The position numbers and the translations under genes are program-made. Positions 1-64,000 of a stretch of DNA of 64,000 nt are shown in pieces. The notes below the pieces were generated by a model. It was given only the letters and a program-made list of their open reading frames with translations. It made no database searches and had not been told where the DNA came from. The DNA is from Chlamydiota bacterium. Lineage in GTDB: Bacteria > Auribacterota > JACPWU01. The stretch covers positions 20,621 through 84,620 of the forward strand of contig JACOUC010000034.1 in assembly GCA_016178055.1 (NCBI GenBank), read 5' to 3'. The first letter of the stretch is position 1; each line of letters starts with the position of its first letter.

Positions 1-658
1 GTTTTTGGATCAGGATTTTTTGAGTCGAGGGATCTTTCGCAGAAGAGGGGTTGGAGAGAATTTCTTTTTCAACTATTTTTCGAAAATCTTTGGGTCGGGC
101 CTTGGTCACTGGAGTAAAATCTTTTTTGGTGAGATAAACTTTAGCTCCCAGATTCACGAGTTTTTTCTTTAAAAGAAGGGCTGTTTTGAGATTCAGTTCT
201 GCTTCCTTAATGGGAGGATGTTTTTCAACAGGGAGAACCCGCTCTTCCATCTTCGCATAATCTCCTCCAATGTGTCCCGGATCAAGTAAAATTCGAAGTT
301 CATTGAGAGGAAGAGAAGATTTTATTTTTTTTAAATGCTGAGAAACCATTTTTTTTAATGGATGTTTTTTTGCAAGAAGTAATCTAAAGAGGGCAGGCCG
401 AGTTTTTTGGGTATTACGAAAGATGTCAACATAGTAAGGAGTTATTTTTAAATAGGCATAAAGGCTTCCATCTGGAGAGTAGAGTGTTTTGAGGGCCCTT
501 CGAAATTCACTTTCCGTGAGGGTATGATTGTAAACTTTGAGTCGTTCCCAGGGGATCTTAGGTTTGATCTCTTGAGCAGCCTGGAGGGAAAAAAAGGTTG
601 ATGCAAAAAGAATAAGAGAGAGAATTTTTTTAAAGTGCTTTACGGTATTGTAAGTCAT
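1..658 (-). CDS. N-acetylmuramoyl-L-alanine amidase family protein, partial (3' end beyond window edge)
   Basis: Continuous minus-strand reading frame from ATG at 656-658 to position 1; not in supplied ORF track because it runs off the window. Signal-peptide-like N-terminus; LLDPGHIGGDYAKMEER resembles the amidase_3 DxGHGG motif. Confidence 0.45.
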   Translation of the reverse strand, partial: MTYNTVKHFKKILSLILFASTFFSLQAAQEIKPKIPWERLKVYNHTLTESEFRRALKTLYSPDGSLYAYLKITPYYVDIFRNTQKTRPALFRLLLAKKHPLKKMVSQHLKKIKSSLPLNELRILLDPGHIGGDYAKMEERVLPVEKHPPIKEAELNLKTALLLKKKLVNLGAKVYLTKKDFTPVTKARPKDFRKIVEKEILSNPSSAKDPSTQKILIQK

Positions 659-745
659 ACTCTATTTTCATCATTTCAGATTCCTTGACCCGAATCTTTT
701 AAGACTATATCATAAGAAAATTCTACATTAGAAGGAAAGGGATTT

Positions 746-1387
746 ATGTATTACCCCGTTTTTTTGAATTTGAAAGGGAAAACATCGGCCATTTTTGGTG
801 GGGGACCTATTGCTTTAAGAAAGGCAGAATCCCTTATTGATTGTGGTTCAAAGGTTTGCGTCTATGCGCCGGAGGTCATTCCTGAGATTGAGAATTTGGC
901 TAAGAAAGAGAAAATTATTTGGGAAAAAAAGGTTTATGAACCCGATGATTTAGTGGGAGTTCATTTAGTGATTGCTTCAACGAATGATCGATTGATCAAC
1001 GCGGCTATTTTTAGAGAAGCTGAGGAGCGGGGGCTTTTTGTCAATGTGGTGGACGATCCTGAATTATGTAATTTTATTGCGCCCAGTATCTTACGGCGAG
1101 GTAAATTAGTGATTGCCGTTTCCACGGAAGGGGCAAGTCCTGCGATGGCGAAAAAGATACGTCAAGATCTTGAATTAGAATTTGGTCCAGAATATGCGCT
1201 TTTCTTGAAGGCCATGGAAAGCTCACGCAAGGATATTCAAGAACGTCTCCCCAAAGAAGAGCAACGTAGAGAATTTTTTACTCAATTGGTCCATTCTAAT
1301 ATTCTCGAACAGATTCGTTTAGGTTTAAACGCAAACGAAATTCAAAAGGTGATAAATCAGAAAATAGAGAAATTTTTATGCGCTTGA
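746..1387 (+). CDS. precorrin-2 dehydrogenase / sirohydrochlorin ferrochelatase (siroheme synthase N-terminal-domain type, SirC/Met8-like)
   Basis: 213 aa; Rossmann N-terminus FGGGPIALRKAESLIDCGSKVCVYAP typical of CysG-N/SirC; first gene of heme precursor operon. Confidence 0.6.
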   Translation: MYYPVFLNLKGKTSAIFGGGPIALRKAESLIDCGSKVCVYAPEVIPEIENLAKKEKIIWEKKVYEPDDLVGVHLVIASTNDRLINAAIFREAEERGLFVNVVDDPELCNFIAPSILRRGKLVIAVSTEGASPAMAKKIRQDLELEFGPEYALFLKAMESSRKDIQERLPKEEQRREFFTQLVHSNILEQIRLGLNANEIQKVINQKIEKFLCA

Positions 1388-1932
1388 GAATTTGGGGGGG
1401 TGTTATTCTTGTCATTGTGCTTGTGGTAGGAATTTTGGCGCTTATCTTGCCTTCTTCTTTTCATAAAGGCATTCCTTCTTTCAATGCTTTTTGGTTTGGG
1501 ACACATGTTTTTCTGTCGCTTTTGGGTTATGCCGCCTTTACTATTTCCTTCATCAGCGGATTTTTTTACCTCGTTCTAGAACGGGAGCTGAAACTGAAGA
1601 CTTCAGCTCCTCTTCTGAGTCGGCTTCCTCCTCTTGAATATATTGAGCTTATAAGTTTTCGTTCTCTCTGGGCAGGAACTCTTCTTTTGGGATTGGGTTT
1701 AATCAATGGTATTTTCTGGGCCTGGTGGGGGAAGGTGTCTTTAAAATATAATGATCCCAAGGTCATGTTTTCGTTTTTAACATGGCTTATTTATGGCGTC
1801 ATTCTTTATATTCGCTCCGCTACACGTTGGCGGGGAAGAAAGGTGGCTTATCTTTCTATGATTGGTTTTGCGTTGATTCTTATTAATTTTTTTATCATGA
1901 ATTATGTATCAAAAGGACATGGCTTCTTTTAA
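1378..1932 (+). CDS. HemX/CcsA-family cytochrome c assembly-like integral membrane protein
   Basis: Polytopic membrane protein with Trp-rich segment FWAWWGKV; position immediately upstream of hemA as in hemAX operons; start overlaps previous gene stop. Confidence 0.4.
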   Translation: MRLRIWGGVILVIVLVVGILALILPSSFHKGIPSFNAFWFGTHVFLSLLGYAAFTISFISGFFYLVLERELKLKTSAPLLSRLPPLEYIELISFRSLWAGTLLLGLGLINGIFWAWWGKVSLKYNDPKVMFSFLTWLIYGVILYIRSATRWRGRKVAYLSMIGFALILINFFIMNYVSKGHGFF

Positions 1933-2066
1933 AGAAGCTAGAAGTTGAAGGCTATTAAAAACTGCTAGAGGCTGAAAGCTAAAGGCTAGAAGTAATAACG
2001 TATTTACATCTAGCTTCCAGCCTCTAGCGTCTAGCTGTTCTTCTAGCTTCCAGCTTCTAGCTCTTT
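1933..2066. repeat. Family B palindromic repeat (words GCTAGAAG / CTAGCTTCCAGCCTCTAGCGTCTAGCT) between hemX-like and hemA
   Basis: Inverted arms gctagaag..gctagaggctgaaagctaaaggctagaag versus ctagcttccagcctctagcgtctagct..cttctagcttccagcttctagc; 28-mer tctagcttccagcctctagcgtctagct identical to copy at 59745-59772. Confidence 0.7.
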
Positions 2067-2083
2067 TTTAGTCAAAGGTAAAA

Positions 2084-3133
2084 ATGAATATCCAAGTCAT
2101 TGGACTTAATCATAAAACGGCGGATGTGGCCTTGCGAGAAAAGTTGGCGTTTAGCCAGCCTCAGGCCATGGAATGTCTGAAACGTATTCGGGAGTTGGGC
2201 CTTGCCTCAGAGGCGTTGGTTCTCTCGACCTGTAACCGTGTGGAGTTTTATAAGGTCTGGGACAGGTCTGATTCTCTTGAAAGTCTAGCCAAATTTCTAG
2301 GGCAATTTCATAAAGTGAGCATTCCTGATTTTGAAAAATCCCTTTATTTTTACGAAGGGCGTGATGCTGTCCGTCATTTGTTTCGTGTGGCTTCAGGGCT
2401 TGACTCTATGGTGGTTGGAGAAACAGAAGTTTTGGGCCAAGTGAAAAAGGCTTATCAGTTGGCGAGCGAGATTCAATCAACAGGTCTTATTTTAAACACC
2501 CTTTTCCAAAAATCTTTTTATGTGGCCAAACTTTTACAGAGTACGACGAAGATTCACGAAGGGAGTCTTTCGGTAAGTTCTGTTGCTGTCCAACTTGCAG
2601 AAAAAATTTTCGGAAGTTTATTTTCAAAAACGGTTCTTCTGGTCGGAGCGGGTAAGGTCAGCGAACAAACGGTTCGTAAACTGGTCGAGAAAGGTGTGAA
2701 AGGAATTATTGCCTCCAATCGCTCTTTTGAAAAAGCGCAAAGCCTGGCTCAAAAGTTTTCAGGAAAGGCAATCCGGTTCGATGAAATTAAAACGCAAGGG
2801 ATTGAGGCTGATATCTTGATCAGTTCAACCGCAGCTCCTCATTTTATTTTGCATCGAGAGGATGTTCTTGAACTGATGGATCGGCGCCGGCAGCATTCGC
2901 TTTTTATGATTGATATTGCTGTTCCCCGCGATATTGATCCGGAGGTCAACGCCTTGGATAATGTTTATCTCTATAATATTGATGATTTAAAGGGGATTGC
3001 AGAAAAAAATTTACAAGAGCGATTGAAGGAATGTGAAAAGGCGGATGCTTTGGTCGAGGAAGAAACAGGACGATTTATGAATCGATATCAGGTAATGATC
3101 ACTCGATCGAATGGAATATCAGGAAAAAATTAA
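2084..3133 (+). CDS. hemA: glutamyl-tRNA reductase
   Basis: 349 aa; VIGLNHKTA..VLSTCNRVEFY catalytic Cys motif, NAD-binding GAGK segment. Confidence 0.9.
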   Translation: MNIQVIGLNHKTADVALREKLAFSQPQAMECLKRIRELGLASEALVLSTCNRVEFYKVWDRSDSLESLAKFLGQFHKVSIPDFEKSLYFYEGRDAVRHLFRVASGLDSMVVGETEVLGQVKKAYQLASEIQSTGLILNTLFQKSFYVAKLLQSTTKIHEGSLSVSSVAVQLAEKIFGSLFSKTVLLVGAGKVSEQTVRKLVEKGVKGIIASNRSFEKAQSLAQKFSGKAIRFDEIKTQGIEADILISSTAAPHFILHREDVLELMDRRRQHSLFMIDIAVPRDIDPEVNALDNVYLYNIDDLKGIAEKNLQERLKECEKADALVEEETGRFMNRYQVMITRSNGISGKN

Positions 3134-4069
3134 ATGAAGACCTATTGGGTGATTGCAAGTCGGGGGAGCAAGCTCGCGTTGTGGCAGGCTCGATTTGTTC
3201 AAGAGCAAATTTCGGAAATTTTTCCAGATTTTGAAATTAAGATTAAAATAATCAAAACTTTAGGAGATACCCAAAGAAGTCAAAAATTGTGGGAAATGGG
3301 TGGAAAAGGTGTTTTTACCAAAGAATTAGAAGAGGCTCTTTTATCAAAAGAAGCCGATTTTGCTGTTCATAGTTTGAAAGATCTTCCGACCCAATTACCT
3401 TTGGGTTTATGTTTAGGAGCCGTTCCCGTTCGTGAGTCACCCCAAGATGTTTTGGTGTCCAAAGATCATGTCCGTTTTGAATATCTTCCACAAGGGGCTC
3501 GTGTTGGAACCTCGAGTTTTCGCCGACGTTCTCAACTTCTTTCTACGCGGCCTGATCTTGTAGTGGAAGAGATTCGAGGAAATGTTTCGACCCGTATTAA
3601 AAAAGTTTATGAAGGTCCTCTCGATGCGGTGGTGCTTGCAAAAGCTGGAATGATACGTTTAGGGCTGGAAGAATGGATCACCCAGGAATTCGCTTTTGAA
3701 GAAATGCTTCCGGCCGTAGGTCAAGGAGCCTTAGCGGTTGAAATTCGAAAGGATGACCGTGAGGCGCAAGAACTATTGAACCCTCTTCAGGATGAGGATC
3801 TTTTTTGTGCTACGGGGGCCGAACGGGCTTTTTTAGATTGCTTAGGGGGAGGATGTCGTCTTCCGATTGCAGCCTATGGAGAGGTAGCGGGTGATGAATT
3901 ATCTCTTGAGGGACTTGTAGCCACGCCTGATGGGAAAAAAATAATTCGTAAAAAAATTTTTGGAAATAAAAGTGATTTTGAAAAATTAGGAAAACAATTG
4001 GCCCAATCGATGTTGGAAGAAGGGGCAAGTAAAATGATTCATAGGAGCCGTGATTCATCTTTTTTTTGA
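3134..4069 (+). CDS. hemC: hydroxymethylbilane synthase (porphobilinogen deaminase)
   Basis: 311 aa; GSKLALWQA N-terminus, GGGC dipyrromethane cofactor Cys region; directly abuts hemA. Confidence 0.9.
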   Translation: MKTYWVIASRGSKLALWQARFVQEQISEIFPDFEIKIKIIKTLGDTQRSQKLWEMGGKGVFTKELEEALLSKEADFAVHSLKDLPTQLPLGLCLGAVPVRESPQDVLVSKDHVRFEYLPQGARVGTSSFRRRSQLLSTRPDLVVEEIRGNVSTRIKKVYEGPLDAVVLAKAGMIRLGLEEWITQEFAFEEMLPAVGQGALAVEIRKDDREAQELLNPLQDEDLFCATGAERAFLDCLGGGCRLPIAAYGEVAGDELSLEGLVATPDGKKIIRKKIFGNKSDFEKLGKQLAQSMLEEGASKMIHRSRDSSFF

Positions 4070-4522
4070 TTTTTTAAAAACTTGAACGAGGGCTTCTAAA
4101 TCAATTTTATCATGAGGACGACCGGCTTCTTTTTTAGCTTGAATCAGATCTTTTAGGCTGATCAAATGAATTTTTTCTTTTCCATAAAAGACCTGTTTTC
4201 TCCTTTTCCAAGCCTCTTCAAATGGAAGCTTACCAATTCCCATCAAAATATCGATTCTGTTTGGCTCCATCCCAATTTGATAGACCATTTTAACATTACA
4301 AAGATCATCCAGTGATAAATTTCCAACAGGAGCACCAAATTTTTCAAGTAGTTTATAGACTTTTTCGGCGTTATCTGAGTCAGGTTTAATCCAAATATCC
4401 AAATCCTTGGTGTAGCGAGGTTCCGTATAAACAATCACGGCATAAGCCCCTACAACCAAGTATTTAGCCTTTGCGGAGTTTAAGAGATGCAACAGTTCTT
4501 CGAAGTCTCTGTTGATGGGCAT
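4055..4522 (-). CDS. minimal nucleotidyltransferase-fold protein (MNT-like, G..Y..DLD motif)
   Basis: 155 aa; LVVGAYAVIVYTEPRYTKDLDIWI matches Pol-beta-like NTase GS/x9-13/DxD core; 3' end overlaps hemC stop by 15 bp (convergent). Confidence 0.45.
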   Translation of the reverse strand: MPINRDFEELLHLLNSAKAKYLVVGAYAVIVYTEPRYTKDLDIWIKPDSDNAEKVYKLLEKFGAPVGNLSLDDLCNVKMVYQIGMEPNRIDILMGIGKLPFEEAWKRRKQVFYGKEKIHLISLKDLIQAKKEAGRPHDKIDLEALVQVFKKSKKR

Positions 4523-4701
4523 AACCTGGCTTCCAGTTGGCTAGATCGCATACCATATTCCAAGCGGCCTCAAATTTTCCCTGGGTACCGATCCTTTTCC
4601 AGAAGAGGAGATCAAAATCACGACGGGCCTCTTTTAATGGAACCAATCGGCTCATCATCATTCTTCTTTTCTTCATCTTCGGATTCATTGTAAGGATGGT
4701 A

Positions 4702-5880
4702 TCATATTTCTGGCTGAACACGTTCAGCTTTTGGGGGTAGAAATGCCAAGATCATTTCCTTGCGTGTTCGGTATCCTTCTTTTCCCTTGGCTAGCAAACC
4801 CATTAGACGCAGTTCATTGATATCCCGTGATAATGTTTTTGTAGTTTTTCTTGCATAGGATGCGGCTACCCGGGGGCTTACCTCAGTCAATCTATCAAAA
4901 GGAATAGGACCCTCTGTCAAAGATAGATCTAATATGAGATGGCGACGACGGACGTCACCCAGAGACGTTTTATCACGAAAAGATTCGTGGACGTAATTGC
5001 GCCAGACCACATCCCATTGCTGATCGCGAATACGTTCAAGCTGTGATTTTAGACCATCTACAAAACCTTGAACTGCATATTCAATGAAAGGAAGAATATC
5101 TCCTCCAGATTGGCTTGCATAGTCCAGTTGACGGTAATACTCAGTTCTTGTTTGATTGTAATGATTGCTGAAAAGATGCGCGGCAGGTGCAGGCACCCCT
5201 GAACTAATCAAAATCTGAAATTCGACAAGTCGTGCGGTTCTTCCATTACCATCGTCGAATGGATGAATCCAGGCCAGATAAAGATGTGACAAGACAGCTT
5301 TCAAAATAGCGTACACAATTTCCATATTTTGAGGTGCTTTAAAATTTTCTCCATTGAGCCAATCGCATAATCTTTGAAGTAAAAGTTCACATTCTCCAGC
5401 CGGAGCCCCTTTGTAACGGGCTACGCCAACTTGATGTTTTCTCGATTCACCAGGAATAACTTCTGCTGCGAGGTTTAGTTTGTTTAAAACAATTTTGTTC
5501 AATGCCTTGATTGTTTCAGGCCTGAGCGCCAGCTGGCGACCTTGCCGAATTTCTTCCAAGATTTGATTACATCCTTCAAGAATGTTGTCGATCTCCTGAG
5601 CTAAATATTCGCGAGATGGAGGTAGCTTTAGTTTACCTTCAAGATGCTGAAGAACTTCTTCTTCTGATAAAGTGTTGCCTTCAATCGCTGTAGTGGCCAG
5701 GGCTCCTTTGGCTAGATAGAGTTGATAAAGTTTTTCTGCTGTATTTGGGCGAAGAGGAACGCCTGCAATATGTGCGCATTTTGACTGTGCTTCTCCAAGA
5801 AGCAACCACAATTTGGGAGAGGCCGTTCTCAAATCTATGTAAAACTTTAACCAAGGATGTGTCTCTTTATATGTCTCCAT
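4702..5880 (-). CDS. Fic family protein (class II, with N-terminal inhibitory TxxxEGN motif)
   Basis: 392 aa; canonical Fic motif HPFDDGNGRTARL; upstream TTAIEGNTLS matches [ST]xxxE[GN] alpha-inh; C-terminal wHTH-like tail. Confidence 0.85.
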   Translation of the reverse strand: METYKETHPWLKFYIDLRTASPKLWLLLGEAQSKCAHIAGVPLRPNTAEKLYQLYLAKGALATTAIEGNTLSEEEVLQHLEGKLKLPPSREYLAQEIDNILEGCNQILEEIRQGRQLALRPETIKALNKIVLNKLNLAAEVIPGESRKHQVGVARYKGAPAGECELLLQRLCDWLNGENFKAPQNMEIVYAILKAVLSHLYLAWIHPFDDGNGRTARLVEFQILISSGVPAPAAHLFSNHYNQTRTEYYRQLDYASQSGGDILPFIEYAVQGFVDGLKSQLERIRDQQWDVVWRNYVHESFRDKTSLGDVRRRHLILDLSLTEGPIPFDRLTEVSPRVAASYARKTTKTLSRDINELRLMGLLAKGKEGYRTRKEMILAFLPPKAERVQPEI

Positions 5881-6119
5881 ATTTGTCCTATATTACCTAT
5901 TTATAATAGCTTTGTTATATAAAATAAGTCTATAATTTTGTCTCTAATTTTAGTCCATTTTGTATGGGTGGTCAATTTAATATCTGCATCCCTCTACTGT
6001 ATAATCTTTGTGTATTTTACATTGCCAGCAGTTGAAAAACATGTTTTGCCAAATGAAAGAATGGTAATCTTAATCTCGATTTTGTACAAAAAAATTCTAG
6101 ATTCAAGGGTGTATTTCTC

Positions 6120-7676
6120 ATGACTCAAGAAAAAAAAGGTAAAGTCTATCTTGTCGGGGCGGGGCCAGGAGATCCAGGGCTTTTGACTGTGAAGGCACTT
6201 CATCTCATCCAAGAGGCAGACGTTCTTGTCTATGATGCTCTGGTCTCTGAGAATATTATTCGTAATGCTCCTTCCAGTGTCGAACTTATTTTTGTTGGGA
6301 AAAGAGGTGGGGAAGTTTCCGTTTCTCAAAAAGAGATTGAAGCGATTTTAATTGAAAAGACTCATCAAGGGAAAACGGTCGTTCGATTGAAAGGGGGAGA
6401 TCCCTTTATTTTTGGCCGAGGAGCTGAAGAGGCTTTATTTCTAACCCATCAAGGAATTGATTGGGAGGTGGTTCCCGGCGTATCCTCTGCAGTTGCAGTT
6501 CCAGCCTATGCAGGGATTCCCTTAACGCATCGAGATTTTACTTCATCAGTAGGTTTTTTGACAGGTCATGAAAATTCAAGAGAGGAAGAGAGTCAGATCC
6601 CTTGGTCTAAAATTTCGACTGGTTTAGGTACACTGGTTTTTTTAATGGGGGTTTCTCAACTACAACATATTGTTCACGAGCTTATTCGGAATGGACGGCC
6701 CACCTCAACTCCCTGTGCCATGGTTATGTGGGGGACGCTTCCAAGGCAAAAAACAGTTGTAGGAAATTTGTCCGATGTCGTTGGAAAGGTAAAAGAGGCT
6801 GGGTTAGAGGCGCCTTCTATTTTTATTGTTGGAGAAGTGGTTAGACTTCGGGAAAAGCTTAACTGGTTTGAAAAGGGACCTCTTTTTGGGAAAAGGATTT
6901 TAGTCACCCGCTCAAGAGAACAAGCCAGTACATTGGTTAATACTCTAGAAAAATTGGGGGCAGACCCTATTGAGTTTCCCGTGCTTCAGGTGGTTCCCCC
7001 TGAAAATTGGGCTCCGATCGACCAGGCGATTTTTCATTTAGCAAAATTTAACTGGATTGTTTTTACCAGTGTCAATGCGGTCAATATTTTTTTAGAACGT
7101 TTGAAGCTTCATTTAAAAGATATTCGAGATTTAAAAGGAATCAAAATTGCGGCCATGGGTGATGTAACGCGTGAAGCGCTTGAAAAATACAGCATCAGCG
7201 TTGATTTAACCCCTCGCGAATTTGTTTCGGAGGCCTTGCTAGAAAGTTTTAAGGAGTTAGGAAATCTTAAAAGTCAAAATTTTCTTTTACCTCGAGCCGA
7301 GGGGGCGAGAATTCTTCTTTCTGAGGGATTAAAAAAAGAAGGGGCTTGGGTGACGGATATCATTCTTTATAAAACAGTCTATCCTCCGATCCATGAAGGA
7401 TCTTCGTTCCTCCATGAAATTTTTAATTCTAAAATGGACTGGGTTACTTTTACCAGTTCCTCTACAGTCAAAAATTTTGTTGAGAGTTTGGGAAATCATT
7501 TTGAATCCTTAAAAAATCATTTTAAGGTGGCCAGCATAGGTCCCATTACTTCGGCTACAGCCCGAGGATTAGGTTTAAAGGTGGATATTGAAGCAAAGGT
7601 TCATACGATTGAAGGTTTGGTAGAGGCGTTGGTGGAGTATGAAAATCCAGAAATCAAATATCAAAAATCAAAATGA
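6120..7676 (+). CDS. cobA/hemD: uroporphyrinogen-III C-methyltransferase / uroporphyrinogen-III synthase fusion (CobA-HemD); C-terminal ..IKYQKSK tail and stop supplied by Family A repeat
   Basis: 518 aa; N-terminal VYLVGAGPGDPGLLT SAM-dependent tetrapyrrole methylase; C-terminal ~250 aa HemD-like (RILVTRSREQ..); last ~8 codons plus TGA lie inside repeat arm. Confidence 0.85.
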   Translation: MTQEKKGKVYLVGAGPGDPGLLTVKALHLIQEADVLVYDALVSENIIRNAPSSVELIFVGKRGGEVSVSQKEIEAILIEKTHQGKTVVRLKGGDPFIFGRGAEEALFLTHQGIDWEVVPGVSSAVAVPAYAGIPLTHRDFTSSVGFLTGHENSREEESQIPWSKISTGLGTLVFLMGVSQLQHIVHELIRNGRPTSTPCAMVMWGTLPRQKTVVGNLSDVVGKVKEAGLEAPSIFIVGEVVRLREKLNWFEKGPLFGKRILVTRSREQASTLVNTLEKLGADPIEFPVLQVVPPENWAPIDQAIFHLAKFNWIVFTSVNAVNIFLERLKLHLKDIRDLKGIKIAAMGDVTREALEKYSISVDLTPREFVSEALLESFKELGNLKSQNFLLPRAEGARILLSEGLKKEGAWVTDIILYKTVYPPIHEGSSFLHEIFNSKMDWVTFTSSSTVKNFVESLGNHFESLKNHFKVASIGPITSATARGLGLKVDIEAKVHTIEGLVEALVEYENPEIKYQKSK

Positions 7677-7765
7677 CAAACCAAAATTTAAAATACTTCC
7701 CTTGCAAGGGTGCTAGAATATTTTTGAATTTTGATGTGTCATTTTGCATTTTGATTTTTGGATTC
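7645..7765. repeat. Family A palindromic MITE/REP-like element (copy A1)
   Basis: Left arm aaatcaaatatcaaaaatcaaaatgacaaaccaaaatttaaaat, unique centre, right arm attttgatgtgtcattttgcattttgatttttgg (inverted). Confidence 0.8.
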
Positions 7766-8609
7766 TAAATTAATTATGAAGCTAGGTAAATTTGAAATCT
7801 ATGTTATTTCTGACGGTCTCTTTCAATTGGATGGCGGGACGATGTTTGGCATTGTTCCTAAGGTGATTTGGTCTAAATTTCTTCAAGTTGATCAAAATAA
7901 CATGGCTTTATGGGGGACGCATTGCCTTTTGGTTGTTGTGAAAGGTAAAAAGATTTTAATTGAAACGGGAATTGGATCAAAGCTTGATTCCAAGAAAAAG
8001 AAAATTTATGGTCGATCAGATGATGGAGCTTTTTCACAAAATTTAAAGAAAGCAGGTTTTAGTTTTGAGGAGATTGATTTTGTCATTCCAACCCATTTAC
8101 ATATGGATCATGCAGGAGGCTTTACTTGTTTTGAAAATGGAAAATTAAAGACGCGGTTTTCAAAGGCCCGATACTTGATTCAGAAAAAAGAATGGGAGGC
8201 TGCGATTCATCCTACGCGTTTGAGTCGGGGATCGTATTGGGAGGAGAATTTTTTGCCTGTCTTGGATCATCATCAGGTAGAATGGCTTGATGGAGATATA
8301 GAGTTGTTGCAAGGTCTCGATATTATGCTGACGGGTGCCCATAGCCAAGGCCATCAGGCGATTAAAATTTTTTCAGAAGGGAAAACACTTTTTTGTGGTG
8401 GGGATCTTATCCCGAGCCGTTGGCATGTTCGCCAAACTTTTGTTTGTGCTTATGACCTTTGCCCGATGGAGGTGAGTGAATTAAAAACCAAGTGGTTAGA
8501 GAGGGCCTATCAGGAAGATTGGATTCTTCACTGGTACCATGATCCTGAAATGCCCTTTGGAAAAGTCAATAAAGAAGGGGAGAATTTTGTAGGAGACCTC
8601 CGAAAGTGA
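7758..8609 (+). CDS. MBL-fold metallo-hydrolase
   Basis: 283 aa; HLHMDHAGG (HxHxDH) zinc-binding motif. Confidence 0.7.
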   Translation: MDSKLIMKLGKFEIYVISDGLFQLDGGTMFGIVPKVIWSKFLQVDQNNMALWGTHCLLVVVKGKKILIETGIGSKLDSKKKKIYGRSDDGAFSQNLKKAGFSFEEIDFVIPTHLHMDHAGGFTCFENGKLKTRFSKARYLIQKKEWEAAIHPTRLSRGSYWEENFLPVLDHHQVEWLDGDIELLQGLDIMLTGAHSQGHQAIKIFSEGKTLFCGGDLIPSRWHVRQTFVCAYDLCPMEVSELKTKWLERAYQEDWILHWYHDPEMPFGKVNKEGENFVGDLRK

Positions 8610-8617
8610 GGAATTGT

Positions 8618-8737
8618 ATGCCCTATCCCATTCATCGATTGAGACGATTGCGTCAAAATAAAATTTTACGAAGGAATGCTCAAGGAACTGAAGCCTATGG
8701 CTCTGGTTTCCTTGCCAGAAAAGATTCATTGGATTGA
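8618..8737 (+). pseudogene. hemB: hemB (porphobilinogen synthase) 5' remnant, about 39 codons only
   Basis: MPYPIHRLRRLRQNKILRR closely matches conserved HemB N-terminus (..QRPRRLRKSPALR..); ORF stops after 39 aa, rest of gene absent before tRNA-Asp. Confidence 0.45.
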
Positions 8738-8808
8738 AATGATTCGGAAAACGATTTTCTAACTCCGAAAGAAAAAATGACAAATGTACTTAAAGCTACA
8801 GAAAAATC

Positions 8809-8882
8809 CGGGAGTGACGGGGCTCGAACCCGCGACCTCTGCCGTGACAGGGCAGCGCTCTAGCCAATTGAGCTACACCCCC
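8809..8882 (-). tRNA. tRNA-Asp (anticodon GTC)
   Basis: Minus-strand cloverleaf: GGGGGTGTAGCTCAATTGGCTAGAGCGCTGCCCTGTCACGGCAGAGGTCGCGGGTTCGAGCCCCGTCACTCCCG; 7-bp acceptor stem, anticodon loop CTGTCAC, T-loop GGTTCGAGCC; CCA not encoded. Confidence 0.8.
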
Positions 8883-8887
8883 AACAT

Positions 8888-9016
8888 TAAATCAACATTC
8901 AAAAACCAAAATGCAAAATGACAATGTAAAATTTAAAACTTCCTTTTCGCAATAGCATTAGATCATTTTTGGATTTTGATATGTCATTTTGATGTTTGAT
9001 CTTTGATTTTTGAATT
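8888..9016. repeat. Family A palindromic element (copy A2)
   Basis: aaaaccaaaatgcaaaatgacaatgtaaaatttaaaa .. ttttggattttgatatgtcattttgatgtttgatctttgatttttgaa. Confidence 0.8.
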
Positions 9017-9018
9017 TA

Positions 9019-10254
9019 CTACATATTTTCTACAATCGCCTGACCAAATTCAGAGCATTTGAGAAGCTTAGCCCCTTCCATCTGGCGTTCTAAATCGTAG
9101 GTAACCCGCTTTTGAAGAAAGGTCTTGCGAAGTCCTTTCACCACTAAATCAGCTGCCTCTTGCCATCCCAAATATTCCAACATCATAACCCCAGAAAGAA
9201 TCAAAGAGCTAGGATTAATCTTATCCTGGCCTGCGTATTTGGGAGCTGTACCATGAGTCGCCTCAAAAACAGCAACTTCTTCTCCAATATTGGCACCCGG
9301 TCCAAGGCCCAATCCACCCACTTGGGCCAATAAGGCATCGGACATATAATCTCCATTCAAATTCGGAAGAGCAAGTACACTATAGTCAGAAGGCCTCAAC
9401 AAAACCTGTTGAAACATCGCATCAGCAATCACATCATTGATTAAGATTTTATCCTTAGGTCTTTTACCGCCAAAATTTTTTTCAATATCCTCATAGGTTA
9501 CTAATTCTCCTGAAAATTCCTGCCGAGCCAATTCATAACCCCATTCTCGAAAGGCCCCTTCCGTAAACTTCATAATGTTGCCCTTATGAACCATCGTCAC
9601 CGAAGATTTGTGGTGACGAATCGCATATTGAACGGCCATGCGAATTAAACGCTTGGAGCCCATGACGCTCATGGGTTTAACGCCAATACCAGAATCAGGA
9701 CGAATTTTACAACCCATCTCTTCATTCAGAAAACGGATCACTCTCTCTACTTCTTTGGACCCTTGCTTCCATTCAATCCCGGCATAAACATCTTCCGTAT
9801 TTTCTCGAAAAATCACCATGTCAACGAGTTCAGGTCTTTTAATCGGGGAAGGGACCCCTTCAAAATATCGAACGGGCCTCACACACGCAAAAAGATCTAA
9901 TTCTTGACGAAGCGTAACATTCAGACTACGAATTCCCCCTCCGACCGGAGTTGAAAGAGGCCCTTTAATCCCTACCCGAAATTCGCGAAGCGTCTGAAGC
10001 GTTTCTTCAGGAAGCCAATGATTCATTTTGCTCTTTGCCTTTTCACCGGCAAAAACTTCTAACCATTGAATCTCCCTTTTCCCGTCATAGGCCTTCTTCA
10101 CGGCAGCATCCCACACAGGTTGAGTTGCAGCCCAAATATCGGGTCCAACGCCATCGCCCTCAATGTAAGGAATAATCGGCTTAACGGGTACTTTTAATTT
10201 TCCTCCCTCTTTCACAATGGGAGAACCTTTTTCTAACACGTCATTTCGCATCAT
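9019..10254 (-). CDS. icd: NADP-dependent isocitrate dehydrogenase
   Basis: [44 protein letters not shown] near-identical to Icd core; true start taken at MMRNDV (the 22-codon upstream extension in the ORF track is translation of repeat A3). Confidence 0.85.
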
Positions 10255-10269
10255 CGAAACCCTCCGCCA

Positions 10270-10402
10270 AAAAATCCAAAATTCGAAAATCAAAATGCAA
10301 AATGACAAATCAAAATCCAAAAATTTCTAGTGCTATTGCAAAGGTAAAATTTTAAATTTTACAATGTCATTTTAGTTTTTGATTTTTGCATTTTGGATTT
10401 AA
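10270..10402. repeat. Family A palindromic element (copy A3) filling the entire icd/aminotransferase intergenic gap
   Basis: aaatccaaaattcgaaaatcaaaatgcaaaatgacaaatcaaaatccaaaaat .. acaatgtcattttagtttttgatttttgcattttggattt. Confidence 0.8.
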
Positions 10403-11580
10403 AAAAATTTCCTAAAGAAACTTTCAATCCTGTCCACACCCTTTTTAATATTTTCCATCGAAGTCGCATAGGAAAGACGGATATAATCATCCGCCCCAAA
10501 AGGTGCTCCTGGAACAACCGCCACATGGGCTTCTTCGAGCAAACGCTGAGAAAGTTTCGCTGAACCAATCCCATAGCGAGCCACATTCGGAAAAACATAA
10601 AACGCACCTTCAGGCTTTCGAACATGTACTTTGGGTATTTGGTTCAGCCGATCCACAATAGTGTCTCTTCTTTCTTGGAAGGCCTTAGCCATTTTCTTCA
10701 CACATTCATCCGTCCCTTTTAAAGCAGCAACCGCCGCCTTCTGAGAAATGGACGTTGGATTGGATGTGCTATGACTCTGCAAACGATTCATCGCACTTAC
10801 AATTTGACTGGGCCCGGCCAAATAACCGATACGCCAACCGGTCATGGAATAGGATTTTGAAACCCCATTCACCACCAAGGTTTGGTCCTTATTAAAATTA
10901 GCCAAACTCGTATGCTTCATTTCATCGTAAAGCAGCTCTGAATAAATTTCATCGGAAATAACATAAACTCCACCTGAAAATACAATCTTCGCAATCTCCT
11001 TTAATTCATCCTGGGTATAGGCAGATCCGGTTGGATTAGATGGGCTGTTCATGATAATGACTTTTGTCTTCCGACTCACAACCTTTTTAAGATTAACTGG
11101 ATTAATCTTAAAACCCTCTTCCTCCCGAGTTCTTAAAAAAACGGGCGTCGCATTGGCCAACCGTACCAGTTCAGGATAGGTCACCCAATAGGGAACAGGA
11201 ATAATCACCTCATCATCCTTATCGCACAAAGACAAAATCGCATTAAATAAGGAATGTTTCGCCCCGCAAGAAACAATAACGTTTTCGGGAGCATAGTCTA
11301 AATTCTGATCTTTCTTAAATTTTTCGCAAATGGCCTTCTTAAGCTCGAGCGTTCCCCCTGAAGGCGTATATTTTGTAAAACCTTCATCAATGGCCTTCTT
11401 CGCAAACTCCTTAATATGATCAGGAGTATCAAAATCCGGCTCTCCAGCCGCAAAACTCACCACATCCACACCTTGAGCTTTTAATTCCCCTGACCGAGCA
11501 TTGATCGCCAAAGTTTCAGACTCACTGATCGCCATCACGCGTTTAGCCAAAACGGTATGTGTTTTAAGAAGGGTATTCAT
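10399..11580 (-). CDS. pyridoxal-phosphate-dependent aminotransferase (aspartate/aromatic aminotransferase class I)
   Basis: 393 aa; SFAAGEPDFDTP..YTPSGG, NSPSNPTG, SKSYSMTGWRIGY (PLP lysine region). Confidence 0.8.
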   Translation of the reverse strand: MNTLLKTHTVLAKRVMAISESETLAINARSGELKAQGVDVVSFAAGEPDFDTPDHIKEFAKKAIDEGFTKYTPSGGTLELKKAICEKFKKDQNLDYAPENVIVSCGAKHSLFNAILSLCDKDDEVIIPVPYWVTYPELVRLANATPVFLRTREEEGFKINPVNLKKVVSRKTKVIIMNSPSNPTGSAYTQDELKEIAKIVFSGGVYVISDEIYSELLYDEMKHTSLANFNKDQTLVVNGVSKSYSMTGWRIGYLAGPSQIVSAMNRLQSHSTSNPTSISQKAAVAALKGTDECVKKMAKAFQERRDTIVDRLNQIPKVHVRKPEGAFYVFPNVARYGIGSAKLSQRLLEEAHVAVVPGAPFGADDYIRLSYATSMENIKKGVDRIESFFRKFF

Positions 11581-12803
11581 GACCTTACTCCCTCTAACAT
11601 TTTTCCACCTAGAAAACGCTCGACCATCGGTCGAATATCGTTTTCCGCAATTTTCACAATTTTAATCTCACGCTCAGCATTTTCGACCGAATCAGAGGCA
11701 TGGGCTGCATTCACCAAAATATTCTGTCCAAATTCTCTGCGAACCGTCGCAGGTGCAGCCTTATTCGGATCGGTTAATCCTAAAACCCCCCTGATCTTTT
11801 GAACAGCATCTTTTCCTTGATAGACCAAAGCCAAACATTTTTGTAAACCCGGTTCTTTTGTCTTTTCAGAATCCGTTATTTCTGATGGATCGGAACCCGT
11901 CATAAATTTCACAATTTTATCGAATTCATGAGAACCATGAAGCGGAGCAAGCTGGTTCGTCAAATGTTCCAAAATTTCATTTGGAATTTTAAAATCAAAT
12001 TTCTCTTGAAGCCCTGCTTGAACACGTTCTGCCACGCCCCCTTTTAATTTCTCTTGAAGAATCTTTTTAACCGGCCCATAAAATTCCATGGCTTGAGCCA
12101 CACTCATTTGAATGAGACGGGCCGAAATAATATAAAGTCCCGTCTTGGAGAACATATCAATAATATTGCCGACACGACTGGTCGGCCTTTGAAAATTTTC
12201 AGGCTTAATCAAAACCAACACCTTTTCCGGTTTCGTCCCCTTAGGATATTGGATGACATCCTCTAAAAGGCCCCCATCGGTATCAGAATATTTTGCCCAA
12301 AGCGAAAGTTGTTCGCTCGCCCCTTTTGGGTTCGGAATCACGAGAACGGCCGGTTCAAAATAACGAACCTTTCCCTCCTGATCGATCAAACAATCTCCAT
12401 AGGTATCTCGAATCGTCTCTCCACTGATCGAAAGAGAAGTAATATGCCCCACCACTTCATCGCGAATCTTTTGAACCGCATTCTCTCCGTAAAAAAGAAG
12501 CATAATCACCCTGCGCCGTTGACCCGTCTCGGGATCTGGAGAAAAATTATCAAGCACATATTGAGAAATCAAATCCCGAAGAACTTCCTTATGACGACCT
12601 ACCCGAATATCCACTTCATCCTGAACATCTTGATTTCGAAGAAGCGCTGCATATTCTTCAACCAATTTCTGACTGGGTGCAAACATCCGTACCGCCACCA
12701 ATTCCTGTTCTGCCCGAGCTAAAAGACGGGCAACGATCCCACCCGTACGAGATTTCAAAATGGTATACGGGGTCACCAAAACATATGCTAATTCTTTTGC
12801 CAT
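11577..12803 (-). CDS. tandem nucleoside-diphosphate-kinase-like domain protein (N-terminal degenerate NDK-like domain; C-terminal NDK domain with catalytic His, NAAHASDSVENAEREI)
   Basis: 408 aa; two segments with NDK fold signatures (LVTPYTILKSRTGGIVARLL.. and VLVLIKPENFQRPTSRVGNIIDMF..); only second retains N-x2-H-[GA]-SD. Confidence 0.5.
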   Translation of the reverse strand: MAKELAYVLVTPYTILKSRTGGIVARLLARAEQELVAVRMFAPSQKLVEEYAALLRNQDVQDEVDIRVGRHKEVLRDLISQYVLDNFSPDPETGQRRRVIMLLFYGENAVQKIRDEVVGHITSLSISGETIRDTYGDCLIDQEGKVRYFEPAVLVIPNPKGASEQLSLWAKYSDTDGGLLEDVIQYPKGTKPEKVLVLIKPENFQRPTSRVGNIIDMFSKTGLYIISARLIQMSVAQAMEFYGPVKKILQEKLKGGVAERVQAGLQEKFDFKIPNEILEHLTNQLAPLHGSHEFDKIVKFMTGSDPSEITDSEKTKEPGLQKCLALVYQGKDAVQKIRGVLGLTDPNKAAPATVRREFGQNILVNAAHASDSVENAEREIKIVKIAENDIRPMVERFLGGKMLEGVRS

Positions 12804-12852
12804 GAGAATAAAACTCCTTCTTAAATGGAATTGTGGAGGATTATATCAGTAA

Positions 12853-12880
12853 TGAAAATCAAAAATCAAATATCAAAAAT
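12853..12880. repeat. Family A half element (left arm only)
   Basis: aaaatcaaaaatcaaatatcaaaaatcaaaat without inverted partner. Confidence 0.5.
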
Positions 12881-13039
12881 CAAAATTGTGGAGTTTAATG
12901 AGATAGGACAAAAACTGAACAGACAAGCCTAAGGAAAAGGAGCGTACAGCCGCCAACAAAAAAGATGTGTTAATAAAACCTTACCAGCGGTTTAGTGCTG
13001 ACCGCTGTACGCATTGATTGAATGTCTTCGTTTTACCTT

Positions 13040-13183
13040 TTACTTCTTCCCAAGAATCTTAAACATCCCTGTATTACACGTTGGGCATTTTCCCTGCATC
13101 GCCCTTCGACCGTTTTTCATTTCTACTTCTTTTGCTGATACCATTTCTTTTTTTGCCTTACACTTCACACAATAGCCTTCCAT
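13040..13183 (-). CDS. small zinc-ribbon protein, DUF5679-like (47 aa), absent from supplied ORF track
   Basis: Own translation of minus strand: MEGYCVKCKAKKEMVSAKEVEMKNGRRAMQGKCPTCNTGMFKILGKK; CxxC..CxxC pattern with KNGR core typical of DUF5679. Confidence 0.5.
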   Translation of the reverse strand: MEGYCVKCKAKKEMVSAKEVEMKNGRRAMQGKCPTCNTGMFKILGKK

Positions 13184-13398
13184 GCGAACCCTCCCTTTTA
13201 ATGGTCTTCCCCTACATTTATTAAAATCCCTCTTCCTAAACTCGATCTTCTTTTTCTCAATGCTAGCTCTTTCTTCCCAATCTTGTCAAATAATAAAGCC
13301 GAGCAAAAAATAAGTTGATCTATATATCCTGATTATCTAGATTATCCGTATAGATACTCCCGATTATCCATAAACGGATTTCACAAGAATTCTTCACA

Positions 13399-14484
13399 TT
13401 AATTCCCAAATGAGATTCCGAGAGATCGACCCACCTTAATAAGGGGATGATCCAGTGGGACTTTTTTCAAATCTCCAATCGCTTGTTCGATGGGAATAGA
13501 CTCAATTTCATTTCCCTGAAGAGCAACCATTTTTCCAAAATCCCCCTTCACAATTAATTGGAGTGCCTCGTAGCCAAATCGGGTTGCCAAGATTCGGTCA
13601 AAGGCGGTTGGGGATCCCCCCCTTTGCAAATGGCCCAAAACTGTAAAACGAGATTCAAATCCTGTTTTCTTTTCTATTTTCTCTGAAAGAAGAGCTGAAA
13701 TCCCTCCCAGACGAATAGGATCAGGACTTCCCTTCACTTTCTGCTTAACAATCTGATGACCCCGAAAGGGATAAGCCCCTTCGGCAACGACCACGATGCT
13801 AAAATTTTTGCCCATTTTATGCCGCTCCTTGATCTTGCTAAAAACTTTTTTAAAATCAAATGGAATTTCAGGAATCAAAATAATATCCCCTCCTCCCGCC
13901 ATCCCTCCATAAAGAGCAATCCAACCCGCATAACGACCCATTACTTCTACAATCATCACGCGATGATGACTTTCTGCTGTGGTATGGATTCGATCCATCG
14001 CTTCTGTGACAATCGCTACAGCAGAATCAAAACCAAAAGTAAAATCCGTTCCCTTCAAATCATTGTCAATGGTTTTAGGAACGCCCACCATGTTAAAACC
14101 CATTTTCATGAGATGGGATGCAATACTTAAAGTTCCATCCCCTCCAATAGCGATGATGGCCTCCAATCCCAATTTTCTGTAATGACGGAGGGCTTGATTG
14201 GAAAGATCGCGATAAGTCAATTTCTGTTTTTTGAGAATAGGATATTTAAACGGGTTGGCTCGATTGGAAGTTCCAAGAATGGTCCCTCCTAGAGTCAAAA
14301 TTCCAGAAACATCCCAGCTTGAAAGAGGACGAAACCGATTTTCAACGAGGCCTGCATAGCCATCTTCAAAGCCATAGACCTCCATTCCAAAATCCTGAAT
14401 GGCGGTCTTTGTGATCACTCGAAGAACGGCATTCAAGCCAGGACAATCGCCTCCTCCTGTTAAAACACCGATTCTTTTTTTCAA
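13399..14484 (-). CDS. pfk: 6-phosphofructokinase
   Basis: 361 aa; GVLTGGGDCPGLNAV, IGGDGTLSIA, MGRYAGWIA motifs. Confidence 0.85.
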   Translation of the reverse strand: MKKRIGVLTGGGDCPGLNAVLRVITKTAIQDFGMEVYGFEDGYAGLVENRFRPLSSWDVSGILTLGGTILGTSNRANPFKYPILKKQKLTYRDLSNQALRHYRKLGLEAIIAIGGDGTLSIASHLMKMGFNMVGVPKTIDNDLKGTDFTFGFDSAVAIVTEAMDRIHTTAESHHRVMIVEVMGRYAGWIALYGGMAGGGDIILIPEIPFDFKKVFSKIKERHKMGKNFSIVVVAEGAYPFRGHQIVKQKVKGSPDPIRLGGISALLSEKIEKKTGFESRFTVLGHLQRGGSPTAFDRILATRFGYEALQLIVKGDFGKMVALQGNEIESIPIEQAIGDLKKVPLDHPLIKVGRSLGISFGN

Positions 14485-14514
14485 TAAAAGTTTCCCTTAA
14501 CTGTAAAAAAGGGT

Positions 14515-14925
14515 CAGTTGAGTCTGGTTCAACTGCCGACTGTCGACCGTTGACTGTAGACCCATTTTCATCCCTTCTTCTTATAGAATCCTCCCTTACC
14601 TCCCTCTTTCTTGTCGCCCATCCGCTTCTTTTCTCTCATAGACTTGAGCTTGTGCTCTCGAATCTTTTCTCGTAATTCCTCTTCTTCAAGATCTTCATCC
14701 CAAAGATCGTCGTCCATTTCAAAAAAACTCTTGGGCTCATCCTCTTCTTTACCCTTTCCTTCCCCTTCGGGTTCGACCCTTTCCTTTTCTACCAATTCCA
14801 ATGCTCCCTCCTTTCTTCGTTCTTAAGTTTAATGATGAAGATCAGTCCACAGTCTACGGTCTACAGTCCATAGAAAAAAATGTTTCCTTTAAAACTGTCG
14901 ACCGTTGACCGTCGACTGTGGACCT
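14515..14925. repeat. Family D inverted repeats (CTGTCGACCGTTGACTGTAGACC words) bracketing a small acidic ORF; cassette-like
   Basis: 14536-14558 ctgtcgaccgttgactgtagacc; 14852-14882 inverse copy cagtccacagtctacggtctacagtccatag; 14893-14922 direct copy ctgtcgaccgttgaccgtcgactgtggacc; related word at 52551-52585. Confidence 0.5.
14568..14801 (-). CDS. hypothetical small highly charged (Glu/Lys-rich) protein
   Basis: 77 aa ORF, low complexity, flanked by Family D inverted repeats; coding status uncertain. Confidence 0.25.
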   Translation of the reverse strand: MELVEKERVEPEGEGKGKEEDEPKSFFEMDDDLWDEDLEEEELREKIREHKLKSMREKKRMGDKKEGGKGGFYKKKG

Positions 14926-14941
14926 TAGACTATTTTCATAC

Positions 14942-16180
14942 TTACACTGCTTTCGCTTCCCTTTTTTTATGTTCCAAATGAAATTTTTTCATCAAATTTT
15001 TAAATCCGGAATCATCTCTTAAAGGGTCTAAGAAAGAATCCCTGGCCATTAATTCAACATTTCGAAAACCTCTCTCGAAGGCCTTACCAAACCAGCTAAG
15101 GGCCTGGTCCCTTTCCTTTTTCATTGAATAGACACAACCCATCATATAGTAAATGTATGAAAATTCAGGGTGATGATCAAGCGCCTCCTCAAGCTGGTGT
15201 AGGGCCTCGTCATATTTTCCAAGAATACAATAAGCCTCGCCCAAACCAATCTGGGCCTCCATGTAATTGGGTTTCACCGCCAAAGCCTTTTGATATTCCT
15301 CAGCAGCTTTTTCATGCTCTCCCAAATTACTATAGCAATGTCCCAAAGCCTTATGCGCCTCGGGTAGACTCGGATCCATCTCCAACGCCTTTTTTATTTG
15401 TGTGGAGGCCTGGTCCAGCCAAAATCGATCTCGAGGTTCGACCCTATGATAATGATTTGCATAGGCATCTCCTAACCCTGCATAAGCGATCGCAAAATTA
15501 GGATCCAGTTCAATCGCCTTCTGAAACATTTCAATGGCCATCCAATTTCCCTCAACGGTCATTTGAAGATGATAAAATTTTCCCCTAAGATACACTTCAT
15601 AAGCCTCGGTCGAGACCGTGGGCCTCTGAGTCAAGGTCTCTTTCGCCGACTGATTCAAATTCAAATGAGCCGCTTGAGCGATTTTTGTGGCTAATTCATT
15701 CTGAAGCCCAAAAATGTCCTCCACGGCAATTTTTCTCTCGTAGCGCTCCGCCCAAATATGAAGACCGGTGGCCACATCAATCAACTGAGCCGTCACCAAA
15801 AGAGTCTCACCCACTTTGCGAACACTCCCCTCCATCACGGCATCAACATTCAAAGCCTTCCCAACCTCTTTAATCGTAATGGGTCGCCCCTTAAAACGCT
15901 GAACATCGGTAGCCGACATCACATTTAAACCATCGATTTTAGCTAATCGGGTAATAATGTCTTCAGTCAAACCATCGCTTAAATATTCATCATCCGGACT
16001 TCCACTCATATTATTAAAGAAAAGAACAGCAATGCGGTTCTTTTGCGGTTGTCCAAAATCGAAGGTAACACGAATAGGTTCTTCTTCACGATGACGTGTT
16101 TTGATCCAAAAATAGGAAAGCGTTAAAAGGATTAATCCGACGAGAACGGATACAATAAAACGAACCGTTTTTATTTTCAC
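14942..16180 (-). CDS. TPR-repeat membrane-anchored protein with TolB-N-like periplasmic domain
   Basis: 412 aa; N-terminal TM, then AVLFFNNMSGSPDDEYLSDGLTEDIITRL..LIDVATGLHIWAERYE domain, then multiple TPR repeats. Confidence 0.65.
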   Translation of the reverse strand: MKIKTVRFIVSVLVGLILLTLSYFWIKTRHREEEPIRVTFDFGQPQKNRIAVLFFNNMSGSPDDEYLSDGLTEDIITRLAKIDGLNVMSATDVQRFKGRPITIKEVGKALNVDAVMEGSVRKVGETLLVTAQLIDVATGLHIWAERYERKIAVEDIFGLQNELATKIAQAAHLNLNQSAKETLTQRPTVSTEAYEVYLRGKFYHLQMTVEGNWMAIEMFQKAIELDPNFAIAYAGLGDAYANHYHRVEPRDRFWLDQASTQIKKALEMDPSLPEAHKALGHCYSNLGEHEKAAEEYQKALAVKPNYMEAQIGLGEAYCILGKYDEALHQLEEALDHHPEFSYIYYMMGCVYSMKKERDQALSWFGKAFERGFRNVELMARDSFLDPLRDDSGFKNLMKKFHLEHKKREAKAV

Positions 16181-16291
16181 AAGAAGGAGATTTCACCTAA
16201 ATCATGATCTAAAAGAGACCCGAATTATTAAAATAAGCGTTTGCTGAATCTTCCTCATTCATTAAAACACAAAAATGATACACAATTCAAT

Positions 16292-16609
16292 TCAATAAGC
16301 GTAGGGATTCTCATAGGGATTTCTTGCCCCTGAAGTCGATCTTCGAGCAACCAGGGGCGAACCGTCAAGAGGACACTGGCCAGGACGGTCAGAAATATAA
16401 TCGCCGTTAGGACACGAATAATAGACTTCTGAAGAATATCCACGATAGGAATCTCCTCCTTCTCGGCTTGCAAAACCTCCTTGGTAAGAATGATTTCCTC
16501 GATAGCGATTTTCAGAATAATACCCATAATCGCGGTCTGCGAAGGCCTTCATCGAAAGAAGAGAAAAAAGAACCACACCCGAGATCAACGTATATTTTTT
16601 TAATATCAT
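16292..16609 (-). CDS. hypothetical small secreted Tyr/Gly/Arg-rich protein, weak heavy-metal-binding-domain-like C-terminus
   Basis: Signal peptide MILKKYTLISGVVLFSLLSMKAFA; YYSCPNGDYISDRPGQCPLDGSPLV loosely resembles YxCPMHP..PGxCPxCGMxL HMBD pattern. Confidence 0.3.
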   Translation of the reverse strand: MILKKYTLISGVVLFSLLSMKAFADRDYGYYSENRYRGNHSYQGGFASREGGDSYRGYSSEVYYSCPNGDYISDRPGQCPLDGSPLVARRSTSGARNPYENPYAY

Positions 16610-16880
16610 ATTACACCTCAACCTCGGTATTAAATTAGCAAGGACTATACCATATTGCAAATTAAAACAACAATATGTCATATTATACTTATAATAAATG
16701 AGTTAGAATAAATCTTTCTCAATTAAATTACTCACGTTAAATTTAGCAACTCATCGTTCTGTTCTATATTAACGGAATATTGCTCTAAATTGAATGATAA
16801 AATTTGAACCTTATCTTACGCCGTATTTTAAGCTCAAAATTAAAAATGAAAGAGTGTAACATTGAGATGAAGAGGTCATT

Positions 16881-17930
16881 ATGGCAGAAACTCTTGAAAA
16901 AACACTTTCAAAATACACCATCGAAGGAGAGCTTTATAGCCTCCTCCCCGATGGAAAAATTCAATGTTATGCCTGTGGTCATTTATGCAAAATCGCCCCC
17001 GACCATCGAGGGGTGTGTCTCGTCCGATCCAATCGAGATGGAAAACTTTATGTCCCTTTTGGCTACGTGGGAGCCCTTCAGCATGATCCCATCGAGAAAA
17101 AACCTTTCTTTCACGCCCTTCCAGGCTCGTCTGCCTTAAGCTTTGGAATGCTGGGATGTGATTTTCACTGTTCGTATTGTCAAAATTGGTTCACCTCTCA
17201 GGCCTTAAGAGACCCTCAAGCAGAATCCTCACCTCATCCCATCAGTCCCCAAGAACTGGTCCGTCTGACACAAAAATATCAAGCCCCTGTCATTGCCAGC
17301 ACTTACAATGAACCCTTGATTACCAGTGAATGGGCTGCCGCCATTTTCAAAGAAGCCAAACGAGCAGGCCTTAAAACAGCCTATATCTCAAATGGGAATG
17401 CGACAGAAAGGGTGCTTGATTATCTTCGTCCCTGGGTTGATCTTTATAAAGTGGATCTAAAAAGTTTTGACGAAAATCATTATCGCCAACTCGGAGGGCA
17501 GCTCCAAACAGTCCTTAAAACGATTTCTCTTCTGAAAGAAAAAGGATTTTGGGTAGAAGTTGTCACTCTGTGTATTCCTGGATTTAATGATTCCGATCAA
17601 GAGCTCAAAAAAATAGCCCAATTTCTTGTTTCTATTTCAAAAGAAATTCCCTGGCATGTCACCGCCTTTCATCAAGACTACAGAATGCAGGATCGAAACG
17701 GAACACCTGCCTCCACCCTTTTAAGGGCCGCCCACATTGGAAAAGAAGCCGGACTTGATTTTGTCTATGCTGGGAATCTTCCGGGTCAGGTTGGAGAATT
17801 TGAGAATACACATTGCCCTCATTGTCAGACAACGATTATTGAACGTTTGGGTTTTAATGTGATTAAAAATCGACTAGTCAATGGCCAATGCCCACAATGT
17901 CAAACTAAGATTCCAGGAGTGTGGGAGTAG
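16881..17930 (+). CDS. AmmeMemoRadiSam-system radical SAM enzyme (PFL-activating-enzyme-like)
   Basis: 349 aa; N-terminal CYACGHLCKIAPDHRGVCLVRSNRDGKLY signature, radical SAM cluster GCDFHCSYCQNW, C-terminal CPHC/CPQC. Confidence 0.8.
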   Translation: MAETLEKTLSKYTIEGELYSLLPDGKIQCYACGHLCKIAPDHRGVCLVRSNRDGKLYVPFGYVGALQHDPIEKKPFFHALPGSSALSFGMLGCDFHCSYCQNWFTSQALRDPQAESSPHPISPQELVRLTQKYQAPVIASTYNEPLITSEWAAAIFKEAKRAGLKTAYISNGNATERVLDYLRPWVDLYKVDLKSFDENHYRQLGGQLQTVLKTISLLKEKGFWVEVVTLCIPGFNDSDQELKKIAQFLVSISKEIPWHVTAFHQDYRMQDRNGTPASTLLRAAHIGKEAGLDFVYAGNLPGQVGEFENTHCPHCQTTIIERLGFNVIKNRLVNGQCPQCQTKIPGVWE

Positions 17931-17936
17931 GTCGTA

Positions 17937-18060
17937 ATATCAAAAATCAAAATGCAAATATCAAAATGACAAACTAAAATTTAAATAGTTAAAACCTAAG
18001 ACGTTGCAAAATTTTGGATTTCAATCTGTCATTTTGATTCTTGTCATCATGAACTTTCAG
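17937..18060. repeat. Family A palindromic element (copy A5)
   Basis: atcaaaaatcaaaatgcaaatatcaaaatgacaaactaaaatttaaat .. ttttggatttcaatctgtcattttgattcttgtca; additional arm-like fragment at 18128-18165. Confidence 0.75.
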
Positions 18061-18214
18061 TCCACCCAAGTGGATGAAAATTGAGTTCCTCCCCTTTGGG
18101 GTACAAAGGAGGGGAATAGCCAGTAACAACGTCTCATTTTCATGACTGATTTTTGATATTTGATTTAATTTCAGTCTCGCGACAAGGGTCAACTCGTTTA
18201 TGTTATGATAAACC

Positions 18215-18634
18215 ATGATTCCTAAGAACCCGTCCAAGCTTGCCCTACTCATTCAACATGCCTCTTATGAGAAATGGCATTTGGCGGCTACGCTTGCGGC
18301 AACGACAACCGCCATGGGGGGAGAAGTTCATATTTTTCTTTCTCATGAAGCTTTAATCTCTTTTGTCCAAGAAGAAATGGATTTGGCGCCTCCCCAATTT
18401 GCAAATAAAAAAATCAATGAATGCTATCAGACTTTTTTGGAAGAAGAAAAAATTTCTAAGCCCACTAACCTTTTCAAACGAGCCAAAGAGTTAGGCCCTC
18501 TCAAATTCTATGGTTGCTCAGAATCCGTCAAACTTTTTAGACTCCAGGCAGAATATACAAAAAAATTGGACGGTGTCATCGGATACATGACCTTCCTTGA
18601 TATTGCATCTGACGGAAGATTCATTGTTATTTAG
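18215..18634 (+). CDS. hypothetical protein, possibly DsrE/DsrF-like fold
   Basis: 139 aa; KLALLIQHASYEKWHLAATLAATTTAMGGEVHIFL pattern reminiscent of DsrE/TusD family; weak. Confidence 0.3.
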   Translation: MIPKNPSKLALLIQHASYEKWHLAATLAATTTAMGGEVHIFLSHEALISFVQEEMDLAPPQFANKKINECYQTFLEEEKISKPTNLFKRAKELGPLKFYGCSESVKLFRLQAEYTKKLDGVIGYMTFLDIASDGRFIVI

Positions 18635-18698
18635 TCGCCAGTCGCCTGTCACCAGTCACCAGGGGAAAAACCAATGCATTTCATTCACAAAATATGTT

Positions 18699-19292
18699 TC
18701 ACGAAAAAAAAAGTTCTATCACTTCATTGAGATTTGATAAAACAAGATCGGCTTGTGACAGATAAGAGGCTGGTAGTGAGGTTGAAAGGGCAATACAAGT
18801 AAGTCCTGCGCTCTTCGCCGCTCGGATTCCGTAGGGAGCATTTTCAATCACTATCACTTCTTCAGAACTTAAACCCAACTTCTCCAAACCCATGAGATAG
18901 GGCTCTGGATGGCGTTCACCGTGATGAACGTCACTGGCGGTAACCACCCCTCGAAAATAATTTAACACCTCTTCTTTTAAGAAAACCCTGACTTCGGAAA
19001 GAAAAGAACCCGTTACGATTCCTAAGCGATAGCCCTGCTGATGAAATTTTTCAATGCATATCCGGGCCTCTGGAAAAAGATGGGCGGCTTCCATCTCTTT
19101 CAGCCGTTTTTCTTTATCGAGAATAAGATTTTGAATGGTATCGGGATGAGGGGTCATCCCCACCTTAACCCCTACGGAGCGCAAAGCCTCTCGCCACGCC
19201 TGATCGTGAAGATGCATGCTATCGACCAAAACCCCATCGAGATCGAATAGAATACCTTTAAATTTTCTAGGCTCAAAATTTTTCCCAGACAT
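18699..19292 (-). CDS. HAD-family hydrolase (beta-phosphoglucomutase-like)
   Basis: 197 aa; ILFDLDGVLVDS motif I, GIVTGS motif II region. Confidence 0.75.
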   Translation of the reverse strand: MSGKNFEPRKFKGILFDLDGVLVDSMHLHDQAWREALRSVGVKVGMTPHPDTIQNLILDKEKRLKEMEAAHLFPEARICIEKFHQQGYRLGIVTGSFLSEVRVFLKEEVLNYFRGVVTASDVHHGERHPEPYLMGLEKLGLSSEEVIVIENAPYGIRAAKSAGLTCIALSTSLPASYLSQADLVLSNLNEVIELFFS

Positions 19293-19465
19293 CCCCTAAA
19301 CCCTTTCACTTTCACCCACTCGATTCTCAAAAATATTTTTAAACTTATCACTGATATTGGACCCCTTACAACTGATGATTAAAAATAATTGTGGTAATTA
19401 TCCCAGGACCCGTATAGAATCTCGTCGCGTTGACAATCCTAAAATTTAACCGGAGGCAAAGGATT

Positions 19466-19744
19466 ATGAATAAAGCAGAGTTGGTAGAAACAATTGTAAA
19501 AAACAAGAATTCGGGAATTCCTTCAAAGGCAGCAGCCGAGAAGGCCCTTGATTCTGTCTTGACAGCCATTCGAACCGGCCTTAAGAAGGATAAAACCGTT
19601 CAGTTGATTGGTTTTGGAAACTTTATGGTTAAAAACCGAAAAGCCCGAAAGGGAATCAATCCTAAGACTGGAGAACAAATTCAAATCAAAGCTAGCCGCT
19701 CCGTGGGTTTCAGACCAGGGAAAGCACTCAAGGCTTCGGTTTAA
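19466..19744 (+). CDS. hup: HU-family nucleoid-associated DNA-binding protein
   Basis: MNKAELVETIVKN..GFGNFMVKNRKARKGINPKTGEQIQI; RBS ggagg upstream of MNKAEL start. Confidence 0.85.
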   Translation: MNKAELVETIVKNKNSGIPSKAAAEKALDSVLTAIRTGLKKDKTVQLIGFGNFMVKNRKARKGINPKTGEQIQIKASRSVGFRPGKALKASV

Positions 19745-19760
19745 TTTTTTGACAGAAAAA

Positions 19761-19794
19761 AAGCCTCTGACATTACGTCGGAGGCTTTTTTTTT
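19761..19794 (+). terminator. rho-independent terminator after hup
   Basis: aagcctctgacattacgtcggaggc stem-loop followed by T9 run. Confidence 0.7.
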
Positions 19795-19816
19795 GTCTTT
19801 TTTATTTTCAACTCCT

Positions 19817-20848
19817 TTATTCAGGGATCAATAAAATCTTCCCGAAATTTTTTCTTTCGAGCATCCGCTCTTGCGCCCTGCGGGCTTCAGCAAGAGGAAA
19901 AATCTGATCAATTACGGCTTTAAGTTTTTTCTCCCCCATTAAACGAACCAAGGTGAGCAATTCACTCCGACATCCCATCATCGATCCCAAAATGGAAAGT
20001 TGACGTGAGAATACATAACGCAAATCGAGTTTGACCTCGTTTCCTGTTGTTGCTCCACACGTGACCAATTTTCCATTTTTACGAAGAGCAGTCACACTTT
20101 TCTCCCAAGTTTCTCTTCCCACATGCTCAAACACCACATCCACCCCTTGTCCATGGGTGAGAACACGGGCCTTTTTAGAAAAATCTTCCTTGGAATAAAG
20201 AATGATTTCATCAGCCCCCAACTTTTTAGCCCGTTCGCATTTTTCCTCTGTTCCAGCGGCCGCAATCACACGGGCGCCTGCCAATTTGGCAATCTGGATG
20301 GCCGCAGAACCAATGCCACTTCCAGCCGCAAGAACTAAAACGACTTGACCTGCTTTGAGGCAACATCGCGTCATTAACATATGCCAAGCCGTTAAAAAGG
20401 TGAGCGGAAAAGCCGCGGCCTCTTCAAAAGAAAGTGAGTCAGAAATACCGATGACATTTTGAAAAGGGGCCTTCACAAATTGAGCATAGCCTCCATCAAC
20501 TCCAGCCCCTAAAATCGTGTAAGATTGGCAAAGATTATCATTTCCAGACAAGCAATATTCACACTGAAAGCAACTTAAACCGGGAGCAACAATCACCCGT
20601 GTTCCTGTCTTTATACCCTTGACCTCATCTCCAAGGCCTGCAACCTCTCCTGAAACATCACATCCCGAAATATGAGGCAGCCTGATTTTATAAGCAGGGA
20701 TTCCTTGCCTAACCCAAATGTCGAGATGATTTAAGGAGCAAGCCTTCACTCGAATGAGGACCTCCCCTCTTTCCAGTTTTGGATCCGGAACATCCTCGAA
20801 ACTAATTTTTTCTGGACCTCCATGTTCATGAAAAATAGCGGCCTTCAT
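19817..20848 (-). CDS. zinc-binding alcohol dehydrogenase / quinone oxidoreductase (MDR family)
   Basis: MKAAIFHEHGGPEK.., GHEVSG-like ISGCDVSGEV, Rossmann LVLAAGSGIGSAAIQ. Confidence 0.75.
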   Translation of the reverse strand: MKAAIFHEHGGPEKISFEDVPDPKLERGEVLIRVKACSLNHLDIWVRQGIPAYKIRLPHISGCDVSGEVAGLGDEVKGIKTGTRVIVAPGLSCFQCEYCLSGNDNLCQSYTILGAGVDGGYAQFVKAPFQNVIGISDSLSFEEAAAFPLTFLTAWHMLMTRCCLKAGQVVLVLAAGSGIGSAAIQIAKLAGARVIAAAGTEEKCERAKKLGADEIILYSKEDFSKKARVLTHGQGVDVVFEHVGRETWEKSVTALRKNGKLVTCGATTGNEVKLDLRYVFSRQLSILGSMMGCRSELLTLVRLMGEKKLKAVIDQIFPLAEARRAQERMLERKNFGKILLIPE

Positions 20849-20938
20849 AAAATATCCTCCTAATGAGTTGATCATTTTCAAGAAGCATTGTATGATAACT
20901 TGATTTTTTTAGCATGAGAGAAAATTAAGGAGATGATT

Positions 20939-21253
20939 ATGGAAAACACCGTGCAGCATCAAAGTTTAGAATTGAATGACGATTTACTGAAAGAAATTTT
21001 TGCACTCTCTACAGCAAGTACAGACTATGAGGTCAATCTTGCGTACGATGCGAAAAACGAAGATTTTTGGCAAAAAGAAAATCTGAACGAAGTTTATAAA
21101 TTGGGCCAACAAAAAAGGGAATATGCCTTGGACTCCCTTAGGGGTGTCTTAAGCTGGCTTAACCGCCACAATTATGAAATTCATCAGGAAGGACAAAAGG
21201 TGGATCTTTCAAACATTTTGAATACACTCGTGCAGAAGGAAGAAGAGGAATAA
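20939..21253 (+). CDS. hypothetical protein
   Basis: 104 aa ORF with RBS aaggag; no recognisable motif. Confidence 0.3.
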   Translation: MENTVQHQSLELNDDLLKEIFALSTASTDYEVNLAYDAKNEDFWQKENLNEVYKLGQQKREYALDSLRGVLSWLNRHNYEIHQEGQKVDLSNILNTLVQKEEEE

Positions 21254-21262
21254 ATCAATTCC

Positions 21263-22534
21263 TTAATTTTGGATCTTGATTTTTGAATTTTGGATTTTTA
21301 AAGACACCACCACTTCGCAATGTTGGGTTTGAGGAAATAAATCAATGGGTTGAATACGGTCAAGGTGATATCTTTTTTTGACGAGGAAACTCAAATCCCG
21401 AGCCAGAGTGGTTGGATTACAAGAAACATAGACCACCTGAGGAGTCCCTAAAGTGACAAGGGATTCTAGAACACTTGGGGTACAACCGGCACGGGTTGGA
21501 TCAAGAATAATGCGATCGGGACTCTCCCCGAGATCTTTTTTTCCCTGTTTTAAAAATTTCTCTACACTTTTTTCAACAAATTTACAATTTGAAAGTCCAT
21601 TCTCTTGGGCATTGATTTTAGCAAAGGAAATTGCACTTTCGTCGGACTCCACGCCTACACATTTTCTAACCTTAGAACCTAAAAAAACACCGAAAAGTCC
21701 CACACCACAGTAAGTATCCAGCAAAAATTCATCCCCTTTAAGTTCTAAAAAATCCCGAACGCACTGAATCAGAAAAGGAATGGTCTCCAAATTCACTTGA
21801 AAAAAAGAGAGTGGAGGAACCTTGAAAGTTTTTCCATCCACCTTTAAAGAAATAAACTCAAATCCCCTTAAATCTACTTTCCCACAATGGCTTAAAAAAA
21901 ATTCCTCAACTCCATTTTCAGTCTCCCAAAATTTAATCCCTTGAGTCCATTCAGGGATATGGTCCTCTCCTTTAAGAATTTTTTGACGGAGCATTTGGTA
22001 AGCTTGATTAATTTGAGGAGAAGTGATTGGGCAATGATCCACGTCAATAACAGACTCGTTCGACCGATTCACAAAGCCGATTTTAATTTCATCTCTATCT
22101 CTCACAACATGGAAATCCACCCGACTACGATATCCATAAGCCTGAGAAGAACCAATAATAGGCTCTATTTCAAAATCTTTTAATCGTCCAATTCTTTCAA
22201 GGGCATCACGAACCTGATTCTCTTTTATTTTTAACTGGTGAGGATAATCAATATGCTGGTATTGACAGCCACCACATTCACCAAAGACAGAGCAGGAAGG
22301 TTTGATTCGATGCGAAGAAGGCTCTAAAATTTCTTTTACACGGGCCCGCAAAAATTTTTTTTTGACTTGAATCACCTCCGCTAAAACCTTCTCTCCATCA
22401 ATCCCCCCCTCCACAAAAATAACTAAACCGTCCAAACGAGCAACGGCTTCTCCGCCAAAGGCGATGGAATCCAATTGAAGTTCAATGAGATCACCGAAAC
22501 AATATTTTGATGATGGATTTTCCATAGGATTCAC
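21263..22534 (-). CDS. rlmD: 23S rRNA (uracil-5)-methyltransferase, TRAM-domain RumA/RlmD family; C-terminal [11 protein letters not shown] tail from Family A half-repeat
   Basis: 423 aa; TRAM N-terminus, 4Cys cluster, TYCGVGLFG SAM motif, DPTRAGC. Confidence 0.8.
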   Translation of the reverse strand: MNPMENPSSKYCFGDLIELQLDSIAFGGEAVARLDGLVIFVEGGIDGEKVLAEVIQVKKKFLRARVKEILEPSSHRIKPSCSVFGECGGCQYQHIDYPHQLKIKENQVRDALERIGRLKDFEIEPIIGSSQAYGYRSRVDFHVVRDRDEIKIGFVNRSNESVIDVDHCPITSPQINQAYQMLRQKILKGEDHIPEWTQGIKFWETENGVEEFFLSHCGKVDLRGFEFISLKVDGKTFKVPPLSFFQVNLETIPFLIQCVRDFLELKGDEFLLDTYCGVGLFGVFLGSKVRKCVGVESDESAISFAKINAQENGLSNCKFVEKSVEKFLKQGKKDLGESPDRIILDPTRAGCTPSVLESLVTLGTPQVVYVSCNPTTLARDLSFLVKKRYHLDRIQPIDLFPQTQHCEVVVSLKIQNSKIKIQN

Positions 22535-22544
22535 TGATGGAATT

Positions 22545-22672
22545 TTAAATCAAAAACCAAATATCAAAAATAAAAATGACAGATTAAAATCCAAAATGTA
22601 TCTACGCTTAGTTTTGTGAAAAATTTCGATCTTTGATTTGTCATTTTGATATTTGCATTTTGATTTTTGATA
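22545..22672. repeat. Family A palindromic element (copy A7)
   Basis: aaatcaaaaaccaaatatcaaaaataaaaatgacagattaaaatccaaaat .. ctttgatttgtcattttgatatttgcattttgatttttgat. Confidence 0.8.
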
Positions 22673-22679
22673 TAAGAAA

Positions 22680-23753
22680 CTACTCTCCAACCTTTGTCCG
22701 CTTTAAGAAGGCTCCTCTCAACTGCCCACAAGCAGCTTCAATGTCTCGGCCCTTACTCCGACGATAAGTAACGGCAACGCCCAGCGCTCTCAGTTCAGCC
22801 ACGAAACTTTCTCCATGGAGAGAGCGTTCTAACTGAGTCCCTTCAATCGGATTATATTCAATCACATTAATACTATGGGCAATATTTTGGACCATGCTTG
22901 CCAAGGCACGGGCATCACTCACACGATCATTTACATCTTTCAAAAGCACATATTCAAAGGTGACGCGGCGGCTCGTGCTTTCAGAATATTTTTTTAAAAC
23001 GGCCATTAGCGTAGAGAGCGAATATTGATCATTGATCTGCATAATCTGGCTTCGAATCCGATCTTGTGTGGCATGAAGAGAAATACTGAGACGTACTTGA
23101 CTTAACGCCTCTCCTGCCTCAATCCATTTTAAAATCCCTGGGACATAACCCACCGTTGAAACCGTTATTTTTCGAGCCCCGATCCCTAATCCCCAAGGGG
23201 CTTTTAAAATCTGAAGGGTCTTCACTAAATTGTCAAAATTAAGAAGCGGCTCTCCCATCCCCATAAAAACAATATGCCCAGGGCGTTCTCCTTTTTTTAA
23301 ATCCGCAACAATGGCCAGAATCTGTCCGACCATTTCATGGGTTTCAAGATGTCGCTTAAATTTCACCTGGCCACTGGCACAAAAACTGCATTTCATGGGG
23401 CAGCCTACTTGCGTCGAAACACAGATAGTTTTAAAACGGGCTTGAGGCATCCATACAGCTTCCACCATTTCATCATCTGAAAGCCGAAACAAATATTTCA
23501 CACTCTGATCCATTTTGGAATGGGCCCGTTCCACCACCGAAAGATCATGAATTTGTACTTCACTTTTTAGGATTTCCTTTAACTTCTTAGGCAAATTTGA
23601 AATTTCGCTCACATCCTTATTCCCTCTGCGATAAACCCCATCCAAAATCTGCTGAGCCCGGTAAGCTTCAAAACCCCAGGCAAGACATTGCGCCTGAAGC
23701 TCTTCCAAAAGAAGACCCGATAGAAAAATTTTTGTTTTTTTAGGATTAGTCAT
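22680..23753 (-). CDS. rlmN: 23S rRNA/tRNA (adenine2503-C2)-methyltransferase, radical SAM
   Basis: 357 aa; CVSTQVGCPMKCSFCASG cluster; GMGEPLLN. Confidence 0.9.
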   Translation of the reverse strand: MTNPKKTKIFLSGLLLEELQAQCLAWGFEAYRAQQILDGVYRRGNKDVSEISNLPKKLKEILKSEVQIHDLSVVERAHSKMDQSVKYLFRLSDDEMVEAVWMPQARFKTICVSTQVGCPMKCSFCASGQVKFKRHLETHEMVGQILAIVADLKKGERPGHIVFMGMGEPLLNFDNLVKTLQILKAPWGLGIGARKITVSTVGYVPGILKWIEAGEALSQVRLSISLHATQDRIRSQIMQINDQYSLSTLMAVLKKYSESTSRRVTFEYVLLKDVNDRVSDARALASMVQNIAHSINVIEYNPIEGTQLERSLHGESFVAELRALGVAVTYRRSKGRDIEAACGQLRGAFLKRTKVGE

Positions 23754-23879
23754 GATTCATTTTTAATGTACACCCTTTTGGAGAGACTATCAGAGATTGG
23801 TGGCCAGACAAAGTTTTTTTGCTTCTCTAAACCCTAAAACAGAAATAGGAAGCGACAGACTTTTATTAATGGGATCCTT

Positions 23880-23960
23880 TCGCTTCGCTCAGGACGACGT
23901 CTGGCTCAAGCCCTTGCTCTTGAGTTCACGCGCCAATTTCGGTTTTAGGGTTAACCCTCA
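23880..23960. repeat. Family H repeat (TCTGGCTCAAGCYCTTGCKTCT..GTTCACGCG) copy 1; second copy at 45860-45925
   Basis: About 40 nt at roughly 80% identity shared between 23898-23945 and 45873-45920. Confidence 0.5.
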
Positions 23961-24116
23961 TGAGCATCATCGCCGCTCCAAAACTCACCTGCGTATATTC
24001 CCATTGACTCCGTTTGATTGTAGATGTAGCATCCTTTTCATGAACGAGAAAAAGTCTCCAAAATCTATTCCCACTCCAGAAGAAGTCCAGCGATACAACG
24101 CCTCCTCATTGAGGAG

Positions 24117-24329
24117 ATGCGAAGCCAATTTAAGGTTTTTGGCGAAGGATTAACCGGCTTTAGAAAAGAAGCGAACGCAAGATTCGACAGACTCGAAGAA
24201 GTCGTGACAGATACGCGTGAACGTGTCTCAGCGGTAGAGAATAGGCTCACCAAAGTTGAAACCCGACTCACCAAAGTTGAAGAAAGTAACGCTCGTATTG
24301 AATCCGATATCCGCATCATTAAAAACTAA
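24117..24329 (+). CDS. hypothetical small coiled-coil protein
   Basis: 70 aa; heptad-like ENRLTKVETRLTKVEESNARIESDIRIIKN; lies in accessory patch next to IS remnant; uncertain. Confidence 0.25.
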   Translation: MRSQFKVFGEGLTGFRKEANARFDRLEEVVTDTRERVSAVENRLTKVETRLTKVEESNARIESDIRIIKN

Positions 24330-24489
24330 ATCAAAGTTAAAGTCGACCTCGAAGAATTCACACTCCTTGAAAATCGATTGGTGATTGTCGAAAAACGACT
24401 CGCCGCTCTGGCCCATTGAAAAGTTGAGACCTCCCAAAGTTGCCAGGGAAAGCAAGGTTATAGTGGACCCCATTGTCTAGACATTTTTT

Positions 24490-24979
24490 TTAGTTGCTAT
24501 CACTTGTTTTTTGGTTCTTTTTTCTTTCTTTTCTGTGAATCAACGTGGACAGATGGATACCCCTTTCCATCCTATCTTTTCCACGTAGACTCGCTCGGGG
24601 TGTTCGATACCCAAGCGACTGATGAAATCGCTCGTTGGTGTAAAACTGGAAATAACGTTTTAAGCCCTCCTCGGCCTCGGTCATCGTCTGATACCCTTTG
24701 AGATAGACGTCCTCGTATTTCACACTTCTCCAAAGCCTCTCCACAAAGATATTGTCGAAGGCCCGCCCCCGACCATCCATGCTGATTTTGATCTTCCGCT
24801 TCTGCAGATGTCTCGTAAAATCGGCGTTGGTAAACTGGCATCCCTGATCCGTAAAGACCGATGGTAATCGGGTGTACGCCAAATTGAGAGGTCAATTCAG
24901 ATAAAGTCCGATCCCCCCTCAATGCCGCCAAGACAACCTTCGCCTTAAATTCGTTCGTGTGACTCTTCTTTATCCCCAT
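24490..24979 (-). mobile_element. IS3-family insertion sequence remnant (internally deleted: OrfA HTH N-terminus fused/frameshifted to OrfB integrase C-terminus)
   Basis: 24572-24979 frame: MGIKKSHTNEFKAKVVLAALRGDRTLSELTSQFGVHPITI (IS3 OrfA HTH); 24490-24882 frame: DQGCQFTNADFTRHL..SMDGRGRAFDNIFVERLWRSVKYE (DDE integrase C-terminal SMSRKGNxxDNAxxESFF pattern); total about 0.5 kb versus about 1.2-1.5 kb for intact IS3. Confidence 0.7.
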
Positions 24980-25070
24980 TCTGGATCCCTCCTTATGCCC
25001 ACCCTAGTTGAGGGCATCATTGTTGTCCAGTTTTTGGGGCCCAATACAGTCTCCTGTCTCCAGCTATTTT

Positions 25071-26912
25071 TTACTCTACCGTCACACTTTTGGCAAGATT
25101 ACGAGGTCGATCGATGTCACAGCCTCTATAAAGAGCAAGATAATAGGCCAGGAGCTGAAGAGGAATGACGTTGACGAGGGGTGAGAGTTCTTCAAGCGTT
25201 TCAGGGACTTCAATTCTATCGTCCGCTAATTCTTCTAAAACACGATCTTTAGAATTAGCAATGATGATCAGTTTTCCACGCCGTGCTTGAATCTCTTTTA
25301 CATTTGAAATCATCTTTTCATAAACACTTCCTCGGGTACAGATGCATACGACAGGAAAAGTTTTATCAATAAGGGCAATAGGACCATGCTTCATCTCTCC
25401 AGCCGCATACGCCTCAGCATGACTGTAAGAAATTTCCTTGTTTTTAAGAGCTCCTTCTAAGGCGGTCGGATAATTAAAGCCGCGTCCTAAATAAAATGAA
25501 CTCTTGGCCCGATAATATTTTTTCGCACAAGCCTTAATCGACTCTTGATGATCTAAAACCCACTGAATTTTATCAGGAATTTTTACGAGCTCTGATAAAA
25601 GAGTCTCTGCAACATCATCCGGCATCTGATGTTTGGCCCGGCCCAGATAGACACTCAAAAGATAAAAAGCCGCAAGCTGAGTCAAATAGGCCTTGGTGGA
25701 GGCTACTCCAATTTCAGGACCTGCTTGAGTATAAATCACGGAATGGCTTTCTCGCGTAAGGGTACTTCCGACGACATTGACGATTGAAAGAACACGACAA
25801 CCGAGTTCTTTGGCCTTACGAATACTGGCCAGGGTATCTGCCGTTTCTCCAGATTGACTGACCGCAATCACGAGTGTTCCCCGACTCACTTTAATCGGCC
25901 GATATCGAAACTCGCTTCCTAAATCAACCTCGACAGGAATATTGGTGTAGTGCTCTAAAATATATTTCCCGCAAAGACCTGCATAATAGGCCGTTCCACA
26001 GGCAATAATAATCACTCGGCGAATAACCTTGATTTGGAGTGAAGTCAGAATCTCAGACTCAAACCGGACCGACCCCTTTTTTAAATCAATTCTCCCCATC
26101 CAAACATTTTTTAAAATCCCTGGCTGTTCATGAATTTCTTTCAGCATGAACTTCTCAAATCCACCCTTCTCAGCCTGGTCCAAATTCCATGAGACATGAT
26201 CAATTTTAGAACGAACAGTACGGCCTAAAAGATTTTTGACTTTGCATTCATTTCTCTTTAAGACAGCCATTTGCTCATCCTGAAGATAAATGACTTTCCG
26301 TGTCTCTGTTAATAAAGGCGAAACATCACTGGCAATAAAATTTTCGTCTTTCCCTAATCCAATCACCAAAGGACTCCCTTTACGTGCTGCAATCAAAAGA
26401 TCCGGGTAGGCTTGATGCATGACTCCCAAAGCGTATGTTCCTTTAAGCTTTTGGAGGGTCTTCCGGACGGCCTCCTCTAAGGTCACTTTATCTTTCGCCA
26501 AAGTTTCTTCAATTTCATGAGCAATCATCTCCGTATCCGTATCCGAAGAAAAACGATGTCCCTTTTTTTGCAAAGCCTCTTTCAATTCTTGAAAATTCTC
26601 AATGATCCCATTATGAATAACGGCAATTGAACCTATGCAATCGCCGTGGGGATGCGCATTATGATCTAAAGGACGGCCATGCGTTGCCCAACGGGTATGT
26701 CCCAGGCCAATGCTTGAATCAAGATGAAGGGGCTCTATTAGCTTCACTAAATTCGCAAGAGGGCCCACTTTTTTTAGAATCCGTAAATTCCCCCTCCCAT
26801 TCATCACACTGAGTCCAGAGGAGTCATATCCACGATATTCCAATCGTGCAAGCCCATCCAAAAGAATGGGCACCGCATTTTTATGACCGATATATCCAAT
26901 GATTCCACACAT
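25071..26912 (-). CDS. glmS: glutamine--fructose-6-phosphate aminotransferase (isomerizing)
   Basis: 613 aa; MCGIIGYIG Ntn-amidotransferase start, two SIS domains, C-terminal ..SVTVE. Confidence 0.9.
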   Translation of the reverse strand: MCGIIGYIGHKNAVPILLDGLARLEYRGYDSSGLSVMNGRGNLRILKKVGPLANLVKLIEPLHLDSSIGLGHTRWATHGRPLDHNAHPHGDCIGSIAVIHNGIIENFQELKEALQKKGHRFSSDTDTEMIAHEIEETLAKDKVTLEEAVRKTLQKLKGTYALGVMHQAYPDLLIAARKGSPLVIGLGKDENFIASDVSPLLTETRKVIYLQDEQMAVLKRNECKVKNLLGRTVRSKIDHVSWNLDQAEKGGFEKFMLKEIHEQPGILKNVWMGRIDLKKGSVRFESEILTSLQIKVIRRVIIIACGTAYYAGLCGKYILEHYTNIPVEVDLGSEFRYRPIKVSRGTLVIAVSQSGETADTLASIRKAKELGCRVLSIVNVVGSTLTRESHSVIYTQAGPEIGVASTKAYLTQLAAFYLLSVYLGRAKHQMPDDVAETLLSELVKIPDKIQWVLDHQESIKACAKKYYRAKSSFYLGRGFNYPTALEGALKNKEISYSHAEAYAAGEMKHGPIALIDKTFPVVCICTRGSVYEKMISNVKEIQARRGKLIIIANSKDRVLEELADDRIEVPETLEELSPLVNVIPLQLLAYYLALYRGCDIDRPRNLAKSVTVE

Positions 26913-27013
26913 AAAAACTCATAATTAATTTTTTTCAAATGCTTGACATTACATGCTACTTTGCTACAATGGCCTTGTAATCACGATGAGAGCAGGTTCA
27001 TGAGGTTTCGTCC

Positions 27014-27512
27014 TTATGCAATTGGCTCTCTTTTTTTGTGTTCTAATTTATTTCTCAGATTATTCATAAAATCTAATTTATTAGGAGCAAAAGAGTTAAG
27101 CAACTTTGAATATTTATTAACGTTTGGAACTAGTAGTTTTAGCAATTTACTTTGTTTGTTAAAGTAATCAACCAAACAATAAAAGTCTCCATCCCCCGTA
27201 ATAACCAAGGCTTTTTCATAATGACTATATTCGATCATTGCATGTAAAACGAGCTCAGCATCAACATTACCTTTAATGTGACCTTCTCCATATCTTAAAG
27301 TTGGTTTGAATATAAGAATATATCCGCTGTCTTGAAGATTTTTATATAACGACTGATTTTCAGGAAGATACCCTATAAATAAAAAAGATTTGGTTATGCT
27401 GTATTTGTCCCTTAAATATACACGCAGTCTTTGAAAATCTAATATTCATCCTTGTTCTCGAATAGCTAAGTTGAGATTTTGACTATCTATAAAAACAAAG
27501 TTATTGTGTTTC
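27014..27512 (-). pseudogene. NYN-domain (LabA-like) protein interrupted by in-frame TAG and TGA
   Basis: Own translation of minus strand: ..EKHNNFVFIDSQNLNLAIREQG*ILDFQRLRVYLRDKYSITKSFLFIGYLPENQSLYKNLQDSGYILIFKPTLRYGEGHIKGNVDAELVLHAMIEYSH..ALVITGDGDFYCLV; stop at 27447-27449. Confidence 0.5.
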
Positions 27513-27537
27513 TCGATTACGAACTAATCTCTCTTTT

Positions 27538-28653
27538 CTAGTTACTATATACTATCCTTCCCGCGACCATTGTCATTTTTACATTAAAGGCTTCGTCCAC
27601 CAAAACAATATCTGCAAATTTTCCAGGCTCAAGGCTTCCGTATTCCTGATTAATCCCGAGCACCTTTGCAGGGTTTAAACTTGCAGCGTTAATAGCACTT
27701 GCTTCACCCACATTGGCAAATTGTATCAAATTTAAAATCGCCCGGCGAAGAGAAAGAGCGCTTCCCGCTAAAGTCCCGGTTTCTAAACGCGGAGGAGGTT
27801 GATTTATGTCATTGGATAGTGGCGTAAAACAATCGGTTGCTAAAACTAATTTTTCTAATCCTTTAATCTGAAGAAGCCACTTCACCATGAGCGGATGAAC
27901 ATGAATCCCGTCCGCAATCACCTCTGCAAAAACTCTGCTATTTGAAAGGATAGCACCTACAGCCCCCAGCTCCCTGTGATGAAGTCGAGGCATTTGATTA
28001 AATACATGCGTTCCATATTGAATCCCCAACTCAATGCCACAAGAAGCCTCTTCATAAGTCGCGTTCGTATGTCCCATCGATGGAAGAATATGGTGATCTT
28101 TTAGATAAGCAATCACCTCTCCTATTCCCTTTAATTCAGGAGCAAGCGTCATCAATGAAAGATTATTTTTAAAAGCATGTATCACCTCTTTTAAGAGAGC
28201 AAGCGAGGGCTTACGAATATAAGCAATGGGTTGCGCCCCGGCTTGTTTACAATTGAGAAAAGGCCCTTCTAAATGGCATCCGAGAATCTCAGCTCCTTTT
28301 AAACGACCCTTTACAGATTTAATCAAATCGCCATAGCTCTTTAATTTTTGAAGAGGTGCCGTACAGAATGTTGCCAGGAAACGCGTGGTCCCAAAACGGG
28401 CATGACTACTTGAAATATCCTCAACATACTGGCGGGGATCTTTAGATTTTCCCGGCAGATCACAATGAAGATGTAAATCAATAAAACCCGGAATGACGCG
28501 AAGGCCCGATGCATCAACTGAAGTTGCTTTTCTTGAAGAAATTTTGGGGCTTATTTCCTCAATTTTTCCGTTTTTGACCAGGAGATCTCCGAAAACAAAC
28601 TGATCTCCTTGAAGAATTTTTCCACCGACAATGGCAACAGGTCGAGATTGCAT
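27538..28653 (-). CDS. nagA: N-acetylglucosamine-6-phosphate deacetylase
   Basis: 371 aa amidohydrolase; GFIDLHLH, HLEGPFLN, metal-binding His pattern of NagA. Confidence 0.8.
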   Translation of the reverse strand: MQSRPVAIVGGKILQGDQFVFGDLLVKNGKIEEISPKISSRKATSVDASGLRVIPGFIDLHLHCDLPGKSKDPRQYVEDISSSHARFGTTRFLATFCTAPLQKLKSYGDLIKSVKGRLKGAEILGCHLEGPFLNCKQAGAQPIAYIRKPSLALLKEVIHAFKNNLSLMTLAPELKGIGEVIAYLKDHHILPSMGHTNATYEEASCGIELGIQYGTHVFNQMPRLHHRELGAVGAILSNSRVFAEVIADGIHVHPLMVKWLLQIKGLEKLVLATDCFTPLSNDINQPPPRLETGTLAGSALSLRRAILNLIQFANVGEASAINAASLNPAKVLGINQEYGSLEPGKFADIVLVDEAFNVKMTMVAGRIVYSN

Positions 28654-28658
28654 GGACT

Positions 28659-28994
28659 TTAATCTAAGTTAAGAACAAGTTTAAGGGCTTTATCAACTTT
28701 CTCCATCTCATCGAGCGAAACCTCGGCCATCTTTTCTCCTAATCGCCTTTTGTCAAGGGTCCTCATCTGATCAAGCAAAACCTTATTTCTATTCCCCTTC
28801 AAAATGATCTCTGCTTCAAAGGGGTAAAGCTTCTTAGCCTCAGAAGTAATCGGAGCCACAATCACACGCGTAGAAACCTCATTTCCCACATCATTGGAAA
28901 CGATCAGACCTGGTCTCGTTTTTTTGATCTCGCTTCCAATAGCAGGATCAAGCCTGACCCAATAAACTTCCCCTCTTTTCGGAAATTTAATCAT
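28659..28994 (-). CDS. mazF: type II toxin-antitoxin toxin, PemK/MazF family endoribonuclease
   Basis: 111 aa; RGEVYWVRLDPAIGSEIKKTRPGLIVSND..RVIVAPITS. Confidence 0.8.
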   Translation of the reverse strand: MIKFPKRGEVYWVRLDPAIGSEIKKTRPGLIVSNDVGNEVSTRVIVAPITSEAKKLYPFEAEIILKGNRNKVLLDQMRTLDKRRLGEKMAEVSLDEMEKVDKALKLVLNLD

Positions 28995-29217
28995 GCCAAT
29001 GTTCCGCTTCTATCCTACTCCACTCAGAAATGACCTTTTTGCGAGTCTTGTCTTTCTCAGCCTTAATGTAAAACTGGCGCAATTGTTTTTGTTCCTCGGA
29101 AAGCCTCTCTAAAACAGCTTGAGAAATAAATCGTCCCATTTTTTTGGGCCCCACGAGAAGACGGAGCTGCTGATGAATGAAAGCAGGCATCAAAAACGTC
29201 ACTGTCCTCATTTTCAT
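28987..29217 (-). CDS. putative RHH/MazE-like antitoxin
   Basis: 76 aa, overlaps mazF start by 8 bp; GRFISQAVLERL ribbon-helix-helix-like. Confidence 0.5.
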   Translation of the reverse strand: MKMRTVTFLMPAFIHQQLRLLVGPKKMGRFISQAVLERLSEEQKQLRQFYIKAEKDKTRKKVISEWSRIEAEHWHD

Positions 29218-29280
29218 AACACCTTAAAACCTCCATCCTCTCAAAATAACATAAAAGTACTATTTATTAAATAGTAAATA

Positions 29281-30474
29281 TTAAATCCGGTCCTCCAACT
29301 CGCAAAGCCGCTTATGCTCGTTCAAGGCAAAACGATCCGTCATACCCGCAATATAATCGCAGACCACTTGATAAAGATGAGCCCCCTTCGTCATGCTGCC
29401 AAAGTCAGGTCCGCTGTTGGCGGATTGGCCCAAAGGGCTAACGACAGGGGGTGTGACTTTTAATTTTGCTTGAGTCGTTTCTTTCAGAAGATGAGGACTC
29501 TCCTGATAAATTTTAAAAAGATCGCAAACAACTTCATGCGCTCGGGTGTTCATCTTCTCTACCAGAACATGATTATAAAGAAATTTAAATAAAAACTCCC
29601 TTAAACTCTGCACTTGTTTTCTCATCAAAGGACTAAAGTCAATCAAGCGACGATTGACTTGGCTCAAATCATCTGGGCTTTTCAAATCAACCGATTGAAT
29701 CATCTTTTCACTGTTTTCAACCAAATCTGTCACCATGGAATTAATCATATTACGCACGGTGTAATAACAGCGAACTTCATTCTCAACATTCGGAAAATCA
29801 TTTTTCACTTTTTGAAAGGTATCAGTCCACAATTCGACTTGCTCAAGATCTTTTTCGTTCAATAATTCAGACGCCAGCCCATCATCGACGTCATGACAGA
29901 GGTAGGCCGTGTCATCAGAGCAATCAGCAATTTGAGCTTCCAGGCTTGAAAGATTTGCGACTTTACCTGGACGATGTTTTTGAATCCCTTCACGAACCTC
30001 CCAAGTCAAATTGAGTCCTTCAAACTGGGGGTAGCGCCTTTCCAGTTTCTCAACAATTCGAAGACTCTGCTGATTATGCTCAAATCCCCCAATATCTTTC
30101 ATCATGACATCCAGCGCTTTTTCCCCACTGTGACCGAAGGGAGGGTGTCCCACATCATGAGCCAGGCAAATCGCTTCAGTTAAATCTTCGTTCAAACATA
30201 AAGCCCTAGCGATGTTTCGGCCAATCTGAGCAACCTCCATCGTATGCGTTAGTCGCGTCCGATAATGATCCCCTTCATGGTTCACAAAAACTTGGGTCTT
30301 ATACTCCAAACGGCGAAAAGCCCGTGAATGAACAATGCGGTCCCGATCCCTTTGAAAAGCCGTTCGAAAAGGATGCTCCTCTTCGACATACACCCGTCCA
30401 GGCGTCTCTCCGCTTTTCCGTGCATAGGGAGCTAGAATTTTTTCTTCTATGGCTTCATACTCTTGACGAGTCAT
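29281..30474 (-). CDS. dgt: dGTP triphosphohydrolase-like HD-domain protein
   Basis: HSRAFRRLEYKTQVF..HYRTRLTHTMEVAQIGR..HDVGHPPFGH; start at MTRQEY (upstream 21 codons in ORF track are repeat A8 translation). Confidence 0.8.
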   Translation of the reverse strand: MTRQEYEAIEEKILAPYARKSGETPGRVYVEEEHPFRTAFQRDRDRIVHSRAFRRLEYKTQVFVNHEGDHYRTRLTHTMEVAQIGRNIARALCLNEDLTEAICLAHDVGHPPFGHSGEKALDVMMKDIGGFEHNQQSLRIVEKLERRYPQFEGLNLTWEVREGIQKHRPGKVANLSSLEAQIADCSDDTAYLCHDVDDGLASELLNEKDLEQVELWTDTFQKVKNDFPNVENEVRCYYTVRNMINSMVTDLVENSEKMIQSVDLKSPDDLSQVNRRLIDFSPLMRKQVQSLREFLFKFLYNHVLVEKMNTRAHEVVCDLFKIYQESPHLLKETTQAKLKVTPPVVSPLGQSANSGPDFGSMTKGAHLYQVVCDYIAGMTDRFALNEHKRLCELEDRI

Positions 30475-30488
30475 ATCATAACCTCTGA

Positions 30489-30616
30489 AAATCCAAAATC
30501 CAAAAATCAAAATGCAAAATGACGATCCAAAATTCAAATATTTTTAACGCAACGACATGGGAAACATTTTGGATTTTGATGTGTCATTTTGATTTTTGAT
30601 TTTTGATTTTTGATTT
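30489..30616. repeat. Family A palindromic element (copy A8) between dgt start and der stop
   Basis: aaatccaaaatccaaaaatcaaaatgcaaaatgacgatccaaaattcaaat .. ttttggattttgatgtgtcattttgatttttgatttttgatttttgattt. Confidence 0.8.
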
Positions 30617-31939
30617 ATAAGTAAATTGTATGGGAACCCCTTCAAAACCAAATTTTTTTCGAAACTCTCGTTCTAGAAAAAACCGGTAGGACTCTTTCAC
30701 AAAGTTTGCCTGATTGACTTGAATACTAAATTGAGGGGGGGTTACTCCATCCTGAGTCATCGAAAAAAATCGAGGGACATGTCCTTGTTCACTGGGAGGT
30801 TGACGAAACTCTATCGCCCGATGAATAAATTTGTCTAGATCGTCTTCTGAAATTCGAACCCGCGCATTGTCATAAACTTGAATAATTTTTTGAATTAAAT
30901 TTTCGATTCTAAACCCTGTTAAGGCTGAACAAAAAATCATAGGATAAATCTCCAAAAACTTCCACCGTGAGACCAGCATCTTAGAAAATTCTTTTTCAGG
31001 TGCTTCTTTAACCAGATCCCATTTATTCAAAGCCAAGACACATCCCTTCATGCCTCTACGAATCTCATCCAAAATCCTGACATCTTGAGCACTCACTCCA
31101 GAGGCACCATCTAAAACTAAAACCGAAAGATCAGCCCGGCGAATACTGTTTAAAGCCCGCATGACACTGAAAGTCTCAGGGCCCCTTCGAACCTGTTTTC
31201 TCTTACGCATCCCGGCGGTATCCACAAAAACAAAGGGTCGTCCTCCAATTTCAATCTCGACATCTACCGCATCCCGTGTGGTTCCAGGAGCATCATCTAC
31301 AATTAAACGTTTTTTTCCAAAAAGATGATTGATCAGGGTTGATTTTCCTACATTGGGTTTTCCAACCACCGACACTTTAATCGCATCAACAACAGGAATC
31401 ACTTTTTGATCTTTATTCTCATCGCTTTTTTCAGGTTTTTCTAATATTTCTTCTACAAAATCCATTAATTCTGAAATACCTCGCCCATGGGTTGCAGAAA
31501 TCATCACCACCGGTTCAAAACCTAATTGATGAAACTCTCGAGCGGCCAATTCCTCATTCAGATTATCTACTTTATTGACCACCAAAAACACCTTTTTCCC
31601 AGATTCTCTAACCCACCTGGCCACCTCTCGATCCAGTGACGTGATCCCTTCTTGGACATCGACTGTAAAAAGTAAAAGGCTGGCTTCTTTTAAAGCTTCG
31701 CGGACCTGTTCGCGAACTTGTTGATGAAGAGAATCCTTTTCTCGAAGATCCACACCTCCGGTATCCACCAAATTAAAGAGAAGTCCATTGGATTCACAAC
31801 GTGTCTGAACCCGATCACGTGTCACACCCGATTCTTCATGAACAATTGAAATCCGATGGCCTACAAGACGGTTAAAGAGCGTCGATTTTCCGACATTGGG
31901 TCGACCAATAATGGCAATGGTATTTTTTTTAAGCATCAT
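30584..31939 (-). CDS. der: ribosome-biogenesis GTPase Der (EngA), double GTPase domain; C-terminal KIKNQKSK tail and TGA from Family A repeat
   Basis: Two P-loops GRPNVGKST and GKPNVGKST, KH-like C-terminus. Confidence 0.9.
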   Translation of the reverse strand: MMLKKNTIAIIGRPNVGKSTLFNRLVGHRISIVHEESGVTRDRVQTRCESNGLLFNLVDTGGVDLREKDSLHQQVREQVREALKEASLLLFTVDVQEGITSLDREVARWVRESGKKVFLVVNKVDNLNEELAAREFHQLGFEPVVMISATHGRGISELMDFVEEILEKPEKSDENKDQKVIPVVDAIKVSVVGKPNVGKSTLINHLFGKKRLIVDDAPGTTRDAVDVEIEIGGRPFVFVDTAGMRKRKQVRRGPETFSVMRALNSIRRADLSVLVLDGASGVSAQDVRILDEIRRGMKGCVLALNKWDLVKEAPEKEFSKMLVSRWKFLEIYPMIFCSALTGFRIENLIQKIIQVYDNARVRISEDDLDKFIHRAIEFRQPPSEQGHVPRFFSMTQDGVTPPQFSIQVNQANFVKESYRFFLEREFRKKFGFEGVPIQFTYKSKIKNQKSK

Positions 31940-31990
31940 TCGTCCTCATGTAATTCGTTCTTTTACTACCGACTCATTTCTATCGACTAC

Positions 31991-32593
31991 TTATTGTATT
32001 TTAATGCTTCCATTTAATTGGCGGCTTCCAAAAATAAAATATCCAATGGCAGACGAAAAAGTCGCTAGGGCCGCCGCCCAAACCCAACACTGGGGACCCG
32101 GAAACTTCAGCAAAATCCAAGCGATGCTAATCATTTGCAAAAAAGTGGTCATTTTCCCTAAAGGGTTTGGAACAACCTTAACACTTCCATTAAGCATGTG
32201 AATAAGAATCGCTCCCAATACAATAAAAGCATCACGAGATATGGCTAAAACAGCGAACCAAAATGGAAGATGATATCCCAAGGATGAATTAGGAAGGGTC
32301 AGTAAAATAATGGACGAAATCAAAAGCAGTTTATCTGCAATAGGATCTAAGAAAGTTCCTAAAGTTGTTTTCTGGTTACGCGTACGGGCAATGAAACCAT
32401 CCACCGCATCCGTGATAATGGCTAAACCAAAAATCACCAGCGCCGTTATCCTCAACCACTCCCCTTCCAATTCTTTCGCCTCTCGATAACTTAAAATCAA
32501 AACAACAAAAATAGGAACCAAAAGAATTCTTCCCATCGTAATCCGATTGGCAAGATTGAGAGAACTTTTTTTAACGATCGACTCAACATTCAT
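31991..32593 (-). CDS. pgsA: CDP-diacylglycerol--glycerol-3-phosphate 3-phosphatidyltransferase
   Basis: 200 aa; CDP-alcohol phosphatidyltransferase motif DAVDGFIARTRNQKTTLGTFLDPIADK. Confidence 0.8.
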   Translation of the reverse strand: MNVESIVKKSSLNLANRITMGRILLVPIFVVLILSYREAKELEGEWLRITALVIFGLAIITDAVDGFIARTRNQKTTLGTFLDPIADKLLLISSIILLTLPNSSLGYHLPFWFAVLAISRDAFIVLGAILIHMLNGSVKVVPNPLGKMTTFLQMISIAWILLKFPGPQCWVWAAALATFSSAIGYFIFGSRQLNGSIKIQ

Positions 32594-32640
32594 TGAATTT
32601 TGAACCCTTAAACTTTGAACTTTGAACTTTAAACTGTCTT
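32590..32640. repeat. Family C repeat (AACTTTGAACTTTAAACTG words); supplies TAA stop of gltX
   Basis: aactttgaactttgaactttaaactg; related copies 42592-42700 and 59680-59700/59840-59868. Confidence 0.6.
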
Positions 32641-33939
32641 TATAGCTTCTTCCAGTCTCTTCAAAACTGTTTCTTTTCCCAATAAACTCATCACTTCAAA
32701 AATCCCAGGGCTCACCGATCTTCCGGTCAGGGCAACTCGAGTTGGATGAATAAGATCTCCGGCCTTCACTCCTAAAGACTTGGCTAAATCTCTCGTAACT
32801 ATTTCAAGTTGAGCAGAGGTAAATTCTGTAACTCCTTGAAGCTTTTCCTTGAATGTTTTTAGTCTCTCCTTTGCAGATGAATCTGAAAGATACTTTTGAA
32901 AAGCCTCAGAATTTAAACTCACAGAATCTTCAAAAAAATAGGACGATTCCGTGTAAAAATCTGAAAAGGTTTTAACCCTTTCTTGAAAAAGTCTAGCAAC
33001 CCCCTTCAAAATTTCTTGAGACGGCTCCTTTCCCCACTTCTGGCAAATACAAAAGAGAAGATAGTCCTGAAATGCCTGAGGCCCTAGTTTGCGAAGATAC
33101 TGTGAATTCATCCATTCTAATTTTTCTAAATTAAAAATAGAACTCTTACGATTGATACGTTCGAGAGAAAAGAGTTTCACGAGTTCATCTCGCTCCATGA
33201 GTTCCAAGTCATGACCCGGAGACCAACCCAAAAGCGCCAAAAAATTAATGAGCGTCTGAGGAAGAAAACCCGCCTCTTTATATTGCAGGACAGATGTCGC
33301 CCCATGACGCTTACTCAAGCGCTCGCCATCTCTTCCCAAAATCATAGGCACATGCGCAAATTGAGGTGGAGCAAACTCCAACGCCTCATAAAGGGCTAAT
33401 TGCTTGGGCGTATTAGAGAGGTGATCATCTCCACGGATGACATGGGTGATTTTTAAAAGCGCATCATCGATGACACAGGCAAAATGATAAGTCGGTGTTC
33501 CATCCGATTTTAAAATGACCAATTCGCTCAAGAGGCTGTTGTCAAATTCTAAATTTCCATAAACCAGATCTTTAACTTGAACTTTTTTCGGAGGCATTTT
33601 AAAAACCGTTGCACCCTCAAAAACATGTGCCGCCCCCTTCTTAACGAGTTGAGCCGCATAATCCCGATAAAGGAGAAATCGATCCGATTGATAAATAGGA
33701 CCCTCGTCCCAATTCAAACCTAACCACTGTAAGCTCTCCAAAATTTCATCCCTGAAACGGGATTCTGACCGAGTCCGATCGGTATCTTCAATTCTAAGCT
33801 GGAAAATTCCCCCTAGATGACGGGCAAAAAGCCAATTAAAAAGGGCCGTTCGTGCCCCCCCAATATGGAGAAAACCCGTAGGGCTCGGTGCAAACCGAAC
33901 ACGAATCTTTGATGGTGAAAAATTTTTTGATTCCATCAT
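32629..33939 (-). CDS. gltX: glutamate--tRNA ligase
   Basis: 436 aa; RFAPSPTGFLHIGGARTALFNWLFARH (HIGH), KLSKRHG (KMSKS). Confidence 0.9.
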   Translation of the reverse strand: MMESKNFSPSKIRVRFAPSPTGFLHIGGARTALFNWLFARHLGGIFQLRIEDTDRTRSESRFRDEILESLQWLGLNWDEGPIYQSDRFLLYRDYAAQLVKKGAAHVFEGATVFKMPPKKVQVKDLVYGNLEFDNSLLSELVILKSDGTPTYHFACVIDDALLKITHVIRGDDHLSNTPKQLALYEALEFAPPQFAHVPMILGRDGERLSKRHGATSVLQYKEAGFLPQTLINFLALLGWSPGHDLELMERDELVKLFSLERINRKSSIFNLEKLEWMNSQYLRKLGPQAFQDYLLFCICQKWGKEPSQEILKGVARLFQERVKTFSDFYTESSYFFEDSVSLNSEAFQKYLSDSSAKERLKTFKEKLQGVTEFTSAQLEIVTRDLAKSLGVKAGDLIHPTRVALTGRSVSPGIFEVMSLLGKETVLKRLEEAIKTV

Positions 33940-34102
33940 TGACCTTTAACACCTAACATCTCATTTTCCTTAAACTGTCATCATAAATGAAATAAGAACA
34001 TTTTGCATTGCAAAATATATAAAATCTAATAGAAGATATTTTCATTGTTGATCATCCTATCCCCCTATGATAGGATGTCCAGTAAACAAGGAGGAAACAA
34101 AC

Positions 34103-34699
34103 ATGAGTAAGAAGTGGGTATCGACCATTGCATTATCTTTATTTCTTTTAACTGTTTCACATGGTTTTTCTGAACAAGTATTTGGAGTAGATCTTCCACC
34201 GGGAGCAACTCCTGACGAAACTTTGACTAATCTTTCCAAAGAAAGTGCAGACAAAATGCAAGCCGGCGTTCCAGAGGCTAGCCGAATCAAATTTGAACAG
34301 AAAGTGTATACCACCAAAGATTCTTTTAATGATGTTTTAGCCTATTATGAGAAAATCTTTGGAATGAAAGCCCAGGCCTTTGATCCTAAAAATCCTTCAG
34401 GTTTAGGTCCAGAAGGCTTTGCACTCCGTCAAGAAGTAGATATGAAGGAAGTTGCCTCTTCAGCAAAGCTCTTTAATGACAAGCTGGATGCTACCAAATA
34501 TGAAGGAAAGGTTCAGCTTGCTCTTTTCAATAAGCCCAAACTTCCTATGGTTCAAATTGTGGATCAAGGACTTAATTGGCAAGATGGAAGTGTAATCAAA
34601 TCAACGATTATTGGAATCACAAAACAGCCTGAGCTTCCAGCGCTTCAAACCCAGAGTGCAGCACCATCTCCAGTAACAACCGATACGGCAGCAAAGTAG
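34103..34699 (+). CDS. hypothetical secreted protein
   Basis: RBS aaggagg; signal peptide MSKKWVSTIALSLFLLTVSHGFS. Confidence 0.4.
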   Translation: MSKKWVSTIALSLFLLTVSHGFSEQVFGVDLPPGATPDETLTNLSKESADKMQAGVPEASRIKFEQKVYTTKDSFNDVLAYYEKIFGMKAQAFDPKNPSGLGPEGFALRQEVDMKEVASSAKLFNDKLDATKYEGKVQLALFNKPKLPMVQIVDQGLNWQDGSVIKSTIIGITKQPELPALQTQSAAPSPVTTDTAAK

Positions 34700-34720
34700 G
34701 CTATTGTAGGGATCGGATTT

Positions 34721-34797
34721 ATCCCACCACCTGCTGTTGGCTCTTCTGGCCAGTCCGATAGAATCGGACCCATTGATGGTATAGCAGGTGGTGGGAT
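34721..34797. repeat. long inverted repeat / stem-loop (15-bp arms taatcccaccacctgct)
   Basis: atcccaccacctgct (34721-34735) pairs with agcaggtggtgggat (34783-34797); nested palindrome tccgatagaatcgga. Confidence 0.5.
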
Positions 34798-34820
34798 TAT
34801 CAGATCCGTTTTAAATTATT

Positions 34821-34856
34821 TAAAAAACAGCCTTCCATCATGAGAGGCTGTTTTTT
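34821..34856. terminator. bidirectional rho-independent terminator
   Basis: aaaaaacagcctt ccatcatgag aggctgtttttt, A-run and T-run on both sides, between convergent genes. Confidence 0.7.
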
Positions 34857-36690
34857 ATGCCCATTTCTCTGCTTTTATTTTTTGAATCATTTCGTGTGCA
34901 AACTCATTCTTAGGGTCTAAAAGAAGCACCCTCTTTAAAATAAGCATCCCTTTTTCTATTTGCCCTGTTCTCAGGACCACAGAGGCAAGACTACACAAAC
35001 GGCTCGGGTCATAGGGATTCATCCTGACCTGAAGCAACAAATGTTGACCCGCCTTCTCTAAATCCCCCATGCGACTATAAATCGTTCCCAAATTACCATG
35101 GACTGAAGCAAAAAACGGGGCAAATTCTATGACCTTCTCATAAGTTTTTGCTGCTTCTTCATTTCTCTCCATCAAACCATATAAAAAGGCCATCCTGTAT
35201 CTCGCCTCAATATGTTGCTGGTTTATTTGAAGCGCTTTTTGATAAAAAGAAAGCGCCTTCTCGTAAAAACCCTGTTTTCTTGCCTGAACACCCTTTTCAA
35301 AATAAACCTCCGAAAGAAAAGGGCGAAAGAATCCTTGGTAAAAAACAGTCACGGAAACGATCACACCTGAAAAACAGATAATTCTTTGAACAAATGAATT
35401 TTTTCTGAAGGACTTCTTTTCCCCTTTGTCTAGGAAACAAAGCCCATAACTGGTCCCTAAAAAAGACCAAAAGACAAACTTGGACGATAAGTATCGCAAA
35501 TTGACATCAAATAAATTCTCAAAATAAAGAAGCAGGGCTCCTAAAAGAAGAGAAAAAAGAATATTTTTTGAAAAGGGATCTAGAGACTTTGCCCTTTCAA
35601 ATGCTTTAATGCCAAGCAAAAGCAAGAAAAGGATAAAAACCAATACCCCGATAATCCCCGTCTCAGCAAAAAGTTCCAATATTTCCGAATGAGCATGATC
35701 TGTATTATCGACACTTTCTGAATTGATAAAATATTCTGGAATCCGGTATGGGGGATAAAAGACAAAATATTGACCCGGTCCACATCCCAACAAGGGATGA
35801 TCTTGAATGAGTTGAAGAGTCCCCTTCCAAATAAAGGGGCGAACATCTTGAACAATTTGTGTCACTAAAGATTCTTTAACCCAGGGAATTTGGAAAATAA
35901 AAATGACAAAAGCTCCGTAGACCCCAAGAGTCCCTAACCGCAATCGACGATTTTTAAAATGAATAAGAATTAAAAAAGGGATACTCAGCCCCAAACTCAA
36001 AACCATCGCCCAGGAGCGGATAAAAACGGCATTGATCATAAAGAGGATGAGATCAATAAGAGAGATAAATTGCAGCGCTTTCCCCCCCCTTAATTTAAGG
36101 GGGGCAAGGGGGTTTATTTCATTTCTTAACCCAAGAAGCAACACAGGCCAAAGTGCAATAAGATAAGCCCCGTAAAAATTTGGATTTCCAAAGAAGGATG
36201 TTGGCTTATTCCCCAACCAAGGACTTTGATGAAAGAGAATTTGAAATATTCCCATTCCAAGAATAAAGAGAAGAGCAAGGTTATTGATCTTGATAAAAAA
36301 ATGTGCAAAACCCTTTTCAGCTAGCCTGGCATAGGCATAAAAAAAGAATATCAGAAGGCCCAATTCTGAAAGATACGGAATAGCTGAAAGATGCGATGAA
36401 CTCATCAAAAGACTCACAGCATTCACCACCCAAAACAGAAGAAGAAGACCATCCATCCATCGATTTCTAATCTTAAAGATTCGAACCTCATCAAAATTTA
36501 AAAAAATAATTGAAAGAAGAACACACCCCCCTAGTCCAAAGACTAAGTTTTTAATCTGAGTCGGATAATAGGTGATGGAACTGTAAGCGAGGGGAATAGA
36601 AAGAACGAGGAATACTAAACAAACGATTGGGAGTCTATCAAAAAAATATTTTGGGCGATTCGTAGAGGTAGAAATTATTTTCTTAACCAA
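34855..36690 (-). CDS. O-antigen ligase/polymerase-like polytopic membrane protein with C-terminal TPR repeats
   Basis: 611 aa; about 10 TM N-terminal region, TPR repeats in last about 150 aa. Confidence 0.5.
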   Translation of the reverse strand: MVKKIISTSTNRPKYFFDRLPIVCLVFLVLSIPLAYSSITYYPTQIKNLVFGLGGCVLLSIIFLNFDEVRIFKIRNRWMDGLLLLFWVVNAVSLLMSSSHLSAIPYLSELGLLIFFFYAYARLAEKGFAHFFIKINNLALLFILGMGIFQILFHQSPWLGNKPTSFFGNPNFYGAYLIALWPVLLLGLRNEINPLAPLKLRGGKALQFISLIDLILFMINAVFIRSWAMVLSLGLSIPFLILIHFKNRRLRLGTLGVYGAFVIFIFQIPWVKESLVTQIVQDVRPFIWKGTLQLIQDHPLLGCGPGQYFVFYPPYRIPEYFINSESVDNTDHAHSEILELFAETGIIGVLVFILFLLLLGIKAFERAKSLDPFSKNILFSLLLGALLLYFENLFDVNLRYLSSKFVFWSFLGTSYGLCFLDKGEKKSFRKNSFVQRIICFSGVIVSVTVFYQGFFRPFLSEVYFEKGVQARKQGFYEKALSFYQKALQINQQHIEARYRMAFLYGLMERNEEAAKTYEKVIEFAPFFASVHGNLGTIYSRMGDLEKAGQHLLLQVRMNPYDPSRLCSLASVVLRTGQIEKGMLILKRVLLLDPKNEFAHEMIQKIKAEKWA

Positions 36691-37124
36691 TATGCCAACT
36701 CCGTCGTCGAATAAACTTTTACATCAGTCTGATTTTTCAAACCTTTATCATTCGACCATACAGAAATTTTAAGAAAGAGGGCAAGAGCCAAGTAGGGTGC
36801 ATCTTCGTCGTGAGGAGCCAAGACCAATGCTTTTGAAAAATATGACTGATAAGATTGATAAGGAACTGTTTTAATATTCTGTGTTAACAAAATTAACAAA
36901 TGATCTATTTCTTTTATCGTTAAACCAATTCTCCTTCTCAATGAAGCATCTTCTCTTAAGTGTTTTGATACTTCAAAAATTAAATACTCTGGAGCAAAAA
37001 GACTCAAGCGCGCATCCAATAAAAGCTCTCTCGTAAAAGCTTCCTTTTTAAAACACGCCAGAAGAATATTAGCATCAATAACTAATTCCAATCTAATCTT
37101 CCTTATGATGTTTCTTGAAAACAC
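36675..37124 (-). CDS. PIN-domain protein (VapC-like putative toxin)
   Basis: 149 aa; LVIDANILLACF N-terminal PIN signature with acidic residues. Confidence 0.55.
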   Translation of the reverse strand: MFSRNIIRKIRLELVIDANILLACFKKEAFTRELLLDARLSLFAPEYLIFEVSKHLREDASLRRRIGLTIKEIDHLLILLTQNIKTVPYQSYQSYFSKALVLAPHDEDAPYLALALFLKISVWSNDKGLKNQTDVKVYSTTELAYWLRK

Positions 37125-37320
37125 GTTTCCTTATCTGAACACTGTTCCTCTCTATCTCCAACGTACCGAGAGAACTTTTTGAAAGAAGTTCTTTCATTTT
37201 TTCCAAGATACGGGTCTTTTCCCAAATGGCAACTCGTGCGACCTCTGACCAGTTAATCTCTTTAAAATGACTCATACGCTGTTTTAATTCTTTTGGAATG
37301 GCTAACGTCATGTTTGGCAT
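37093..37320 (-). CDS. putative antitoxin partner of PIN protein
   Basis: 75 aa, overlaps PIN gene start by 32 bp; MTLAIPKELKQRM..WSEVARVAI. Confidence 0.4.
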   Translation of the reverse strand: MPNMTLAIPKELKQRMSHFKEINWSEVARVAIWEKTRILEKMKELLSKSSLGTLEIERNSVQIRKRVFKKHHKED

Positions 37321-37532
37321 AAATTAGGCTCTCCTTACCAGACAAATATGAGTGTAATATGTGATTACACATATTACAAGGGAATACGGACGGAAACATA
37401 GAAACATAGTAATCTGTCTCTTTTATGGGAAAGGAAGAGCAATGTCATTCATGATTTTTGTAATAAAAAAAAAGTGCCTTGACGTAACGTCGGGGCACTC
37501 TTTTAAAAACTTTCTTCCTACAAAAAAGAAAA

Positions 37533-38066
37533 TTAAGCTGTAGGTCCTGACGGATTCGTACTGGTAGAGTCTGCGTGTCCATCAACGAAAACTACGTTCG
37601 CCGGACGTGGAGCATCATGAGGACCAACAACAGTAACACCAGCAGCATTAGTAAATTCCTGGTCAATAGCAACAGGTGAATCTGAGGCAGAATTCTCATT
37701 CAAGGTATTGTCATACTGATATTGGATACTCGCTGCAATAAAGGCACTCGCTGCAATTGTTGTTCCGGTAGAAGGGCATTGAAAAACATTTACGTCTGTC
37801 ATGTATAAAGATGTCCTTAGAAGATCTAAAGAGCTCTTCCCTTGACCAGCAATCCCTGTCGTAGGAAATAACTCTCTATAATCAATCGAGTAGGTATGAA
37901 TTGATGTAATAATCTGCTTTAAATTATTCAAGCACTTGGTCTGACTTGCACGGCGACGGGCTTTGGCTAGGGCTGGGAGGAGCATGCTGGCCAAGATCGC
38001 AATGATGGCGATAACGACGAGGAGCTCAATTAATGTAAATCCTTTTTTACTTTTCCTAATCTTCAT
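37533..38066 (-). CDS. prepilin-type N-terminal cleavage/methylation domain protein with H-X9-DG (DUF1559) C-terminus, paralog 1
   Basis: [63 protein letters not shown]. Confidence 0.8.
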
Positions 38067-38369
38067 AACTTTTTCTCCTTTTTGTTCAAAATTGATTTAG
38101 TCCTTTAACCTACCCATCTAACAGCAATGCCTAAGTCAATTAGCAATTCCTATATAGTAGCAATTCCTAAGCCAAAATAATATTTAAAAAAAATATTTTA
38201 TAATTATTTTTAAGTACCTTATTTACAATTAATTATAGAAAATAAATTTTAATGTGTTTTAAAAACATTTTATTTTAAGAATTTAAGGAATGTGTGGTTT
38301 TCGCTCAAAAAGAGCTTAAAAAACGCGTTTTAGATTTTTTATTTATGAAAAAGTAAGAGCGGGAATATT

Positions 38370-38942
38370 CTATTCGCTTGTATTGGTAGGATCTTTAGAA
38401 GTTCCACTGGCATGACCATCAACGTAAACCACATTAATGGACAAGGGATCATCATGATTGCCCTTGCTCATCATTCCACCTAAATCAAGAGCCCCATCAT
38501 CATTGGCTACAGCTGAATCACTCGAACTAAATTCCGATAAAGTTCTATCATATTCATAATCAACTCCTTCAAAAGTACTCACATTCTCTTTCGCATCTCC
38601 AGCTGGGCATTTCATAACATTACTGTATTGAGGAAAATATTGTAATGTTCGAAGCAAATTCAAAGATTTTTTCCCATTGTAGGAAAGAGGGTTAATTGGG
38701 GCCGGTTGATCAATCTCTCCAGTCGTTGGAAATTTTTCACGATAATCCATGGAATACGTATGAATAGCCATGATGATCTGTCGAAGATTACTTAAACATT
38801 TTGTTTGGCTGGAACGGCGACGGGCCTTAGCTAAAGCTGGAAGTAGCATACCAGCAAGAATTGCAATAACTGCCATGACCACAAGGAGTTCAATAAGAGT
38901 GAAACCTCGATTGAGTCGCTTACCATTAATCTGCCTTAACAT
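38370..38942 (-). CDS. prepilin-type/DUF1559 protein, paralog 2
   Basis: [64 protein letters not shown]. Confidence 0.8.
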
Positions 38943-38951
38943 ATTATGCTT

Positions 38952-39521
38952 CTATTCGCCTGTGTTTCCAGGATCGGTGGTAACGCTGTCCTCATGTCCA
39001 TCTACGTAGACAACATTAAAGGCTTTGGGGGCATCGTGATTCCCTGGGTGAGTATCATCCGCCCCCTTTGGATCGTCATCGTTCGCAACAGCTGAATCAC
39101 TCGAGCTAAATTCAGATAACAGATTGTCATATTGATAATCAACTCCCCTGTAGTCACTATCATCGGTAGCATTACCCGAAGGACACCTAAGGACGGGCGA
39201 GCCATGAAAAGGGCCTGTTGGTGAACCTGCCGCAGGGATAGGCAAATACCCAGACCGTGCAAGCAAGCATAAAGATGCCTTACCTCCATGATTATCATCT
39301 TTTGTCCCTCCAGTGTTTGGAAAAAGCTCTCGATAATCCATTGAATAGGTATGAATGGCCATGATGATTTGACGGAGGTTGTTCAGGCATTTAACCTGAT
39401 TTGCCCGGCGGCGGGCTTTGGCAAGGGACGGCAAGAGCATGCTGGCCAAAATGGCAATAATGGCTATGACCACCAATAGTTCAACCAGCGTAAACCCTCG
39501 TTTTTTGGAATATTTATACAT
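38952..39521 (-). CDS. prepilin-type/DUF1559 protein, paralog 3
   Basis: [64 protein letters not shown]. Confidence 0.8.
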
Positions 39522-39599
39522 AAAACATCCCCCTTATTAAATCAGGAGTCTTATCAGACTCATAAACTAGCATTTTATATGCCAAAGATTAAAGGAATA

Positions 39600-39785
39600 A
39601 CTCCCCACACCCCTCTTTGAAAGAAAGAGGGGGTATTGAATAACTCCCCGGACTGTAACTCCCCTAACCCCTCTTAAATTAAGAGGGGAATATAAAACTC
39701 CCCTGGTTACTGTTCGATATCCTTAAATAAAGAGCGATTTACTCTCCCCTTAGTTTAAGGGGAGTTGGAGGGGTTACTTTTATCA
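39600..39785. repeat. three tandem GC-stem hairpin units (Family G: AACTCCCC..CCCCTCTT-loop-AAGAGGGG) upstream of pilin array
   Basis: ccctctttgaaagaaagaggg; cccctcttaaattaagagggg; ctccccttagtttaaggggag; each preceded by aactcccc. Confidence 0.6.
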
Positions 39786-39794
39786 TTAAAAAAC

Positions 39795-40905
39795 TCAATT
39801 TGGTCCTTTTTTCAAATACGCTTGAATAAATAAATCAATTTCTCCATCCATGACCGCATTTCCATTTGAAGTTTCGACCCCTGTCCGATGGTCTTTGACT
39901 AAGGTATAGGGCTGAAACACATAAGAACGAATTTGGCTTCCCCAGGCGATATCGGCTTTTTGACCATAAACTTTGGCCATTTTTTCTTCTTGTTCTTTTT
40001 GCTTCAGAGCATAAACTCGGGCCCTTAAAATTTTAAAGGCTGTCGCTTTATTTTTATGTTGAGAGCGTTCATTTTGGCAACTCACGACAATCCCTGTCGG
40101 AAGATGGGTGATTCTCACCGCTGAATCTGTCTTGTTCACATGTTGTCCCCCAGCCCCACTCGCACGAAAGGTGTCAATTTTGAGATCTTTTTCATCTAAA
40201 TCGACTGGAATGTCGTCAGTAATTTCAGGAATTACATCGATAGAAGCAAACGAGGTATGACGGCGTTTATTAGAATCAAAGGGCGAAATCCGGACTAAGC
40301 GATGAATGCCTTTTTCCGCCTTTAAATATCCATAGGCGTAATCGCCCTCAACAATTAAAGTCACATTCTTAACCCCTACCTCCTCTCCAGGCAAAATTTC
40401 TGTAATTTCATCTTTAAAACCGTGACGTTCAATCCAGCGCCGATACATTCTTAAAAGCATTTCAGCCCAATCGCAAGATTCGGTTCCGCCCGCACCCGAA
40501 TGAACGGTCAAAATGGCTGGATTACGATCATAAGGGCCACCTAAAATATTACGAAGCTCAAGATCAGAAAGATTTTTTTCAACTAAAATAAGACTTTTCT
40601 CAAGTTCTTCTCTTAATTCATGAGCCTCTGGAGAGTCGTCCCCCTTCACCAATTCTAAAATGGCCTGGAGATCATGTACTTCCTTCTCTAAACGACCTAC
40701 GGGCTCAAGCTTTGATTTAAGGAGTTTTAAATCCTCAATAATTTTCTTTGATTTTTCACCCTGATCCCAAAAATCCTCCAGAGCCATTTCCCCTTCAAGG
40801 GATTTTAGACGCACTATTTTATGATCGTAGTCAAAGATACCTCCTGAGCTCCCCCAAATTCTTGACCACCTTTTCTACTCTGTCTGCAATCTCACTTGGC
40901 ATCAT
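39795..40905 (-). CDS. prfB: peptide chain release factor 2 with programmed +1 ribosomal frameshift (frame 0: 40834..40905; +1 frame: 39795..40832)
   Basis: Frame-0 ORF MMPSEIADRVEKVVKNLGELRRYL then TGA within AGG AGG TAT CTT TGA CTA (canonical SD-like + CUU UGA C shift site at 40828-40848); downstream frame SGAGGQHVNKTDSAVR, GGQ motif. Confidence 0.85.
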
Positions 40906-40971
40906 ACTCTTTCTTCCCCTTTCAAGTTTTGAAATAATCTTCGTTATTTTCAATAAAATTAAATTAACAGT

Positions 40972-41100
40972 GAAAATCCAAAAATCAAACATCAAAAACC
41001 AAAATGACAAATCAAAATTAAAATATTTTTCAAGACAAAGACACAGATAAATTTTGAATTTTAGTTTGTCATTTTGATTTTTGGATTTTGATTTTTGATA
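40972..41100. repeat. Family A palindromic element (copy A9) between prfB start region and lnt stop
   Basis: aaaatccaaaaatcaaacatcaaaaaccaaaatgacaaatcaaaattaaaat .. attttgaattttagtttgtcattttgatttttggattttgatttttgat. Confidence 0.8.
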
Positions 41101-42592
41101 TTACAAGAAATAGAGCTACCATTAGACTATAGATCCATGCAAAAAAGTCACCGTATTGGGCATAGAGGGTTTTAACACGCTCCACTCTCATTTCCTGAGA
41201 TTTGAAACCCTCAATTTCTAAAGTGTCCCCTTCTTTATTTTGAACCTTTCCCAAAATTTCCCCATAAGGAGAAATGAAGGCTGAAACACCCGTATTGGTC
41301 GCCCTCACCAGGCCCACCCCATTCGCGACACTAGAAAAACGGGCAAGGTTTAAGTGTTCTTCGGCCGATCGAGAAATACCAAACCAGGCATCATTGGTTA
41401 AATTAATCATCAGCTCGGCCCCTTTTAAAATAAATTTTCGGACATGCCCAGGGAAAATATCTTCAAAACATATCACACTCGAGAAATGAATCCCATTAAT
41501 CTCAAAAACTTTAAAGTTTTGTCCCCCAGAGAAATCAATTTCTCCCAAAGTCATATTGGCAACCCACGGAATCCATTTTCGCAGTGGCACATATTCTCCA
41601 CAGGGAACCAAGTGAATTTTATCGTATTGTCCGACAATCTGGCCATCAGAATTGAGTAAAAAAGCTGTATTGGTCACCACTCTCTGGGGATATAAACGGT
41701 CATCTTCTCCCCCCACTAAAAGATAGGCCCCAACTTGATGGGCAAGTTTAGACATTTTTCTTTGAAGATGCCTCTCCGTCTTTAAATTTCCAGGAAGGGC
41801 TGTCTCAGGCCAGACAATCAAGTCCGGATGGGATCTTGCAGCTCTTAAAGTAAGATTTGTATATCGACGGAAGTTCGAACGTTCTTCTTTAATATCCCAT
41901 TTTTCACTTTGAGGAATGTTCCCCTGAACCACTGTAACTTTCAAAACAGGCCCTTTACTTTCCAAAGAATGAGCCTTGGCAAGTCGCCACATCCCATAAA
42001 AATAGTTTCCGGCAACTAAAATAATACAAATAAAACCCAAAACAATTTTTTTAGAAATGGATAAATTTTTCGGAAATAAAATTTCGTAAAGGGAGCGATT
42101 AATAAAAAAAATTAAGAATGAAAGACTGCTTTCTCCCCCCCAAGAAACCATCTGAATCAAGGGAAGATGTTGCGATTGAGAGTATCCCAAAAAGAACCAG
42201 GGAAAACCTAAAGATCCTAAGGTTCTCAAATATTCAAGAAAGGACCACAGGCTGGATAAAAATAGGATCGAGCCAAGAGGATGAGAGGGACATATTTTTT
42301 TTGAAAACCAGCCAAAAACACCAAAATAAAAGGCGAGAATCAACGAAAGGAGAAGAGTTCCTATGACGGTAACCTGGGATAGCCAGGCAGCTGATGCCAG
42401 ATAAAGCGCCAGGCCTGTGAGCGTCCACCAGAGGCACGATTTCTCTGGAGTTTTGACCCTATCGGAAAGATAAAACAAAGGCAAAAAGGCAATCCAGGCG
42501 GTGACTCCGGCGCAACTTCCACGAAGGGAAAGAAAAAGAAGAAAAAAAGATATTAAGGACAGATAAATACAGTTCAAGTAAAGACAGTTCAA
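41069..42592 (-). CDS. lnt: apolipoprotein N-acyltransferase; C-terminal SKIKIQKSK tail from Family A repeat
   Basis: 507 aa; N-terminal polytopic membrane domain, C-terminal CN-hydrolase domain (VVWPETALP, active-site Cys region VICFEDIF). Confidence 0.8.
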   Translation of the reverse strand: MNCLYLNCIYLSLISFFLLFLSLRGSCAGVTAWIAFLPLFYLSDRVKTPEKSCLWWTLTGLALYLASAAWLSQVTVIGTLLLSLILAFYFGVFGWFSKKICPSHPLGSILFLSSLWSFLEYLRTLGSLGFPWFFLGYSQSQHLPLIQMVSWGGESSLSFLIFFINRSLYEILFPKNLSISKKIVLGFICIILVAGNYFYGMWRLAKAHSLESKGPVLKVTVVQGNIPQSEKWDIKEERSNFRRYTNLTLRAARSHPDLIVWPETALPGNLKTERHLQRKMSKLAHQVGAYLLVGGEDDRLYPQRVVTNTAFLLNSDGQIVGQYDKIHLVPCGEYVPLRKWIPWVANMTLGEIDFSGGQNFKVFEINGIHFSSVICFEDIFPGHVRKFILKGAELMINLTNDAWFGISRSAEEHLNLARFSSVANGVGLVRATNTGVSAFISPYGEILGKVQNKEGDTLEIEGFKSQEMRVERVKTLYAQYGDFFAWIYSLMVALFLVISKIKIQKSK

Positions 42593-42700
42593 AGTTTAAG
42601 GTTTAAGGTTCAAAGAAAAAAAACTAAAAAACAGCCCACGGCTAAGAGTTTAGAGTTTTCAACTTTAAACTTTTAACTTTAAACTGTTTTTACGCTCCAC
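42592..42700. repeat. Family C palindromic repeat (AAGTTTAAGGTTTAAGG .. AACTTTAAACTTTTAACTTTAAACTG)
   Basis: Inverted word arrays flanking short unique centre; fills lnt-secA intergenic gap. Confidence 0.6.
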
Positions 42701-45700
42701 AACATTTCTTGTATTTTTTACCGCTTCCACAAGGGCAAAGATCATTGCGCCCCACCTTTGGGAGATCCCGTCGAATGGGGGCTGATGAGCGATTCACCAG
42801 AGGCATTCCTTCAGATGAGGGTTGATCTTGAGAAGATCCTCCATTGGCTCCTTGAGAAACTGGCGCAGATTGAAATTGCTGAGTCTCCTGATGAATCAAC
42901 TTTGTTGGAACACGCTTCATAACGCTTTCAAAGTATTGAGGACTCGCGGAAACGCGGAAAATTTCCCTTGTAATTTCAGCCTTCATATCATACATCATTT
43001 CAGAAAACATATTGAAGCCCTCAGCACGATATTCAACCAGGGGATCTTTCTGGCCGTAAGCCCTTAAGTACACCCCCTCTCTCAAAGAATCCATATTATA
43101 AAGATGCTCCCGCCACAGACGGTCAATCACCTTGAGAAGGACGACCTGTTCGAGACGGCGCATTCTTTCTTCTTCAATTTTCTCTTTAAATTCATAAAGA
43201 GACTTGAATTCATCAATGAGAGTCTGAGTTACTTCTTCCTTTGTTTTCTCCTCAAACTCGGAAATACGATCTGAAAGGTGAAGAGGAAAATTAGAATCCA
43301 CCCATTTCAGAAGTCCAGCCAAATCAATTTCGTCAGTCTTCCCGGAAAAAATTTCATCGACCTTGATGGACAAAACCTCTTCAATAATATTGAGGACATC
43401 TTCTTTTAGATTTTCGGACTGAAGAACCCGATTCCTAAAATCGTAAATGACCTGACGCTGTTTATTCATCACATCATCAAATTCAAGGGTATGCTTACGA
43501 ACTCCAAAATTTCTCTGTTCCACCCTTTTTTGAGCCGTCTCAATCGATCGGTTCAAAAGAGGATGAGTGAGGTCTTGTCCCTCTTCAATCCCCATTTTAT
43601 CCATGACCCGCGCAATCCGGTCCGAACCAAAGAGACGCATCAAATCGTCTTCCAAAGAAATATAGAATCGGGATGAACCGGGGTCTCCCTGACGGGCGCT
43701 GCGGCCCCTTAGCTGGCGGTCAATTCGGCGAGATTCATGCCGCTCGGATCCAATCACGTGAAGGCCGCAAGGAACTTTTTTATAGCAATCCAATTCATTG
43801 ATGAAAGGGCAAACCTCTCTTCCGTCACGAGCGGCAATTAAAGCACAATTTGAATGTTTGACCACCCCCGGCCCCAGTTTAATATCCGTTCCTCGTCCAG
43901 CCATGTTAGTCGCAATGGTCACAGCTCCCGGCTGTCCCGCCCTTGAAACAATTTCAGCCTCTTGCTGGTGATATCGGGCATTTAAAACCGAGTGGGGAAT
44001 GCTGCGTCTTTTGAGGAGTCTGCTTAAAACTTCAGAGGTTTCAACAGAAACCGTTCCAACCAAGACGGGGCGCTTGGCTTGATAGCATTCAGTAATTTCA
44101 TCAATGATGGCATTGAACTTTTCCCGACGGGTTTTATAAATCACATCGTTATGATCGATTCTGCGAATTTTGTCATTGGTTGGAATCACCATGACCGGCA
44201 ATTTATAAATCTGAAAAAATTCATTGGCCTCAGTCTCAGCGGTTCCTGTCATTCCAGCGAGCTTTTTATACATTCTAAAATAATTTTGAATCGTGATCGT
44301 TGCAAAGGTCTGTGTTTCCCGTTCAATACTCACCCCTTCCTTTGCCTCCAGGGCCTGATGGAGTCCATCGCTGTAACGCCGACCTGGCATTAAACGACCT
44401 GTAAACTCATCCACAATAATGACTTTATTGTCTTGAATGACATAATCAACATCCTTTTCAAAAAGAGAATAAGCCTTAAGCAGTTGACCCAAATTATGGA
44501 TTTTTTCACTTTTTTCACCATACTCAACCTGAAGCTTCTCCTTCTTTCTCTCTTTTTCTTCAGAAGTCAAAGTCTCATCAGCATCAATGTCTTGTTGGTC
44601 ATTCACTAAATCAGGCAAAACAAATTCATCAGCATCATGAGGACTAATGAGTTTTCGACCTTGATCCGTTAAATCGACATCGTGACCCTTTTCATCAATC
44701 GTAAAATATAATTCTTCCAATACTTTAAAGCGCTCTTCCTTGCGAAGATCACTCATCATCTGAAGTTCTGTTTTGTCGATCATTCGCCTTACTTCCGGAT
44801 CTTCCATCATTTTAAGAAGTTGACGATGCTCAGGAATTCCCTTCAGAACCTGAAAAAGCTTAATGGCCGCGGCATCTTCTTCTTCATCGGTGGCCCCGTC
44901 TTTATCCAAAATATCGCGAGCTTCCTTTAAGAGACGATTGCAAAGCAAACTTTGTTTTTGAAAAAGATTTTGAACAAGGGGTTTAACCTGGTCATAGCGG
45001 TGAGTGGAGACTGATGCGGGACCTGAAATAATCAAAGGAGTTCGGGCTTCGTCCACCAAAATGCTATCGACTTCATCCACAATCGCAAAAAAATGGCCGC
45101 GTTGAACCTGCTCTTCCTGGCGGCTCGCCATGCTGTTATCCCTCAAATAATCAAAGCCAAATTCGCTATTGGTGCCATAAACAATGTCACAGGCATAAAC
45201 CTTTCGACGAGCCTCAAAATCCATATCATTCTGAAGATAGGAAACCGTCAGCCCTAAAAATTCATAAATGGGCCGCATCCACTCACAGTCGCGGCGAGCC
45301 AAATAATCATTTACCGTCACCAGATGAACAGGATTGACTAACGCATTTAAATAAACGGGAAGCGTAGCCACCAGAGTTTTTCCTTCCCCTGTTGCCATTT
45401 CCGCAATTTTTCCCTGGTGAAGGACCTTCCCTCCTACAAGCTGAACATCAAAAGGAATCATTTCCCATTTGAGCTGATGACCCACAACATCCCAACTTTT
45501 CCCAACATGGCGTCGACACACGTTTTTAACAACGGCAAAAGCTTCAGTAGAAAGATCGTCCAAGGATTCCCCCCCAGACAATCTCTTTCTAAACTCAATC
45601 GTCTTGGCTTTAATCTCTTCATCTGTGAGTTTTTGATATTCTTTTTCTTTTTCATTAACGAGAAGAGCCCACTTGCAAAGTCGAGCTACCTCACGGTCAT

Positions 45701-45740
45701 TCTTTGTGCCGATGGTCTTGCCGAGAATCCACTGAAGCAT
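42690..45740 (-). CDS. secA: preprotein translocase ATPase SecA
   Basis: 1016 aa; MLQWILGK.., DEAD-like motor, C-terminal zinc finger [14 protein letters not shown]. Confidence 0.95.
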
Positions 45741-45859
45741 AAATTATTCCTCAAGTTCATTTAACCCAGAATTTGCAATAGACCGCGGAATTCGACGCAA
45801 GATCTTGGCCACCTTGGCCTTCAGAAAGCCTCGACAGACATCTGTCAATGTATGTCTAC

Positions 45860-46030
45860 GTTTTCTTCAGGCCAATCTGGCTCAAGCTCTTGCGTCTCGG
45901 TTCACGCGTCTATTGCAAAATCTGGGTTTAATTCCAGAAGGGACGAGTCTAGCAATTAGGCTCTTGATTTTCAAGAACGATTGGAGGGTCAAATTCAAAA
46001 TGCAAAATGACAGACAAAAATTCAAAATTC
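45860..46030. repeat. Family H repeat copy 2 plus Family A half element (left arm) upstream of secA
   Basis: ctggctcaagctcttgcgtctcggttcacgcgtctatt; caaattcaaaatgcaaaatgacagacaaaaattcaaaattc. Confidence 0.5.
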
Positions 46031-47508
46031 TATGGACACCCAGATTTTGCCTTCGAAGCAAACAATGCATCGAGATCCAGTATCTTGTGAAAATATCCAC
46101 TCTGCTGCAAGTCTCTGGTAATGGGTCCGGTGCAAACGAGCATTTTTTCTACGGTATAAAATTTCTTGGGTTTGAGAAAAGCAACTTTCCTTTCAACATC
46201 CTGGACAATGGAAAGACCTATAGGGGAAGTCAAAAATTTACACTCCATAACCGTCAAGACATGTCCTTGCCTATGCACAAGAATATCAATCTGCAACCCG
46301 ACATCCTTCGAACCCTTCTTTCTGGCAGGCTGCCTGAAAAAAGGGCCATAACCCAAAATTTCATTCAGCGGGATACCAGCCGCCGATAACAATCCCGGAA
46401 GGTTTTTCATGCATAATCTTTCAAATGCCAGTCCAAAGTAGGTATCAATGCTTTTCCCAGCCAATTGCTGGAATAAACCCGGCTTCGTGTTCATTTCTAT
46501 CACATGCTTATTTGGTTTAAGGTAAGAAAAATAGAACCGAAGCCATTCATCCCATAACACAATCTTTTTCGTTTTTTCGCCCCCTCCTCTGATGGATAAA
46601 GGAGAAAACACCTTCACAAAATCAGCCTGCTCAAGCGCCTGAATATATCCGGATAAGCCGCCCCCGGGTTTCATCTGGATTCGCTCTGCCAAGCCTTCTT
46701 TTGAATCGCTATGTTTTGCTAAAGCCTCTGCGATGGTTTCGTAGGTCTTAATGACTTTGAACTGTTCTTTAAACAAAGTCTCAAATTCGGTCATAAAAAA
46801 TGAGTTTTTTGTGAAACAGAGACGGTCCATGTTGGAGGTAAAAGATTGAGTCGGATCAAGTTGTTCCAAATATTTAGGGATGCCGCCAAAGACCATTAGG
46901 AATTTGGCCATCTCAAAGTTAGAACGATATTTTTTAAAAAATAAGGCTGCTTCATTGGCAGGAAGAGGTTCCAGCTTTATCTCAAAAGTCTTTCGATTAT
47001 GCAAAGCTTGAGAATGAATCAAATGCTTCAGCATAAAACTTGTCACGGAACCGCACAAAACAAGCGTAAGCTTTGGATTTTTTTTCCAAATCATATCCCA
47101 ATAAAACTTTAAAATGGAGACGAGCTCGGTACGGCCTGATGCCATCCAGGGAAATTCATCAAAAACAATGTAATGCCTTCCCCTTTGGATATGAGGGGTG
47201 AGTCCATCAAAGGCTTCTTTCCAGTTACGAGCGAGAATTTTGGGGGTGTGGGTCTCTCTTGCCAGTTGGTCTGTGAAATGATCAATCTGTTTGAGGGTAG
47301 AAACTTTTTGTAAAGCCTCAAAATATAAGTCGCTCTTATGTTTTTTAAACTGCATCAAGAGCGCACTTTTCCCGATGCGGCGCCTCCCGTACACAATACC
47401 AAACTCCGCTCGGTTTGAGGCGACTGCCTCCTGGATGATTTTGAATTCATTCTCTCGTCCAACAAACATAGATTGAGTATAGATCGGCAAATATCGCTTG
47501 TCAATCAA
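46030..47508 (-). CDS. AAA-family ATPase with DUF234 (archaeal-type ATPase_2)
   Basis: 492 aa; FVGRENEFKIIQEAV..GIVYGRRRIGKSAL Walker A, DEFPW Walker B; C-terminal DUF234-like region. Confidence 0.7.
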   Translation of the reverse strand: MIDKRYLPIYTQSMFVGRENEFKIIQEAVASNRAEFGIVYGRRRIGKSALLMQFKKHKSDLYFEALQKVSTLKQIDHFTDQLARETHTPKILARNWKEAFDGLTPHIQRGRHYIVFDEFPWMASGRTELVSILKFYWDMIWKKNPKLTLVLCGSVTSFMLKHLIHSQALHNRKTFEIKLEPLPANEAALFFKKYRSNFEMAKFLMVFGGIPKYLEQLDPTQSFTSNMDRLCFTKNSFFMTEFETLFKEQFKVIKTYETIAEALAKHSDSKEGLAERIQMKPGGGLSGYIQALEQADFVKVFSPLSIRGGGEKTKKIVLWDEWLRFYFSYLKPNKHVIEMNTKPGLFQQLAGKSIDTYFGLAFERLCMKNLPGLLSAAGIPLNEILGYGPFFRQPARKKGSKDVGLQIDILVHRQGHVLTVMECKFLTSPIGLSIVQDVERKVAFLKPKKFYTVEKMLVCTGPITRDLQQSGYFHKILDLDALFASKAKSGCP

Positions 47509-47530
47509 TTCTTGCCAATCTGTTGAATTA

Positions 47531-47585
47531 TTATATAGATCGGCAAGAATTAAAATTTAACGTTTCTTGCCGATCTATGATCCTC
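47531..47585. repeat. perfect inverted repeat/hairpin (atagatcggcaagaa .. ttcttgccgatctat), partly duplicated
   Basis: tatatagatcggcaagaattaaaatttaacgtttcttgccgatctatg. Confidence 0.5.
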
Positions 47586-47656
47586 CTACACGGATCGAAG
47601 AAATAGATTTTTTTACTGACCGATGTTCGCTCAATACTGTATGATGCTTTTTTAGA

Positions 47657-48343
47657 ATGGATTTTAAAATGGCCAAAAAATTTATTTTTATTCTTACTGC
47701 CTGCATATCGATCATATTCATTCTTTACTGGGCTAAACACAGAGGAAAAGAGCTTCAAGCGCCACCCCAATCCATTGTTCCTAAAAAATTACTTGTAACG
47801 AAACCTCCTCTGACTCTGCAGCCTTCTAAAGCCCCTCTACCCCTTTCCACTTCCAAGCCCAAAGAAATAAAAAAGATAATCCATCTTAATCACCCTGATT
47901 TAACTTCAACGGCAGGAGAACCTCCCCTTACCACACGTCCAGAATGGATTTTGGATGAAACGGGTTCCGCAATTCCAGCACCTCCTCCTACAATTCCCTT
48001 CGAGCCTTCCTCGACGGGGTTTCCTGGATATTCTGTCACAAGCACAGAAGAAACTTGGCAGGTTTATCGAGTGGTGATGATTAACTCCGATTCTTTGGCG
48101 GAGGACTGGAGCAAAGCCAAGGGGCTTGTCGAGAATATCGGTTGTAAAATTATCTTCCAGACAGAAAAGCCTATTTACCAATTGCGGTCGTATATCCCCT
48201 CCGATCGCTGGGAAGATTTTAAATCCTCTTTGGAATCGAGCGGTTTAGCATACACCCTAGAACCTTCTGCAGACGTTGGAACCCTCGCCCCTGACCAATC
48301 GATAGGAATTTCTATCACCCTTCAACAAAAAAGAAAAAATTAG
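47657..48343 (+). CDS. hypothetical membrane-anchored proline-rich protein
   Basis: N-terminal TM FIFILTACISIIFILYW, Pro-rich linker, about 90 aa C-terminal globular region. Confidence 0.4.
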   Translation: MDFKMAKKFIFILTACISIIFILYWAKHRGKELQAPPQSIVPKKLLVTKPPLTLQPSKAPLPLSTSKPKEIKKIIHLNHPDLTSTAGEPPLTTRPEWILDETGSAIPAPPPTIPFEPSSTGFPGYSVTSTEETWQVYRVVMINSDSLAEDWSKAKGLVENIGCKIIFQTEKPIYQLRSYIPSDRWEDFKSSLESSGLAYTLEPSADVGTLAPDQSIGISITLQQKRKN

Positions 48344-48421
48344 GGCGTAACATTGTTTTATTGTTATTCCTCTTACGATTCGTTAAAATGTTTAAAATTC
48401 CAAAGACAAAGACAAAAACCT

Positions 48422-49288
48422 ATGAGTTATCTTGCGGCTCTTGGCCTAAAGAAAGAACCCTTTTCAACAAGTCCTGACCCAACGTTTTTTTACCGTTCTC
48501 CGATTCATCGTACGGCACTGGCCCGTCTGGAAATTTCCATTCGATTAAAGAGAGGGCTCAACATCGTTTTAGGCGACATTGGCACTGGAAAGACCACTCT
48601 GGCTCGAACACTCTTAAGAAATTTTCATGAGGATTCTGACTTTGAGTTTTATCTGATTTTTGATCCAAGTTTTCAGACAGAATTTCAGTTTTTGAGCATG
48701 CTGGTCGATCTTTTTAAAATTCGTCCTTTAAGACAAAATACACTTCATTTTAAGAGGGCAGTAGAAAATTTTCTTTATGAAAAAAATATGATCGAAGGAA
48801 AAACGATTGTCCTCGTCATTGACGAAGGGCAAAAATTGTCGACACAACTTCTTGAAGTATTAAGAGTTTTTCTCAATTATGAAACCAACGATCGGAAGCT
48901 TCTTCAAGTGATCCTGTTTTCTCAACTTGAGATTGTCCCCAAATTAATCAGTCTTCCCAATTTTTATGATCGCATTACTTCTAAACATGTTTTAAGACCT
49001 CTGGAACTTGAAGAGGCAAAAGAAATTATTCAGTATCGTTTGATTCAAGCAGGATGGCCTGAAGGGAAGATGCTTTTTACTCCCGAGGCCATTGAAAAAA
49101 TTTGGAAATTTTCGAATGGATTTTTAAGAAAAATGACTCAACTCTGCCATCAATGCCTGTTAAAAACAGCCATGAATGAACGTTTTCAAGTGGACGAGAC
49201 TTTGGTCGAAGAGGTTGTGAACGAGGAAGGTACATTCTTAAATGTCGAGCGACATTACTCCGGAAGAGAAGTTACTCAAGCTTATTAA
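48422..49288 (+). CDS. ExeA/GspA/MshM-like AAA ATPase (secretin assembly associated)
   Basis: LARLEISIRLKRGLNIVLGDIGTGKTTLARTL Walker A, VIDEGQ Walker B; start at MSYLAALGL. Confidence 0.7.
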   Translation: MSYLAALGLKKEPFSTSPDPTFFYRSPIHRTALARLEISIRLKRGLNIVLGDIGTGKTTLARTLLRNFHEDSDFEFYLIFDPSFQTEFQFLSMLVDLFKIRPLRQNTLHFKRAVENFLYEKNMIEGKTIVLVIDEGQKLSTQLLEVLRVFLNYETNDRKLLQVILFSQLEIVPKLISLPNFYDRITSKHVLRPLELEEAKEIIQYRLIQAGWPEGKMLFTPEAIEKIWKFSNGFLRKMTQLCHQCLLKTAMNERFQVDETLVEEVVNEEGTFLNVERHYSGREVTQAY

Positions 49289-49874
49289 AGAAGGGCGAGG
49301 AGAAGCAAAACCTGAGAACCTATCAGGAAAAGAGTCTGCAGAGACTCTTCCAATCCCTCTTCCCAAAAGGGATCTGTCTCGAAAATCTTCTTCGATCAAT
49401 TCAGTCAAACCCATTAAAATCCTATCCTTTTCATGCAGTGGGCTCGTGATCTTTTTAATATCTATTTTAGGATATCAATATCTCATCGGAGAGCCCATTT
49501 TCCCACTGCCCATAAGGAAGATCCCTTCATCTGAATCATTGGAACTCCCCTCAAATTTGAATCAACAAGCAGAAAGTTTTGACACCTATTCAAAAATTTT
49601 AGAAAAAAGAGATATTTTCAAAACCATCGGCCCTCCCCCCCCCGTCATGACTCCGACAGAAAGGTCCGTAGGACTTTCAGAGCTTGTAAAAAATTTGAGC
49701 TTGTCAGGAATCATTCCAGGGGATCAACCTGAAGGGATTGTAGAAGATAAATCCAATGGACAAGTTTATTATGTGAAATCGGGAGATCGTATTGGCCAGC
49801 TCGAAGTGGTAGAGGTCACAGAAGGATCTCTCCTCTTACGATATCGAGATGAAGAAGGACAACTAACTTTATAA
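49242..49874 (+). CDS. hypothetical single-pass membrane protein, putative GspB/pilus-assembly accessory
   Basis: 210 aa, one TM (LSFSCSGLVIFLISILGYQYL), overlaps ExeA-like gene 3' end, precedes secretin. Confidence 0.35.
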   Translation: MSSDITPEEKLLKLIKEGRGEAKPENLSGKESAETLPIPLPKRDLSRKSSSINSVKPIKILSFSCSGLVIFLISILGYQYLIGEPIFPLPIRKIPSSESLELPSNLNQQAESFDTYSKILEKRDIFKTIGPPPPVMTPTERSVGLSELVKNLSLSGIIPGDQPEGIVEDKSNGQVYYVKSGDRIGQLEVVEVTEGSLLLRYRDEEGQLTL

Positions 49875-50059
49875 TAAGGAGACCTCTGAAAAAGGCCCAT
49901 CTGTTGCGTTGCCTGCTTCGTTCAGTCGTGCGGCGTACGAGAAAATGTACGCCTCCTTCTTCACTCGCAGGCGCCTTGCATCTGGGACCTTTTTGAGAGG
50001 TCTCCAAAAGTAGAAGTTTTTTTAGAAGTTCTAACAAAATAACTCATAGGAGAGTTTTT

Positions 50060-51949
50060 ATGATTTGTCGCCGCATCCTTTTCATCATTTTTCTTTTTCT
50101 TCTGGGTTCCAATCTTCAGGGGCAACAAGTAAGCCAAGAAGAAAATAAACAAGAAACTCAAGCGGAAGAGGCTCCACTCAAAGCCCCCTCTGAACCGGGA
50201 AAGATTTCATTGAAATTAAAAAACATGGACATTATTGAAGTTTTTAATGTCCTGAATCAAAAAGGAAAACTCAATATCATTGCAGGTAACGATGTGCGAG
50301 GGCGCGTCACTCTTTTTGTTGAAAATGTCGATATTTGGGCCGCTTTCAAAATGATTATTGAAACAAATAATTTAGCCTACGTCAGAGATGGCAATATTAT
50401 TCGCGTCTTCACCACACGAGAATATGAACTCCTTTTTGGACGAACCTTCAGCAATCAAACAAAAGTAAGGGTTTTTTCTCTTCTTCAAACCAAGGCGGAA
50501 CTTTTGAAACCTGTTGTTGAAGGCATGAAATCTCGTATTGGTAAAGTCTTTACAGATGAAAATGCAAACTCCATCATTGTGGTAGATACAGAAGAGAGCC
50601 TAAATCTGATTTCCCAAACCATCAAAGCCCTGGATGTCCCCCTCAAAACAGAAGTCTATACTTTGGCTCACGCAGAGCCCAAAGTCATTGAAGAAAAACT
50701 AAAACCTTTCTTAAGCAAACGAGGAAGCATTCAAATTGATCCAGCAACAAGCAAGGTCGTTGTGACGGATGTTGTGGGAGTATCTGAAATTATAGCCCGC
50801 ATCATCAAAGAATACGATACTGCTCCCTATGTTAAAACAGAAGTTTTTAACCTTAAGTACGGGAAATTTGATGAGGTTAAAGAAAAAATTGAAAAGGAAA
50901 TCACTGAAGGAATTGGGTATATCCGAGCCGATGAAAGAACCAATAAAATTGCCATTACAGACTTGCCCGAAAAAATGGAGCGCATGAGAAAAATTATCGA
51001 TGCCTTTGATGAAAAACATCGAGAAGTCCTCATTGAAGCCCAAGTGGTACAAGTGAGACTCAACAAAAACTTTAAATTTGGAATTAACTGGGAGTTTATT
51101 GCAACCACGCTTGCCGATCATGCATTTAATCTCAATCTTTCTTCTGGATTTGAAGTCCTTTCTGAAATTCCACAATTAGACACGGGTCAGGTAGAAGCCT
51201 TTGAACAAAGAGTTCCCACACGTATTCCGCCCTTTGACCAAAGAATAGCAAACCACCCAGGCGCACGGCTTTTACTTCAAGGATTGGGTAAGGGAGGGAA
51301 TGATGGTTTAGGAAATCCCTATCAAGCTGTTTTGGATCTTCTCAAAAGGACTGGGGATGTCAACATCCTATCAACCCCCAGAATTACCGTTTTAAACAAT
51401 GAAGAAGCAAAAATTCAAGTGGGAACAAACGAGGCCTATGTCACCAACACCGTGGTTCAAAACACCACCAACGCGACAACCGCAGAAAATGTAAATTTCA
51501 TTCAAGTGGGTGTTATCTTGAAAGTAAAACCTCGCATTAACGAAGATGGTTTCGTGACCATGGAGATTGAACCTGAGGTCAGTTCAGTTGCCAGTTTTCT
51601 TGTAACCTCTTCAGGGAACCGAATTCCCATTGTTAGAACTTCGAACGCCAAAACCCGTGTGATGGTCAAGGATGGTGTGACCATTGTGATTGGAGGATTG
51701 ATCGATCGTTCTGTTCATAAAGAAGTCAGTAAGATCCCTATTTTAGGGAGTATTCCTATTCTTGGTATTCCTTTTAAGAAAATTGAAAATACAGTCGACA
51801 GCTCAGAATTAGTTATTTTTCTTACACCCAAGATTATCACAGGCGATGTTCAAACGGACGAGCAAGATCGGTTTAAGAAAACATTTAAAGAGGACCCACA
51901 TGAACCTGGGTTTATTGATGATATTAAGGATTTTGTGACTGCAAAATAG
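50060..51949 (+). CDS. type II/IV secretion system secretin (GspD/PilQ/MshL family)
   Basis: 629 aa; signal peptide, N-domains, C-terminal secretin domain VGGLIDRSVHKEVSKIPILGSIPILGIPFK. Confidence 0.85.
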   Translation: MICRRILFIIFLFLLGSNLQGQQVSQEENKQETQAEEAPLKAPSEPGKISLKLKNMDIIEVFNVLNQKGKLNIIAGNDVRGRVTLFVENVDIWAAFKMIIETNNLAYVRDGNIIRVFTTREYELLFGRTFSNQTKVRVFSLLQTKAELLKPVVEGMKSRIGKVFTDENANSIIVVDTEESLNLISQTIKALDVPLKTEVYTLAHAEPKVIEEKLKPFLSKRGSIQIDPATSKVVVTDVVGVSEIIARIIKEYDTAPYVKTEVFNLKYGKFDEVKEKIEKEITEGIGYIRADERTNKIAITDLPEKMERMRKIIDAFDEKHREVLIEAQVVQVRLNKNFKFGINWEFIATTLADHAFNLNLSSGFEVLSEIPQLDTGQVEAFEQRVPTRIPPFDQRIANHPGARLLLQGLGKGGNDGLGNPYQAVLDLLKRTGDVNILSTPRITVLNNEEAKIQVGTNEAYVTNTVVQNTTNATTAENVNFIQVGVILKVKPRINEDGFVTMEIEPEVSSVASFLVTSSGNRIPIVRTSNAKTRVMVKDGVTIVIGGLIDRSVHKEVSKIPILGSIPILGIPFKKIENTVDSSELVIFLTPKIITGDVQTDEQDRFKKTFKEDPHEPGFIDDIKDFVTAK

Positions 51950-51976
51950 AGTCTCGTTCGCTTATAGAGTGGGGAT

Positions 51977-52537
51977 TTACTCAAACTTGTAAATCCCATC
52001 CAAAAATTTCAGAATCCAAAAAACCCGATGAATTTTTGTGACGTATTTGCGTGTCTCAGGATAGGCCTTTGAAAGCATATCCTCGCCCTCTTGCCATCGT
52101 AACACATTGATTCTGCCAGCGTTATAAGCCACTAAAACTTTTTCTAAATCTTTAAATTCACCCTTTAATTTTTCTAAATAAAGACATCCTAATTGAACAT
52201 TGGTCTTAGAATCCATTAAATTTTCAACTTTAAATTCTTTTAGTTTTTTTTCGTGGGCAAGATCTCGAGCGGTTTCAGGCATCAATTGCATTAAACCCAT
52301 CGCACCCGATTTTGAAACAGCATTCGCTCTAAAACCGGACTCCGCATAAATAAGAGCTGCCACCCATAAAGGATCAAGATGATATTCCCGTGCAACCTGG
52401 CAAATAAGCGATCGGTAGGAAACAGGAAAAAGGTGTTTTCTTGCTTTAATAAGCCCAAAAACTAAAGGAAAGCCCAACACATAAATAACCATCAAAATAA
52501 TCAAAAGGCGAATGTATGTTTTCATGATTGAACACAA
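51977..52537 (-). CDS. lytic transglycosylase (SLT domain)
   Basis: 186 aa; AESGFRANAVSKSGAMGLMQLMPETA catalytic Glu-Ser motif. Confidence 0.8.
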   Translation of the reverse strand: MCSIMKTYIRLLIILMVIYVLGFPLVFGLIKARKHLFPVSYRSLICQVAREYHLDPLWVAALIYAESGFRANAVSKSGAMGLMQLMPETARDLAHEKKLKEFKVENLMDSKTNVQLGCLYLEKLKGEFKDLEKVLVAYNAGRINVLRWQEGEDMLSKAYPETRKYVTKIHRVFWILKFLDGIYKFE

Positions 52538-52638
52538 AGATAGTCAACGCTCGACGGTCAATAGTCCACAGTCGATAGGAAAAAGAATCCTTTATAAGCT
52601 ATGTAACTGTTTAATAGATTACTCCAAGTTGGTAGCAT

Positions 52639-53190
52639 TCACTTAATTTTCTCTCTTGCATCACTAACGAACTTTCCTTGAGGGTATCGCAAGATATATT
52701 TTTGATATTCGCTTTCAGCTTTGCGTGCTTCCTTCAAAAACTTATCATAGATTTTGGCAATCTGGAATTGAGCCTGTTCAGCCTCTGGACTCAAAGGATA
52801 AGATACAACGATTTTCCTGTATTTCTCAATTGCCTCCTCTAACATTTCTTCTTTTTCCTTACCAAATTTCTTAAAAATAGCCGTGTGTTGCTCATCTAAC
52901 GCCTCTCTCCAGGCTCGATGAGCAGCTTCACTCTCTTCATAGGGAGTGGACGAAGATTGAACGGCTCATTGTAAACTCTTCACTTTTTCTCGATAAAAAT
53001 GGATGAGGCTTTTAAGCTTTTCAATTCTTTCATCTTTTTTATCGACCGATTTAAGAAGAACTTCATACGCTTTTTTATACTCGCCTTTTCCAGCAAACCT
53101 CTCAGCCCTTTCGACAGCCCCTCCATAAGAGCCAGTTTCAAGGCGCATGCAAGCGACCGCGGAGACGTACGTTTTATGGTACGTCGACAA
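52639..53190 (-). other. two short TPR-like ORF fragments (68 aa and 74 aa) separated by in-frame TGA; possible disrupted TPR/YbgF-like gene
   Basis: Reading frame of MLEEAIEKYRK.. continues upstream (..PYEESEAAHRAWREALDEQHTAIFKKFGKEKEE) without a start until a TGA; upstream ORF MSTYHKTY.. contains palindrome gacgtacgttttatggtacgtcgac. Confidence 0.25.
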
Positions 53191-53225
53191 GGAAGCGCAG
53201 CATGTAACGCAGAAAATGGCCTTTT

Positions 53226-53699
53226 TCAGCAGTCTATCAACATATCATAAGTATCACTTAGAGACTGAGGTAATACCTTTGTATCCGTCAACACCGGCAT
53301 AAAATTCGTGTCTCCACTCCAACGGGGAACAACATGTATGTGGACGTGATTAACAATTCCAGCGCCTCCCACTCGTCCTAAATTCATTCCAATGTTAAAT
53401 CCGTGAGGCTTCATTTTTTTGATCAGAATTTTTTTAAACTGATTAATGTATTGAAACATTTCCTGAATTTCTTCCGGAGCGAGCAAGGACACATCGCCCA
53501 AGTGCCGATAGGGCGTAACCATAAAATGCCCACTGCTATAAGGGAAAAGATTTAAGACCGCAAAACTAAATTTTCCTCTCGCAAGAATAAGATTTTTTTT
53601 ATCTTTTCTTTCTTTGGGCTTTTTACAAAAAATACACCCCTTTTCAGGAATATGCTTAATATACCTGAGACGCCAGGGTGCCCATAAATGCTTCATCAT
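53226..53699 (-). CDS. HIT-family (histidine triad) nucleotide hydrolase/transferase
   Basis: HVHIHVVPR histidine triad; start at MMKHLW (upstream codons derive from Family F repeat cactcacaactcaccacttaccactcacaac). Confidence 0.8.
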   Translation of the reverse strand: MMKHLWAPWRLRYIKHIPEKGCIFCKKPKERKDKKNLILARGKFSFAVLNLFPYSSGHFMVTPYRHLGDVSLLAPEEIQEMFQYINQFKKILIKKMKPHGFNIGMNLGRVGGAGIVNHVHIHVVPRWSGDTNFMPVLTDTKVLPQSLSDTYDMLIDC

Positions 53700-53777
53700 T
53701 AGTTGTGAGTGGTAAGTGGTGAGTTGTGAGTGAAACAGTATCCACATTTCATAATGTTCACTACGATAGCATATCCA

Positions 53778-54518
53778 TCAATCGGTTGTCACAAGTTTCA
53801 TAATCTCCTTTTCCATAAAATCTTGCACTTGGGGAATGGCCTCTGGAAGAGGAATATCTTTTGCAATCAGTGCGGTCAATGCTGCTGAAAATCGACAACC
53901 CAAACCATGAAAACCTTTCCCCAAAATTCTTTGATGAGGAAATTCAAAGCAATCTTTTCCATCGTAAAGAATATCAACCGGTTCCCCTTCTAAATGACCT
54001 CCTTTGACTAAAACATATTTTGATCCAAAACGGAATATTGCTTGAGCTGCTTTTTTCATGTGAGCAATCTGGGTGACCGCAAACCCAGCCAAAACAGAGG
54101 CTTCATGAAGGTTAGGAGTGACCAGAAAAGCTTGGGCCATCATTTTTTTGAGAGGGGAATGGGCCTTAGGTTCAAGTAAAAGTCTTCCGGTAGAAGAAAC
54201 CATCATGGGATCAATCACTAATTTTACATCAGAATATTCTGCCATTTTCTTTGAAACAAGGTCCACAACCATTTTTTTATAAAGAAGACCTGTCTTGACA
54301 ACCCTCATCGGATAAGTCTCTAAAAGAAGGGAAAGCTGATTTGAAATAATTTTTTTAGGAAGAATATAAAGATGGTTAAATTTTGAAGGAACCTGCGAAG
54401 TCACAACGGTAATGACTGAAACTCCCTCGACTCCATGGGCCCTAAAAGTCTCAAGATCTCTCTGAATCCCTGCTCCACCACTAGGATCAAACCCTGCAAT
54501 GGTCAGCACCTGCTTCAT
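53778..54518 (-). CDS. thiD: hydroxymethylpyrimidine/phosphomethylpyrimidine kinase
   Basis: 246 aa; VLTIAGFDPSGGAGIQRDLETF ribokinase-like/ThiD N-terminus. Confidence 0.7.
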   Translation of the reverse strand: MKQVLTIAGFDPSGGAGIQRDLETFRAHGVEGVSVITVVTSQVPSKFNHLYILPKKIISNQLSLLLETYPMRVVKTGLLYKKMVVDLVSKKMAEYSDVKLVIDPMMVSSTGRLLLEPKAHSPLKKMMAQAFLVTPNLHEASVLAGFAVTQIAHMKKAAQAIFRFGSKYVLVKGGHLEGEPVDILYDGKDCFEFPHQRILGKGFHGLGCRFSAALTALIAKDIPLPEAIPQVQDFMEKEIMKLVTTD

Positions 54519-54519
54519 T

Positions 54520-55182
54520 TTACCTCAATCCTGTTACCCACTGAACTAGAGCATCCAGCACAGGAGCAATAACCTTATCAAAAAATCCTGTTCCCATTAA
54601 AAGAAGTAGAATAAAAAAACCTATTTTATCAAAGGTCATCCAATGAGGAAGAGTTCTACGAGGCAAAAGTCCTGCCAAAATTCGAGAACCATCTAAAGGG
54701 GGAACAGGCACCAGATTGACAAGACCCAGCCAAAGATTAATGACACAAAAAATAAGAAGACTATGAAAGAGAGCTCCTGGTAAAACAAGATGCTGATTAA
54801 CATGAAAATGAACGAGAGTTCCTGCAACCCCTCCTAAAATAAAATTCATCAAAGGCCCTGCCAATCCTACCCATAAAATATCTCGCCTGGGATTTTTCAT
54901 GGCAGAGGGATTGATGGGAACAGGCTTTGCATAGCCAAAAAATACTCTTCCCGTCAACAGCACCTGAAGCAATGGAAGAACGACCGTTCCAAAAGGATCA
55001 ATATGCGGAAGTGGGTTCAGCGTCAAACGTCCTTCGTTCTTGGCCGTTCGATCCCCTCTCAATAAAGCAACCCATCCATGGGCACATTCATGCAATACAA
55101 TCGACAAAAAAAGAAGAAAAAGCTGCAAGATAATTTCCACTAAATCCTCCCATAACTTTTTGACTTTACCCAACCTATCCAA
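54520..55182 (-). CDS. site-2 protease-family (M50) zinc metalloprotease
   Basis: 220 aa; HECAHGW HExxH in first TM, multi-TM. Confidence 0.7.
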   Translation of the reverse strand: MDRLGKVKKLWEDLVEIILQLFLLFLSIVLHECAHGWVALLRGDRTAKNEGRLTLNPLPHIDPFGTVVLPLLQVLLTGRVFFGYAKPVPINPSAMKNPRRDILWVGLAGPLMNFILGGVAGTLVHFHVNQHLVLPGALFHSLLIFCVINLWLGLVNLVPVPPLDGSRILAGLLPRRTLPHWMTFDKIGFFILLLLMGTGFFDKVIAPVLDALVQWVTGLR

Positions 55183-55910
55183 CCATTGGGAAGTTCAATC
55201 TTTGACCATTCACCTTGTTGAGCCTCGATCATCACTTTTAATCCTTCATGAATTTTAGAACTGACCGGGAACGACTTCCCAGGACCGCTTAAAACCTGCA
55301 CCTCTTTTATCAAAATAATTCCCTTGGGGTGCATCACTTCATCCCGACGAACAATATACCAAGAAGTAAGAAATATCACTTGAAATAACGCAAGCACTCC
55401 CGCTGTCATCCAAAGTTTAGATCGGACTTTAGGGATCAAAAAAATGAATGAAAGATTCATCAAAATAAACCACCCAAAAATAACATTGATGAGCACGAGT
55501 TCCCAAAGGCTTAAACGCTTGGCAATCCACTCAAAGGGCTGAAGAAGAAACATGTGGGGAGAAGGAGCCATTTTATCCTGGAGAAGATTATGTGCAAATT
55601 CAAGATTAAGCCTTATTTCCTGATCCCTTCGACTCGATCGAAGGGCACGCTCATAAAAAAGAATCGCTCTTCCTAATTTTCCTAATTTAAAATAACAATT
55701 GCCCATATTGTAATCCATTTCGCTAGATTTAAAACCGCCCTTTTCTATTTTTTTGAAATTGCTAAGGGCCTTTTTAAAATCCCCTTCTGTGTAAGCCTTT
55801 TGGCCTTCCTTAAAAAGTGTTTCAAAAAATGAACTCGCCTGAATTGAGAAAGGCACAAATTGAAAATAAATAACGACGAGAAAGAGGAATCTCTGTATAA
55901 AATTTTTCAT
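55140..55910 (-). CDS. batE: BatE-like TPR/SH3-domain protein
   Basis: 256 aa; signal peptide, TPR repeats, TM, C-terminal SH3-like GWIGWVKSKSYGRI; terminal gene of Bat operon. Confidence 0.55.
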   Translation of the reverse strand: MKNFIQRFLFLVVIYFQFVPFSIQASSFFETLFKEGQKAYTEGDFKKALSNFKKIEKGGFKSSEMDYNMGNCYFKLGKLGRAILFYERALRSSRRDQEIRLNLEFAHNLLQDKMAPSPHMFLLQPFEWIAKRLSLWELVLINVIFGWFILMNLSFIFLIPKVRSKLWMTAGVLALFQVIFLTSWYIVRRDEVMHPKGIILIKEVQVLSGPGKSFPVSSKIHEGLKVMIEAQQGEWSKIELPNGWIGWVKSKSYGRI

Positions 55911-57754
55911 ATTTTTTTCTCTAACTGAGCCAAAATATTTTTAAGTTCTTTAAGAATCTCTTCTTGAGCTAACCCTGACTTTTCCATCGGAGTGAAACGC
56001 CCTAAATTCGATTTTTCAAACATCTCTTCCATCAATTTCAAAAGGGATTCATCAGCCTTTCGCTTTTCTAATTGAATTTTTATTTCATCCCAACGATATC
56101 CTTGAAGAGCCAAACCCAACTTCTTTGAAAGATAATCGGTCAAAACCTGTTCAATCCCTGCGTAAAATTCATTCGCATTTTTATCTCCCCTATAGCGACG
56201 AAGGGCTTTCAACTTTCTAAGCGCCGATCGATAGGACCGCTGAACCATCACCCCTTCAAAATTTCGGGCTACGAAATTACGCCTTAACCAAACCAAAAAG
56301 GAAATCATTAGAAAAAAAAGTGGAAACCCTAAACTAGCAACCATCATTTTTGAGCGAGGCACCCTCTGTCGATGGGTGAAAGCATTAAAATCAGTTTTAA
56401 TAAATTGAATATCTTTTTGAAGCATCTTAAAATCATTTTTAGTTTCTTCCTTGAGAGAAAGTTGTGGTGAAAGATCCCCTTTTCCCTTCTCTACTTGTAT
56501 AGGAATCACAGAAGTACGAAGGGTCTGATAAGATTTTTTCTCAGGACTAAAAAAAGAGAACGAAACACCTGGAATTTCATGGTGTCCTTCTCGCGTTGGA
56601 ATTACAACTTTTTTTACAACCTTTTTACCATGAATTGGGTCCTGATCTTTTTTAATATCTTCCGAATGTCCCGAATCATATATTCGAAAAGCATCTCCAA
56701 AATCAAGATGGGGTTCAGTCAATGTTCCAATATTCCCCTCCCCTTCTAAAGTAATCGAAAGGGTGATGGGCTCTCCTGCTTTCACCTTAGGTGAGTCAAC
56801 ATCTGCCTTCATGTTAAATTCCCCTACAGCCCCTGAGAAATCGGGAGGTTGTCCCTCCTTTGGAAGCTCCTTTACCTTAACCACGATAGGATCTGTTTTC
56901 AAATTTAATCGTCTTCCCTCAAACATTTGAAAGGGATCCGAATCAAAGAATTTAAAGGGGTCATCATCAAAAAATGAAGAAGCACTCCTCCTACGTCCTG
57001 ATGGAATCTGACATTTAAGTTCACTTGGGCCAATGGTTAAATCACCCGATGTGGTTGGGAAAAGGGCCGTTCTTAATTCTGAAACAAGATATTTTTCCCC
57101 ATCAACCACCTCATAATAGGTCTTTTCAGAAGGAATCGTTTCTACCCAAAATCCGGAAAAATTGGGTGGGGCATAAGCCGGTTGACCCAAAAAATTAACC
57201 TTACGATATAATTTAAAAGAGAACATAATTTGTTGACCCACATAAACTTCATTCAAATTAACTTCAGCTCTCGTAAAAATTAAATTCTGAGCCTTTTCTT
57301 CCTCTCTAGAAGCAGGAACTTCCCCCATCGGAAGAGGTCTCCTGTGAGAAGGCCCCCCTCCTTTCTCCTCTACCGCCTGAACCACTTCAATCTCTATCTG
57401 TGAAGTCTGATAAACTTTCTGATCCTGTTTAACTTGAATGGGAGGAACGGTGAATTTTCCCAGCGACTGAGGCTCTAAAATATAGGTATAGGACGCAGAT
57501 GAAGCCATTTTGCCATTGATAATGGTAATATTTTGGGACTGACCCGCTGAATGGGCAACTAAACCCTGCAAATCTGGAATAATGGGTTTTTCAATATTTG
57601 AACCTGTAACAGTAATGGTTAAAACGGTGCTTTCATTCAGAGGAATTCGATGCCGATCAACCGTTGCATCAATCACGTCTTGATCAGATGACCCGGCATA
57701 TCCTGTCCAAAAAATAAAAAAAACAATCATCCATTTTCGCATAGGTTTTACCAA
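55907..57754 (-). CDS. batD: BatD-like oxygen-tolerance protein
   Basis: 615 aa; signal peptide, large periplasmic domain, TM, C-terminal cytoplasmic helix; position after batC. Confidence 0.55.
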   Translation of the reverse strand: MVKPMRKWMIVFFIFWTGYAGSSDQDVIDATVDRHRIPLNESTVLTITVTGSNIEKPIIPDLQGLVAHSAGQSQNITIINGKMASSASYTYILEPQSLGKFTVPPIQVKQDQKVYQTSQIEIEVVQAVEEKGGGPSHRRPLPMGEVPASREEEKAQNLIFTRAEVNLNEVYVGQQIMFSFKLYRKVNFLGQPAYAPPNFSGFWVETIPSEKTYYEVVDGEKYLVSELRTALFPTTSGDLTIGPSELKCQIPSGRRRSASSFFDDDPFKFFDSDPFQMFEGRRLNLKTDPIVVKVKELPKEGQPPDFSGAVGEFNMKADVDSPKVKAGEPITLSITLEGEGNIGTLTEPHLDFGDAFRIYDSGHSEDIKKDQDPIHGKKVVKKVVIPTREGHHEIPGVSFSFFSPEKKSYQTLRTSVIPIQVEKGKGDLSPQLSLKEETKNDFKMLQKDIQFIKTDFNAFTHRQRVPRSKMMVASLGFPLFFLMISFLVWLRRNFVARNFEGVMVQRSYRSALRKLKALRRYRGDKNANEFYAGIEQVLTDYLSKKLGLALQGYRWDEIKIQLEKRKADESLLKLMEEMFEKSNLGRFTPMEKSGLAQEEILKELKNILAQLEKKI

Positions 57755-58659
57755 TCATTCCCATTGTCTGACTCGTCTGAAGATTCTGTCTTTGTTAAAT
57801 TCCAGATTAAATCCTTCTTCTCCTGATTCATCACATCCAAAATCTGAATCGCCTCTTCTTTTTTCATTCCATCTTTCTTCCCTTCCTGACTTTTTTCGGA
57901 AGAAACCGCGGAGGTATCATTTTGGCTTCCCTCTTTTTCATTAGAGAAAGACTGCTCCTTCTTTTCGTCTGACTTTTGTTCATCTTGCTTCTTTGCTTGA
58001 ACCTCTCCTTTTTTCTCCTGGGAAGATTCTTCATCCTCTTTATTTTCTACTGCATCCTTCTCCTCATTTTTTTCTCCTCCTTCCTTCCCAGCTTGAGTTT
58101 CTTTCTCTTCCCCTTTTTTTTCCTGATCTTGCTCCCCCTCTTTTTTATCACCTGATTTCTGTTGTTCTTCTTGCTCTTCTTCTTTTTGTTTCTTTTCGTC
58201 TTTCTTTTGTTTTTGCTTCTCCTCGACTTTTTTCAATGTCACTTCATAATTATATTTAGAATCTAAATCCTTTGGATCTTCTTTGATGGCTTTTTTATAC
58301 CACTCTAAAGCCTGAGCATAATCCCCCTTTTTAAAAGCACAATTTCCAAGACTATAATTGGAAATGGATTTTGTCGAAAGATATTTTGTTTGAGAAGAAA
58401 GAGACTTCTCATAATAATTTTGAGCCTCATCAAAAGCCTTCTTCGCGTAAAAGGCATTGCCCAAATTAAATAAAATACTCAGGTTATCTTCGCTCTTTTT
58501 AAGGGCATCCTGATACCTTTGAATAGCCTCATCATATTGTCCCTTTTGATAGGCCTCATTTCCTTCTCTCGCTAATTGATAACGAGAAAGACCCATTAAA
58601 AAAGGAAGCATGAAGATGAGCAACCCAATTTTTTTCACGCTACCCTCCTTTTCAACCAT
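57748..58659 (-). CDS. batC: BatC-like TPR protein with Lys/Glu-rich low-complexity tail
   Basis: 303 aa; three TPR repeats then (E/K/Q)-rich region. Confidence 0.55.
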   Translation of the reverse strand: MVEKEGSVKKIGLLIFMLPFLMGLSRYQLAREGNEAYQKGQYDEAIQRYQDALKKSEDNLSILFNLGNAFYAKKAFDEAQNYYEKSLSSQTKYLSTKSISNYSLGNCAFKKGDYAQALEWYKKAIKEDPKDLDSKYNYEVTLKKVEEKQKQKKDEKKQKEEEQEEQQKSGDKKEGEQDQEKKGEEKETQAGKEGGEKNEEKDAVENKEDEESSQEKKGEVQAKKQDEQKSDEKKEQSFSNEKEGSQNDTSAVSSEKSQEGKKDGMKKEEAIQILDVMNQEKKDLIWNLTKTESSDESDNGNDW

Positions 58660-59678
58660 TCATTTTTGACCTGTCTAAAAGATCCTTTTCGCTCTCCGAT
58701 TAAATCACATAAAATTATCAAAAAAATTGCCATCAAAAGAGGGCCCTGAAATCGTTCTTCATACTGAGTAACAACAGCCTCTCCAAGCTCACCTCTTTCT
58801 AGCCTATTCACCTCTTTAAAAATTTCTTTAATTTCCATTCCCCCTGAGGTTGCACGAAAATATTTCCCTCCTGTTTTTCCAGCAATTTCCTGGAGTATTC
58901 CTTCATTCAGTTTGGTAAGAATGACCTCTCCTTTTAAATTTCGCTTATGCCCCACCCTCTTCCCTGATTCATCAAACACCGGAATAGGCTCTGGGCTAAG
59001 CGCCCCAATTCCAATGGTGTAAATGTGAATGCCCTTGTCGTGGGCTTTTAAAGCAGCTTCTAAAGGCCCCGTTTCCTGATCCTCTCCATCTGTTAAAAGA
59101 ATGATCGCTTTTCCGCTCGATTTTCCTTGATCAAAAAGGGTTAATGCTTGTTTAATCACTTTTCCAATGGCCGTCCCTTGATGACCTATCAACTCTATAT
59201 CTAAAATTTCTAAATAAATTTTTAGAGCCGCAACGTCAAAGGTTAAAGGGCAAAGGGTCGCAACATCTCCAGAAAATGCAATTAAGCCAACACGGTTTCC
59301 CGCCATTTGCTCTAAAAGATCGACTAACTCTTGCTTCGCCTTCTGGAGACGATTCGGTAGAAAATCTTCCGCTAACATACTGGCAGATGTGTCAACTGCA
59401 ATCACTACATCCATCCCTTTTCTTTGAACACGCTCTTCTCCTTTACCTAATAAGGGTCGTGCCAAGGCGATCAAAATCAGCAAAATTGAAAACCATTCCA
59501 GCGTTTTTATCATTTTCCTCCTTTTTGAACTGACACAATCTGTAAGGAGGAGAAGCGTTCTCGATTTTGCAAAACGGCCTAAACACTTTTTCCTACAGGA
59601 TTCATCCCAAAAAAAGAGAACGGCCATGGGAATAAGAATCCACAATAAATATAAAATTTTATAATCCGCAAATTTCAT
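58635..59678 (-). CDS. batB: BatB-like von Willebrand factor A domain membrane protein
   Basis: 347 aa; two N-terminal TMs, VWA MIDAS DVVIAVDTSASM. Confidence 0.75.
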   Translation of the reverse strand: MKFADYKILYLLWILIPMAVLFFWDESCRKKCLGRFAKSRTLLLLTDCVSSKRRKMIKTLEWFSILLILIALARPLLGKGEERVQRKGMDVVIAVDTSASMLAEDFLPNRLQKAKQELVDLLEQMAGNRVGLIAFSGDVATLCPLTFDVAALKIYLEILDIELIGHQGTAIGKVIKQALTLFDQGKSSGKAIILLTDGEDQETGPLEAALKAHDKGIHIYTIGIGALSPEPIPVFDESGKRVGHKRNLKGEVILTKLNEGILQEIAGKTGGKYFRATSGGMEIKEIFKEVNRLERGELGEAVVTQYEERFQGPLLMAIFLIILCDLIGERKGSFRQVKNEWLKRRVA

Positions 59679-59689
59679 TCACATCACCC

Positions 59690-59870
59690 CTCTTTGAGCT
59701 TTGAACCTTCGACTTGATTTCCTTCTTTCTCTTCTAGCTTCCAGCCTCTAGCGTCTAGCTCGCTTTCTGTTTTTGCCTCGAGCTCCTGCCCCGTCGGATG
59801 ACTTGGGGTCGAGCTTCCAGCCTCGAGCAGTCTTTTTTTGAACTTTGAACCATCTCTAAGGCAGCACCCT
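59690..59870. repeat. composite Family C/Family B repeat block between batB and batA
   Basis: ctttgagctttgaaccttcgactt..tctagcttccagcctctagcgtctagctc (28-mer identical to 2009-2036)..cctcgagctcc..ggtcgagcttccagcctcgagc..gaactttgaacc. Confidence 0.6.
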
Positions 59871-60848
59871 CAACCAACTCCGTGCTGATAATCTATCAAC
59901 CAAAAAAATCACTAACGCAGGCCAAAGAAACAATGGAAAGAGCTCTCGATAATTTGTATAAATTTTCGTCTTGCTTTCCGTTTTTTCCATTGTGTTAATC
60001 TTCTCGTAAATCTTCTTAAGAGCCTCTTCAGAAGTGGCCCTAAAATAGAGTCCTCCCGTTCGGTCGGCAATTTTCTTGAGCACTTCCTCATCAATTTCCG
60101 TTTTCATCTGAGCATAAGTTCTTCCCAACATGGGATCATTGATGGGAACAGGAACCAACCCCTCCCTACCAATTCCAATCGTATAAATTTTCACACCCAG
60201 GGCCTTTGCCATTTCAGTTGCCGTCAGGGGATCAATCTTTCCCGCATTATTCACCCCATCGGTTAAAAGAATCATCACCTTGCTTTTTCCTGAAGACCTT
60301 CTCAAACGGTTTAATCCATTGACAATTCCCATACCCATGGCCGTCTTTTCTTCAGGAACAATCCCCACCTTGATTTCATCCACCCGCTTCAGGAGAAAAG
60401 AATCATCCGAAGTCAGCGGACAAAGTGTAAAACTATCCTCGCCAAAAACTAAAACTCCCATTCGATCTCCACGGCGACTTTTAATAAATTCCTTGGCCCT
60501 TTCCTTCGCGACTTCGACACGATTTTTGGGATGAAAATCCTCTGCCAACATACTCCCTGAAACATCAATCGCAAGCATAAGATCAATTCCTTCTGTCGAA
60601 TATTCCTCGTAAGACTCTCCTGATTGAGGTCTTGCAAGCGCCACTATAACGAGTACCACTGCCAACCCTTTCCAAATCAAAGCCCCCTTTACAAGTTTGA
60701 CTTTCCAGTGAGAAAGACCTCCTTGAATTCCTCTCACATCAGAATAGAAAAGAGCCGCCTTTAAATGTTTTCCCCATTTTTTCTGATAGAAATAAAGACA
60801 GGGCAAAATTAAAAATAAGAATAGAAACCACGGGGATTCAAGACGCAT
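59856..60848 (-). CDS. batA: BatA-like von Willebrand factor A domain membrane protein
   Basis: 330 aa; TMs, VWA MIDAS DLMLAIDVSGSM. Confidence 0.75.
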   Translation of the reverse strand: MRLESPWFLFLFLILPCLYFYQKKWGKHLKAALFYSDVRGIQGGLSHWKVKLVKGALIWKGLAVVLVIVALARPQSGESYEEYSTEGIDLMLAIDVSGSMLAEDFHPKNRVEVAKERAKEFIKSRRGDRMGVLVFGEDSFTLCPLTSDDSFLLKRVDEIKVGIVPEEKTAMGMGIVNGLNRLRRSSGKSKVMILLTDGVNNAGKIDPLTATEMAKALGVKIYTIGIGREGLVPVPINDPMLGRTYAQMKTEIDEEVLKKIADRTGGLYFRATSEEALKKIYEKINTMEKTESKTKIYTNYRELFPLFLWPALVIFLVDRLSARSWLRVLP

Positions 60849-61773
60849 GTGAAATTTCCTTTGTCACGTCTACCAGCTCAATCCCCTGCTGAAGCCGTAA
60901 AGTTAGCTCTAACCTATCCGGAATATATTTTGCAAATTTGACAAGATCAGCCTCATTCAAAAGATCTCTGATCTTATTCATGACTTCGCTAGAAAGTTTT
61001 TTAGATTTCAATTCTTTCAAACACTCGAAGGTGGTCATCTCTAAAATATTTAAGAAAAATCTACGACCCAAATAATGGCGCAAAATATCCGACAATTGTG
61101 AATAGACCTCTTTAATCCTTGCTTCTCTAAATGCATCAGAATGAGCAAGTTCCTCCAAACGCTTCAGAGCCTCTTCACTGGGACTTAAAAGGGAGATCGA
61201 TGTCGAAAGAACTTTTAAGGGATGACTTATTTTTTTTCGAATCCAAAAGAAAACACCCACTCCTAAAAACGCAACAATCACGATCGCAAGATAAAGCCAT
61301 AAAAAATGGCGTTCCAAAAGAAGTAAAGGTTTTGCCCCTCGAATGTCCGAATTCTCATCCTTGGGATTCATCAAGCTCTTGACCTCGAGCGAAAGCGCTT
61401 GAGTTTTTAGTTCCTCTTCCGGAGCGCCCTGAGGTATATATTCAATCAAAATGGGTCCCAAATTAAATTTTCCAGTTTGAAAAGGAAGGAAGGTGTAACT
61501 TAAAATTGTCCGAACTCTATCCCCTTTGAGTTTCTTTTCTGAAACATGAAAATCCTTTATTTCAAAAGGTTGCGTGTATTTCTCAATGGCAGGGGGTTTG
61601 ACTTGAGAAGAGATCGGTCGTTCCAACGCTAAGGTTAAATGAATCTCTTCTCCAATGAAAACTTTATTTTTATCCATCAGGGCATCGACATGAACAGTTT
61701 CTTCAGCCCACATGCCTCTTTCCCAACATAAACATAAAAAGAGAATCAAAAGCCATATCCTTTTCCCCCTCAT
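60838..61773 (-). CDS. hypothetical membrane protein (DUF4381-like position in Bat operon)
   Basis: 311 aa; signal peptide, one internal TM (LWLYLAIVIVAFLGVGVFFWI); between DUF58 and batA as in Bacteroides-type Bat operons. Confidence 0.4.
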   Translation of the reverse strand: MRGKRIWLLILFLCLCWERGMWAEETVHVDALMDKNKVFIGEEIHLTLALERPISSQVKPPAIEKYTQPFEIKDFHVSEKKLKGDRVRTILSYTFLPFQTGKFNLGPILIEYIPQGAPEEELKTQALSLEVKSLMNPKDENSDIRGAKPLLLLERHFLWLYLAIVIVAFLGVGVFFWIRKKISHPLKVLSTSISLLSPSEEALKRLEELAHSDAFREARIKEVYSQLSDILRHYLGRRFFLNILEMTTFECLKELKSKKLSSEVMNKIRDLLNEADLVKFAKYIPDRLELTLRLQQGIELVDVTKEISHAS

Positions 61774-61776
61774 AGA

Positions 61777-62679
61777 TCACCTGGCCCTTCTTTCTCTCAT
61801 TTTAAATAATTGATTGAGAGATTTGGCATAAGAGGTCTGCGTCTCGATTCTGGCATGATCCACTCGATTGGATTGAAAAAGTTTTTTAAGAGATTGACTC
61901 CTCTTTTTTTTCTCGTCCTCTATCAAAAGGGAAACAGCCTTTGAATCAGTATTGACAAGACACATCTGGTCTGTCTCACGATCTTCAAGCCTTAAAAGGC
62001 CTATGGATGGTATTTTCTCCTCATGTTGATCAAAAAGCTCTAAAGCAATTAAATCATGTTTTTTAGCTGTAATCCTCAAAGGCTTCTCAAAGGAGGTATC
62101 TAAATAATCCGAAATGAGAAAAACGACTGAACGTTTCGGTAAAACCTTTGCGACATACTCTAAAGCCTTCGCAATATTTGTTTTTTTCCCTTTGGGTTTA
62201 TAGAAAAGAATCTCTCGAATCATCCGCATTCCGTAACGCTTATTCCTTTTAGGCGGAAGATATTTCTCAATCTGATCGGTAAAGATCAGAAGGCCCACAC
62301 GGTCATTATTGCGAATGGCTGAAAAAGCAATGAGTGCCGCAAGCTCGGCGGCCACCTCACTTTTCAAACGATCCCCACTCCCAAAATTCTGAGAACCGCT
62401 CAAATCAACCATCAATAAAACATTCAGCTGACGCTCCTCCATAAACTTTTTAACATAAGGATGCCCCATCCTTGCCGTCACATTCCAATCAATCGATCGA
62501 ATATCGTCTCCAGGGATATATTCTCTCACCTCTGAAAATTCAATCCCCTGTCCTTTAAAAACACTATGATATTCACCCGAAAAAACCTCATTGACCAAAC
62601 GCCGCGTCTTAATTTCTAAGCGCTTAACTTTTTTAAGAATATCGATAGGTTCTGGATTCATCGTTTTCACCATAAACAT
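61777..62679 (-). CDS. DUF58 domain protein (MoxR partner)
   Basis: 300 aa; DIRSIDWNVTAR and VWA-like region. Confidence 0.8.
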   Translation of the reverse strand: MFMVKTMNPEPIDILKKVKRLEIKTRRLVNEVFSGEYHSVFKGQGIEFSEVREYIPGDDIRSIDWNVTARMGHPYVKKFMEERQLNVLLMVDLSGSQNFGSGDRLKSEVAAELAALIAFSAIRNNDRVGLLIFTDQIEKYLPPKRNKRYGMRMIREILFYKPKGKKTNIAKALEYVAKVLPKRSVVFLISDYLDTSFEKPLRITAKKHDLIALELFDQHEEKIPSIGLLRLEDRETDQMCLVNTDSKAVSLLIEDEKKKRSQSLKKLFQSNRVDHARIETQTSYAKSLNQLFKMRERRAR

Positions 62680-62700
62680 TTATTCACTCGCATGAATTAA

Positions 62701-62828
62701 TATCAAAAATCAAAAATCAAACATCAAAATGACAGATCAAAATTCAAAATGGCTCACAAGTTAGGATATAGAGATGATTTTTACATTTTGACTTGTCATT
62801 TTGATTTTTGCATTTTGAATTTTAAATT
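62701..62828. repeat. Family A palindromic element (copy A11) between moxR and DUF58 genes
   Basis: tatcaaaaatcaaaaatcaaacatcaaaatgacagatcaaaattcaaaat .. ttttgacttgtcattttgatttttgcattttgaatttt. Confidence 0.8.
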
Positions 62829-62834
62829 ATCTTT

Positions 62835-63824
62835 TCACGGCACTTCAATTTCTTCAAAAATTTTCTTAATGATACTGTCCGAGGTAATTTCTTCCGATTC
62901 GGCCTCAAAGGTTGTAATGAGCCGATGCCGCAGAACATCAGGCCCAATGGCCTTGATATCATCTGGAGTTACATAACCGCGACCCTTTAAAAAGGCATAG
63001 GCCTTCGCTGCCTGGGTCAAGTAAATGGTTGCTCGGGGCGAGGCACCATAGGCAATTAATTTTTTTAAATCGCCGAGTTTATGTTCTTCAGGTGAGCGTG
63101 TCGCATAAACGATATCCAGAATATAATTTTTAATTTTTTCATCCATATAAATCATGTAAATCACGGACCGCGCTTTCAGAATGTCCTGTGTATTGATGAT
63201 CTCTCCCACAGAAATTTTTTGCCCGGTCGTCATCCTTTCCAGAATCTCTCGCTCCTCTTTTTTACTGGGATAATTAAGCTTGAGTTTCAACATAAATCGA
63301 TCGACCTGAGCTTCAGGAAGCGGATAAGTCCCTTCTTGCTCAATGGGGTTCTGAGTCGCTAAAACGAGAAATGGTTCCTCCAAAGGAAATGTATTTTCAC
63401 CCAAAGTCACCTGCTTTTCCTGCATCGCTTCGAGTAATGCGCTTTGAACCTTGGCTGGAGCCCGATTAATTTCATCGGCCAAAATAAGTTGAGAAAAAAT
63501 GGGACCTTTTTTAGTTATAAATTGACTGTTTTTCGGATCATAAATCAGGGTTCCAAGCAAATCGGCAGGCAAAAGATCTGGCGTAAATTGAATTCTTTGA
63601 AATTTGGCTTGAATGGTTTGGGCAAGGGTCTTAACTGAAAGTGTCTTCGCAAGACCTGGAACTCCTTCAATCAAAACATGCCCATTGGCTAAAAGAGCAA
63701 TCAGAAGCCGTTCAATCAAATAATCCTGTCCCACAATCACCTTACCTACTTCAGCCACAATCTGTTTAACGATCACACCCTCTTGTTGAATCTTCTCATT
63801 GATTTCTTTGATATTAAAATTCAC
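62835..63824 (-). CDS. moxR: MoxR-family AAA+ ATPase
   Basis: 329 aa; GVPGLAKT Walker A, LADEINRA Walker B/sensor. Confidence 0.9.
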   Translation of the reverse strand: MNFNIKEINEKIQQEGVIVKQIVAEVGKVIVGQDYLIERLLIALLANGHVLIEGVPGLAKTLSVKTLAQTIQAKFQRIQFTPDLLPADLLGTLIYDPKNSQFITKKGPIFSQLILADEINRAPAKVQSALLEAMQEKQVTLGENTFPLEEPFLVLATQNPIEQEGTYPLPEAQVDRFMLKLKLNYPSKKEEREILERMTTGQKISVGEIINTQDILKARSVIYMIYMDEKIKNYILDIVYATRSPEEHKLGDLKKLIAYGASPRATIYLTQAAKAYAFLKGRGYVTPDDIKAIGPDVLRHRLITTFEAESEEITSDSIIKKIFEEIEVP

Positions 63825-64000
63825 AGACCCTCCTTCATGATTTTGATGAATAAAATAATCTAAGATTTGAGGTTCATTCTAGTATTTTGAACAAAATTGA
63901 GGGGAAAAATATTTCAACAGGATTGAAATATTGAGGGAATAAAAGGTTATTCTGGGGAAGTCATTCATTAACTGGCAGCTTGGTAATAAATAAATCGTCC

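Follow-up and report, generated by a model that had tools for sequence, protein, structure and literature searches.

The repeats of families B to F in the 64-kb window (the whole stretch of DNA that was analysed), together with those of family A, probably represent one class, i.e. heterogeneous heptanucleotide tandem arrays, or STRR-type long simple-sequence repeats. A scan of periods 2 to 15 reveals 87 windows with period 7 (21 nt, at least 17 self-matches), against a mean of 0.13 and a maximum of 2 in 30 dinucleotide shuffles; period 14 yields 10 such windows, and the remaining periods none. TRF also reports period 7 for B, C, D, E, F, and A, with arrays of 4–8 units (64–91% matches) that lie head-to-tail and contiguous, each built from 2–4 variants of a single word. 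At least 6 canonical unit families occur within the 64 kb, and B, C, and D are each found at 2–3 loci. The original prediction had correctly described these repeats as nonrandom, multicopy, structured, and concentrated at gene boundaries, and all of its strings are present, several at shifted coordinates. What it read in B to F as independent palindromic families are all 7-nt tandem arrays, and thus one phenomenon rather than 5. About half of the arrays have an inverted partner array, with which they form long imperfect stem-loops. Within B to F, such partners are limited to B1, C2, D2, and, weakly, D1; C1, D3, E, F, and B2 stand alone. For paired arrays, the z-scores of the folds range from -3 to -8, and our alignment of the hairpin arms shows no 7-nt indel differences between them.

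Family B is present at 2 loci. B1 (1931–2071) is a stem-loop in the spacer between the stop of a ccsA-like gene (1932) and the start of hemA (2084), with AGCTAGA/GGCTGAA-type words at 1935–1992 and the inverse CTAGCTT/CCAGCCT words at 2009–2066, followed by a T6 run; its fold is long and imperfect (dG -63 kcal/mol, z -8.4). B2 (59690–59852, minus strand) is a composite spacer between 2 VWA/Bat genes, and contains C-like words (59690–59717), a family B array (59733–59760), TCGAGCT/TCCAGCC words (about 59780–59830), and TTGAACT words (59838–59852), with no inverted partner at this locus (fold z -0.5). The 28-mer said to be identical at both loci is real, its first copy being at 2009–2036 and its second at 59733–59760 rather than 59745–59772.

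In family C, the single array C1 (32593–32641, minus strand) occupies the whole 35-nt gltX–pgsA spacer with the mRNA-sense words ACAGTTT, AAAGTTC, AAAGTTC, AAAGTTT, and AAGGGTT. The gltX TAA (32629–32631) lies inside its first unit, which confirms the claim that family C supplies this stop codon. The stem-loop C2 (42564–42690; z -4.4), made of AAAGTTN words and their inverse, occupies the secA–lnt spacer and begins 5 nt past the secA stop. C1 and C2 share the start ACAGTTTAAAGTT, located at or no more than 5 nt from the stop codon.

Family D comprises a single array upstream of pfk (D1, 14505–14562, minus strand; z -3.4), which reads GGTCTAC, AGTCAAC, GGTCGAC, and AGTCGGC in the mRNA sense and leads into a short hairpin and a T6 run, with a terminator-like site at 14535–14515 in the terminator scan; a stem-loop downstream of a TPR gene (D2, 14841–14928), with CAGTCYA/CGGTCTA words and their inverse (dG -42.7, z -7.4); and an unpaired array, built from D-type words, that lies upstream of an SLT transglycosylase ORF (D3, 52551–52585, minus strand) and forms no hairpin (z 0.1). 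Family E is a single array (18633–18662, plus strand; z 1.4) of GTCGCCA, GTCGCCT, GTCACCA, and GTCACCA in a convergent gap, beginning at the stop codon of a DsrE-like ORF. Family F (53701–53732, minus strand) is a single array of CACTCAC, AACTCAC, CACTTAC, and CACTCAC in the mRNA sense, and ends about 4 nt short of the annotated start of the HIT gene (53696). Its supposed translation as part of the HIT ORF depends on taking the longest ORF; in the public annotation, the protein begins at M18 (53696), which leaves the array untranslated, in the 5′ leader. The strings originally assigned to D, E, and F are located at 14540–14562, 18634–18660, and 53702–53732, respectively. Family A is exemplified by the stem-loop at 7642–7766, with AAAATCA-type heptamers and the conserved core AAAATGACA...TGTCATTTT; further stem-loops of this type are found at 8889–9018, 10271–10402, 17936–18040, 22541–22679, 30484–30626, 40969–41106, and 62692–62835, and single arrays at 12848–12892 and 21265–21303.

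Arrays cover 12.4% of the intergenic DNA vs 0.34% of the coding DNA. Of the gaps between genes, they occupy 16 of the 28 that are co-directional, 1 of the 5 that are convergent, and none of the 6 that are divergent. Where an array overlaps coding sequence by more than 1 base, it always does so at a gene's 3′ terminus. Specifically, arrays begin at or a few bases from stop codons, or replace the last 1–14 codons, and extend up to start codons, which are adjoined by F, by C1, and by A-type arrays in front of icd and of dGTPase. They also provide stop codons and short C-terminal tails, e.g. YQKSK* in HemD, SKIKNQKSK* in Der, and KIKIQKSK* in Lnt; this Der tail is missing in relatives. According to Pfam, the neighboring genes are unrelated housekeeping genes.

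Among these structures, B1 (long stem and T6 run) and D1 (hairpin and T6 run) look, in their predicted folds, like real intrinsic terminators, and the 3′ arms of A-type arrays share the U-richness of Rho-independent terminators. By contrast, most stems in the window are 40–55 bp long, AT-rich, and mismatched, with no discrete U-tract, and neither C2, D2, nor the single arrays fit the form of an intrinsic terminator, i.e. a stem-loop directly followed by a U-tract. The terminator scan, which covered a third of the window, predicts 32 terminators vs 23 ± 4.7 expected, which is not a significant enrichment, and the presence of an array in 1 of 5 convergent gaps supports a terminator role weakly. 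The stems show no sense-strand bias, as G-U pairs number 36 in sense and 37 in antisense and energy differences are symmetric; this symmetry gives no sign of RNA-level selection.

In many bacteria, heptamer repeats rank first in abundance among long SSRs; slippage has been proposed as their cause, and intergenic, start-codon-adjoining, and inverted arrangements have been described (PMC4679880, PMC4692102, PMC2700814, bioRxiv 10.1101/2022.06.06.494920). The B to F arrays belong to this established type of bacterial simple repeat, which still lacks an explanation; the diversity of structured repeats that had suggested lineage-specific REP-like systems matches, for B to F, known heptanucleotide repeats instead. 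Our literature search found no description for this PVC/Chlamydiota-labelled lineage. Two other assignments were rejected for B to F: a CRISPR array, as the units are contiguous and 7 nt long rather than 24–48-nt repeats with unique spacers of similar length, and a MITE, as length is variable and neither terminal inverted repeats nor a target-site duplication is found.

The closest parallels differ in several respects. The nearest are cyanobacterial STRRs (short tandemly repeated repetitive heptanucleotides) and, in general, heptameric long SSRs (Mrazek et al. 2007, summarized in PMC4679880 and PMC4692102). Like them, the arrays here have heterogeneous 7-nt tandem units, several word families per genome, and a strong intergenic bias, and family B words are found in Nostoc sp. 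FACHB-280 (L021). We take the E word CCAGTCA to be similar to STRR1 (CCCCAGT), and the D word AGTCAAC to STRR3 (CAACAGT). However, the host here belongs to an uncultured PVC/Chlamydiota-labelled lineage rather than to the heterocystous cyanobacteria, its arrays are short (4–8 units), and many are array-loop-inverted-array stem-loops that occupy whole spacers. The Xanthomonas GGGAATC and Nostoc GGGGA(T/C)T repeats are also heterogeneous, mostly intergenic heptamer arrays, with variation in the same spacer between close relatives and some inverted pairs capable of forming stem-loops, but they are G-rich and discussed as G-quadruplex formers (PMC4692102), whereas the words here are AT-rich or mixed, without G-tracts.

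TAACTGA direct repeats, known from Beggiatoaceae, Cyanobacteria, and Bacteroidetes, are likewise short arrays (2–6 copies) a few nucleotides from start codons, common to unrelated phyla with no evident transfer mechanism, and canonical ribosome-binding sites are often missing, as is also the case upstream of the HIT gene here (PMC4679880). They differ in that one word prevails, nearly always as direct repeats and seldom in inverted form (PMC4679880), whereas the arrays here involve many word families, are half in inverted pairs, and are more often tied to stop codons. Geobacter metallireducens has multicopy elements such as GGACCGG ×4 (49 copies) and MTYCTGA ×5, drawn across both strands, which have been proposed as global regulatory sites; they resemble the present arrays in forming several families of 4–5 tandem heptamers per genome, between and within genes, and differ in words, GC content, and the fixed copy number per array (PMC2700814).

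Comparison with other genomes shows that the words vary among relatives and recur across phyla. At the syntenic gltX–pgsA–der–dGTPase loci, relatives L124 and L126 have period-7 arrays in the same spacers with different words, and relative L122 has almost none. The family B 19-mer sits within heptamer arrays at more than 120 loci in many phyla, with an inverted partner within 250 nt at 29% of these loci vs 4.7% of random windows. Heptamer arrays built from family B words also occur in Acidobacteriota, Chloroflexota, Nostoc, Ruminococcus, Omnitrophota, Patescibacteria, and others, so the label "lineage-specific" does not apply to B to F. The recurring words include CTAGCTT/CCAGCYT, seen here and in Acidobacteriota, Chloroflexota, Nostoc, Firmicutes, Omnitrophota, and Patescibacteria.

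As to how such heptanucleotide arrays arise, slipped-strand mispairing in a 7-nt register would let them grow, shrink, and homogenize, template switching or inverted duplication would create the inverted partners, and recombination would occasionally carry copies between loci. Selection would purge coding sequence and divergent promoter regions of arrays, leaving them to build up where tolerated. Once transcribed, paired arrays may form stem-loops that serve as barriers separating cistrons or located at 3′ ends, this RNA role being the weakest step of the proposal, and single arrays adjoining start codons may serve as unstructured leaders. Slippage alone leaves unexplained that the same words, including the identical 28-mer, occur 57 kb apart, and that they occur in unrelated phyla. 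The lack of 7-nt indels between hairpin arms, and of unit-number differences among the assemblies compared, also speaks against the proposal.

Alternatively, the arrays could be mobile nonautonomous elements, i.e. MITE- or REPIN-like hairpins with heptamer-built arms copied by a transposase encoded elsewhere, a reading that we regard as unlikely. At least 8 family A stem-loops have the common nonrepetitive core and partly similar loops, the family B 28-mer is identical at its 2 distant loci, C1 and C2 start with the same sequence next to a stop codon, short-read contigs break within arrays, as they do at multicopy repeats, and G units lie at nonorthologous sites in a relative; all of this would fit mobility. 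B to F, however, carry neither terminal inverted repeats nor target duplications, vary in length and word order, and include many single arrays without a partner, and the orthologous spacers of relatives hold different words. Moreover, the window contains an IS3 remnant but no intact transposase, and none was found in the 2 ORFs checked beside G units in each of 5 metagenome contigs.

It is also conceivable, and in our judgment quite unlikely, that each word family is a set of binding sites for a nucleic-acid-binding protein that regulates translation, transcription, or RNA stability. Such a role has been proposed for TAACTGA in Beggiatoaceae and for the Geobacter heptanucleotides (PMC4679880, PMC2700814, bioRxiv 10.1101/2022.06.06.494920), and would fit the proximity of arrays to start and stop codons as well as the reappearance of the same words across phyla. 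A family B array is kept immediately after nusG in 13 Acidobacteriaceae species; a neutral model would not predict the specific function at which this conservation hints. Against this, the 64 kb contain at least 6 word families and would thus require a large number of specific binders, of which no candidate has been identified, the words differ in orthologous spacers of relatives, and the flanking genes are functionally unrelated. More broadly, the heptamer words shared at gene boundaries by at least 8 phyla could reflect an unrecognized, widely shared mechanism rather than independent slippage accidents; we hold this to be distinctly improbable, but if true, it would imply conserved machinery, or a factor spread by horizontal transfer, for writing or reading DNA or RNA signals with a 7-nt period.

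The explanation first put forward, i.e. lineage-specific REP families mobilized by a REP-associated tyrosine transposase (RAYT), is very unlikely, and the features in its favor are all found in family G. B to F have variable numbers of tandem 7-nt units, with no fixed unit of 20–40 nt and no head beside a single palindrome, and thus fall outside the REP definition, and the words of family B are not lineage-specific. Their stem-loops could, like REPs, affect transcripts downstream. For the heptamer arrays, we found no support for a REP/RAYT transposase system.

The REP-like reading retains value for G, whose hairpins are real and distinct. Its cluster (39597–39777) consists of units at 39597–39633 (plus), 39655–39689 (plus), and 39741–39777 (minus), each about 37 nt long, with a (G/A)TAACYCCYCC head, 2–3 nt, and a hairpin with a GC stem of 9–11 bp. 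The stretch 39655–39777 is an inverted doublet reminiscent of a REPIN, with 38-nt arms and a 47-nt spacer. A further unit (36082–36116, minus strand; nhmmer E 5e-7) lies in frame in a hydrophilic loop of a Wzy_C/TPR protein ORF, where it encodes INPLAPLKLRGG; its hairpin is at 36084–36104 rather than at 36055–36085 as first reported. The hairpin at 18095–18125 (CCTCCCCTTTG-loop-CAAAGGAGGGG) has mixed G-type arms with no recognizable head and no nhmmer match at E < 0.01, and its membership in G is doubtful. In the relative L124, a near-identical G element is found at 9289–9384, an inverted doublet that folds into a closed structure (z -5.4), and at 21042–21159, both nonorthologous sites.

As in REPs, G thus combines a conserved head (GTAACYCCYCC) beside a GC-rich imperfect palindrome with singlets, tandem pairs, and an inverted doublet, compensatory stem changes between variants, and a mostly extragenic dispersal. 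On the other side, nhmmer finds only 4 units in the 64 kb, a low copy number; the GTAAC... head is not GTAG-like; and no Y1/RAYT gene (PF01797-type) is present among the roughly 65 ORFs of the window, by Pfam or by motif scan, nor was a Y1 transposase seen beside the G units of other contigs. The TAAC...GTTA ends of G, possibly a TA duplication plus a terminal inverted repeat, are explained equally well by a TA-targeting MITE. From these sequence features, it appears reasonable to treat G as a separate dispersed element, either REP/REPIN- or MITE-like.

Family H had been listed as a repeat sharing about 40 nt between 23898–23945 (plus strand; intergenic, near the IS3 transposase remnant) and 45873–45920 (plus strand; upstream of secA). 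These are 2 weakly similar intergenic copies with a 12-nt exact core inside a core of about 46 nt (some 36 matches by eye) and 77% mean column identity over a 139-column alignment (E about 0.002, a hand estimate), and they do not constitute a repeat family.

An artefact of assembly or of collapsed low-complexity reads, for which one could invoke the metagenome-assembled source and the short-read (Logan) contigs that break off inside A-type arrays, is exceedingly unlikely, as C2, F, H2 (45873–45920), part of the G cluster, and flanking A-type arrays are 100% identical, base for base, where 2 MAGs and an independent Logan assembly overlap, NCBI holds annotated proteins with array-encoded tails, and similar arrays occur in complete genomes (e.g. 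Telmatobacter bradus) and many other assemblies. The repeats are as such genuine over the covered loci, contrary to the artefact that the original prediction had raised against itself. Specifically, C2 is reproduced in the second MAG and a Logan contig, and F in Logan contig L249; B1, B2, C1, D, and E lie outside the covered parts. Over the overlapping parts, no unit-number polymorphism is seen between the 2 MAGs and the Logan assembly, all of which may represent one population; in more distant relatives, the words are different altogether. The source of the window is an uncultured "Chlamydiota bacterium" MAG, a PVC/Chlamydiota-labelled lineage whose proteins are so named in NCBI, and the DUF1559/N_methyl pilin-like genes in the window are compatible with the PVC group.

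Most repeats in the window share a single unit length. Tandem Repeats Finder reports a period of 7 for each of families B, C, D, E, and F, and for the surrounding AAAATCA-type repeats (family A). When periods from 2 to 15 were scanned in 21-nt windows, counting those with at least 17 self-matches, 87 windows had a period of 7, compared with 0.13 on average and at most 2 in 30 dinucleotide-preserving shuffles; 10 had a period of 14, and none had any other. Given this shared period of 7 nt, the original prediction that B to F are independent families is not borne out. The vocabularies of 2–3 words it described do exist, but these words are variants of one heptamer inside a tandem array. The strings themselves are all present, with small offsets in coordinates—i.e. 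D lies at 14540–14562, E at 18634–18660, F at 53702–53732, and the intragenic G hairpin at 36084–36104, while the two identical copies of the family B 28-mer (TCTAGCTTCCAGCCTCTAGCGTCTAGCT) are found at 2009–2036 and 59733–59760. The repeats are thus regrouped as one heptamer-array class (A to F), a REP-like palindrome family (G), and a weak pair (H).

Public records assign the proteins of the window to the MAG of an uncultured "Chlamydiota bacterium" (contig of ~88.7 kb). Over 39690–48740, 41070–45789, 53166–59699, and 10293–12884, the window shows 100% identity to a second MAG (GCA_016196915.1) and to three contigs of an independent short-read assembly (run SRR12113417). Because these assemblies are independent and identical, an assembly artefact is ruled out for the elements inside the matched stretches, namely C2, F, the H2 copy, part of the G cluster, and flanking A-type arrays; this independent coverage leaves out B1, B2, C1, D, and E. 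No array length polymorphism is seen between the window, the second MAG, and the short-read contigs. Short-read contigs stop inside A-type arrays at 10293, 12884, and 41070, where Logan contigs L001 and L248 end, and these arrays act as multicopy sequence that fragments short-read assemblies of the source organism.

The gene map, based on Pfam scans of ~65 ORFs and on exact matching of alternative start codons to the public annotation, reveals that arrays make up 12.4% of intergenic DNA vs 0.34% of coding DNA. With an eighth of its intergenic DNA in arrays, the window is an unusually dense and clear example. Arrays occur in 16 of 28 codirectional gaps, 1 of 5 convergent gaps, and none of the 6 divergent gaps, and all coding overlaps longer than 1 base fall inside the last 1–14 codons of a gene. 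In these cases, the arrays provide stop codons and protein tails. For example, the first C1 unit contains the gltX TAA, as originally predicted, and array-encoded C-terminal tails are present in HemD/CysG (ending in YQKSK; 7642–7676), Der (SKIKNQKSK; 30584–30626), Lnt (KIKIQKSK; 41069–41106), and a TrmA-like methyltransferase (21263–21303). The stop codon of HemD, Der, and Lnt is the TGA of the conserved A-type AAAATGACA core, and the Der array tail is missing in relatives. The PgsA tail (ending in KIQ) was rejected as array-encoded; it is native, since the relative L122 carries the same ending without an array.

Arrays also lengthen ORF calls. Specifically, longest-ORF calls extend upstream through arrays at 10255–10320, 30475–30537, 53697–53747, and 7758–7775, producing false N-termini (e.g. 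LIFEFWIF... and MWILFHSQLTTYHSQL...), while the deposited proteins begin downstream. The proposed translation of F into the HIT ORF is therefore true of the longest ORF only, as the deposited protein begins at M18 (53696), directly past the array. Arrays upstream of icd, the dGTPase gene, and the MBL-fold gene likewise lie outside the deposited proteins.

Folding separates two forms of spacer. In the paired form, a loop of 20–50 nt lies between an array and an inverted array, turning the whole spacer into a long imperfect stem-loop, as seen for B1 (1931–2066; −63 kcal/mol, z −8.4), D2 (14841–14928; z −7.4), C2 (42564–42690; z −4.4), as well as for eight elements of the A type (z between −2.3 and −8.3), which have in common a nonrepetitive core (AAAATGACA...TGTCATTTT). 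By contrast, lone arrays without a partner (C1, D3, E, F, B2, and two A-type) have folding energies no better than those of shuffles. Stem-loop arms are 73–84% complementary and, judging from alignments, their mismatches appear mostly at variable word positions. A slippage signature—i.e. arms differing by whole 7-nt units—was withdrawn, as the alignment contains only 1-nt gaps and word-level mismatches. B1 and D1 both carry T-runs, which makes a role as terminator or intercistronic barrier plausible for these two elements at the RNA level. Evidence of RNA-level selection was sought in G-U pairs, and their numbers (36 sense vs 37 antisense) indicate no sense-strand enrichment; this strand test does not support the RNA-level role.

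Families B to F have the defining features of heptanucleotide simple-sequence repeat arrays and belong to this class, a known kind with a mechanism that is still unexplained. The classical case of heptanucleotide repeats is the cyanobacterial STRR, whose units resemble families D and E. Such repeats have been reported since 2007, with both origin and function unexplained, and in many bacteria the commonest long simple-sequence repeats are heptamers, for which polymerase slippage has been put forward as the cause (Mrazek 2007, as cited in PMC4679880 and PMC4692102). Xanthomonas has heterogeneous GGGAATC arrays that include some inverted pairs and differ between close relatives (PMC4692102), TAACTGA arrays adjoin start codons in Beggiatoaceae, Cyanobacteria, and Bacteroidetes (PMC4679880), Geobacter metallireducens contains several multicopy heptanucleotide elements (PMC2700814), and TTTTGAA/TTCAAAA heptamers lie near Nostoc start codons (bioRxiv 10.1101/2022.06.06.494920). 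Our literature search found no report of heptamer arrays in Chlamydiae or other PVC bacteria; with the window, a PVC/Chlamydiota-labelled lineage joins the known hosts.

Der groups with a small clade of relatives (56–61% identity), and the gltX-pgsA-der-dGTPase order is kept on three of their contigs. Two of these relatives (L124/L125 and L126) carry 8–11 period-7 arrays per 21 kb, some in the same spacers as in the window and with other words, while L122 is almost array-free. For example, the der-dGTPase spacer holds a GTGGACT/ATGGACC array in a relative vs an A-type stem-loop in the window. Across relatives, array positions recur and words do not. In L124, at least six heptamer arrays of differing words and a G doublet lie at 19541–21323, inside the annotation of a 1553-aa ORF, where the gene call is probably spurious.

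A scan of the family B 19-mer CTAGCTTCCAGCNTCTAGC over one genome per species returned at least 120 loci, against a chance expectation of ~17 matches (18 fixed bases, 596 Gb). Among the matches listed, nearly every 19-mer lies in a longer CTAGCTT/CCAGCTT array at a gene boundary, and the hosts include Acidobacteriaceae (most of them), Anaerolineae, Nostoc, Ruminococcus, Omnitrophota, Patescibacteria, Deinococcales, and Phycisphaerales. Because arrays with the same words occur in so many phyla, family B words are not lineage-specific, contrary to what had been proposed. An inverted partner is present within 250 nt for 29% of the family B arrays listed, compared with 4.7% of random windows. The orientation of family B relative to flanking genes (122 foreign loci) was dropped because GC-rich genomes contain long open frames that are spurious and confound the measurement. 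In 13 species-representative Acidobacteriaceae genomes, the nusG stop is followed 0–5 nt later by a family B heptamer array (CAGCTTCTAGCTNCTAGCTTCCAGCYTCTAGC; about 0–40 nt after the stop in L011, L018, L020, L034, L044, L049, L051, L062, L063, L103, L105, L106, and L114)—i.e. one orthologous position keeps an array across many species of this family. Family B arrays are also present in cultured Acidobacteriaceae, namely Telmatobacter bradus and Acidicapsa dinghuensis, in which binding and reporter experiments might be feasible.

We infer that arrays grow and homogenize by slipped-strand mispairing in a 7-nt register, that inverted partners would arise via template switching, that array copies may occasionally be transferred between loci, and that purifying selection would restrict arrays to tolerated spacers. 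Slippage alone does not account for words shared by phyla and by loci far apart, nor for the array kept after nusG, and for this reason two other readings stay alive, one in which the heptamer arrays are binding sites and one in which they are mobile elements. Viral contigs yielded one family B match and zero G matches, with no sign of a phage vector. The proposed REP/RAYT interpretation is unsupported for the arrays, as a REP consists of one palindrome and a head, which B to F lack, and a regex scan of all DNA examined found zero matches to RAYT-like motifs (weak evidence). A MITE reading of B to F was found unsupported, with no TIR, TSD, or fixed length, and a CRISPR reading was rejected on anatomy.

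Family G is built differently. Its unit of ~37 nt has a (G/A)TAACYCCYCC head, followed after 2–3 nt by a GC stem of 9–11 bp (CYCCCYTTA-loop-TAARGGGRG), and stem variants stay paired via two-sided changes (CCCCTC/GAGGGG, CTCCCC/GGGGAG, and CCCCCC/GGGGGG). Three units, two of them an inverted doublet, cluster at 39597–39777, and a fourth lies in frame within a loop of the Wzy_C-like protein, encoding INPLAPLKLRGG. The relative L124 has four G units at two sites that are nonorthologous to those of the window, including a 96-nt doublet with a closed three-hairpin fold (z −5.4). Several metagenome contigs hold similar units, which in two cases are located just downstream of recO (L131, 2179–2232; L186, 7286–7318), with four units in a 300-nt stretch of L131. 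The G tail used for the metagenome scan (GGGGAGNNGGAGGGGTTAC) is a poor pattern, as most of the at least 120 matches are G-rich chance hits and about ten are real G units. In form, G is REP/REPIN-like, and its TAAC...GTTA ends would be compatible with a TA-targeting MITE too. The REP/RAYT reading may apply to this family; no transposase was found near G units or within the window. Rfam returned a tRNA-Asp only, plus meaningless miRNA-hairpin matches across the G doublet.

H does not amount to a repeat family, with two copies only (23898–23945 and 45873–45920), a 12-nt exact match inside a similar core of ~46 nt, and 77% column identity across the full alignment. The first copy is about 550 nt from a truncated IS3-family transposase (24490–24882, minus strand), of which the C-terminal part only, with the rve_3 integrase core, is present in an 818-nt gap. 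Separately, the top score in a terminator scan of 1–20000 is a bidirectional site at 19751–19797 (AAAAAAAGCCTCTGAC...GTCGGAGGCTTTTTTTTT), just 3′ of an HU-family gene (19430–19744). Three tandem N-terminal-methylation (type IV pilin-like) genes, two of them with DUF1559, are found at 37533–39521, next to a secretin at 50060–51949. DUF1559 typically occurs in Planctomycetes and Verrucomicrobia. Although NCBI labels the source as Chlamydiota, the pilin-like/DUF1559/secretin set is a better match to the PVC superphylum than to classical Chlamydiae.

Follow-up and report, generated by a model that had tools for sequence, protein, structure and literature searches.

Dispersed heptamer-built palindromes at bacterial gene boundaries as putative ORF-less forms of a PF05635 gene cassette

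The window, by which we mean the whole 64-kb stretch of DNA analysed, contains eight full and three partial copies of a palindrome that we refer to as Family A, far more than expected by chance. An inverted-repeat search finds arms of 31-58 nt with 72-84% complementarity and a spacing of 15-29 nt, and the arm word AAATCAAAAATCAAAATGACA, with up to three mismatches allowed, has 18 matches against 0.07 expected from shuffles. A profile of the arms, made solely from fetched loci (the window sequence was left out, and other contigs of the chlamydial assembly JACPWU01 were kept in), recovers exactly the 19 arms of the eight full and three partial copies, and no others. A sequence-only reading of this DNA had placed eight full and three half copies where they are now confirmed, and had regarded them as a dispersed repeat family and not a chance pattern; the eight full copies at unrelated loci, together with more in other genomes, bear this out.

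All eight full copies, which are given without strand, are recognized by inverted repeat, profile, and fold, and the gene identities around the window copies were checked by Pfam, which is part of the evidence for every full copy except 30488-30619. The first (7641-7775; both arms profile E 1e-15, fold -37.9 kcal/mol, z -5.6) occupies the whole gap from cobA-hemD, whose stop (7674-7676) is the TGA of a conserved box within the arm, to the ATG (7776) of a metallo-beta-lactamase-fold gene. The second (8886-9019) lies between a tRNA-Asp gene (8808-8883, - strand) and the icd stop (9019), and the third (10270-10402) lies between the icd start (about 10254, with GGAGG before it) and the stop of a class I/II aminotransferase gene (10399). 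As had been proposed, the icd and dgt ORF calls carry spurious FCILIF.FWIF N-terminal extensions, present in the ORF translations; the source of the false icd extension is copy 10270-10402, for which translation is additional evidence. The copy at 17935-18043 begins 5 nt past a radical-SAM gene stop (17930) and has a degenerate or truncated right outer arm, matching profile positions 24-57 only. Of the remaining full copies, 22544-22675 separates the start of an rlmD-like gene (22534) from the stop of rlmN (22680), 30488-30619 separates the dgt start (30474, with AGAGG before it) from der, 40972-41104 lies between prfB and lnt, and 62697-62831 separates the start of a DUF58 gene (62679) from the stop of a MoxR AAA ATPase gene (62835). 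Seven of the eight fill almost the whole intergenic gap, as had been claimed for all of them, with the exception being 17935-18043, which takes up ~40% of a 284-nt gap; similarly, the GCAA core that the centers were said often to carry is present in five centers and absent from the other three.

Three solo pieces complete the set: an outer arm consisting of heptamers only (12853-12886, + strand, profile positions 3-36; profile, TRF, and Pfam) upstream of an NDK-domain gene, an outer arm (21266-21300, - strand; profile, translation, and Pfam) crossed by the rlmD-like gene (21263-22534, - strand), and a box with inner arm (45991-46029, + strand, profile positions 19-57; profile and Pfam) that abuts the stop of an ATPase_2/DUF234 gene (46030). 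There are no rRNA genes in the window, and all copies there sit between protein or tRNA genes. An Rfam scan of the window gives only the tRNA-Asp above the gathering threshold, the sub-threshold matches being plant miRNA hairpins.

Each arm comprises about four heptamers of the form YAAAAWK in tandem, the invariant unit CAAAATGACA, and then two to three inner heptamers; the invariant 10-nt box is present in both arms. TRF reports period 7 on every arm (4-7.6 copies, 64-91% matches), with units that are degenerate and not perfect, arranged head to tail as in heptameric SSRs and STRRs. The window also has nine period-7 arrays beyond Family A, where 1.9 are expected.

Where a copy overlaps a gene end, the A-rich arm is translated into a K/Q/S/I-rich tail up to the TGA of CAAAATGACA. 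In this way cobA-hemD acquires its last 11 codons (ENPEIKYQKSK) and stop from the element (7641-7676, + strand), with its HEM4 domain ending at residue 502 of 518; der runs ~11 codons into the right arm and ends ..KSKIKNQKSK (30584-30619, - strand, box TGA 30584-30586); and lnt runs ~11 codons into an arm and ends ..SKIKIQKSK (41069-41104, - strand, box TGA 41069-41071). These QKSK tails had been predicted for all three genes and are seen in the translations, and the rlmD-like gene does end inside a half copy, its K/Q/S/I-rich tail encoded by solo arm 21266-21300. The same reading had specified beforehand that QKSK tails shared by orthologues would count against stop and tail donation; the tail is absent from 11 of 11 Der homologues, including the eight closest (56-61% identity), and none of 150 Lnt representatives ends in QKSK or KSK, and donation therefore withstands this check. 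The comparison supports the view that both tails and stop codons are element-encoded. The proposed association with stop codons is also real: of 80 gene 3′ ends that face an element, 25 have their stop (TAA in 19 cases) within a 9-nt interval along the arm's outer edge, and six have it at the box TGA. In 47% of arms the outer edge carries TA or TAA, which is enriched on both sides.

Family A is not confined to this genome. We identified it at 75 or more loci (at least 75) from metagenome-assembled genomes (MAGs) of many phyla, labelled Patescibacteria, Omnitrophota, Planctomycetota, Chloroflexota, Nitrospirota, and others, with 90 full copies counted in 78 sources; host GC is 34-62% and element GC 12-42%. 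Such labels may be wrong, and one MAG labelled Bdellovibrionales (L009) looks like Moranbacteria. The profile is specific, giving one solo arm (L041) in ~40 pattern-matching loci that are not members, about 316 kb. Copies lie at gene boundaries, for the most part between co-directional genes and often beginning exactly at the upstream TAA stop, and truncated and nested copies occur. The centers are homologous among copies of one genome, and arm identity is 0.72 within and 0.67 between genomes; so small an excess is unlike a recently active mobile element.

The palindromes had been suggested to act as bidirectional terminator hairpins, and 96% of copies do face at least one gene 3′ end, and either strand of the element could fold into a long hairpin whose 3′ arm is U-rich. 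We nevertheless consider it very improbable that Family A is a bidirectional intrinsic transcription terminator, and the suggestion is not supported, on two counts: the copies lack a G+C-rich stem and T run, and homologous copies sit inside operons that need read-through (between the genes for L11 and L1, upstream of L2, between atpH and atpA, and between leuC and leuD). Within 7000-24000, none of the copies was recognized in a terminator scan; a canonical terminator of the same genome, at 19751-19797, combines a G+C-rich stem with T9, unlike Family A. Moreover, longer relatives of the element that bear a gene (below) must depend on read-through from upstream genes for their transcription, because they are always co-oriented with them.

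Could the stem-loop instead benefit the host, being selected as an intercistronic RNA module for mRNA processing or stability, or as an A/U-rich, Shine-Dalgarno-free start region? The A-tract positions of the arms are 92-99% conserved across phyla while variable positions are near-random, a pattern that could reflect function instead of selfish drift. Patescibacteria copies end 1-10 nt before the ATG of rplB, rplA, rplK, gap, metG, and atpA, without a Shine-Dalgarno sequence between, and divergent (promoter-side only) contexts are rare (3/75, against a 10.6% background). However, the arms show no compensatory change: pairing within an element is 75.7%, compared with 76.6 +/- 0.5 for arms of different elements, and in 483 of 500 arm-swap shuffles the arms paired at least as well as true same-element arms. 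A hairpin selected for its structure is therefore not supported, same-element arms pairing no better than mixed ones. Orientation relative to genes is essentially without preference, the downstream genes in the window retain their own GGAGG or AGAGG, and the right arm in two Sedimentisphaerales is 80% identical where synonymous sites are 76-82% identical, which is the synonymous-site rate.

The boundary between atpH and atpA bears on both host benefit and mobility. The element is present there in L116 and L009 and absent from L151, although L151 is nearer to L116 than L009 is (AtpA 88% vs 85%), and among 80 fetched atpA relatives none has a full element at this site, with two having weak partial outer-arm matches. 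Filled sites read ..TAA[element]TAA ATTTTGAATT.. and the empty site reads ..TAA followed directly by ATTTTGAATT.., such that insertion is exactly at the TAA stop and is compatible with a TA, TAA, or TTAA duplication. The orthologous L009 and L116 copies have arms ~95% identical within atpH/atpA flanking DNA that is ~72% identical, and their centers are unrelated; the greater likeness of the arms would fit either purifying selection or recent independent insertion. While the conserved arms argue for a host-beneficial RNA module, the empty site in the closest relative and the 80 relatives argue against it, and we regard that explanation as unlikely, if worth keeping in mind.

The origin of the arms is suggested by their homologues. 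They match, base by base, the flanks of a 123-aa PF05635 four-helix-bundle (FHB) gene, and the window copies would be ORF-less forms of the cassette that carries it: column by column in two alignments (A3 and A4), window arms are homologous to the FHB upstream region with the first nine codons (MQNDKSKFK) and to the FHB stop codon with its 3′ flank. Profile matches flank PF05635 genes on either side, correctly oriented, in five independent contexts (L069; L121-130 and L133-142, between leuC and leuD; L143; and L144) with E values of 1e-5 to 9e-17. In a half-deleted intermediate (L103), the arms still enclose 22 N-terminal and 25 C-terminal codons of the FHB gene. Neither the window nor five further contigs of its MAG yielded a PF05635 gene, which makes any trans-acting partner in this host hypothetical. 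The architecture recurs more widely, with 13 FHB gene contexts, including those of Bacteroides and cultured Nostocales, framed by inverted tandem arrays; period-7 arrays are present in 23 of 26 FHB flanks, where about one is expected (background 0.11-0.30 per kb), and lie within 180 nt of 11/13 FHB starts and 12/13 FHB stops. The repeat unit differs by lineage of the FHB gene, one lineage having octamers, and N. punctiforme has an ORF-less ~130-bp palindrome built from its own heptamer. Neither the spread across phyla nor a source in a PF05635 gene cassette had been noticed in the sequence-only reading.

That reading had instead called the elements MITE/REP-like, and the ~55-nt terminal inverted arms, small size, many dispersed copies, and truncated and nested forms are indeed those of a MITE. 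An ordinary MITE would be moved in trans by a DDE transposase (IS630/Tc1 or IS5/Harbinger type) with a TA/TAA (TTAA) target, the FHB gene being a passenger, and the TA or TAA at both outer edges and the filled and empty atpH-atpA sites fit this. No transposase parent emerges, though, with no transposase gene between or beside the arms in about 0.9 Mb of copy-bearing loci, and a blind test (2-8 nt direct repeats, symmetric offsets) finds no consistent target-site duplication; the REP signature is likewise absent. The FHB ORF is all that any long form found carries, its start codon and first nine codons lying inside the arm, and the same architecture with unrelated heptamers in other FHB subfamilies is unpredicted by a passenger model. 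Together with the very high divergence among copies within one genome, this makes an ordinary MITE improbable.

Another idea, published for the excess of heptameric SSRs, is that arrays arise in place by polymerase slippage, in which case Family A would not be mobile and its copies would be convergent. Heptamer order and number do vary between near-identical copies (two Portnoybacteria copies, L039 and L044, have identical centers and arms that differ in the order of two adjacent heptamers), Coxiella strains vary in heptamer number (PMC4990558), and the nine further arrays in the window point the same way. Slippage does not account for the invariant box in both arms, the homologous centers within a genome, the full-length base-by-base alignment across phyla and to FHB flanks, or a single site with presence and absence, and we give it next to no credence.

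Several known repeats are similar in part. ERIC/IRU and Correia (NEMIS) elements, as in the reviews of De Gregorio et al. and Delihas, are MITE-like imperfect palindromes of 100-160 bp, intergenic within transcription units, in both orientations, with TA ends and occasional overlap of gene ends, and their transcript hairpins are processed by RNases (RNase III for Correia). Family A shares their size, imperfect palindrome, intergenic position, and TA ends; however, those families are each known from a single genus or family, and their copies are more than 80-90% alike, whereas Family A spans phyla with copies only ~70% alike and has heptamer-array arms. We know of no link between ERIC/IRU or Correia and a PF05635 gene, and to our knowledge their arms are not heptamer arrays. 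REP/BIME sequences with RAYT transposases are also extragenic palindromes, and Family A resembles them in lying at gene ends, but they are 20-40 nt with a GTAG/CGTC head, whereas Family A is ~130 bp with repetitive arms and, on direct reading, no such head in any copy. The Rickettsia palindromic elements attributed to Ogata and colleagues in 2000 are said to be 100-150 bp, to belong to an obligate intracellular lineage, and to become protein-coding sequence, reportedly by in-frame insertion inside ORFs that are read through. Family A likewise becomes coding sequence, at gene ends, but its contribution is limited to the final ~10 codons, which it replaces, and the stop, and the sequences are unrelated.

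Cyanobacterial STRRs, ascribed to Mazel and colleagues in 1990, reportedly consist of tandem 7-nt repeats. Over-represented heptameric SSRs are intergenic, often inside operons, and sometimes in inverted pairs, and have been described as simple repeats that lack a conserved box, center, or associated gene, their excess being unexplained (Rehm et al. 2015, PMC4692102). Family A shares the tandem 7-nt units in intergenic DNA, but its units are degenerate and arranged as a defined palindrome. The link of heptamer arrays to PF05635 genes is made here and is absent from those papers.

The closest parallel is the 23S rRNA intervening sequence (IVS) with an S23p/PF05635 ORF in Coxiella burnetii and Leptospira (Warrier et al. 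2016, PMC4990558). In Coxiella, terminal inverted repeats form a stem around the PF05635 ORF, tandem heptamers (GACAGAT, two to three, strain-variable in number) lie directly upstream of the ATG, and RNase III has been shown experimentally to cut the stem at the first heptamer; IVSs undergo ORF decay and internal deletion, and their sporadic distribution suggests horizontal spread (PMC4990558). Long Family A homologues are similarly an inverted-repeat stem around a PF05635 ORF preceded by heptamers, and GACAGAT resembles GACA(A/G)AT in the Family A box. IVSs differ in lying in helices 9, 25, or 45 of 23S rRNA, whereas window copies lie between protein and tRNA genes and retain stem and heptamers without an ORF; excision by RNase III has been demonstrated for IVSs and would apply to Family A by analogy. 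Our literature search found no report of an intergenic, multi-copy, cross-phylum ORF-less form.

We therefore lean, with a little better than even confidence, toward Family A being the ORF-less (~130 bp) form of a PF05635 FHB cassette, an IVS-like and probably selfish remnant that is co-transcribed as a stem-loop. The full cassette would comprise a single gene, for an FHB protein of ~120 aa (PF05635, '23S rRNA intervening-sequence protein'), between inverted arrays of 7-nt units. We propose that the element is co-transcribed with neighbor genes and that its two arms pair as a long, imperfect A-U stem which, as in the Coxiella IVS, may be cut by RNase III; the fold potential computed for the window copies is -24 to -40 kcal/mol, with z from -3.8 to -6.6. 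Family A would thus be an 'intervening sequence' of operon transcripts, tolerated and in essence selfish, and not a terminator. Its spread appears to prefer TA/TAA, which would make stop codons frequent insertion points, and the donation of stops and protein tails would be a by-product.

The eight Family A palindromes that the sequence-only reading had described in the window were all recovered by an inverted-repeat search, with arms of 31-58 nt that are 72-84% complementary and a spacing of 15-29 nt, and the arm word it had singled out is far above chance (18 occurrences, 0.07 expected). Its count of eight full and three half copies also stands: a single-arm profile whose input copies all came from fetched loci (without the window sequence, with other contigs of the chlamydial MAG assembly JACPWU01) recovers exactly 19 window arms, as eight pairs and three solo arms. 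The window has a G+C content of ~41% and a gene set that includes cobA-hemD, icd, der, dgt, lnt, prfB, secA, rlmN, and a MoxR/DUF58 pair. The closest homologue of the window Der is 61% identical, and both this protein and the exact match in the protein database carry the annotation of a Chlamydiae bacterium MAG. An initial idea that the window is cyanobacterial was abandoned on these grounds and because HIP1 occurs once in the 64 kb.

The copies lie at gene boundaries, and alignment of the copies, position statistics for 73 elements, and Tandem Repeats Finder agree that the arms are made up of tandem 7-nt units. From the outside inward, an arm has four units of the YAAAAWK type, one invariant unit, CAAAATGACA (the box), and two or three inner units; the A-tract is 92-99% conserved in every unit, and the final two or three bases are near random. 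The centre between an arm and its mirror arm is 16-35 nt, or 16-65 nt in the few copies with inserted sequence. One solo arm (45991-46029), beside an ATPase_2/DUF234 gene, is enclosed by the inverted-repeat pairs 45759-45783/45908-45932 and 45906-45927/46038-46059.

These arms are homologous to the frame of a gene cassette. In a Pirellulales contig, the same arms surround 340 nt encoding a 123-aa four-helix-bundle protein (FHB; Pfam PF05635, '23S rRNA intervening-sequence protein'; E 2e-19), with the ATG inside the heptamer beside the box and the stop codon abutting the right arm. Relatives of this protein number at least 1727; the 120 best-matching ones share 70% identity or more with it, are almost all 123 aa long, and start MQ(N/S)DK(E/S)KFK. 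The arm profile matches both sides of the FHB gene, in the right orientation, in every context fetched (E 1e-5 to 9e-17), including leuC, FHB, leuD in Sedimentisphaerales, an FHB gene on a Calditrichota contig, and leuB, FHB, GTPase. In two alignments, A3 and A4, five window arms match, column for column, the upstream region and first nine codons of these FHB genes, and their stop codon and 3' flank; an example pair is CAAAATGCAAAATGACGATCCAAAATTCAAA in the window and CAAAATGCAAAATGACAAATCAAAATTCAAA in the fetched locus L144. An intermediate form, in a Gimesia MAG, has arms around only the first 22 and last 25 FHB codons. Because the arms align with the FHB flanks and such an intermediate exists, we interpret the window copies as ORF-less forms of the FHB cassette. 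There is no PF05635 gene in the window or in five other JACPWU01 stretches, and inspection of the window centres by eye gave nothing convincing as FHB coding remnants. Family A arms also surround non-coding centres of 200 nt and 120 nt in two other loci (L031 5625-5930 and L120 2893-3121, respectively), and the loop is therefore able to carry cargo besides the FHB gene.

The mobile interpretation turned on recurrence beyond the window, and the family is indeed carried by many phyla and by other JACPWU01 contigs (loci L001, L015, L019, L046, and L119). A scan for the pattern CAAAATGACA-N50-70-TGTCATTTTG, with one genome per species, matched at least 120 loci, and about two thirds of the matches listed have the same heptamer arms beyond the pattern. 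By record titles, the matches listed include Patescibacteria (Moran-, Portnoy-, Falkow-, Zambryski-, and Saccharibacteria, and Microgenomates), Planctomycetota (Pirellulales, a Gimesia MAG, Phycisphaerae on Mb-scale contigs, and Anaerohalosphaeraceae), Omnitrophota, Dehalococcoidia, Nitrospirota, Saprospiraceae, the chlamydial MAG JACPWU01, and others; some labels are doubtful, and L009, titled 'Bdellovibrionales', carries a Moranbacteria-like AtpA. The elements have a G+C content of 12-42% in host loci of 34-62%, and their flanking genes, among the matches listed, are tandem in 63 cases, convergent in nine, and divergent in three (background 342, 46, and 46). In IMG/VR viral contigs, six pattern matches included no family members. 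A candidate polarity relative to flanking genes was confined to two adjacent inner-arm positions (p ~0.002) and was set aside as too weak once multiple testing is taken into account; arms that carry an ATG are as common upstream of genes as downstream of them. In a Saccharibacteria locus (L018 1640-2210), a tRNA gene and the adjoining half element are tandemly duplicated.

The copies are scattered over unrelated loci, some of them solo, truncated, or nested, and centres are common to copies within one genome, in either orientation, in Portnoybacteria, Phycisphaerae, and partly in this MAG. At the atpH/atpA junction, a copy is present in L116 and L009, and the site is empty in L151, whose AtpA is 88% identical to that of L116, compared with 85% for L009. 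The empty site reads ..TAA ATTTTGAATTT ATG and the filled site ..TAA[AAATTAAAAATGC...GATTTT TAA]ATTTTGAATT ATG; none of 80 fetched atpA relatives has the full element here, and two have weak partial outer-arm matches only. The der/dgt junction of L131 (JACPWU010000022.1; 5315-5377), where der is 61% identical to the window gene and der-dgt synteny is kept, holds a different palindrome, of AGTCCAT heptamers, that supplies the der stop, so that the protein ends ..SSP* inside it. L131 has no Family A copy; possible readings are that the JACPWU01 bin combines two chlamydial populations or that the window belongs to a sister assembly. Looking blindly for 2-8 nt target-site duplications gave a negative result, and arm identity is 72% within this genome versus 67% between genomes; together, the low within-genome identity and the lack of a blind duplication count against recent activity. 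Arm variability looks to be partly a shuffling of whole heptamers, as in L039 and L044, where the centres are identical and the arms differ by a swap of two adjacent heptamers.

Dispersal and the filled and empty sites uphold part of the proposal of a MITE/REP-like mobile element, but not a classical MITE. The main rival is that the elements are intercistronic modules selected by the host, and the arms of L009 and L116, 95% identical between flanks of ~72%, fit that explanation well; it sits poorly with the empty atpH/atpA site in L151, with the orientation independence of the elements, and with a right arm that evolves at a neutral rate between two Sedimentisphaerales. We conclude that Family A is a gene-less form of a cassette resembling an rRNA intervening sequence (IVS).

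The consequences for neighbouring genes are largely as the sequence-only reading described. The A-rich arm is translated into the C-terminal tails ..EIKYQKSK*, ..KSKIKNQKSK*, and ..SKIKIQKSK*, plus a fourth tail of 11 residues, and the FCILIF.FWIF extensions on the icd and dgt ORF calls are present. In 11 Der homologues, among them the eight closest (56-61% identity), the C-terminus falls 3-10 residues sooner and the tails are unrelated, none of 150 Lnt representatives has a QKSK or KSK C-terminus, and in cobA-hemD the HemD domain is complete 16 residues short of the C-terminus; because of these tailless homologues and the complete HemD, the view that the tails are donated by the element holds. 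Of 80 element-facing gene 3' ends, 25 stop within a 9-nt stretch at the outer arm edge (19 of the 25 at TAA), six at the box TGA, and 40 inside the element in all. TA or TAA is enriched at the edges of both arms, and an insertion preference for TA/TAA would make stop codons frequent targets. The idea of a three-frame stop cassette was rejected: all 48 frame and direction combinations stop inside the copies, yet so do 98.6% of shuffled copies, and all-frame stops are trivial A/T-richness. For annotation, the elements produce spurious extensions at N-termini, short C-terminal tails rich in lysine, and donated stop codons in housekeeping genes of many phyla. We note that the prfB ORF call (39795-40814, minus strand) has a GTG start with the PCRF domain beginning at residue 2, which hints at the usual programmed +1 frameshift; the N-terminal part would then lie upstream in another frame, near the copy at 40972-41104.

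As RNA, every window copy could form a hairpin that is long but interrupted (-24 to -40 kcal/mol; z -3.8 to -6.6). No compensatory change was found in the hairpin in a gap-free alignment of 55 elements, in which 75.7% of cells are paired. Reassigning right arms among elements gives 76.6 +/- 0.5%, and pairing is at least as frequent as in the real set in 483 of 500 such shuffles; a separate comparison gave 0.650 both within and between elements. Because pairing is no better within than between elements, the palindrome belongs to the consensus, in which one motif array stands on both strands, and is not a structure preserved copy by copy.

The suggestion that this symmetry makes a bidirectional terminator is not supported. 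A consensus scan of positions 7000-24000 placed no terminator-like site at any copy, no canonical promoter or terminator signals at copies rise above background, and homologous copies elsewhere lie inside operons needing read-through (rplK/rplA, upstream of rplB, atpH/atpA, and leuC/leuD). Family A is not a terminator, and Rfam gave no relevant match at gathering or permissive thresholds. This genome's own yardstick for how a terminator looks is the textbook bidirectional intrinsic terminator at 19751-19797 (GACAGAAAAAAAGCCTCTGAC..GTCGGAGGCTTTTTTTTTGTC). In two Nitrospirota MAGs (L059 891-1026 and L072 1987-2122), a small G+C-rich hairpin, ACGACCCACTTCGTGGGTACCCC, replaces the inner part of one arm and is a nested insertion of another short palindrome. 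Copies would be co-transcribed with their neighbours, since the FHB-bearing forms are always co-oriented with them, and the stem may, by analogy with the IVS, be processed by RNase III.

Heptamer arrays also frame PF05635 genes unrelated in unit sequence to Family A. Bacteroides relatives of PDB 2RLD have four AATTGAC units in the contexts araD, FHB, araA and aminotransferase, FHB, DAHP synthase, and the array is mirrored downstream of FHB over 31 nt that are 94-97% complementary; a Portnoybacteria FHB gene has ten ATAAACT units with an inverted partner, and another CPR FHB gene has AGTGACT-type units. A tblastn search of plasmids found PF05635 genes mostly in Nostocales, with TCAGGAG x7.6 / CTCCTGA in N. 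punctiforme pNPUN01, TCAGAAT / ATTCTGA in T. variabilis ATCC 29413 plasmid C, CTTCTGC in the Nostoc PCC 7120 alpha and gamma plasmids, and TTAGCTG / AGCTAAA in a Calothrix PCC 7716 plasmid; in a Picosynechococcus PCC 7003 plasmid (L246), octamer arrays (AGGAGATA / ATCTCCTA) frame an FHB gene between cas10/cmr2 and cmr3 in a type III-B CRISPR operon. Period-7 arrays lie within 180 nt of FHB starts in 11 of 13 cases and of stops in 12 of 13, where ~1 is expected in the same 26 windows from a background of 0.11-0.30 per kb. In N. punctiforme, a palindrome of ~130 bp that lacks an ORF and is composed of that species' own heptamer lies 500 bp from the FHB cassette. Framing by heptamer arrays appears to be general among PF05635 genes, a feature not remarked on before.

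The window itself has nine further period-7 arrays of other sequences (1.9 expected under a Markov model), nearly all at gene boundaries, at 2009-2062, 14532-14561, 18633-18662, 29268-29286, 32593-32635, 42594-42685, 53701-53732, and 59733-59759, with units TCTAGCT, ACTGTCG, AGTCACC, TAAATAG, TTGAACT, GTTTAAG/TTTAAAC (an inverted pair), AGTGGTG, and TCTAGCC; a second palindrome type, at 14845-14923, is built of GTCCACA/GTCTACG heptamers. In the 23S rRNA IVS of Coxiella burnetii, the terminal inverted repeats pair into a 28-bp stem, two or three GACAGAT units stand in tandem directly upstream of a decaying S23p (PF05635) ORF, the heptamer copy number differs among strains, and RNase III cuts where the first heptamer starts (Warrier et al., PMC4990558). 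The intergenic DNA of bacteria is enriched in heptameric repeats, strongly in Xanthomonas and Nostoc, an excess that, according to Rehm et al., 'no detailed literature' accounts for and to which they linked no gene (PMC4692102). Literature searches covering the repeat sequences, PF05635, and MITEs in Chlamydiae, CPR, and PVC bacteria found no published description of Family A or of a heptamer-PF05635 link.

We speculate, tentatively, that PF05635 FHB proteins and inverted tandem-heptamer arrays could form one widespread two-part system, with its own unit for each protein subfamily. Such a system would take the form of operon gene cassettes, rRNA intervening sequences, and ORF-less ~130-bp palindromes, and would explain much of the heptamer excess (cyanobacterial STRR; SSR in Xanthomonas and Nostoc). 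In it, FHB would recognise the four to five heptamers of an arm, as RNA or DNA, for processing or spread. The two solved FHB relatives, both uncharacterised structural-genomics entries, have five chains each as deposited, and the related DGR protein Avd is a pentamer. The Family A finding is real and more interesting than first proposed. It connects topics so far treated apart and unexplained: the dense palindromic repeats of uncultivated bacteria, PF05635 as an orphan protein family, intervening sequences in rRNA, and the intergenic excess of 7-nt repeats. The same architecture occurs in the genetically tractable Bacteroides thetaiotaomicron-like genomes, Nostoc punctiforme, Nostoc PCC 7120, and Trichormus variabilis, and the function of both protein and repeat is therefore directly testable.

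Follow-up and report, generated by a model that had tools for sequence, protein, structure and literature searches.

A truncated 5′ remnant of hemB, probably left by a large rearrangement, ends the heme operon of a Chlamydiota-labelled groundwater bacterium

To our knowledge, porphobilinogen synthase (HemB, also ALAD; PF00490) is the only route from 5-aminolevulinate to porphobilinogen. The enzyme has an N-terminal arm with the motif M-x-[FY]-P-x-x-R-x-RRLR-x4-LRR, and a TIM barrel with the Schiff-base lysines and a metal-binding motif. In operons of the Bacillus hemAXCDBL type, hemB closes the core order hemA-(hemX)-hemC-hemD-hemB, and hemX codes for a CcsA-like protein. Truncated pseudogenes at the boundaries of rearrangements or deletions are found in reduced or host-associated bacteria. 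For some chlamydiae, a complete loss of heme synthesis is reported (PMC11809670).

We analyzed a 64-kb stretch of DNA (64,000 nucleotides, hereafter the window) from the metagenome-assembled genome (MAG) of an uncultured groundwater bacterium labelled Chlamydiota. Its heme operon shares the core gene order and the CcsA-like hemX with the Bacillus type, but here sirC leads, hemX stands before hemA, hemD is fused to cobA, an MBL-fold gene precedes hemB, hemL is missing from the operon, and hemB is truncated. What is left of hemB is a short open reading frame (the stub), in which residues 1-19, and less clearly those up to 24, carry the arm motif. As with true HemB genes, the stub starts at the hemB position of its clade and is translationally coupled to the gene before it. 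Unlike HemB, it covers ~6% of the protein: with Pfam, the full ~320-330-aa TIM-barrel domain (PF00490) was absent from the 39-aa product, and the Schiff-base lysines and the metal-binding motif, which lie beyond residue ~110 in the HemB of relatives, are lacking in a stub that ends at residue 39. Hence, the product cannot make porphobilinogen, and we infer that it has no function of its own. The locus is an ordinary truncated pseudogene, a kind of thing that is already known: a 5′ fragment with intact start signals, an abrupt loss of homology, a loss of synteny downstream, further small lesions in the operon, and a lineage labelled Chlamydiota. It differs from truncated pseudogenes of reduced genomes in that the neighboring genes of the pathway show no decay. 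It also differs from the trace of a tRNA-targeted integrative element, as the window has neither an integrase gene by the tRNA nor a directly repeated tRNA 3′ end.

The first-pass annotation had recognized a 39-codon reading frame and assigned it to the N-terminus of HemB. Both the frame and its assignment were confirmed, and the features of the region are collected in Table 1. A HemB profile was built from 18 full-length HemB proteins, and later from 22, when four closer HemBs were added with the same result; on the hemB of a relative left out of profile building it scored 2e-165. Among 2,545 six-frame fragments of the 64 kb, the stub was the sole match to this profile (E = 0.002-0.003, 14 bits). 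Residues 1-24 of the stub paired with profile positions 1-24 (of 324), so that Met1 fell on profile position 1, and the arm motif (R-x-RRLR ... LRR) was found at the protein start, as in HemB. When the stub N-terminus (MPYPIHRLRRLRQNKILRR) was compared with the HemB N-termini of two relatives, L203 (MFPIHRPRRLRQSECLRR) and L209 (MSFPIHRLRRLRAHPQMRR), 13 of 18 aligned residues matched in L203, and the 9-mer PIHRLRRLR was identical in L209. The HemB N-termini of the relatives, among them MFPIHRPRRLRQSECLRRLLRET and MSFPIHRLRRLRAHPQMRRLVQD, agree with the stub as far as residue 19, and less well from there up to residue 24 (RRNAQGT in the stub vs RRLVRET over this weaker part). In the alignment with seven HemB N-termini, M1, R7, R10, L11, R12, L17 and R18 were invariant. 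At the DNA level, L203 aligned strongly with the stub over codons 1-19.

With 19-24 residues and 14 bits, the match is a short one, and the identification leans partly on positional context. Could a spurious intergenic frame merely mimic HemB through an arginine-rich RLRRLR? The frame is indeed very short and rich in arginine, and searches of Pfam and PDB with the 39-aa peptide alone gave no match, as did a word-indexed protein search; the Pfam and PDB blanks can be put down to the shortness of the peptide. We nevertheless regard a chance resemblance as extremely improbable, given that the profile match was unique among all fragments with the first residues in register, that 9 consecutive residues are identical to the L209 HemB and the L203 DNA aligns over codons 1-19, and that Shine-Dalgarno sequence, strand and coupling to the stop of the MBL-fold gene are those of the real hemB in five relatives. 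The reading frame is very probably a non-functional 5′ remnant of hemB left behind by a large rearrangement.

Table 1. Coordinates of the features in and around the heme operon (window positions, except for the orthologues in relatives).
Feature	Position	Strand	Evidence and remarks
sirC-like precorrin-2 dehydrogenase	746..1387	+	Pfam; first gene of the operon
hemX/CcsA-like membrane protein	1378..1932	+	184 aa
hemA (glutamyl-tRNA reductase)	2084..3133	+	Pfam; 349 aa, without C-terminal GlutR dimerisation domain
hemC (hydroxymethylbilane synthase)	3134..4069	+	Pfam; intact
Nucleotidyltransferase (DUF2204/DUF6036), 85-aa ORF, Fic-domain protein	4055..5880	-	Pfam; between hemC and cobA/hemD
cobA/hemD fusion (uroporphyrinogen-III methyltransferase + synthase)	6120..7676	+	Pfam; intact
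Palindromic element between cobA/hemD and MBL-fold gene	7638..7773		nhmmer E = 7e-32
MBL-fold hydrolase (MBI1870382)	7776..8609	+	Pfam PF00753; directly upstream of stub
Shine-Dalgarno sequence GAGGA of former hemB	8608..8612	+	Direct sequence reading; overlaps TGA stop of MBL-fold gene (8607-8609)
hemB stub ORF	8618..8737	+	39 codons; ATG 8618, TGA 8735-8737; product MPYPIHRLRRLRQNKILRRNAQGTEAYGSGFLARKDSLD, then stop
hemB remnant portion of stub	8618..8689	+	Codons 1-19 (to 8674) clear homology; codons 20-24 weak
Non-homologous tail of stub ORF	8690..8737	+	Codons 25-39 and TGA; alignment with L203 and L205 DNA collapses
Spacer	8738..8807		70 bp between stub stop and tRNA 3′ end
tRNA-Asp (GTC)	8808..8883	-	ARAGORN; Rfam RF00005, 68 bits; convergent with heme operon
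Palindromic "Family A" element	8884..9020		~135 nt; nhmmer E = 7e-31; beyond the tRNA
Full palindromic copies (n = 8)	7638-7773, 8884-9020, 10266-10401, 17930-18048, 22543-22677, 30483-30618, 40969-41105, 62697-62831
Partial palindromic copies	45991-46034, 12854-12886, 21266-21298
MBL-fold orthologues in relatives	L203 10001-10843; L205 10001-10855; L206 9784-10626; L207 7302-8156; L209 2406-3170

Relatives of the source organism were found through the MBL-fold protein, which led to a small group at 58-67% identity, and their contigs were retrieved. They comprise L203/L204 (GCA_016178005.1, labelled "Chlamydiae bacterium", and a Logan assembly), L205, L206, L207 (GCA_041906865.1) and L209-L212. 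Proteins of the window are 62-71% identical to those of this clade. In all five relatives, and as far as their contigs reach, the order was sirC-hemX-hemA-hemC-cobA/hemD-MBL-hemB, and a full-length hemB (326-333 aa, PF00490) directly follows the orthologous MBL-fold gene, on the strand and at the start site of the stub. Alignment of the locus with relatives, which had been suggested as a check on the assignment, thus supports it. The hemB genes of the relatives start 0-180 bp past the MBL-fold gene, and in L205 and L207 the start overlaps the MBL stop. A scan of GTDB representatives with CobA/HemD, in which the best match was 55% identical and the source species was not represented, retrieved 18 more distant genomes from distant phyla with hemB directly after cobA/hemD; these supplied the HemB proteins for the first profile. 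In the L203 spacer between the MBL-fold gene and hemB (10844-11022), a different palindromic element was observed, with arms on CCAATGAC / GTCATTG; intergenic palindromes therefore seem to be typical of the clade, with divergent sequences. The MBL-fold hydrolase itself shows weak similarity to PF23023 (Apyc1-like). Throughout this clade its gene is conserved in the heme operon, where it stands between cobA/hemD and hemB and is translationally coupled.

Where does the similarity to hemB end? DNA and protein alignments with the relatives placed the loss of homology at codon 19-24 (about 8675-8692), 115-130 bp short of the tRNA-Asp 3′ end. A C-terminal HemB remnant or a frameshifted continuation was not found in any frame of 8675-8810, and the six-frame profile search detected no further HemB fragment on either strand of the 64-kb window. 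The missing 3′ part was also absent from the 4-kb right flank (L208) and the 0.6-kb left flank (L001). Synteny is lost at the same place. Downstream of hemB, L203 and L205 carry genes (mannose-6-phosphate isomerase and the others tested) that have no counterpart in the window, and the block to the right of the stub (tRNA-Asp, isocitrate dehydrogenase [IDH], aspartate aminotransferase [AspAT] and onward) is near hemB in no relative examined. To the right of the tRNA-Asp, the palindromic element is followed by IDH, AspAT and a nucleoside diphosphate kinase (NDK)-like gene, all on the minus strand.

The GC skew changes at the junction as well. To the left, the plus-strand genes have a skew of +0.12 to +0.27; to the right, the skew is -0.06 to -0.28 for minus-strand genes and about 0 to -0.19 for plus-strand genes. 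Since the plus-strand genes on the right are also at about zero or below, the replicative component of the skew flips from positive to negative at the junction. The cumulative GC skew of the window peaks at 8-10 kb, and in the relatives the skew stays at least about zero for 8-10 kb past hemB. The sign change at the junction speaks for an event on a large scale. Both GC skew and gene orientation converge at ~8.7 kb: between 9 and 47 kb, almost every gene is on the minus strand. This convergence would fit a replication terminus or an inversion boundary. We infer one of two types of rearrangement: an inversion that spans at least 59 kb and has its edge at the junction, or a large deletion, such as one across the terminus, that left the junction as its scar. 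The Zn-ribbon gene beside MoxR, considered as a marker of synteny that might reveal an inversion, was only 33% identical to that of the relatives and therefore uninformative.

The first-pass annotation had named the tRNA-Asp on the opposite strand and a Family A repeat as the next features, and had suggested that a rearrangement at the tRNA/repeat junction truncated hemB. A rearrangement that truncated hemB is borne out by synteny that ends inside the stub, and both features exist, but the break falls within the coding sequence at codon 19-24, where no copy of the repeat is found; the repeat itself is on the far side of the tRNA. The tRNA-Asp is the only tRNA and the only Rfam match in the window, and the first gene of the non-syntenic right block. 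No terminator or structured RNA was detected in 8700-8810 (z-scores -0.9 and 0.0).

An element integrated at the tRNA-Asp, or recombination between Family A copies, might still have removed the body of hemB. The tRNA 3′ end faces the stub at a distance of 70 bp, the copies at 7638-7773 and 8884-9020 flank the segment with the MBL-fold gene, the stub and the tRNA, and position 8774 has an 11-mer (AAAATGACAAA) from the core of the repeat. Yet nhmmer with a model of the eight copies found no full or partial copy in 8690-8807 at E ≤ 10, and no second copy of the tRNA 3′ half exists in the window. Furthermore, Pfam searches of 50 ORFs revealed no integrase, recombinase, transposase or phage genes in the window, and the genes on the right are housekeeping genes (IDH, AspAT, PFK, GlmS, GltX, Der, SecA, RF2) rather than an island. 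With no repeat copy detectable at the break, repeat-mediated and tRNA-integration mechanisms are unsupported, and we judge a site-specific event to be very unlikely. The break appears to be an illegitimate or otherwise unmarked event in unique sequence.

The palindromic element consists of an A-rich arm (...ATCAAAATGCAAAATGACA...), a variable center and a complementary T-rich arm. It is absent from the four relatives of the clade that were tested (L203, L205-L207). In relatives cobA/hemD and the MBL-fold gene overlap; in the window a copy separates the two genes. Near-full-length copies (E 1e-11 to 1e-22) were found in many unrelated metagenome contigs with a GC content of ~32% to 55%, so the element is widespread and not private to the source genome. 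A scan of metagenomes with the repeat core gave at least 120 matches on contigs of 31-61% GC, none of them window-like and none with HemB. The repeat core was thus discarded as a tag for the organism, the family being widespread.

A different concern is that the junction was made by the assembler, as a chimeric join, inside hemB, of two loci from the same genome or population; the real chromosome would then carry an intact MBL-hemB pair. The genome abounds in ~135-nt repeats, at which short-read assemblies fall apart, and Logan short-read contigs from the same sample stop within these palindromic elements. Exact look-up in the Logan assemblies found cobA/hemD, hemC, Fic, IDH, AspAT, NDK and MoxR on record, and neither the MBL-fold gene nor the stub: among the genes tested, these two alone are missing from the independent Logan assemblies. 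The switch of GC skew exactly at the junction is also what a misjoin would produce. On the other hand, the break (8675-8807) lies in unique sequence, free of repeat copies, N runs and low-complexity tracts, and with no shared k-mer on which a misjoin could form; a repeat-induced misjoin is therefore unlikely. The same palindromic family is present on both sides of the junction, with one copy on the left and, besides the one next to the tRNA, six full copies on the right, which also argues against a misjoin. Protein accessions are consecutive from cobA/hemD to AspAT (in the region, hemC MBI1870377, Fic ...380, cobA/hemD ...381, MBL ...382, IDH ...383, AspAT ...384 and NDK ...385), and a second series of accessions (MBI3277400-408, beside MBI1870xxx), possibly not from an independent assembly, has the identical order. 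In neither NCBI series is a protein annotated between the MBL-fold hydrolase and IDH; the stub was therefore not called as a protein. Finally, no HemB with the N-terminus of the stub was found in a collection of 5.8 billion proteins, which includes the Logan and NCBI proteins of these samples. An intact hemB at the locus should have been called and found, so its absence argues against a misjoin. Taken together, we consider an assembly artefact unlikely and keep to the reading of a truncated gene at a genuine junction.

On this reading of a genuine junction, the ancestor of the clade would have had the operon sirC-hemX-hemA-hemC-cobA/hemD-MBL-hemB, in which translation of hemB was coupled to that of the MBL-fold gene. 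A large chromosomal rearrangement would then have split hemB at codon 19-24, either as an inversion with one end in hemB or as a large deletion that reached the 3′ flank of the tRNA-Asp and may have spanned the replication terminus. Unrelated sequence would thereby have been fused to the first ~60-75 nt of hemB. With the old ribosome-binding site and ATG surviving, the 39-residue peptide may still be translated at the end of the operon.

The rest of the operon was compared with that of the relatives. Among sites that are invariant in all other sequences, none was changed in hemA (0/52), hemC (0/45) or sirC (0/15), and two were changed in cobA/hemD (2/84). These four genes are full length, and their changes at invariant sites are no worse than in relatives that keep hemB. 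The view that hemA, hemC and cobA/hemD are intact therefore stands; they had also been placed just upstream of the stub, a position that is in fact occupied by the MBL-fold gene. The hemA stop abuts the hemC start. The short form of HemA is shared with L203 (347 aa); L205-L207 have 421-423 aa with the dimerisation domain, and some Verrucomicrobiota loci seem to carry short hemA forms too. Three lesions of the operon are lacking in the four compared relatives. The first is in HemX, which misses the N-terminal 88 residues (about three predicted helices) of the 272-273-aa orthologues of these relatives; this shortening is a second truncation in the heme operon. The second is the insertion of the nucleotidyltransferase and Fic genes, which none of the four relatives has; in these, hemC and cobA/hemD adjoin. 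In the window the nucleotidyltransferase overlaps the hemC 3′ end, and together with the small ORF and the Fic gene it looks like a toxin-antitoxin-type module. The third is the palindrome between cobA/hemD and the MBL-fold gene. The neighboring heme genes being undecayed, the pathway is not (yet) generally eroding; and as they are full length and conserved, either the loss of hemB is recent or its function is supplied from elsewhere.

We lean towards the second of these: the genome would carry, at another locus, a second hemB of divergent or foreign type, or a re-headed 3′ part. A word-indexed search of the protein collection with a 43-aa version of the ORF gave no candidate that shared three 5-mers. 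The lack of any protein with the stub N-terminus argues against a recent intact duplicate; it may be compatible with a divergent or foreign hemB elsewhere. When the hemB of the source MAG was sought with a Nitrospinota HemB (L018), the best 120 matches were all Nitrospinota-like. A very recent loss of hemB, or reliance on externally supplied heme or a precursor, is a serious contender that falls a little short of probable. That porphobilinogen synthase was truly lost with hemA, hemC, cobA/hemD and sirC still under selection, which would leave a patchwork tetrapyrrole pathway, seems highly doubtful. In that event, porphobilinogen might come from a host or partner, or a non-homologous enzyme might catalyze the step from 5-aminolevulinate; for example, the cytosolic ALAD of a eukaryote could supply an intracellular chlamydia-like symbiont. 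If hemB were absent genome-wide with the rest of the operon conserved, tetrapyrrole synthesis would have an unusual gap of a single step. Reconstructions of pathways from the source MAG should not take the stub for a hemB. In a lineage that is rich in repeats and poorly sampled, the stub marks the boundary of a large rearrangement, at which the GC skew switches, and it poses a question that can be checked, namely whether porphobilinogen is still made by this Chlamydiota-labelled organism.

Further genes of the window include a secretin gene (50060-51949) and a BatA/BatD/MoxR/VWA cluster (55907-63824). Three pseudopilin-like genes, paralogous and in tandem, with N-terminal methylation motifs, one of them with a DUF1559 match, were observed at 37533-39521 on the minus strand. 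Pseudopilins of the DUF1559 type are typical of Planctomycetota and Verrucomicrobiota, and for this reason it may be worth checking whether the MAG is rightly labelled "Chlamydiota".

Follow-up and report, generated by a model that had tools for sequence, protein, structure and literature searches.

Nucleoside diphosphate kinase (NDK) is among the most uniform of enzymes, and its bacterial forms are single domains of about 140 aa. The window, i.e., the whole 64,000-nucleotide stretch of DNA analyzed here, carries a 408-aa open reading frame in which the original prediction saw two NDK-like domains, only the second of them catalytically intact. The locus thus raises the question of whether such a protein, hereafter the long NDK, works as an NDP kinase and what a dead domain would do within it. 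We propose that it is probably a working NDP kinase of an unusual but conserved design, with a built-in pseudo-enzyme partner.

The long NDK gene and its place in the NDK superfamily

The predicted position of the frame, 11577-12803, was exact. The gene (11577..12803) lies on the minus strand, as do all features given below with window coordinates, starts with an ATG at 12803 and ends with TGA after 408 codons; the plus-strand translation of the same interval contained many stops. In the alignment, the N-terminus matched that of its homologues residue for residue. Two NCBI entries, MBI1870385.1 and MBI3277408.1, are identical to it and labelled ‘nucleoside-diphosphate kinase [Chlamydiae bacterium]’, and an identical protein was also recovered from independent read sets.

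Hundreds of full-length homologues, with 51–74% identity to the window protein, were detected, far beyond what chance would give, and an uninterrupted frame of 385–410 aa recurred across hundreds of independent assemblies, both halves being under strong purifying selection. These observations bear on the idea that the long frame is an artefact, i.e., either a pair of neighbouring ndk genes joined through a mistake in sequencing or assembly, or a pseudogene in decay. A frameshift or assembly artefact was ruled out by the homologues, the genome counts and the independent read sets, and the probability that we give to an artefact of any of these kinds is virtually nil.

The Pfam NDK model (PF00334) matched the whole protein in four stretches with 110.7 bits (cut-off 27), and the ferredoxin-like β-α-β-β-α-β core of the NDK fold was found in it. 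However, with 408 aa and two NDK-fold domains, it departs from the single domain of about 135–150 aa that characterizes canonical Ndk, and it fell below the cut-off of every one of the six NCBIfam NDK equivalog models listed (NF001908, NF011112 and others), the best being NF001908 with 104 bits (cut-off 155). These profile scores place the long NDK within the NDK superfamily PF00334 and outside the NCBIfam canonical Ndk equivalogs. No second, canonical ndk was found within the window, where tblastn with E. coli Ndk matched the long gene alone; likewise, the long gene was the sole match of this query across 84 related loci, none longer than 21 kb.

A degenerate and an intact NDK domain

The first domain (aa 1–176, 12276..12803) lacks the equivalents of the catalytic His, Lys12 and Asn115. 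When searched alone, the N-terminal half matched Pfam NDK weakly (22.9 bits, E 8e-5, under the cut-off of 27). The tandem description was to be abandoned if profile searches gave no NDK homology for this half, but a profile built from 15 N-halves retrieved only NDKs from the PDB at E < 0.04, the best match being colinear with an E of 3.7e-5. In line with this, a profile-to-profile comparison of the N- and C-halves by hhalign yielded 81% and an E of 1.2e-5.

Inspection of individual positions bore out the predicted loss of the catalytic His, as Leu154 occupies the His118 position. Thr11 stands at Lys12, Pro151 at Asn115 and Pro157 at Asp121. When checked against the set of catalytic residues, the N-domain showed T11, P151, L154, I156 and Q165 instead. 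There is no equivalent of Thr94, and a variable insertion is found where the base-stacking Phe60 region would be. Across 50 diverse family members, neither a His at the His118 position nor a Lys at the Lys12 position was found even once (0/50 each), Pro151 was kept in 48/50, and in the family alignment the N-half contained no invariant histidine anywhere.

Despite being dead, the N-domain is far from featureless: about 37 positions were invariant among 21 sequences that are 53–73% identical overall, which suggests that it is under strong selection. These positions include three motifs. KSRTGG (aa 17–22, 12738..12755), specific to the N-domain of this family in the alignment and in the wider family, has K17, S18, R19, G21 and G22 invariant in the 21 members. 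GETIRDTYGD (aa 128–137, 12393..12422) corresponds to the Kpn-loop sequence ‘GTIRGDF’ of canonical NDKs, and its R132, equivalent to Arg105, was retained in 44/50 members. YFEPAVLVIP (aa 148–157, 12333..12362), whose YFEPAV part belongs to the invariant set, stands in place of the NxxHGSD active-site strand. A variable linker (aa 177–192, 12228..12275), modelled without regular secondary structure at 181–192, joins this domain to the second one.

This pattern could also be read in another way, namely that the N-domain still binds a nucleotide or phosphate ligand and acts as an allosteric sensor for the active domain. Besides R132, it keeps a Tyr (Y51) one position off the Tyr52 column in 38/50 members and an Arg88 equivalent (R114) in 23/50; R26, R39 and R98 add to the KSRTGG residues K17, S18, R19, G21 and G22 as further invariant basic or Gly positions, and invariance of this extent goes beyond the usual need of a purely structural role. 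However, the Phe60 region has been swapped for the variable insertion, the Lys12, Asn115 and Thr94 equivalents are gone, and the conserved residues could equally make a domain or oligomer interface. We therefore regard a ligand sensor as possible, if unlikely. Under the explanation that we prefer, the N-domain would be an ancient and strongly conserved copy of the NDK fold, a pseudo-enzyme in which no phosphohistidine could form; its role would most likely lie in assembly, stability or regulation, not in catalysis.

The second domain (aa 193–408, 11580..12227) gave 93.5 bits with Pfam NDK on its own, and residue alignment identified it as catalytically intact. Its catalytic and nucleotide-binding set is complete (K200, Y242, F294, R338, T344, R355, N365, H368, S370, D371 and E379), each of these residues being conserved in 42–49 of the 50 diverse members and the catalytic His in 48. 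The combination of two NDK-like domains with only the second one intact thus holds in the window protein and in 48/50 diverse relatives. The motif NAAHASDSVENAEREI covers aa 365–380 and begins with the expected NxxH(G)SD-type active site, NAAHASDS (aa 365–372, 11688..11711), in which the codon of the phospho-acceptor His368 lies at 11700–11702. Next to this His, the usual Gly119 is replaced by Ala in 46/50 members, giving HASD instead of the canonical HGSD.

As had been proposed, the catalytic domain is split. Residues 2–50 of NDKs in the PDB aligned with 193–243 of the long NDK, and residues 71–129 with 324–382. Compared with E. coli Ndk and human NME1/2, it contains 62 additional residues, distributed in stretches of 2 aa (206–207), 43 aa (248–290, 11934..12062) and 17 aa (304–320, 11844..11894). 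The 43-aa insertion follows the equivalent of Tyr52 and precedes that of Phe60, within the αA-α2 hairpin, which in canonical NDKs makes up one wall of the nucleotide cleft; the 17-aa insertion follows ‘FMTG’ and precedes strand β3. In the structural model, the region of the longer insertion was helical (243–252, 254–268 and 275–302) with a pLDDT of about 87–91, while confidence was lowest, with a pLDDT below 50, at both Kpn-loop regions (aa 122–134 and 361–366).

The C-domain thus has in common with canonical Ndk (EC 2.7.4.6, PF00334, about 140 aa) the fold and the equivalents of K12, Y52, F60, R88, T94, R105, N115, H118, S120 and E129, and phosphohistidine ping-pong chemistry should be common to both, whereas the long NDK differs by its extra degenerate N-terminal domain and by the 43- and 17-aa insertions. 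From this residue pattern we infer NDP kinase activity and a non-catalytic role for the dead domain. The C-domain would carry out ordinary ping-pong phosphotransfer via His368, using all the canonical residues that bind nucleotide and phosphate, and the N-domain would be packed on it as an in-built partner, much as the paired NDK domains are arranged in eukaryotic NME7; how the domains of the long NDK lie relative to each other was predicted from an alignment of 21 sequences. The 43-aa helical insertion would enlarge the αA-α2 hairpin and may be the likeliest seat of altered specificity or control. Owing to the Ala beside the catalytic His and the heavily remodelled cleft hairpin, the substrate range could differ from that of canonical Ndk. 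The equivalog scores under the NCBIfam cut-offs and the low model confidence at the two Kpn loops also weigh against this explanation.

Gene neighbourhood and the DUF5679 pairing

The NDK stop codon and the start of an aspartate-aminotransferase-like gene (10399..11580) overlap by 4 nt (ATGA, within GTC ATG A at 11577–11580), as the original prediction had noted. The best NCBIfam matches of this neighbour were aspartate aminotransferase models, all under their cut-offs. Third in the same-strand run is a gene for NADP-dependent isocitrate dehydrogenase (9019..10254; TIGR00183, 662 bits, cut-off 567). The proposed aminotransferase–NDK operon was therefore right as to adjacency but not as to order, since on the coding strand the NDK-like gene comes first, followed by the aminotransferase and the isocitrate dehydrogenase. 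The same order recurred in three related loci (L086, L087 and L088). As a family-wide feature, however, the operon had to be rejected: it is confined to the window's clade and absent in Verrucomicrobiota, Auribacterota and Planctomycetota.

Upstream of the NDK, on the same strand, lies a gene for a 47-aa DUF5679 zinc-ribbon protein (13040..13183), preceded by a GGGAGG ribosome-binding site and separated from the NDK start by 236 nt. Its product, with cysteines at positions 5, 8, 33 and 36 (CxxC...CxxC), matched Pfam PF18930 over profile positions 1–40 of 40 with 51 bits (cut-off 27). No NCBIfam model matched it, and a PDB search gave nothing significant, the best relevant match being the archaeal ribosomal protein aS34 (E 0.84). 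The spacer contains a terminator-like hairpin (12983..13002) and a promoter-like TTGATT-18-TATAAT with an upstream TG (12840..12869; 10/12 matches), which ends 37 nt before the NDK ATG. Both are consensus matches only and, because the counts of such sites in the region did not exceed those expected from shuffled controls, they are weak hints only. Rfam revealed no RNA element in the 595-bp gap upstream of the NDK; its only match in the window, a tRNA, lies elsewhere.

A same-strand DUF5679 frame preceded the long NDK by 39–250 nt in 80/89 loci, and lay just upstream of it in 74 of the 79 assessable species-level reference genomes. This invites the explanation that the two genes form a module, rather than the NDK being a stand-alone enzyme, in which the dead domain or the inserted helices would offer the docking surface. 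In favor of it, the pairing covers both the window's clade and Verrucomicrobiota, even though their NDKs are only 51–56% identical and the outer genes differ, and DUF5679 (59–87% identity) is better conserved than the NDK. On the other hand, no pairing was detected in Planctomycetota, Chthoniobacter, one Auribacterota genome and a reduced 488-kb genome, and in the window 236 nt, with the terminator- and promoter-like sites, separate the two genes. Moreover, the loci are mostly of one phylum, so inherited gene order could account for much of the count. Close DUF5679 homologues of other lineages occur singly, without an NDK in the vicinity, which rules out DUF5679 as a general NDK partner. Taken together, we consider a two-gene module to be distinctly unlikely.

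Family distribution and comparison with known systems

The long NDK was present in at least 598 species-level reference genomes, mainly of Verrucomicrobiota, and protein searches added Planctomycetota and an apparently eukaryotic branch. A ‘lineage-specific’ protein, as suggested originally, is thus an apt description at the level of the PVC superphylum plus a few outliers, but not at any narrower one. The two other suggestions made with it, a regulated NDK and a non-canonical nucleotide kinase, are speculative, the sequence speaking neither for nor against them. We define here this unnamed family, the PVC-type long NDK, by its length of about 385–410 aa and its hallmarks, i.e., KSRTGG, GETIRDTYGD and YFEPAV in the N-domain, and NAAHASDS together with a helical insertion after EFYGPV in the C-domain. 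The window protein has every hallmark motif.

The gene is retained on a 488.5-kb contig of about 1,785x coverage, the reduced genome mentioned above, among gap-pgk-tpi, ftsK, accBC, dnaN and priA; a planctomycete copy shares 16 nt with the 3′ end of dnaE. Within the explanation that we favor, a housekeeping role is likely, in view of the number of genomes, the retention in a reduced genome, the dnaE overlap and, in the window, the co-orientation with central-metabolism genes, although the long NDK could instead be a specialized second NDK.

Fused or degenerate NDK domains are known mainly from eukaryotic ciliary proteins (NME5–9). NME7/FAP67, a group II NME with a DM10 domain and two tandem NDK domains, is a ciliary microtubule inner protein and a component of the γ-tubulin ring complex. 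Like NME7, the long NDK has two NDK-fold domains in tandem, whose mutual arrangement is fixed according to the predicted geometry. Nevertheless, it has no DM10 (Pfam, E up to 10) and opens directly with an NDK-like strand β1, its catalytic domain bears large insertions, and it is found in bacteria in a metabolic context; upon superposition, sequence identity was only 19–22%. In NME7, the A domain is active and autophosphorylates, while the B domain is inactive yet functionally required (PMC13256974), which sets a precedent for the design that we propose. The order is thus active A before inactive B, whereas in the long NDK the dead domain precedes the live one. Independent origins of the two tandems are likely.

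Other comparisons were more distant. The C-terminal domain of XRP2 and NME5/6/8/9 comprise NDK-fold domains with lost or reduced activity, but these are eukaryotic and part of other domain architectures, and none is joined to an active NDK with insertions such as those described here. The NDK of Pyrobaculum aerophilum (PDB 1xqi, 182 aa) is, unlike the long NDK, a single domain. Within the PVC group, Waddlia chondrophila has two NDK-type sequences in one organism, Ndk1 and Ndk2. One has 143 aa, the other has 17.8 kDa and carries a signal peptide, and the kinase motifs are retained in both (PMC13318545). These ‘two ndk paralogs’ were rejected as a precedent, being separate, short canonical Ndks and not a fused dead/live tandem (PMC13318545). 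Our search of the literature on bacterial tandem or pseudo-NDK domains found nothing on a dead-plus-live NDK architecture, nor an enzyme assay for any member of the long NDK family.

The eukaryotic parallel also feeds the view that the long NDK is a specialized phosphotransfer protein, e.g., a protein histidine kinase or one that supplies a partner locally with NTP, whose insertions and dead domain recognize a target. Group II NMEs with extra or degenerate NDK domains have mostly non-metabolic roles (PMC13256974), the conserved 43-aa helical insertion sits in the nucleotide-cleft hairpin, and the protein falls under all the NCBIfam NDK equivalog cut-offs. This contrasts with the conservation of all nucleotide-binding residues, including the base-stacking Phe294, with the retention of the gene amid core genes of the 488-kb genome, with the planctomycete dnaE overlap and with the fact that the family as a whole has no conserved partner gene. 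Such a specialization therefore appears quite improbable.

A broader scenario would join several of these elements: in Verrucomicrobiota and related lineages, the NDK and DUF5679 would make up a conserved module of two components, and the dead domain would have persisted over hundreds of millions of years as a platform for docking or regulation, coupling local NTP supply to a process, probably a nucleic-acid-related one; the long form would have replaced canonical ndk in much of the PVC superphylum, and some microbial eukaryotes would later have received it as a protein targeted to an organelle. We consider this combination improbable as a whole.

As to the working kinase with a built-in pseudo-enzyme partner that we favor, its chemistry is almost certainly ordinary and the advance is therefore moderate, with no change of paradigm. 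Its interest lies in a stable dead-plus-live tandem with a remodelled active site, which much of the PVC superphylum uses, abundant Verrucomicrobiota of soil and freshwater among them, and which every database labels plainly as ‘nucleoside-diphosphate kinase’. For DUF5679, a very conserved zinc-ribbon protein, the pairing with the NDK provides a first contextual lead. The family offers a simple bacterial system in which to ask what a pseudo-NDK domain is for, and could show whether half-of-sites architectures alter NDK regulation or oligomerization.

Two NDK-fold domains with one complete active site

The NDK-like gene is a single ORF on the minus strand (11577-12803, 408 aa in the ORF list) and encodes a two-domain NDK-fold protein in which only the second domain has a complete active site, a pattern conserved across the family. 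The plus strand of this interval contains many stops in that frame, and the start is secure because the N-terminus (MAKELAYVL...) lines up with those of homologues with no offset. A word-indexed search found an identical protein at NCBI (MBI1870385.1/MBI3277408.1), where the database name is already 'nucleoside-diphosphate kinase [Chlamydiae bacterium]'. An assembly artefact was excluded.

Compared with the Pfam NDK family (cut-off 27 bits), the whole protein scored 110.7 bits over four stretches and the C-half (aa 193-408) by itself 93.5 bits, while the N-half (aa 1-176) by itself reached 22.9 bits (E 8e-5), under the cut-off. A profile of 15 N-halves, employed against all PDB sequences, retrieved only NDKs at E < 0.04 (best 3.7e-5), with matches colinear with NDK residues 1-54 and 70-116. 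Further, the N-half profile matched the C-half profile in hhalign (81%, E 1.2e-5, 126 columns). Thus, profile searches place the N-half among NDKs rather than in another fold, in line with the tandem described in the original prediction. Solved NDKs aligned in two blocks (residues 2-50 to query 193-243 and residues 71-129 to query 324-382), and therefore the catalytic domain is interrupted by extra sequence, as had been proposed.

Both halves were also aligned to E. coli Ndk and human NME1/2 (NME1 numbering). The C-domain carries K200, Y242, R338, T344, R355, N365, H368, S370, D371 and E379 at the positions of Lys12, Tyr52, Arg88, Thr94, Arg105, Asn115, His118, Ser120, Asp121 and Glu129, respectively, with F294 one alignment column off Phe60; its sole deviation is A369 for Gly119, that is, HASD vs. 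HGSD. The N-domain carries R114 and R132 at Arg88 and Arg105, a variable insertion in place of Phe60, and Ala52 in the Tyr52 column, with Tyr51 adjacent. Its remaining positions are Thr11 (Lys12), Ile121 (Thr94), Pro151 (Asn115), Leu154 (His118), Val155 (Gly119), Ile156 (Ser120), Pro157 (Asp121) and Gln165 (Glu129). The earlier claim that only the second domain is catalytically intact is borne out by Leu154 and H368 at the His118 position. In the family alignment, no histidine is invariant at any position of the N-half and, judged from its residues, the N-domain cannot perform phosphohistidine chemistry.

The C-domain would work as a normal ping-pong NDP kinase through His368, and the chemistry of the protein is probably ordinary. 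The protein fell below every curated NDK equivalog cut-off. A specialised phosphotransfer role, which would be partly compatible with a kinase of this type, appears improbable.

Predicted structure and comparison with NME7

No solved structure of any family member was found in the PDB. The full-length model (pLDDT 81.5, pTM 0.83) was of low confidence only at 63-69 (a variable loop), in the Kpn-loop regions (122-134 and 361-366), at 203-206 and at the C-terminus. The top Foldseek matches in the PDB were NME7-type chains from ciliary doublet microtubules, aligned over approximately 390 columns; therefore, both domains superpose simultaneously, and their mutual arrangement is predicted to resemble that of NME7. 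In NME7, a DM10 domain is combined with two NDK domains: A, which autophosphorylates, and B, which is inactive yet functionally required (2026 review, PMC13256974). The long NDK shares this asymmetric tandem but lies outside the NME7 family: no DM10 domain was detected with Pfam, and its order is the reverse of the active A and inactive B of NME7.

The N-domain is probably a pseudo-enzyme partner that aids folding, oligomer assembly or regulation. That it senses a ligand, which is partly compatible with a partner role, is conceivable but doubtful. Full-text literature searches did not turn up any account of tandem or degenerate NDK domains in bacteria.

Extra residues occur in both domains, at 58-75, 86-96 and 142-150 in the first and as segments of 2 aa (206-207), 43 aa (248-290) and 17 aa (304-320) in the second. 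The 43-aa insertion sits between the Tyr52 and Phe60 equivalents, a region that forms the alphaA-alpha2 hairpin, one wall of the nucleotide cleft, in canonical NDKs. Structure prediction placed helices at 243-252, 254-268 and 275-302 with high confidence, and this helical insertion over the cleft may tune specificity or access.

Extent and conservation of the family

The word-indexed search returned more than 100 full-length relatives (360-448 aa, 53-74% identity). A HMMER search run exhaustively over 1.84 billion cluster representatives yielded 124 clusters at E <= 1e-30, with full-length members down to approximately 31% identity. When each species was represented by a single genome, at least 598 species-level genomes encoded the protein. 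Verrucomicrobiota (subdivision 3, Limisphaerales, Pedosphaera, Chthoniobacter) predominated among the 80 matches listed, and many Planctomycetota were gained when the search started from a divergent member. The closest species-level relative among the matches listed was an Auribacterota MAG (71%), labelled Candidatus Auribacterota, while the window MAG is a 'Chlamydiae bacterium' at NCBI. Likewise, several loci show typical Verrucomicrobiota-type gene pairs under the titles Bifidobacteriaceae, Pseudomonadales, Methylomirabilota or Sulfopaludibacter. Such inconsistencies, noted for L005 and in record titles of the species-level scan, are probably binning or labelling errors.

Conservation was tabulated in 50 diverse members. 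In the N-domain, neither His at the His118 position nor Lys at the Lys12 position occurred in any member (0/50 each), while Pro151 and R132 were present in 48 and 44. In the C-domain, His368 was found in 48, K200 and E379 in 49 each, N365 in 47 and Ala369 in 46. The dead-then-live pattern is therefore both ancient and stable, and conservation of the dead domain equals that of the live one, with approximately 37 invariant positions in 21 sequences, including the motifs KSRTGG, GETIRDTYGD and YFEPAV.

Several variants were observed. Four proteins of approximately 340 aa (P0198, P0201, P0214 and P0241) have a short N-domain without GETIRDTYGD...YFEPAV; among them, the protein of a Sphaerochaeta MAG shows the canonical HGSD sequence. 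In P0178, the C-domain is degenerate too and has Gln at the position of the catalytic His. P0229 and P0236 (1,420 and 1,513 aa) contain 10-12 NDK-like stretches, and one of the two, a protein of the chytrid Thoreauomyces humboldtii, carries the name thioredoxin domain-containing protein 3 (NME8-like). The search from a divergent member also gave a branch of 430-500 aa (P0173, P0176, P0185, P0228, P0405, P0415 and P0204) whose N-termini carry presequence-like or low-complexity extensions; three of its proteins are from EukProt transcriptomes. Its nearest bacterial relatives are Planctomycetota (38-43% identity), and it may stem from transfer of the gene into microbial eukaryotes, or from contamination.

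Genomic context and the DUF5679 neighbour

In coding-strand order, the run begins with a phosphofructokinase gene (13399-14484) and, after a 595-bp gap, the long NDK gene, followed by genes for an aspartate-aminotransferase-like protein (10399-11580) and NADP isocitrate dehydrogenase (9019-10254). A tRNA-Asp (GTC; 8808-8883, minus strand) lies directly downstream of these two on the same strand. The NDK stop and aminotransferase start share four bases (GTC ATG A, 11577-11580), confirming the predicted overlap; given the coding-strand gene order, however, the long NDK is 5' of the aminotransferase, the reverse of the order first proposed. The proposed housekeeping operon holds for the window and its close relatives (L086-L089), the only loci where the NDK-aminotransferase-isocitrate dehydrogenase run was found again, but not for other lineages: neighbours in Verrucomicrobiota, Auribacterota and Planctomycetota are unrelated.

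One family member, extremely AT-biased (I/N/K-rich), lies at L085 10001-11149 on a 488,505-bp contig of ~1,785x coverage (ctg35833_1785.54x_c, ENA ERZ28669879), among gap-pgk-tpi, ftsK, accBC, dnaN and priA. From its name, ending in '_c', this contig is tentatively a closed, circular genome of a reduced symbiont, which suggests that the gene is kept in a highly reduced genome. In the planctomycete locus L102 (4001-5203), it overlaps the dnaE 3' end by 16 nt. Both contexts point to a core function. No second NDK gene was detected in the window or within ~10 kb in 84 related loci, the area covered; in cultured Chlamydiota, one or more short ndk genes are reportedly always present (PMC13318545). 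An MBL-fold (Lactamase_B) gene follows the long NDK in all three planctomycete loci (L102, L104, L105), and a lactonase-like MBL-fold gene also occurs near the window cluster (7758-8609, plus strand) and at the edge of the related locus L001; this recurrence may be coincidence.

The 595-bp gap contains a 47-aa, unannotated-looking zinc-ribbon ORF of the DUF5679 family (13040-13183, minus strand; Pfam 51 bits, cut-off 27), with CxxC...CxxC spacing, a strong ribosome-binding site (GGGAGG) and the product MEGYCVKCKAKKEMVSAKEVEMKNGRRAMQGKCPTCNTGMFKILGKK. In 80 of 89 loci, the long NDK is preceded on the same strand, at a distance of 39-250 nt, by a DUF5679 ORF, and the pair occurs in 74 of the 79 assessable among 80 species-level reference genomes. 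DUF5679 copies are 59-87% identical to that of the window, above the identity of the NDK itself, and genes outside the pair differ between the window clade and Verrucomicrobiota. The pair is absent from Chthoniobacter, one Auribacterota genome, the reduced 488.5-kb genome and Planctomycetota, and other lineages have close DUF5679 homologues with no NDK neighbour. In the window, the spacer separating DUF5679 from the NDK gene contains a hairpin resembling a terminator (12983-13002) and a sequence resembling a promoter (12840-12869); the region has no more such sites than shuffled sequence. The literature mentions DUF5679 only incidentally, and neither structural nor NCBIfam searches gave a significant match. 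A functional link between both proteins is rather unlikely, as is a module formed by them, which would be partly compatible with a kinase carrying a pseudo-enzyme partner.

The long NDK family offers a tractable system in which to study pseudo-NDK domains, and its adjacency provides the first contextual lead for DUF5679.
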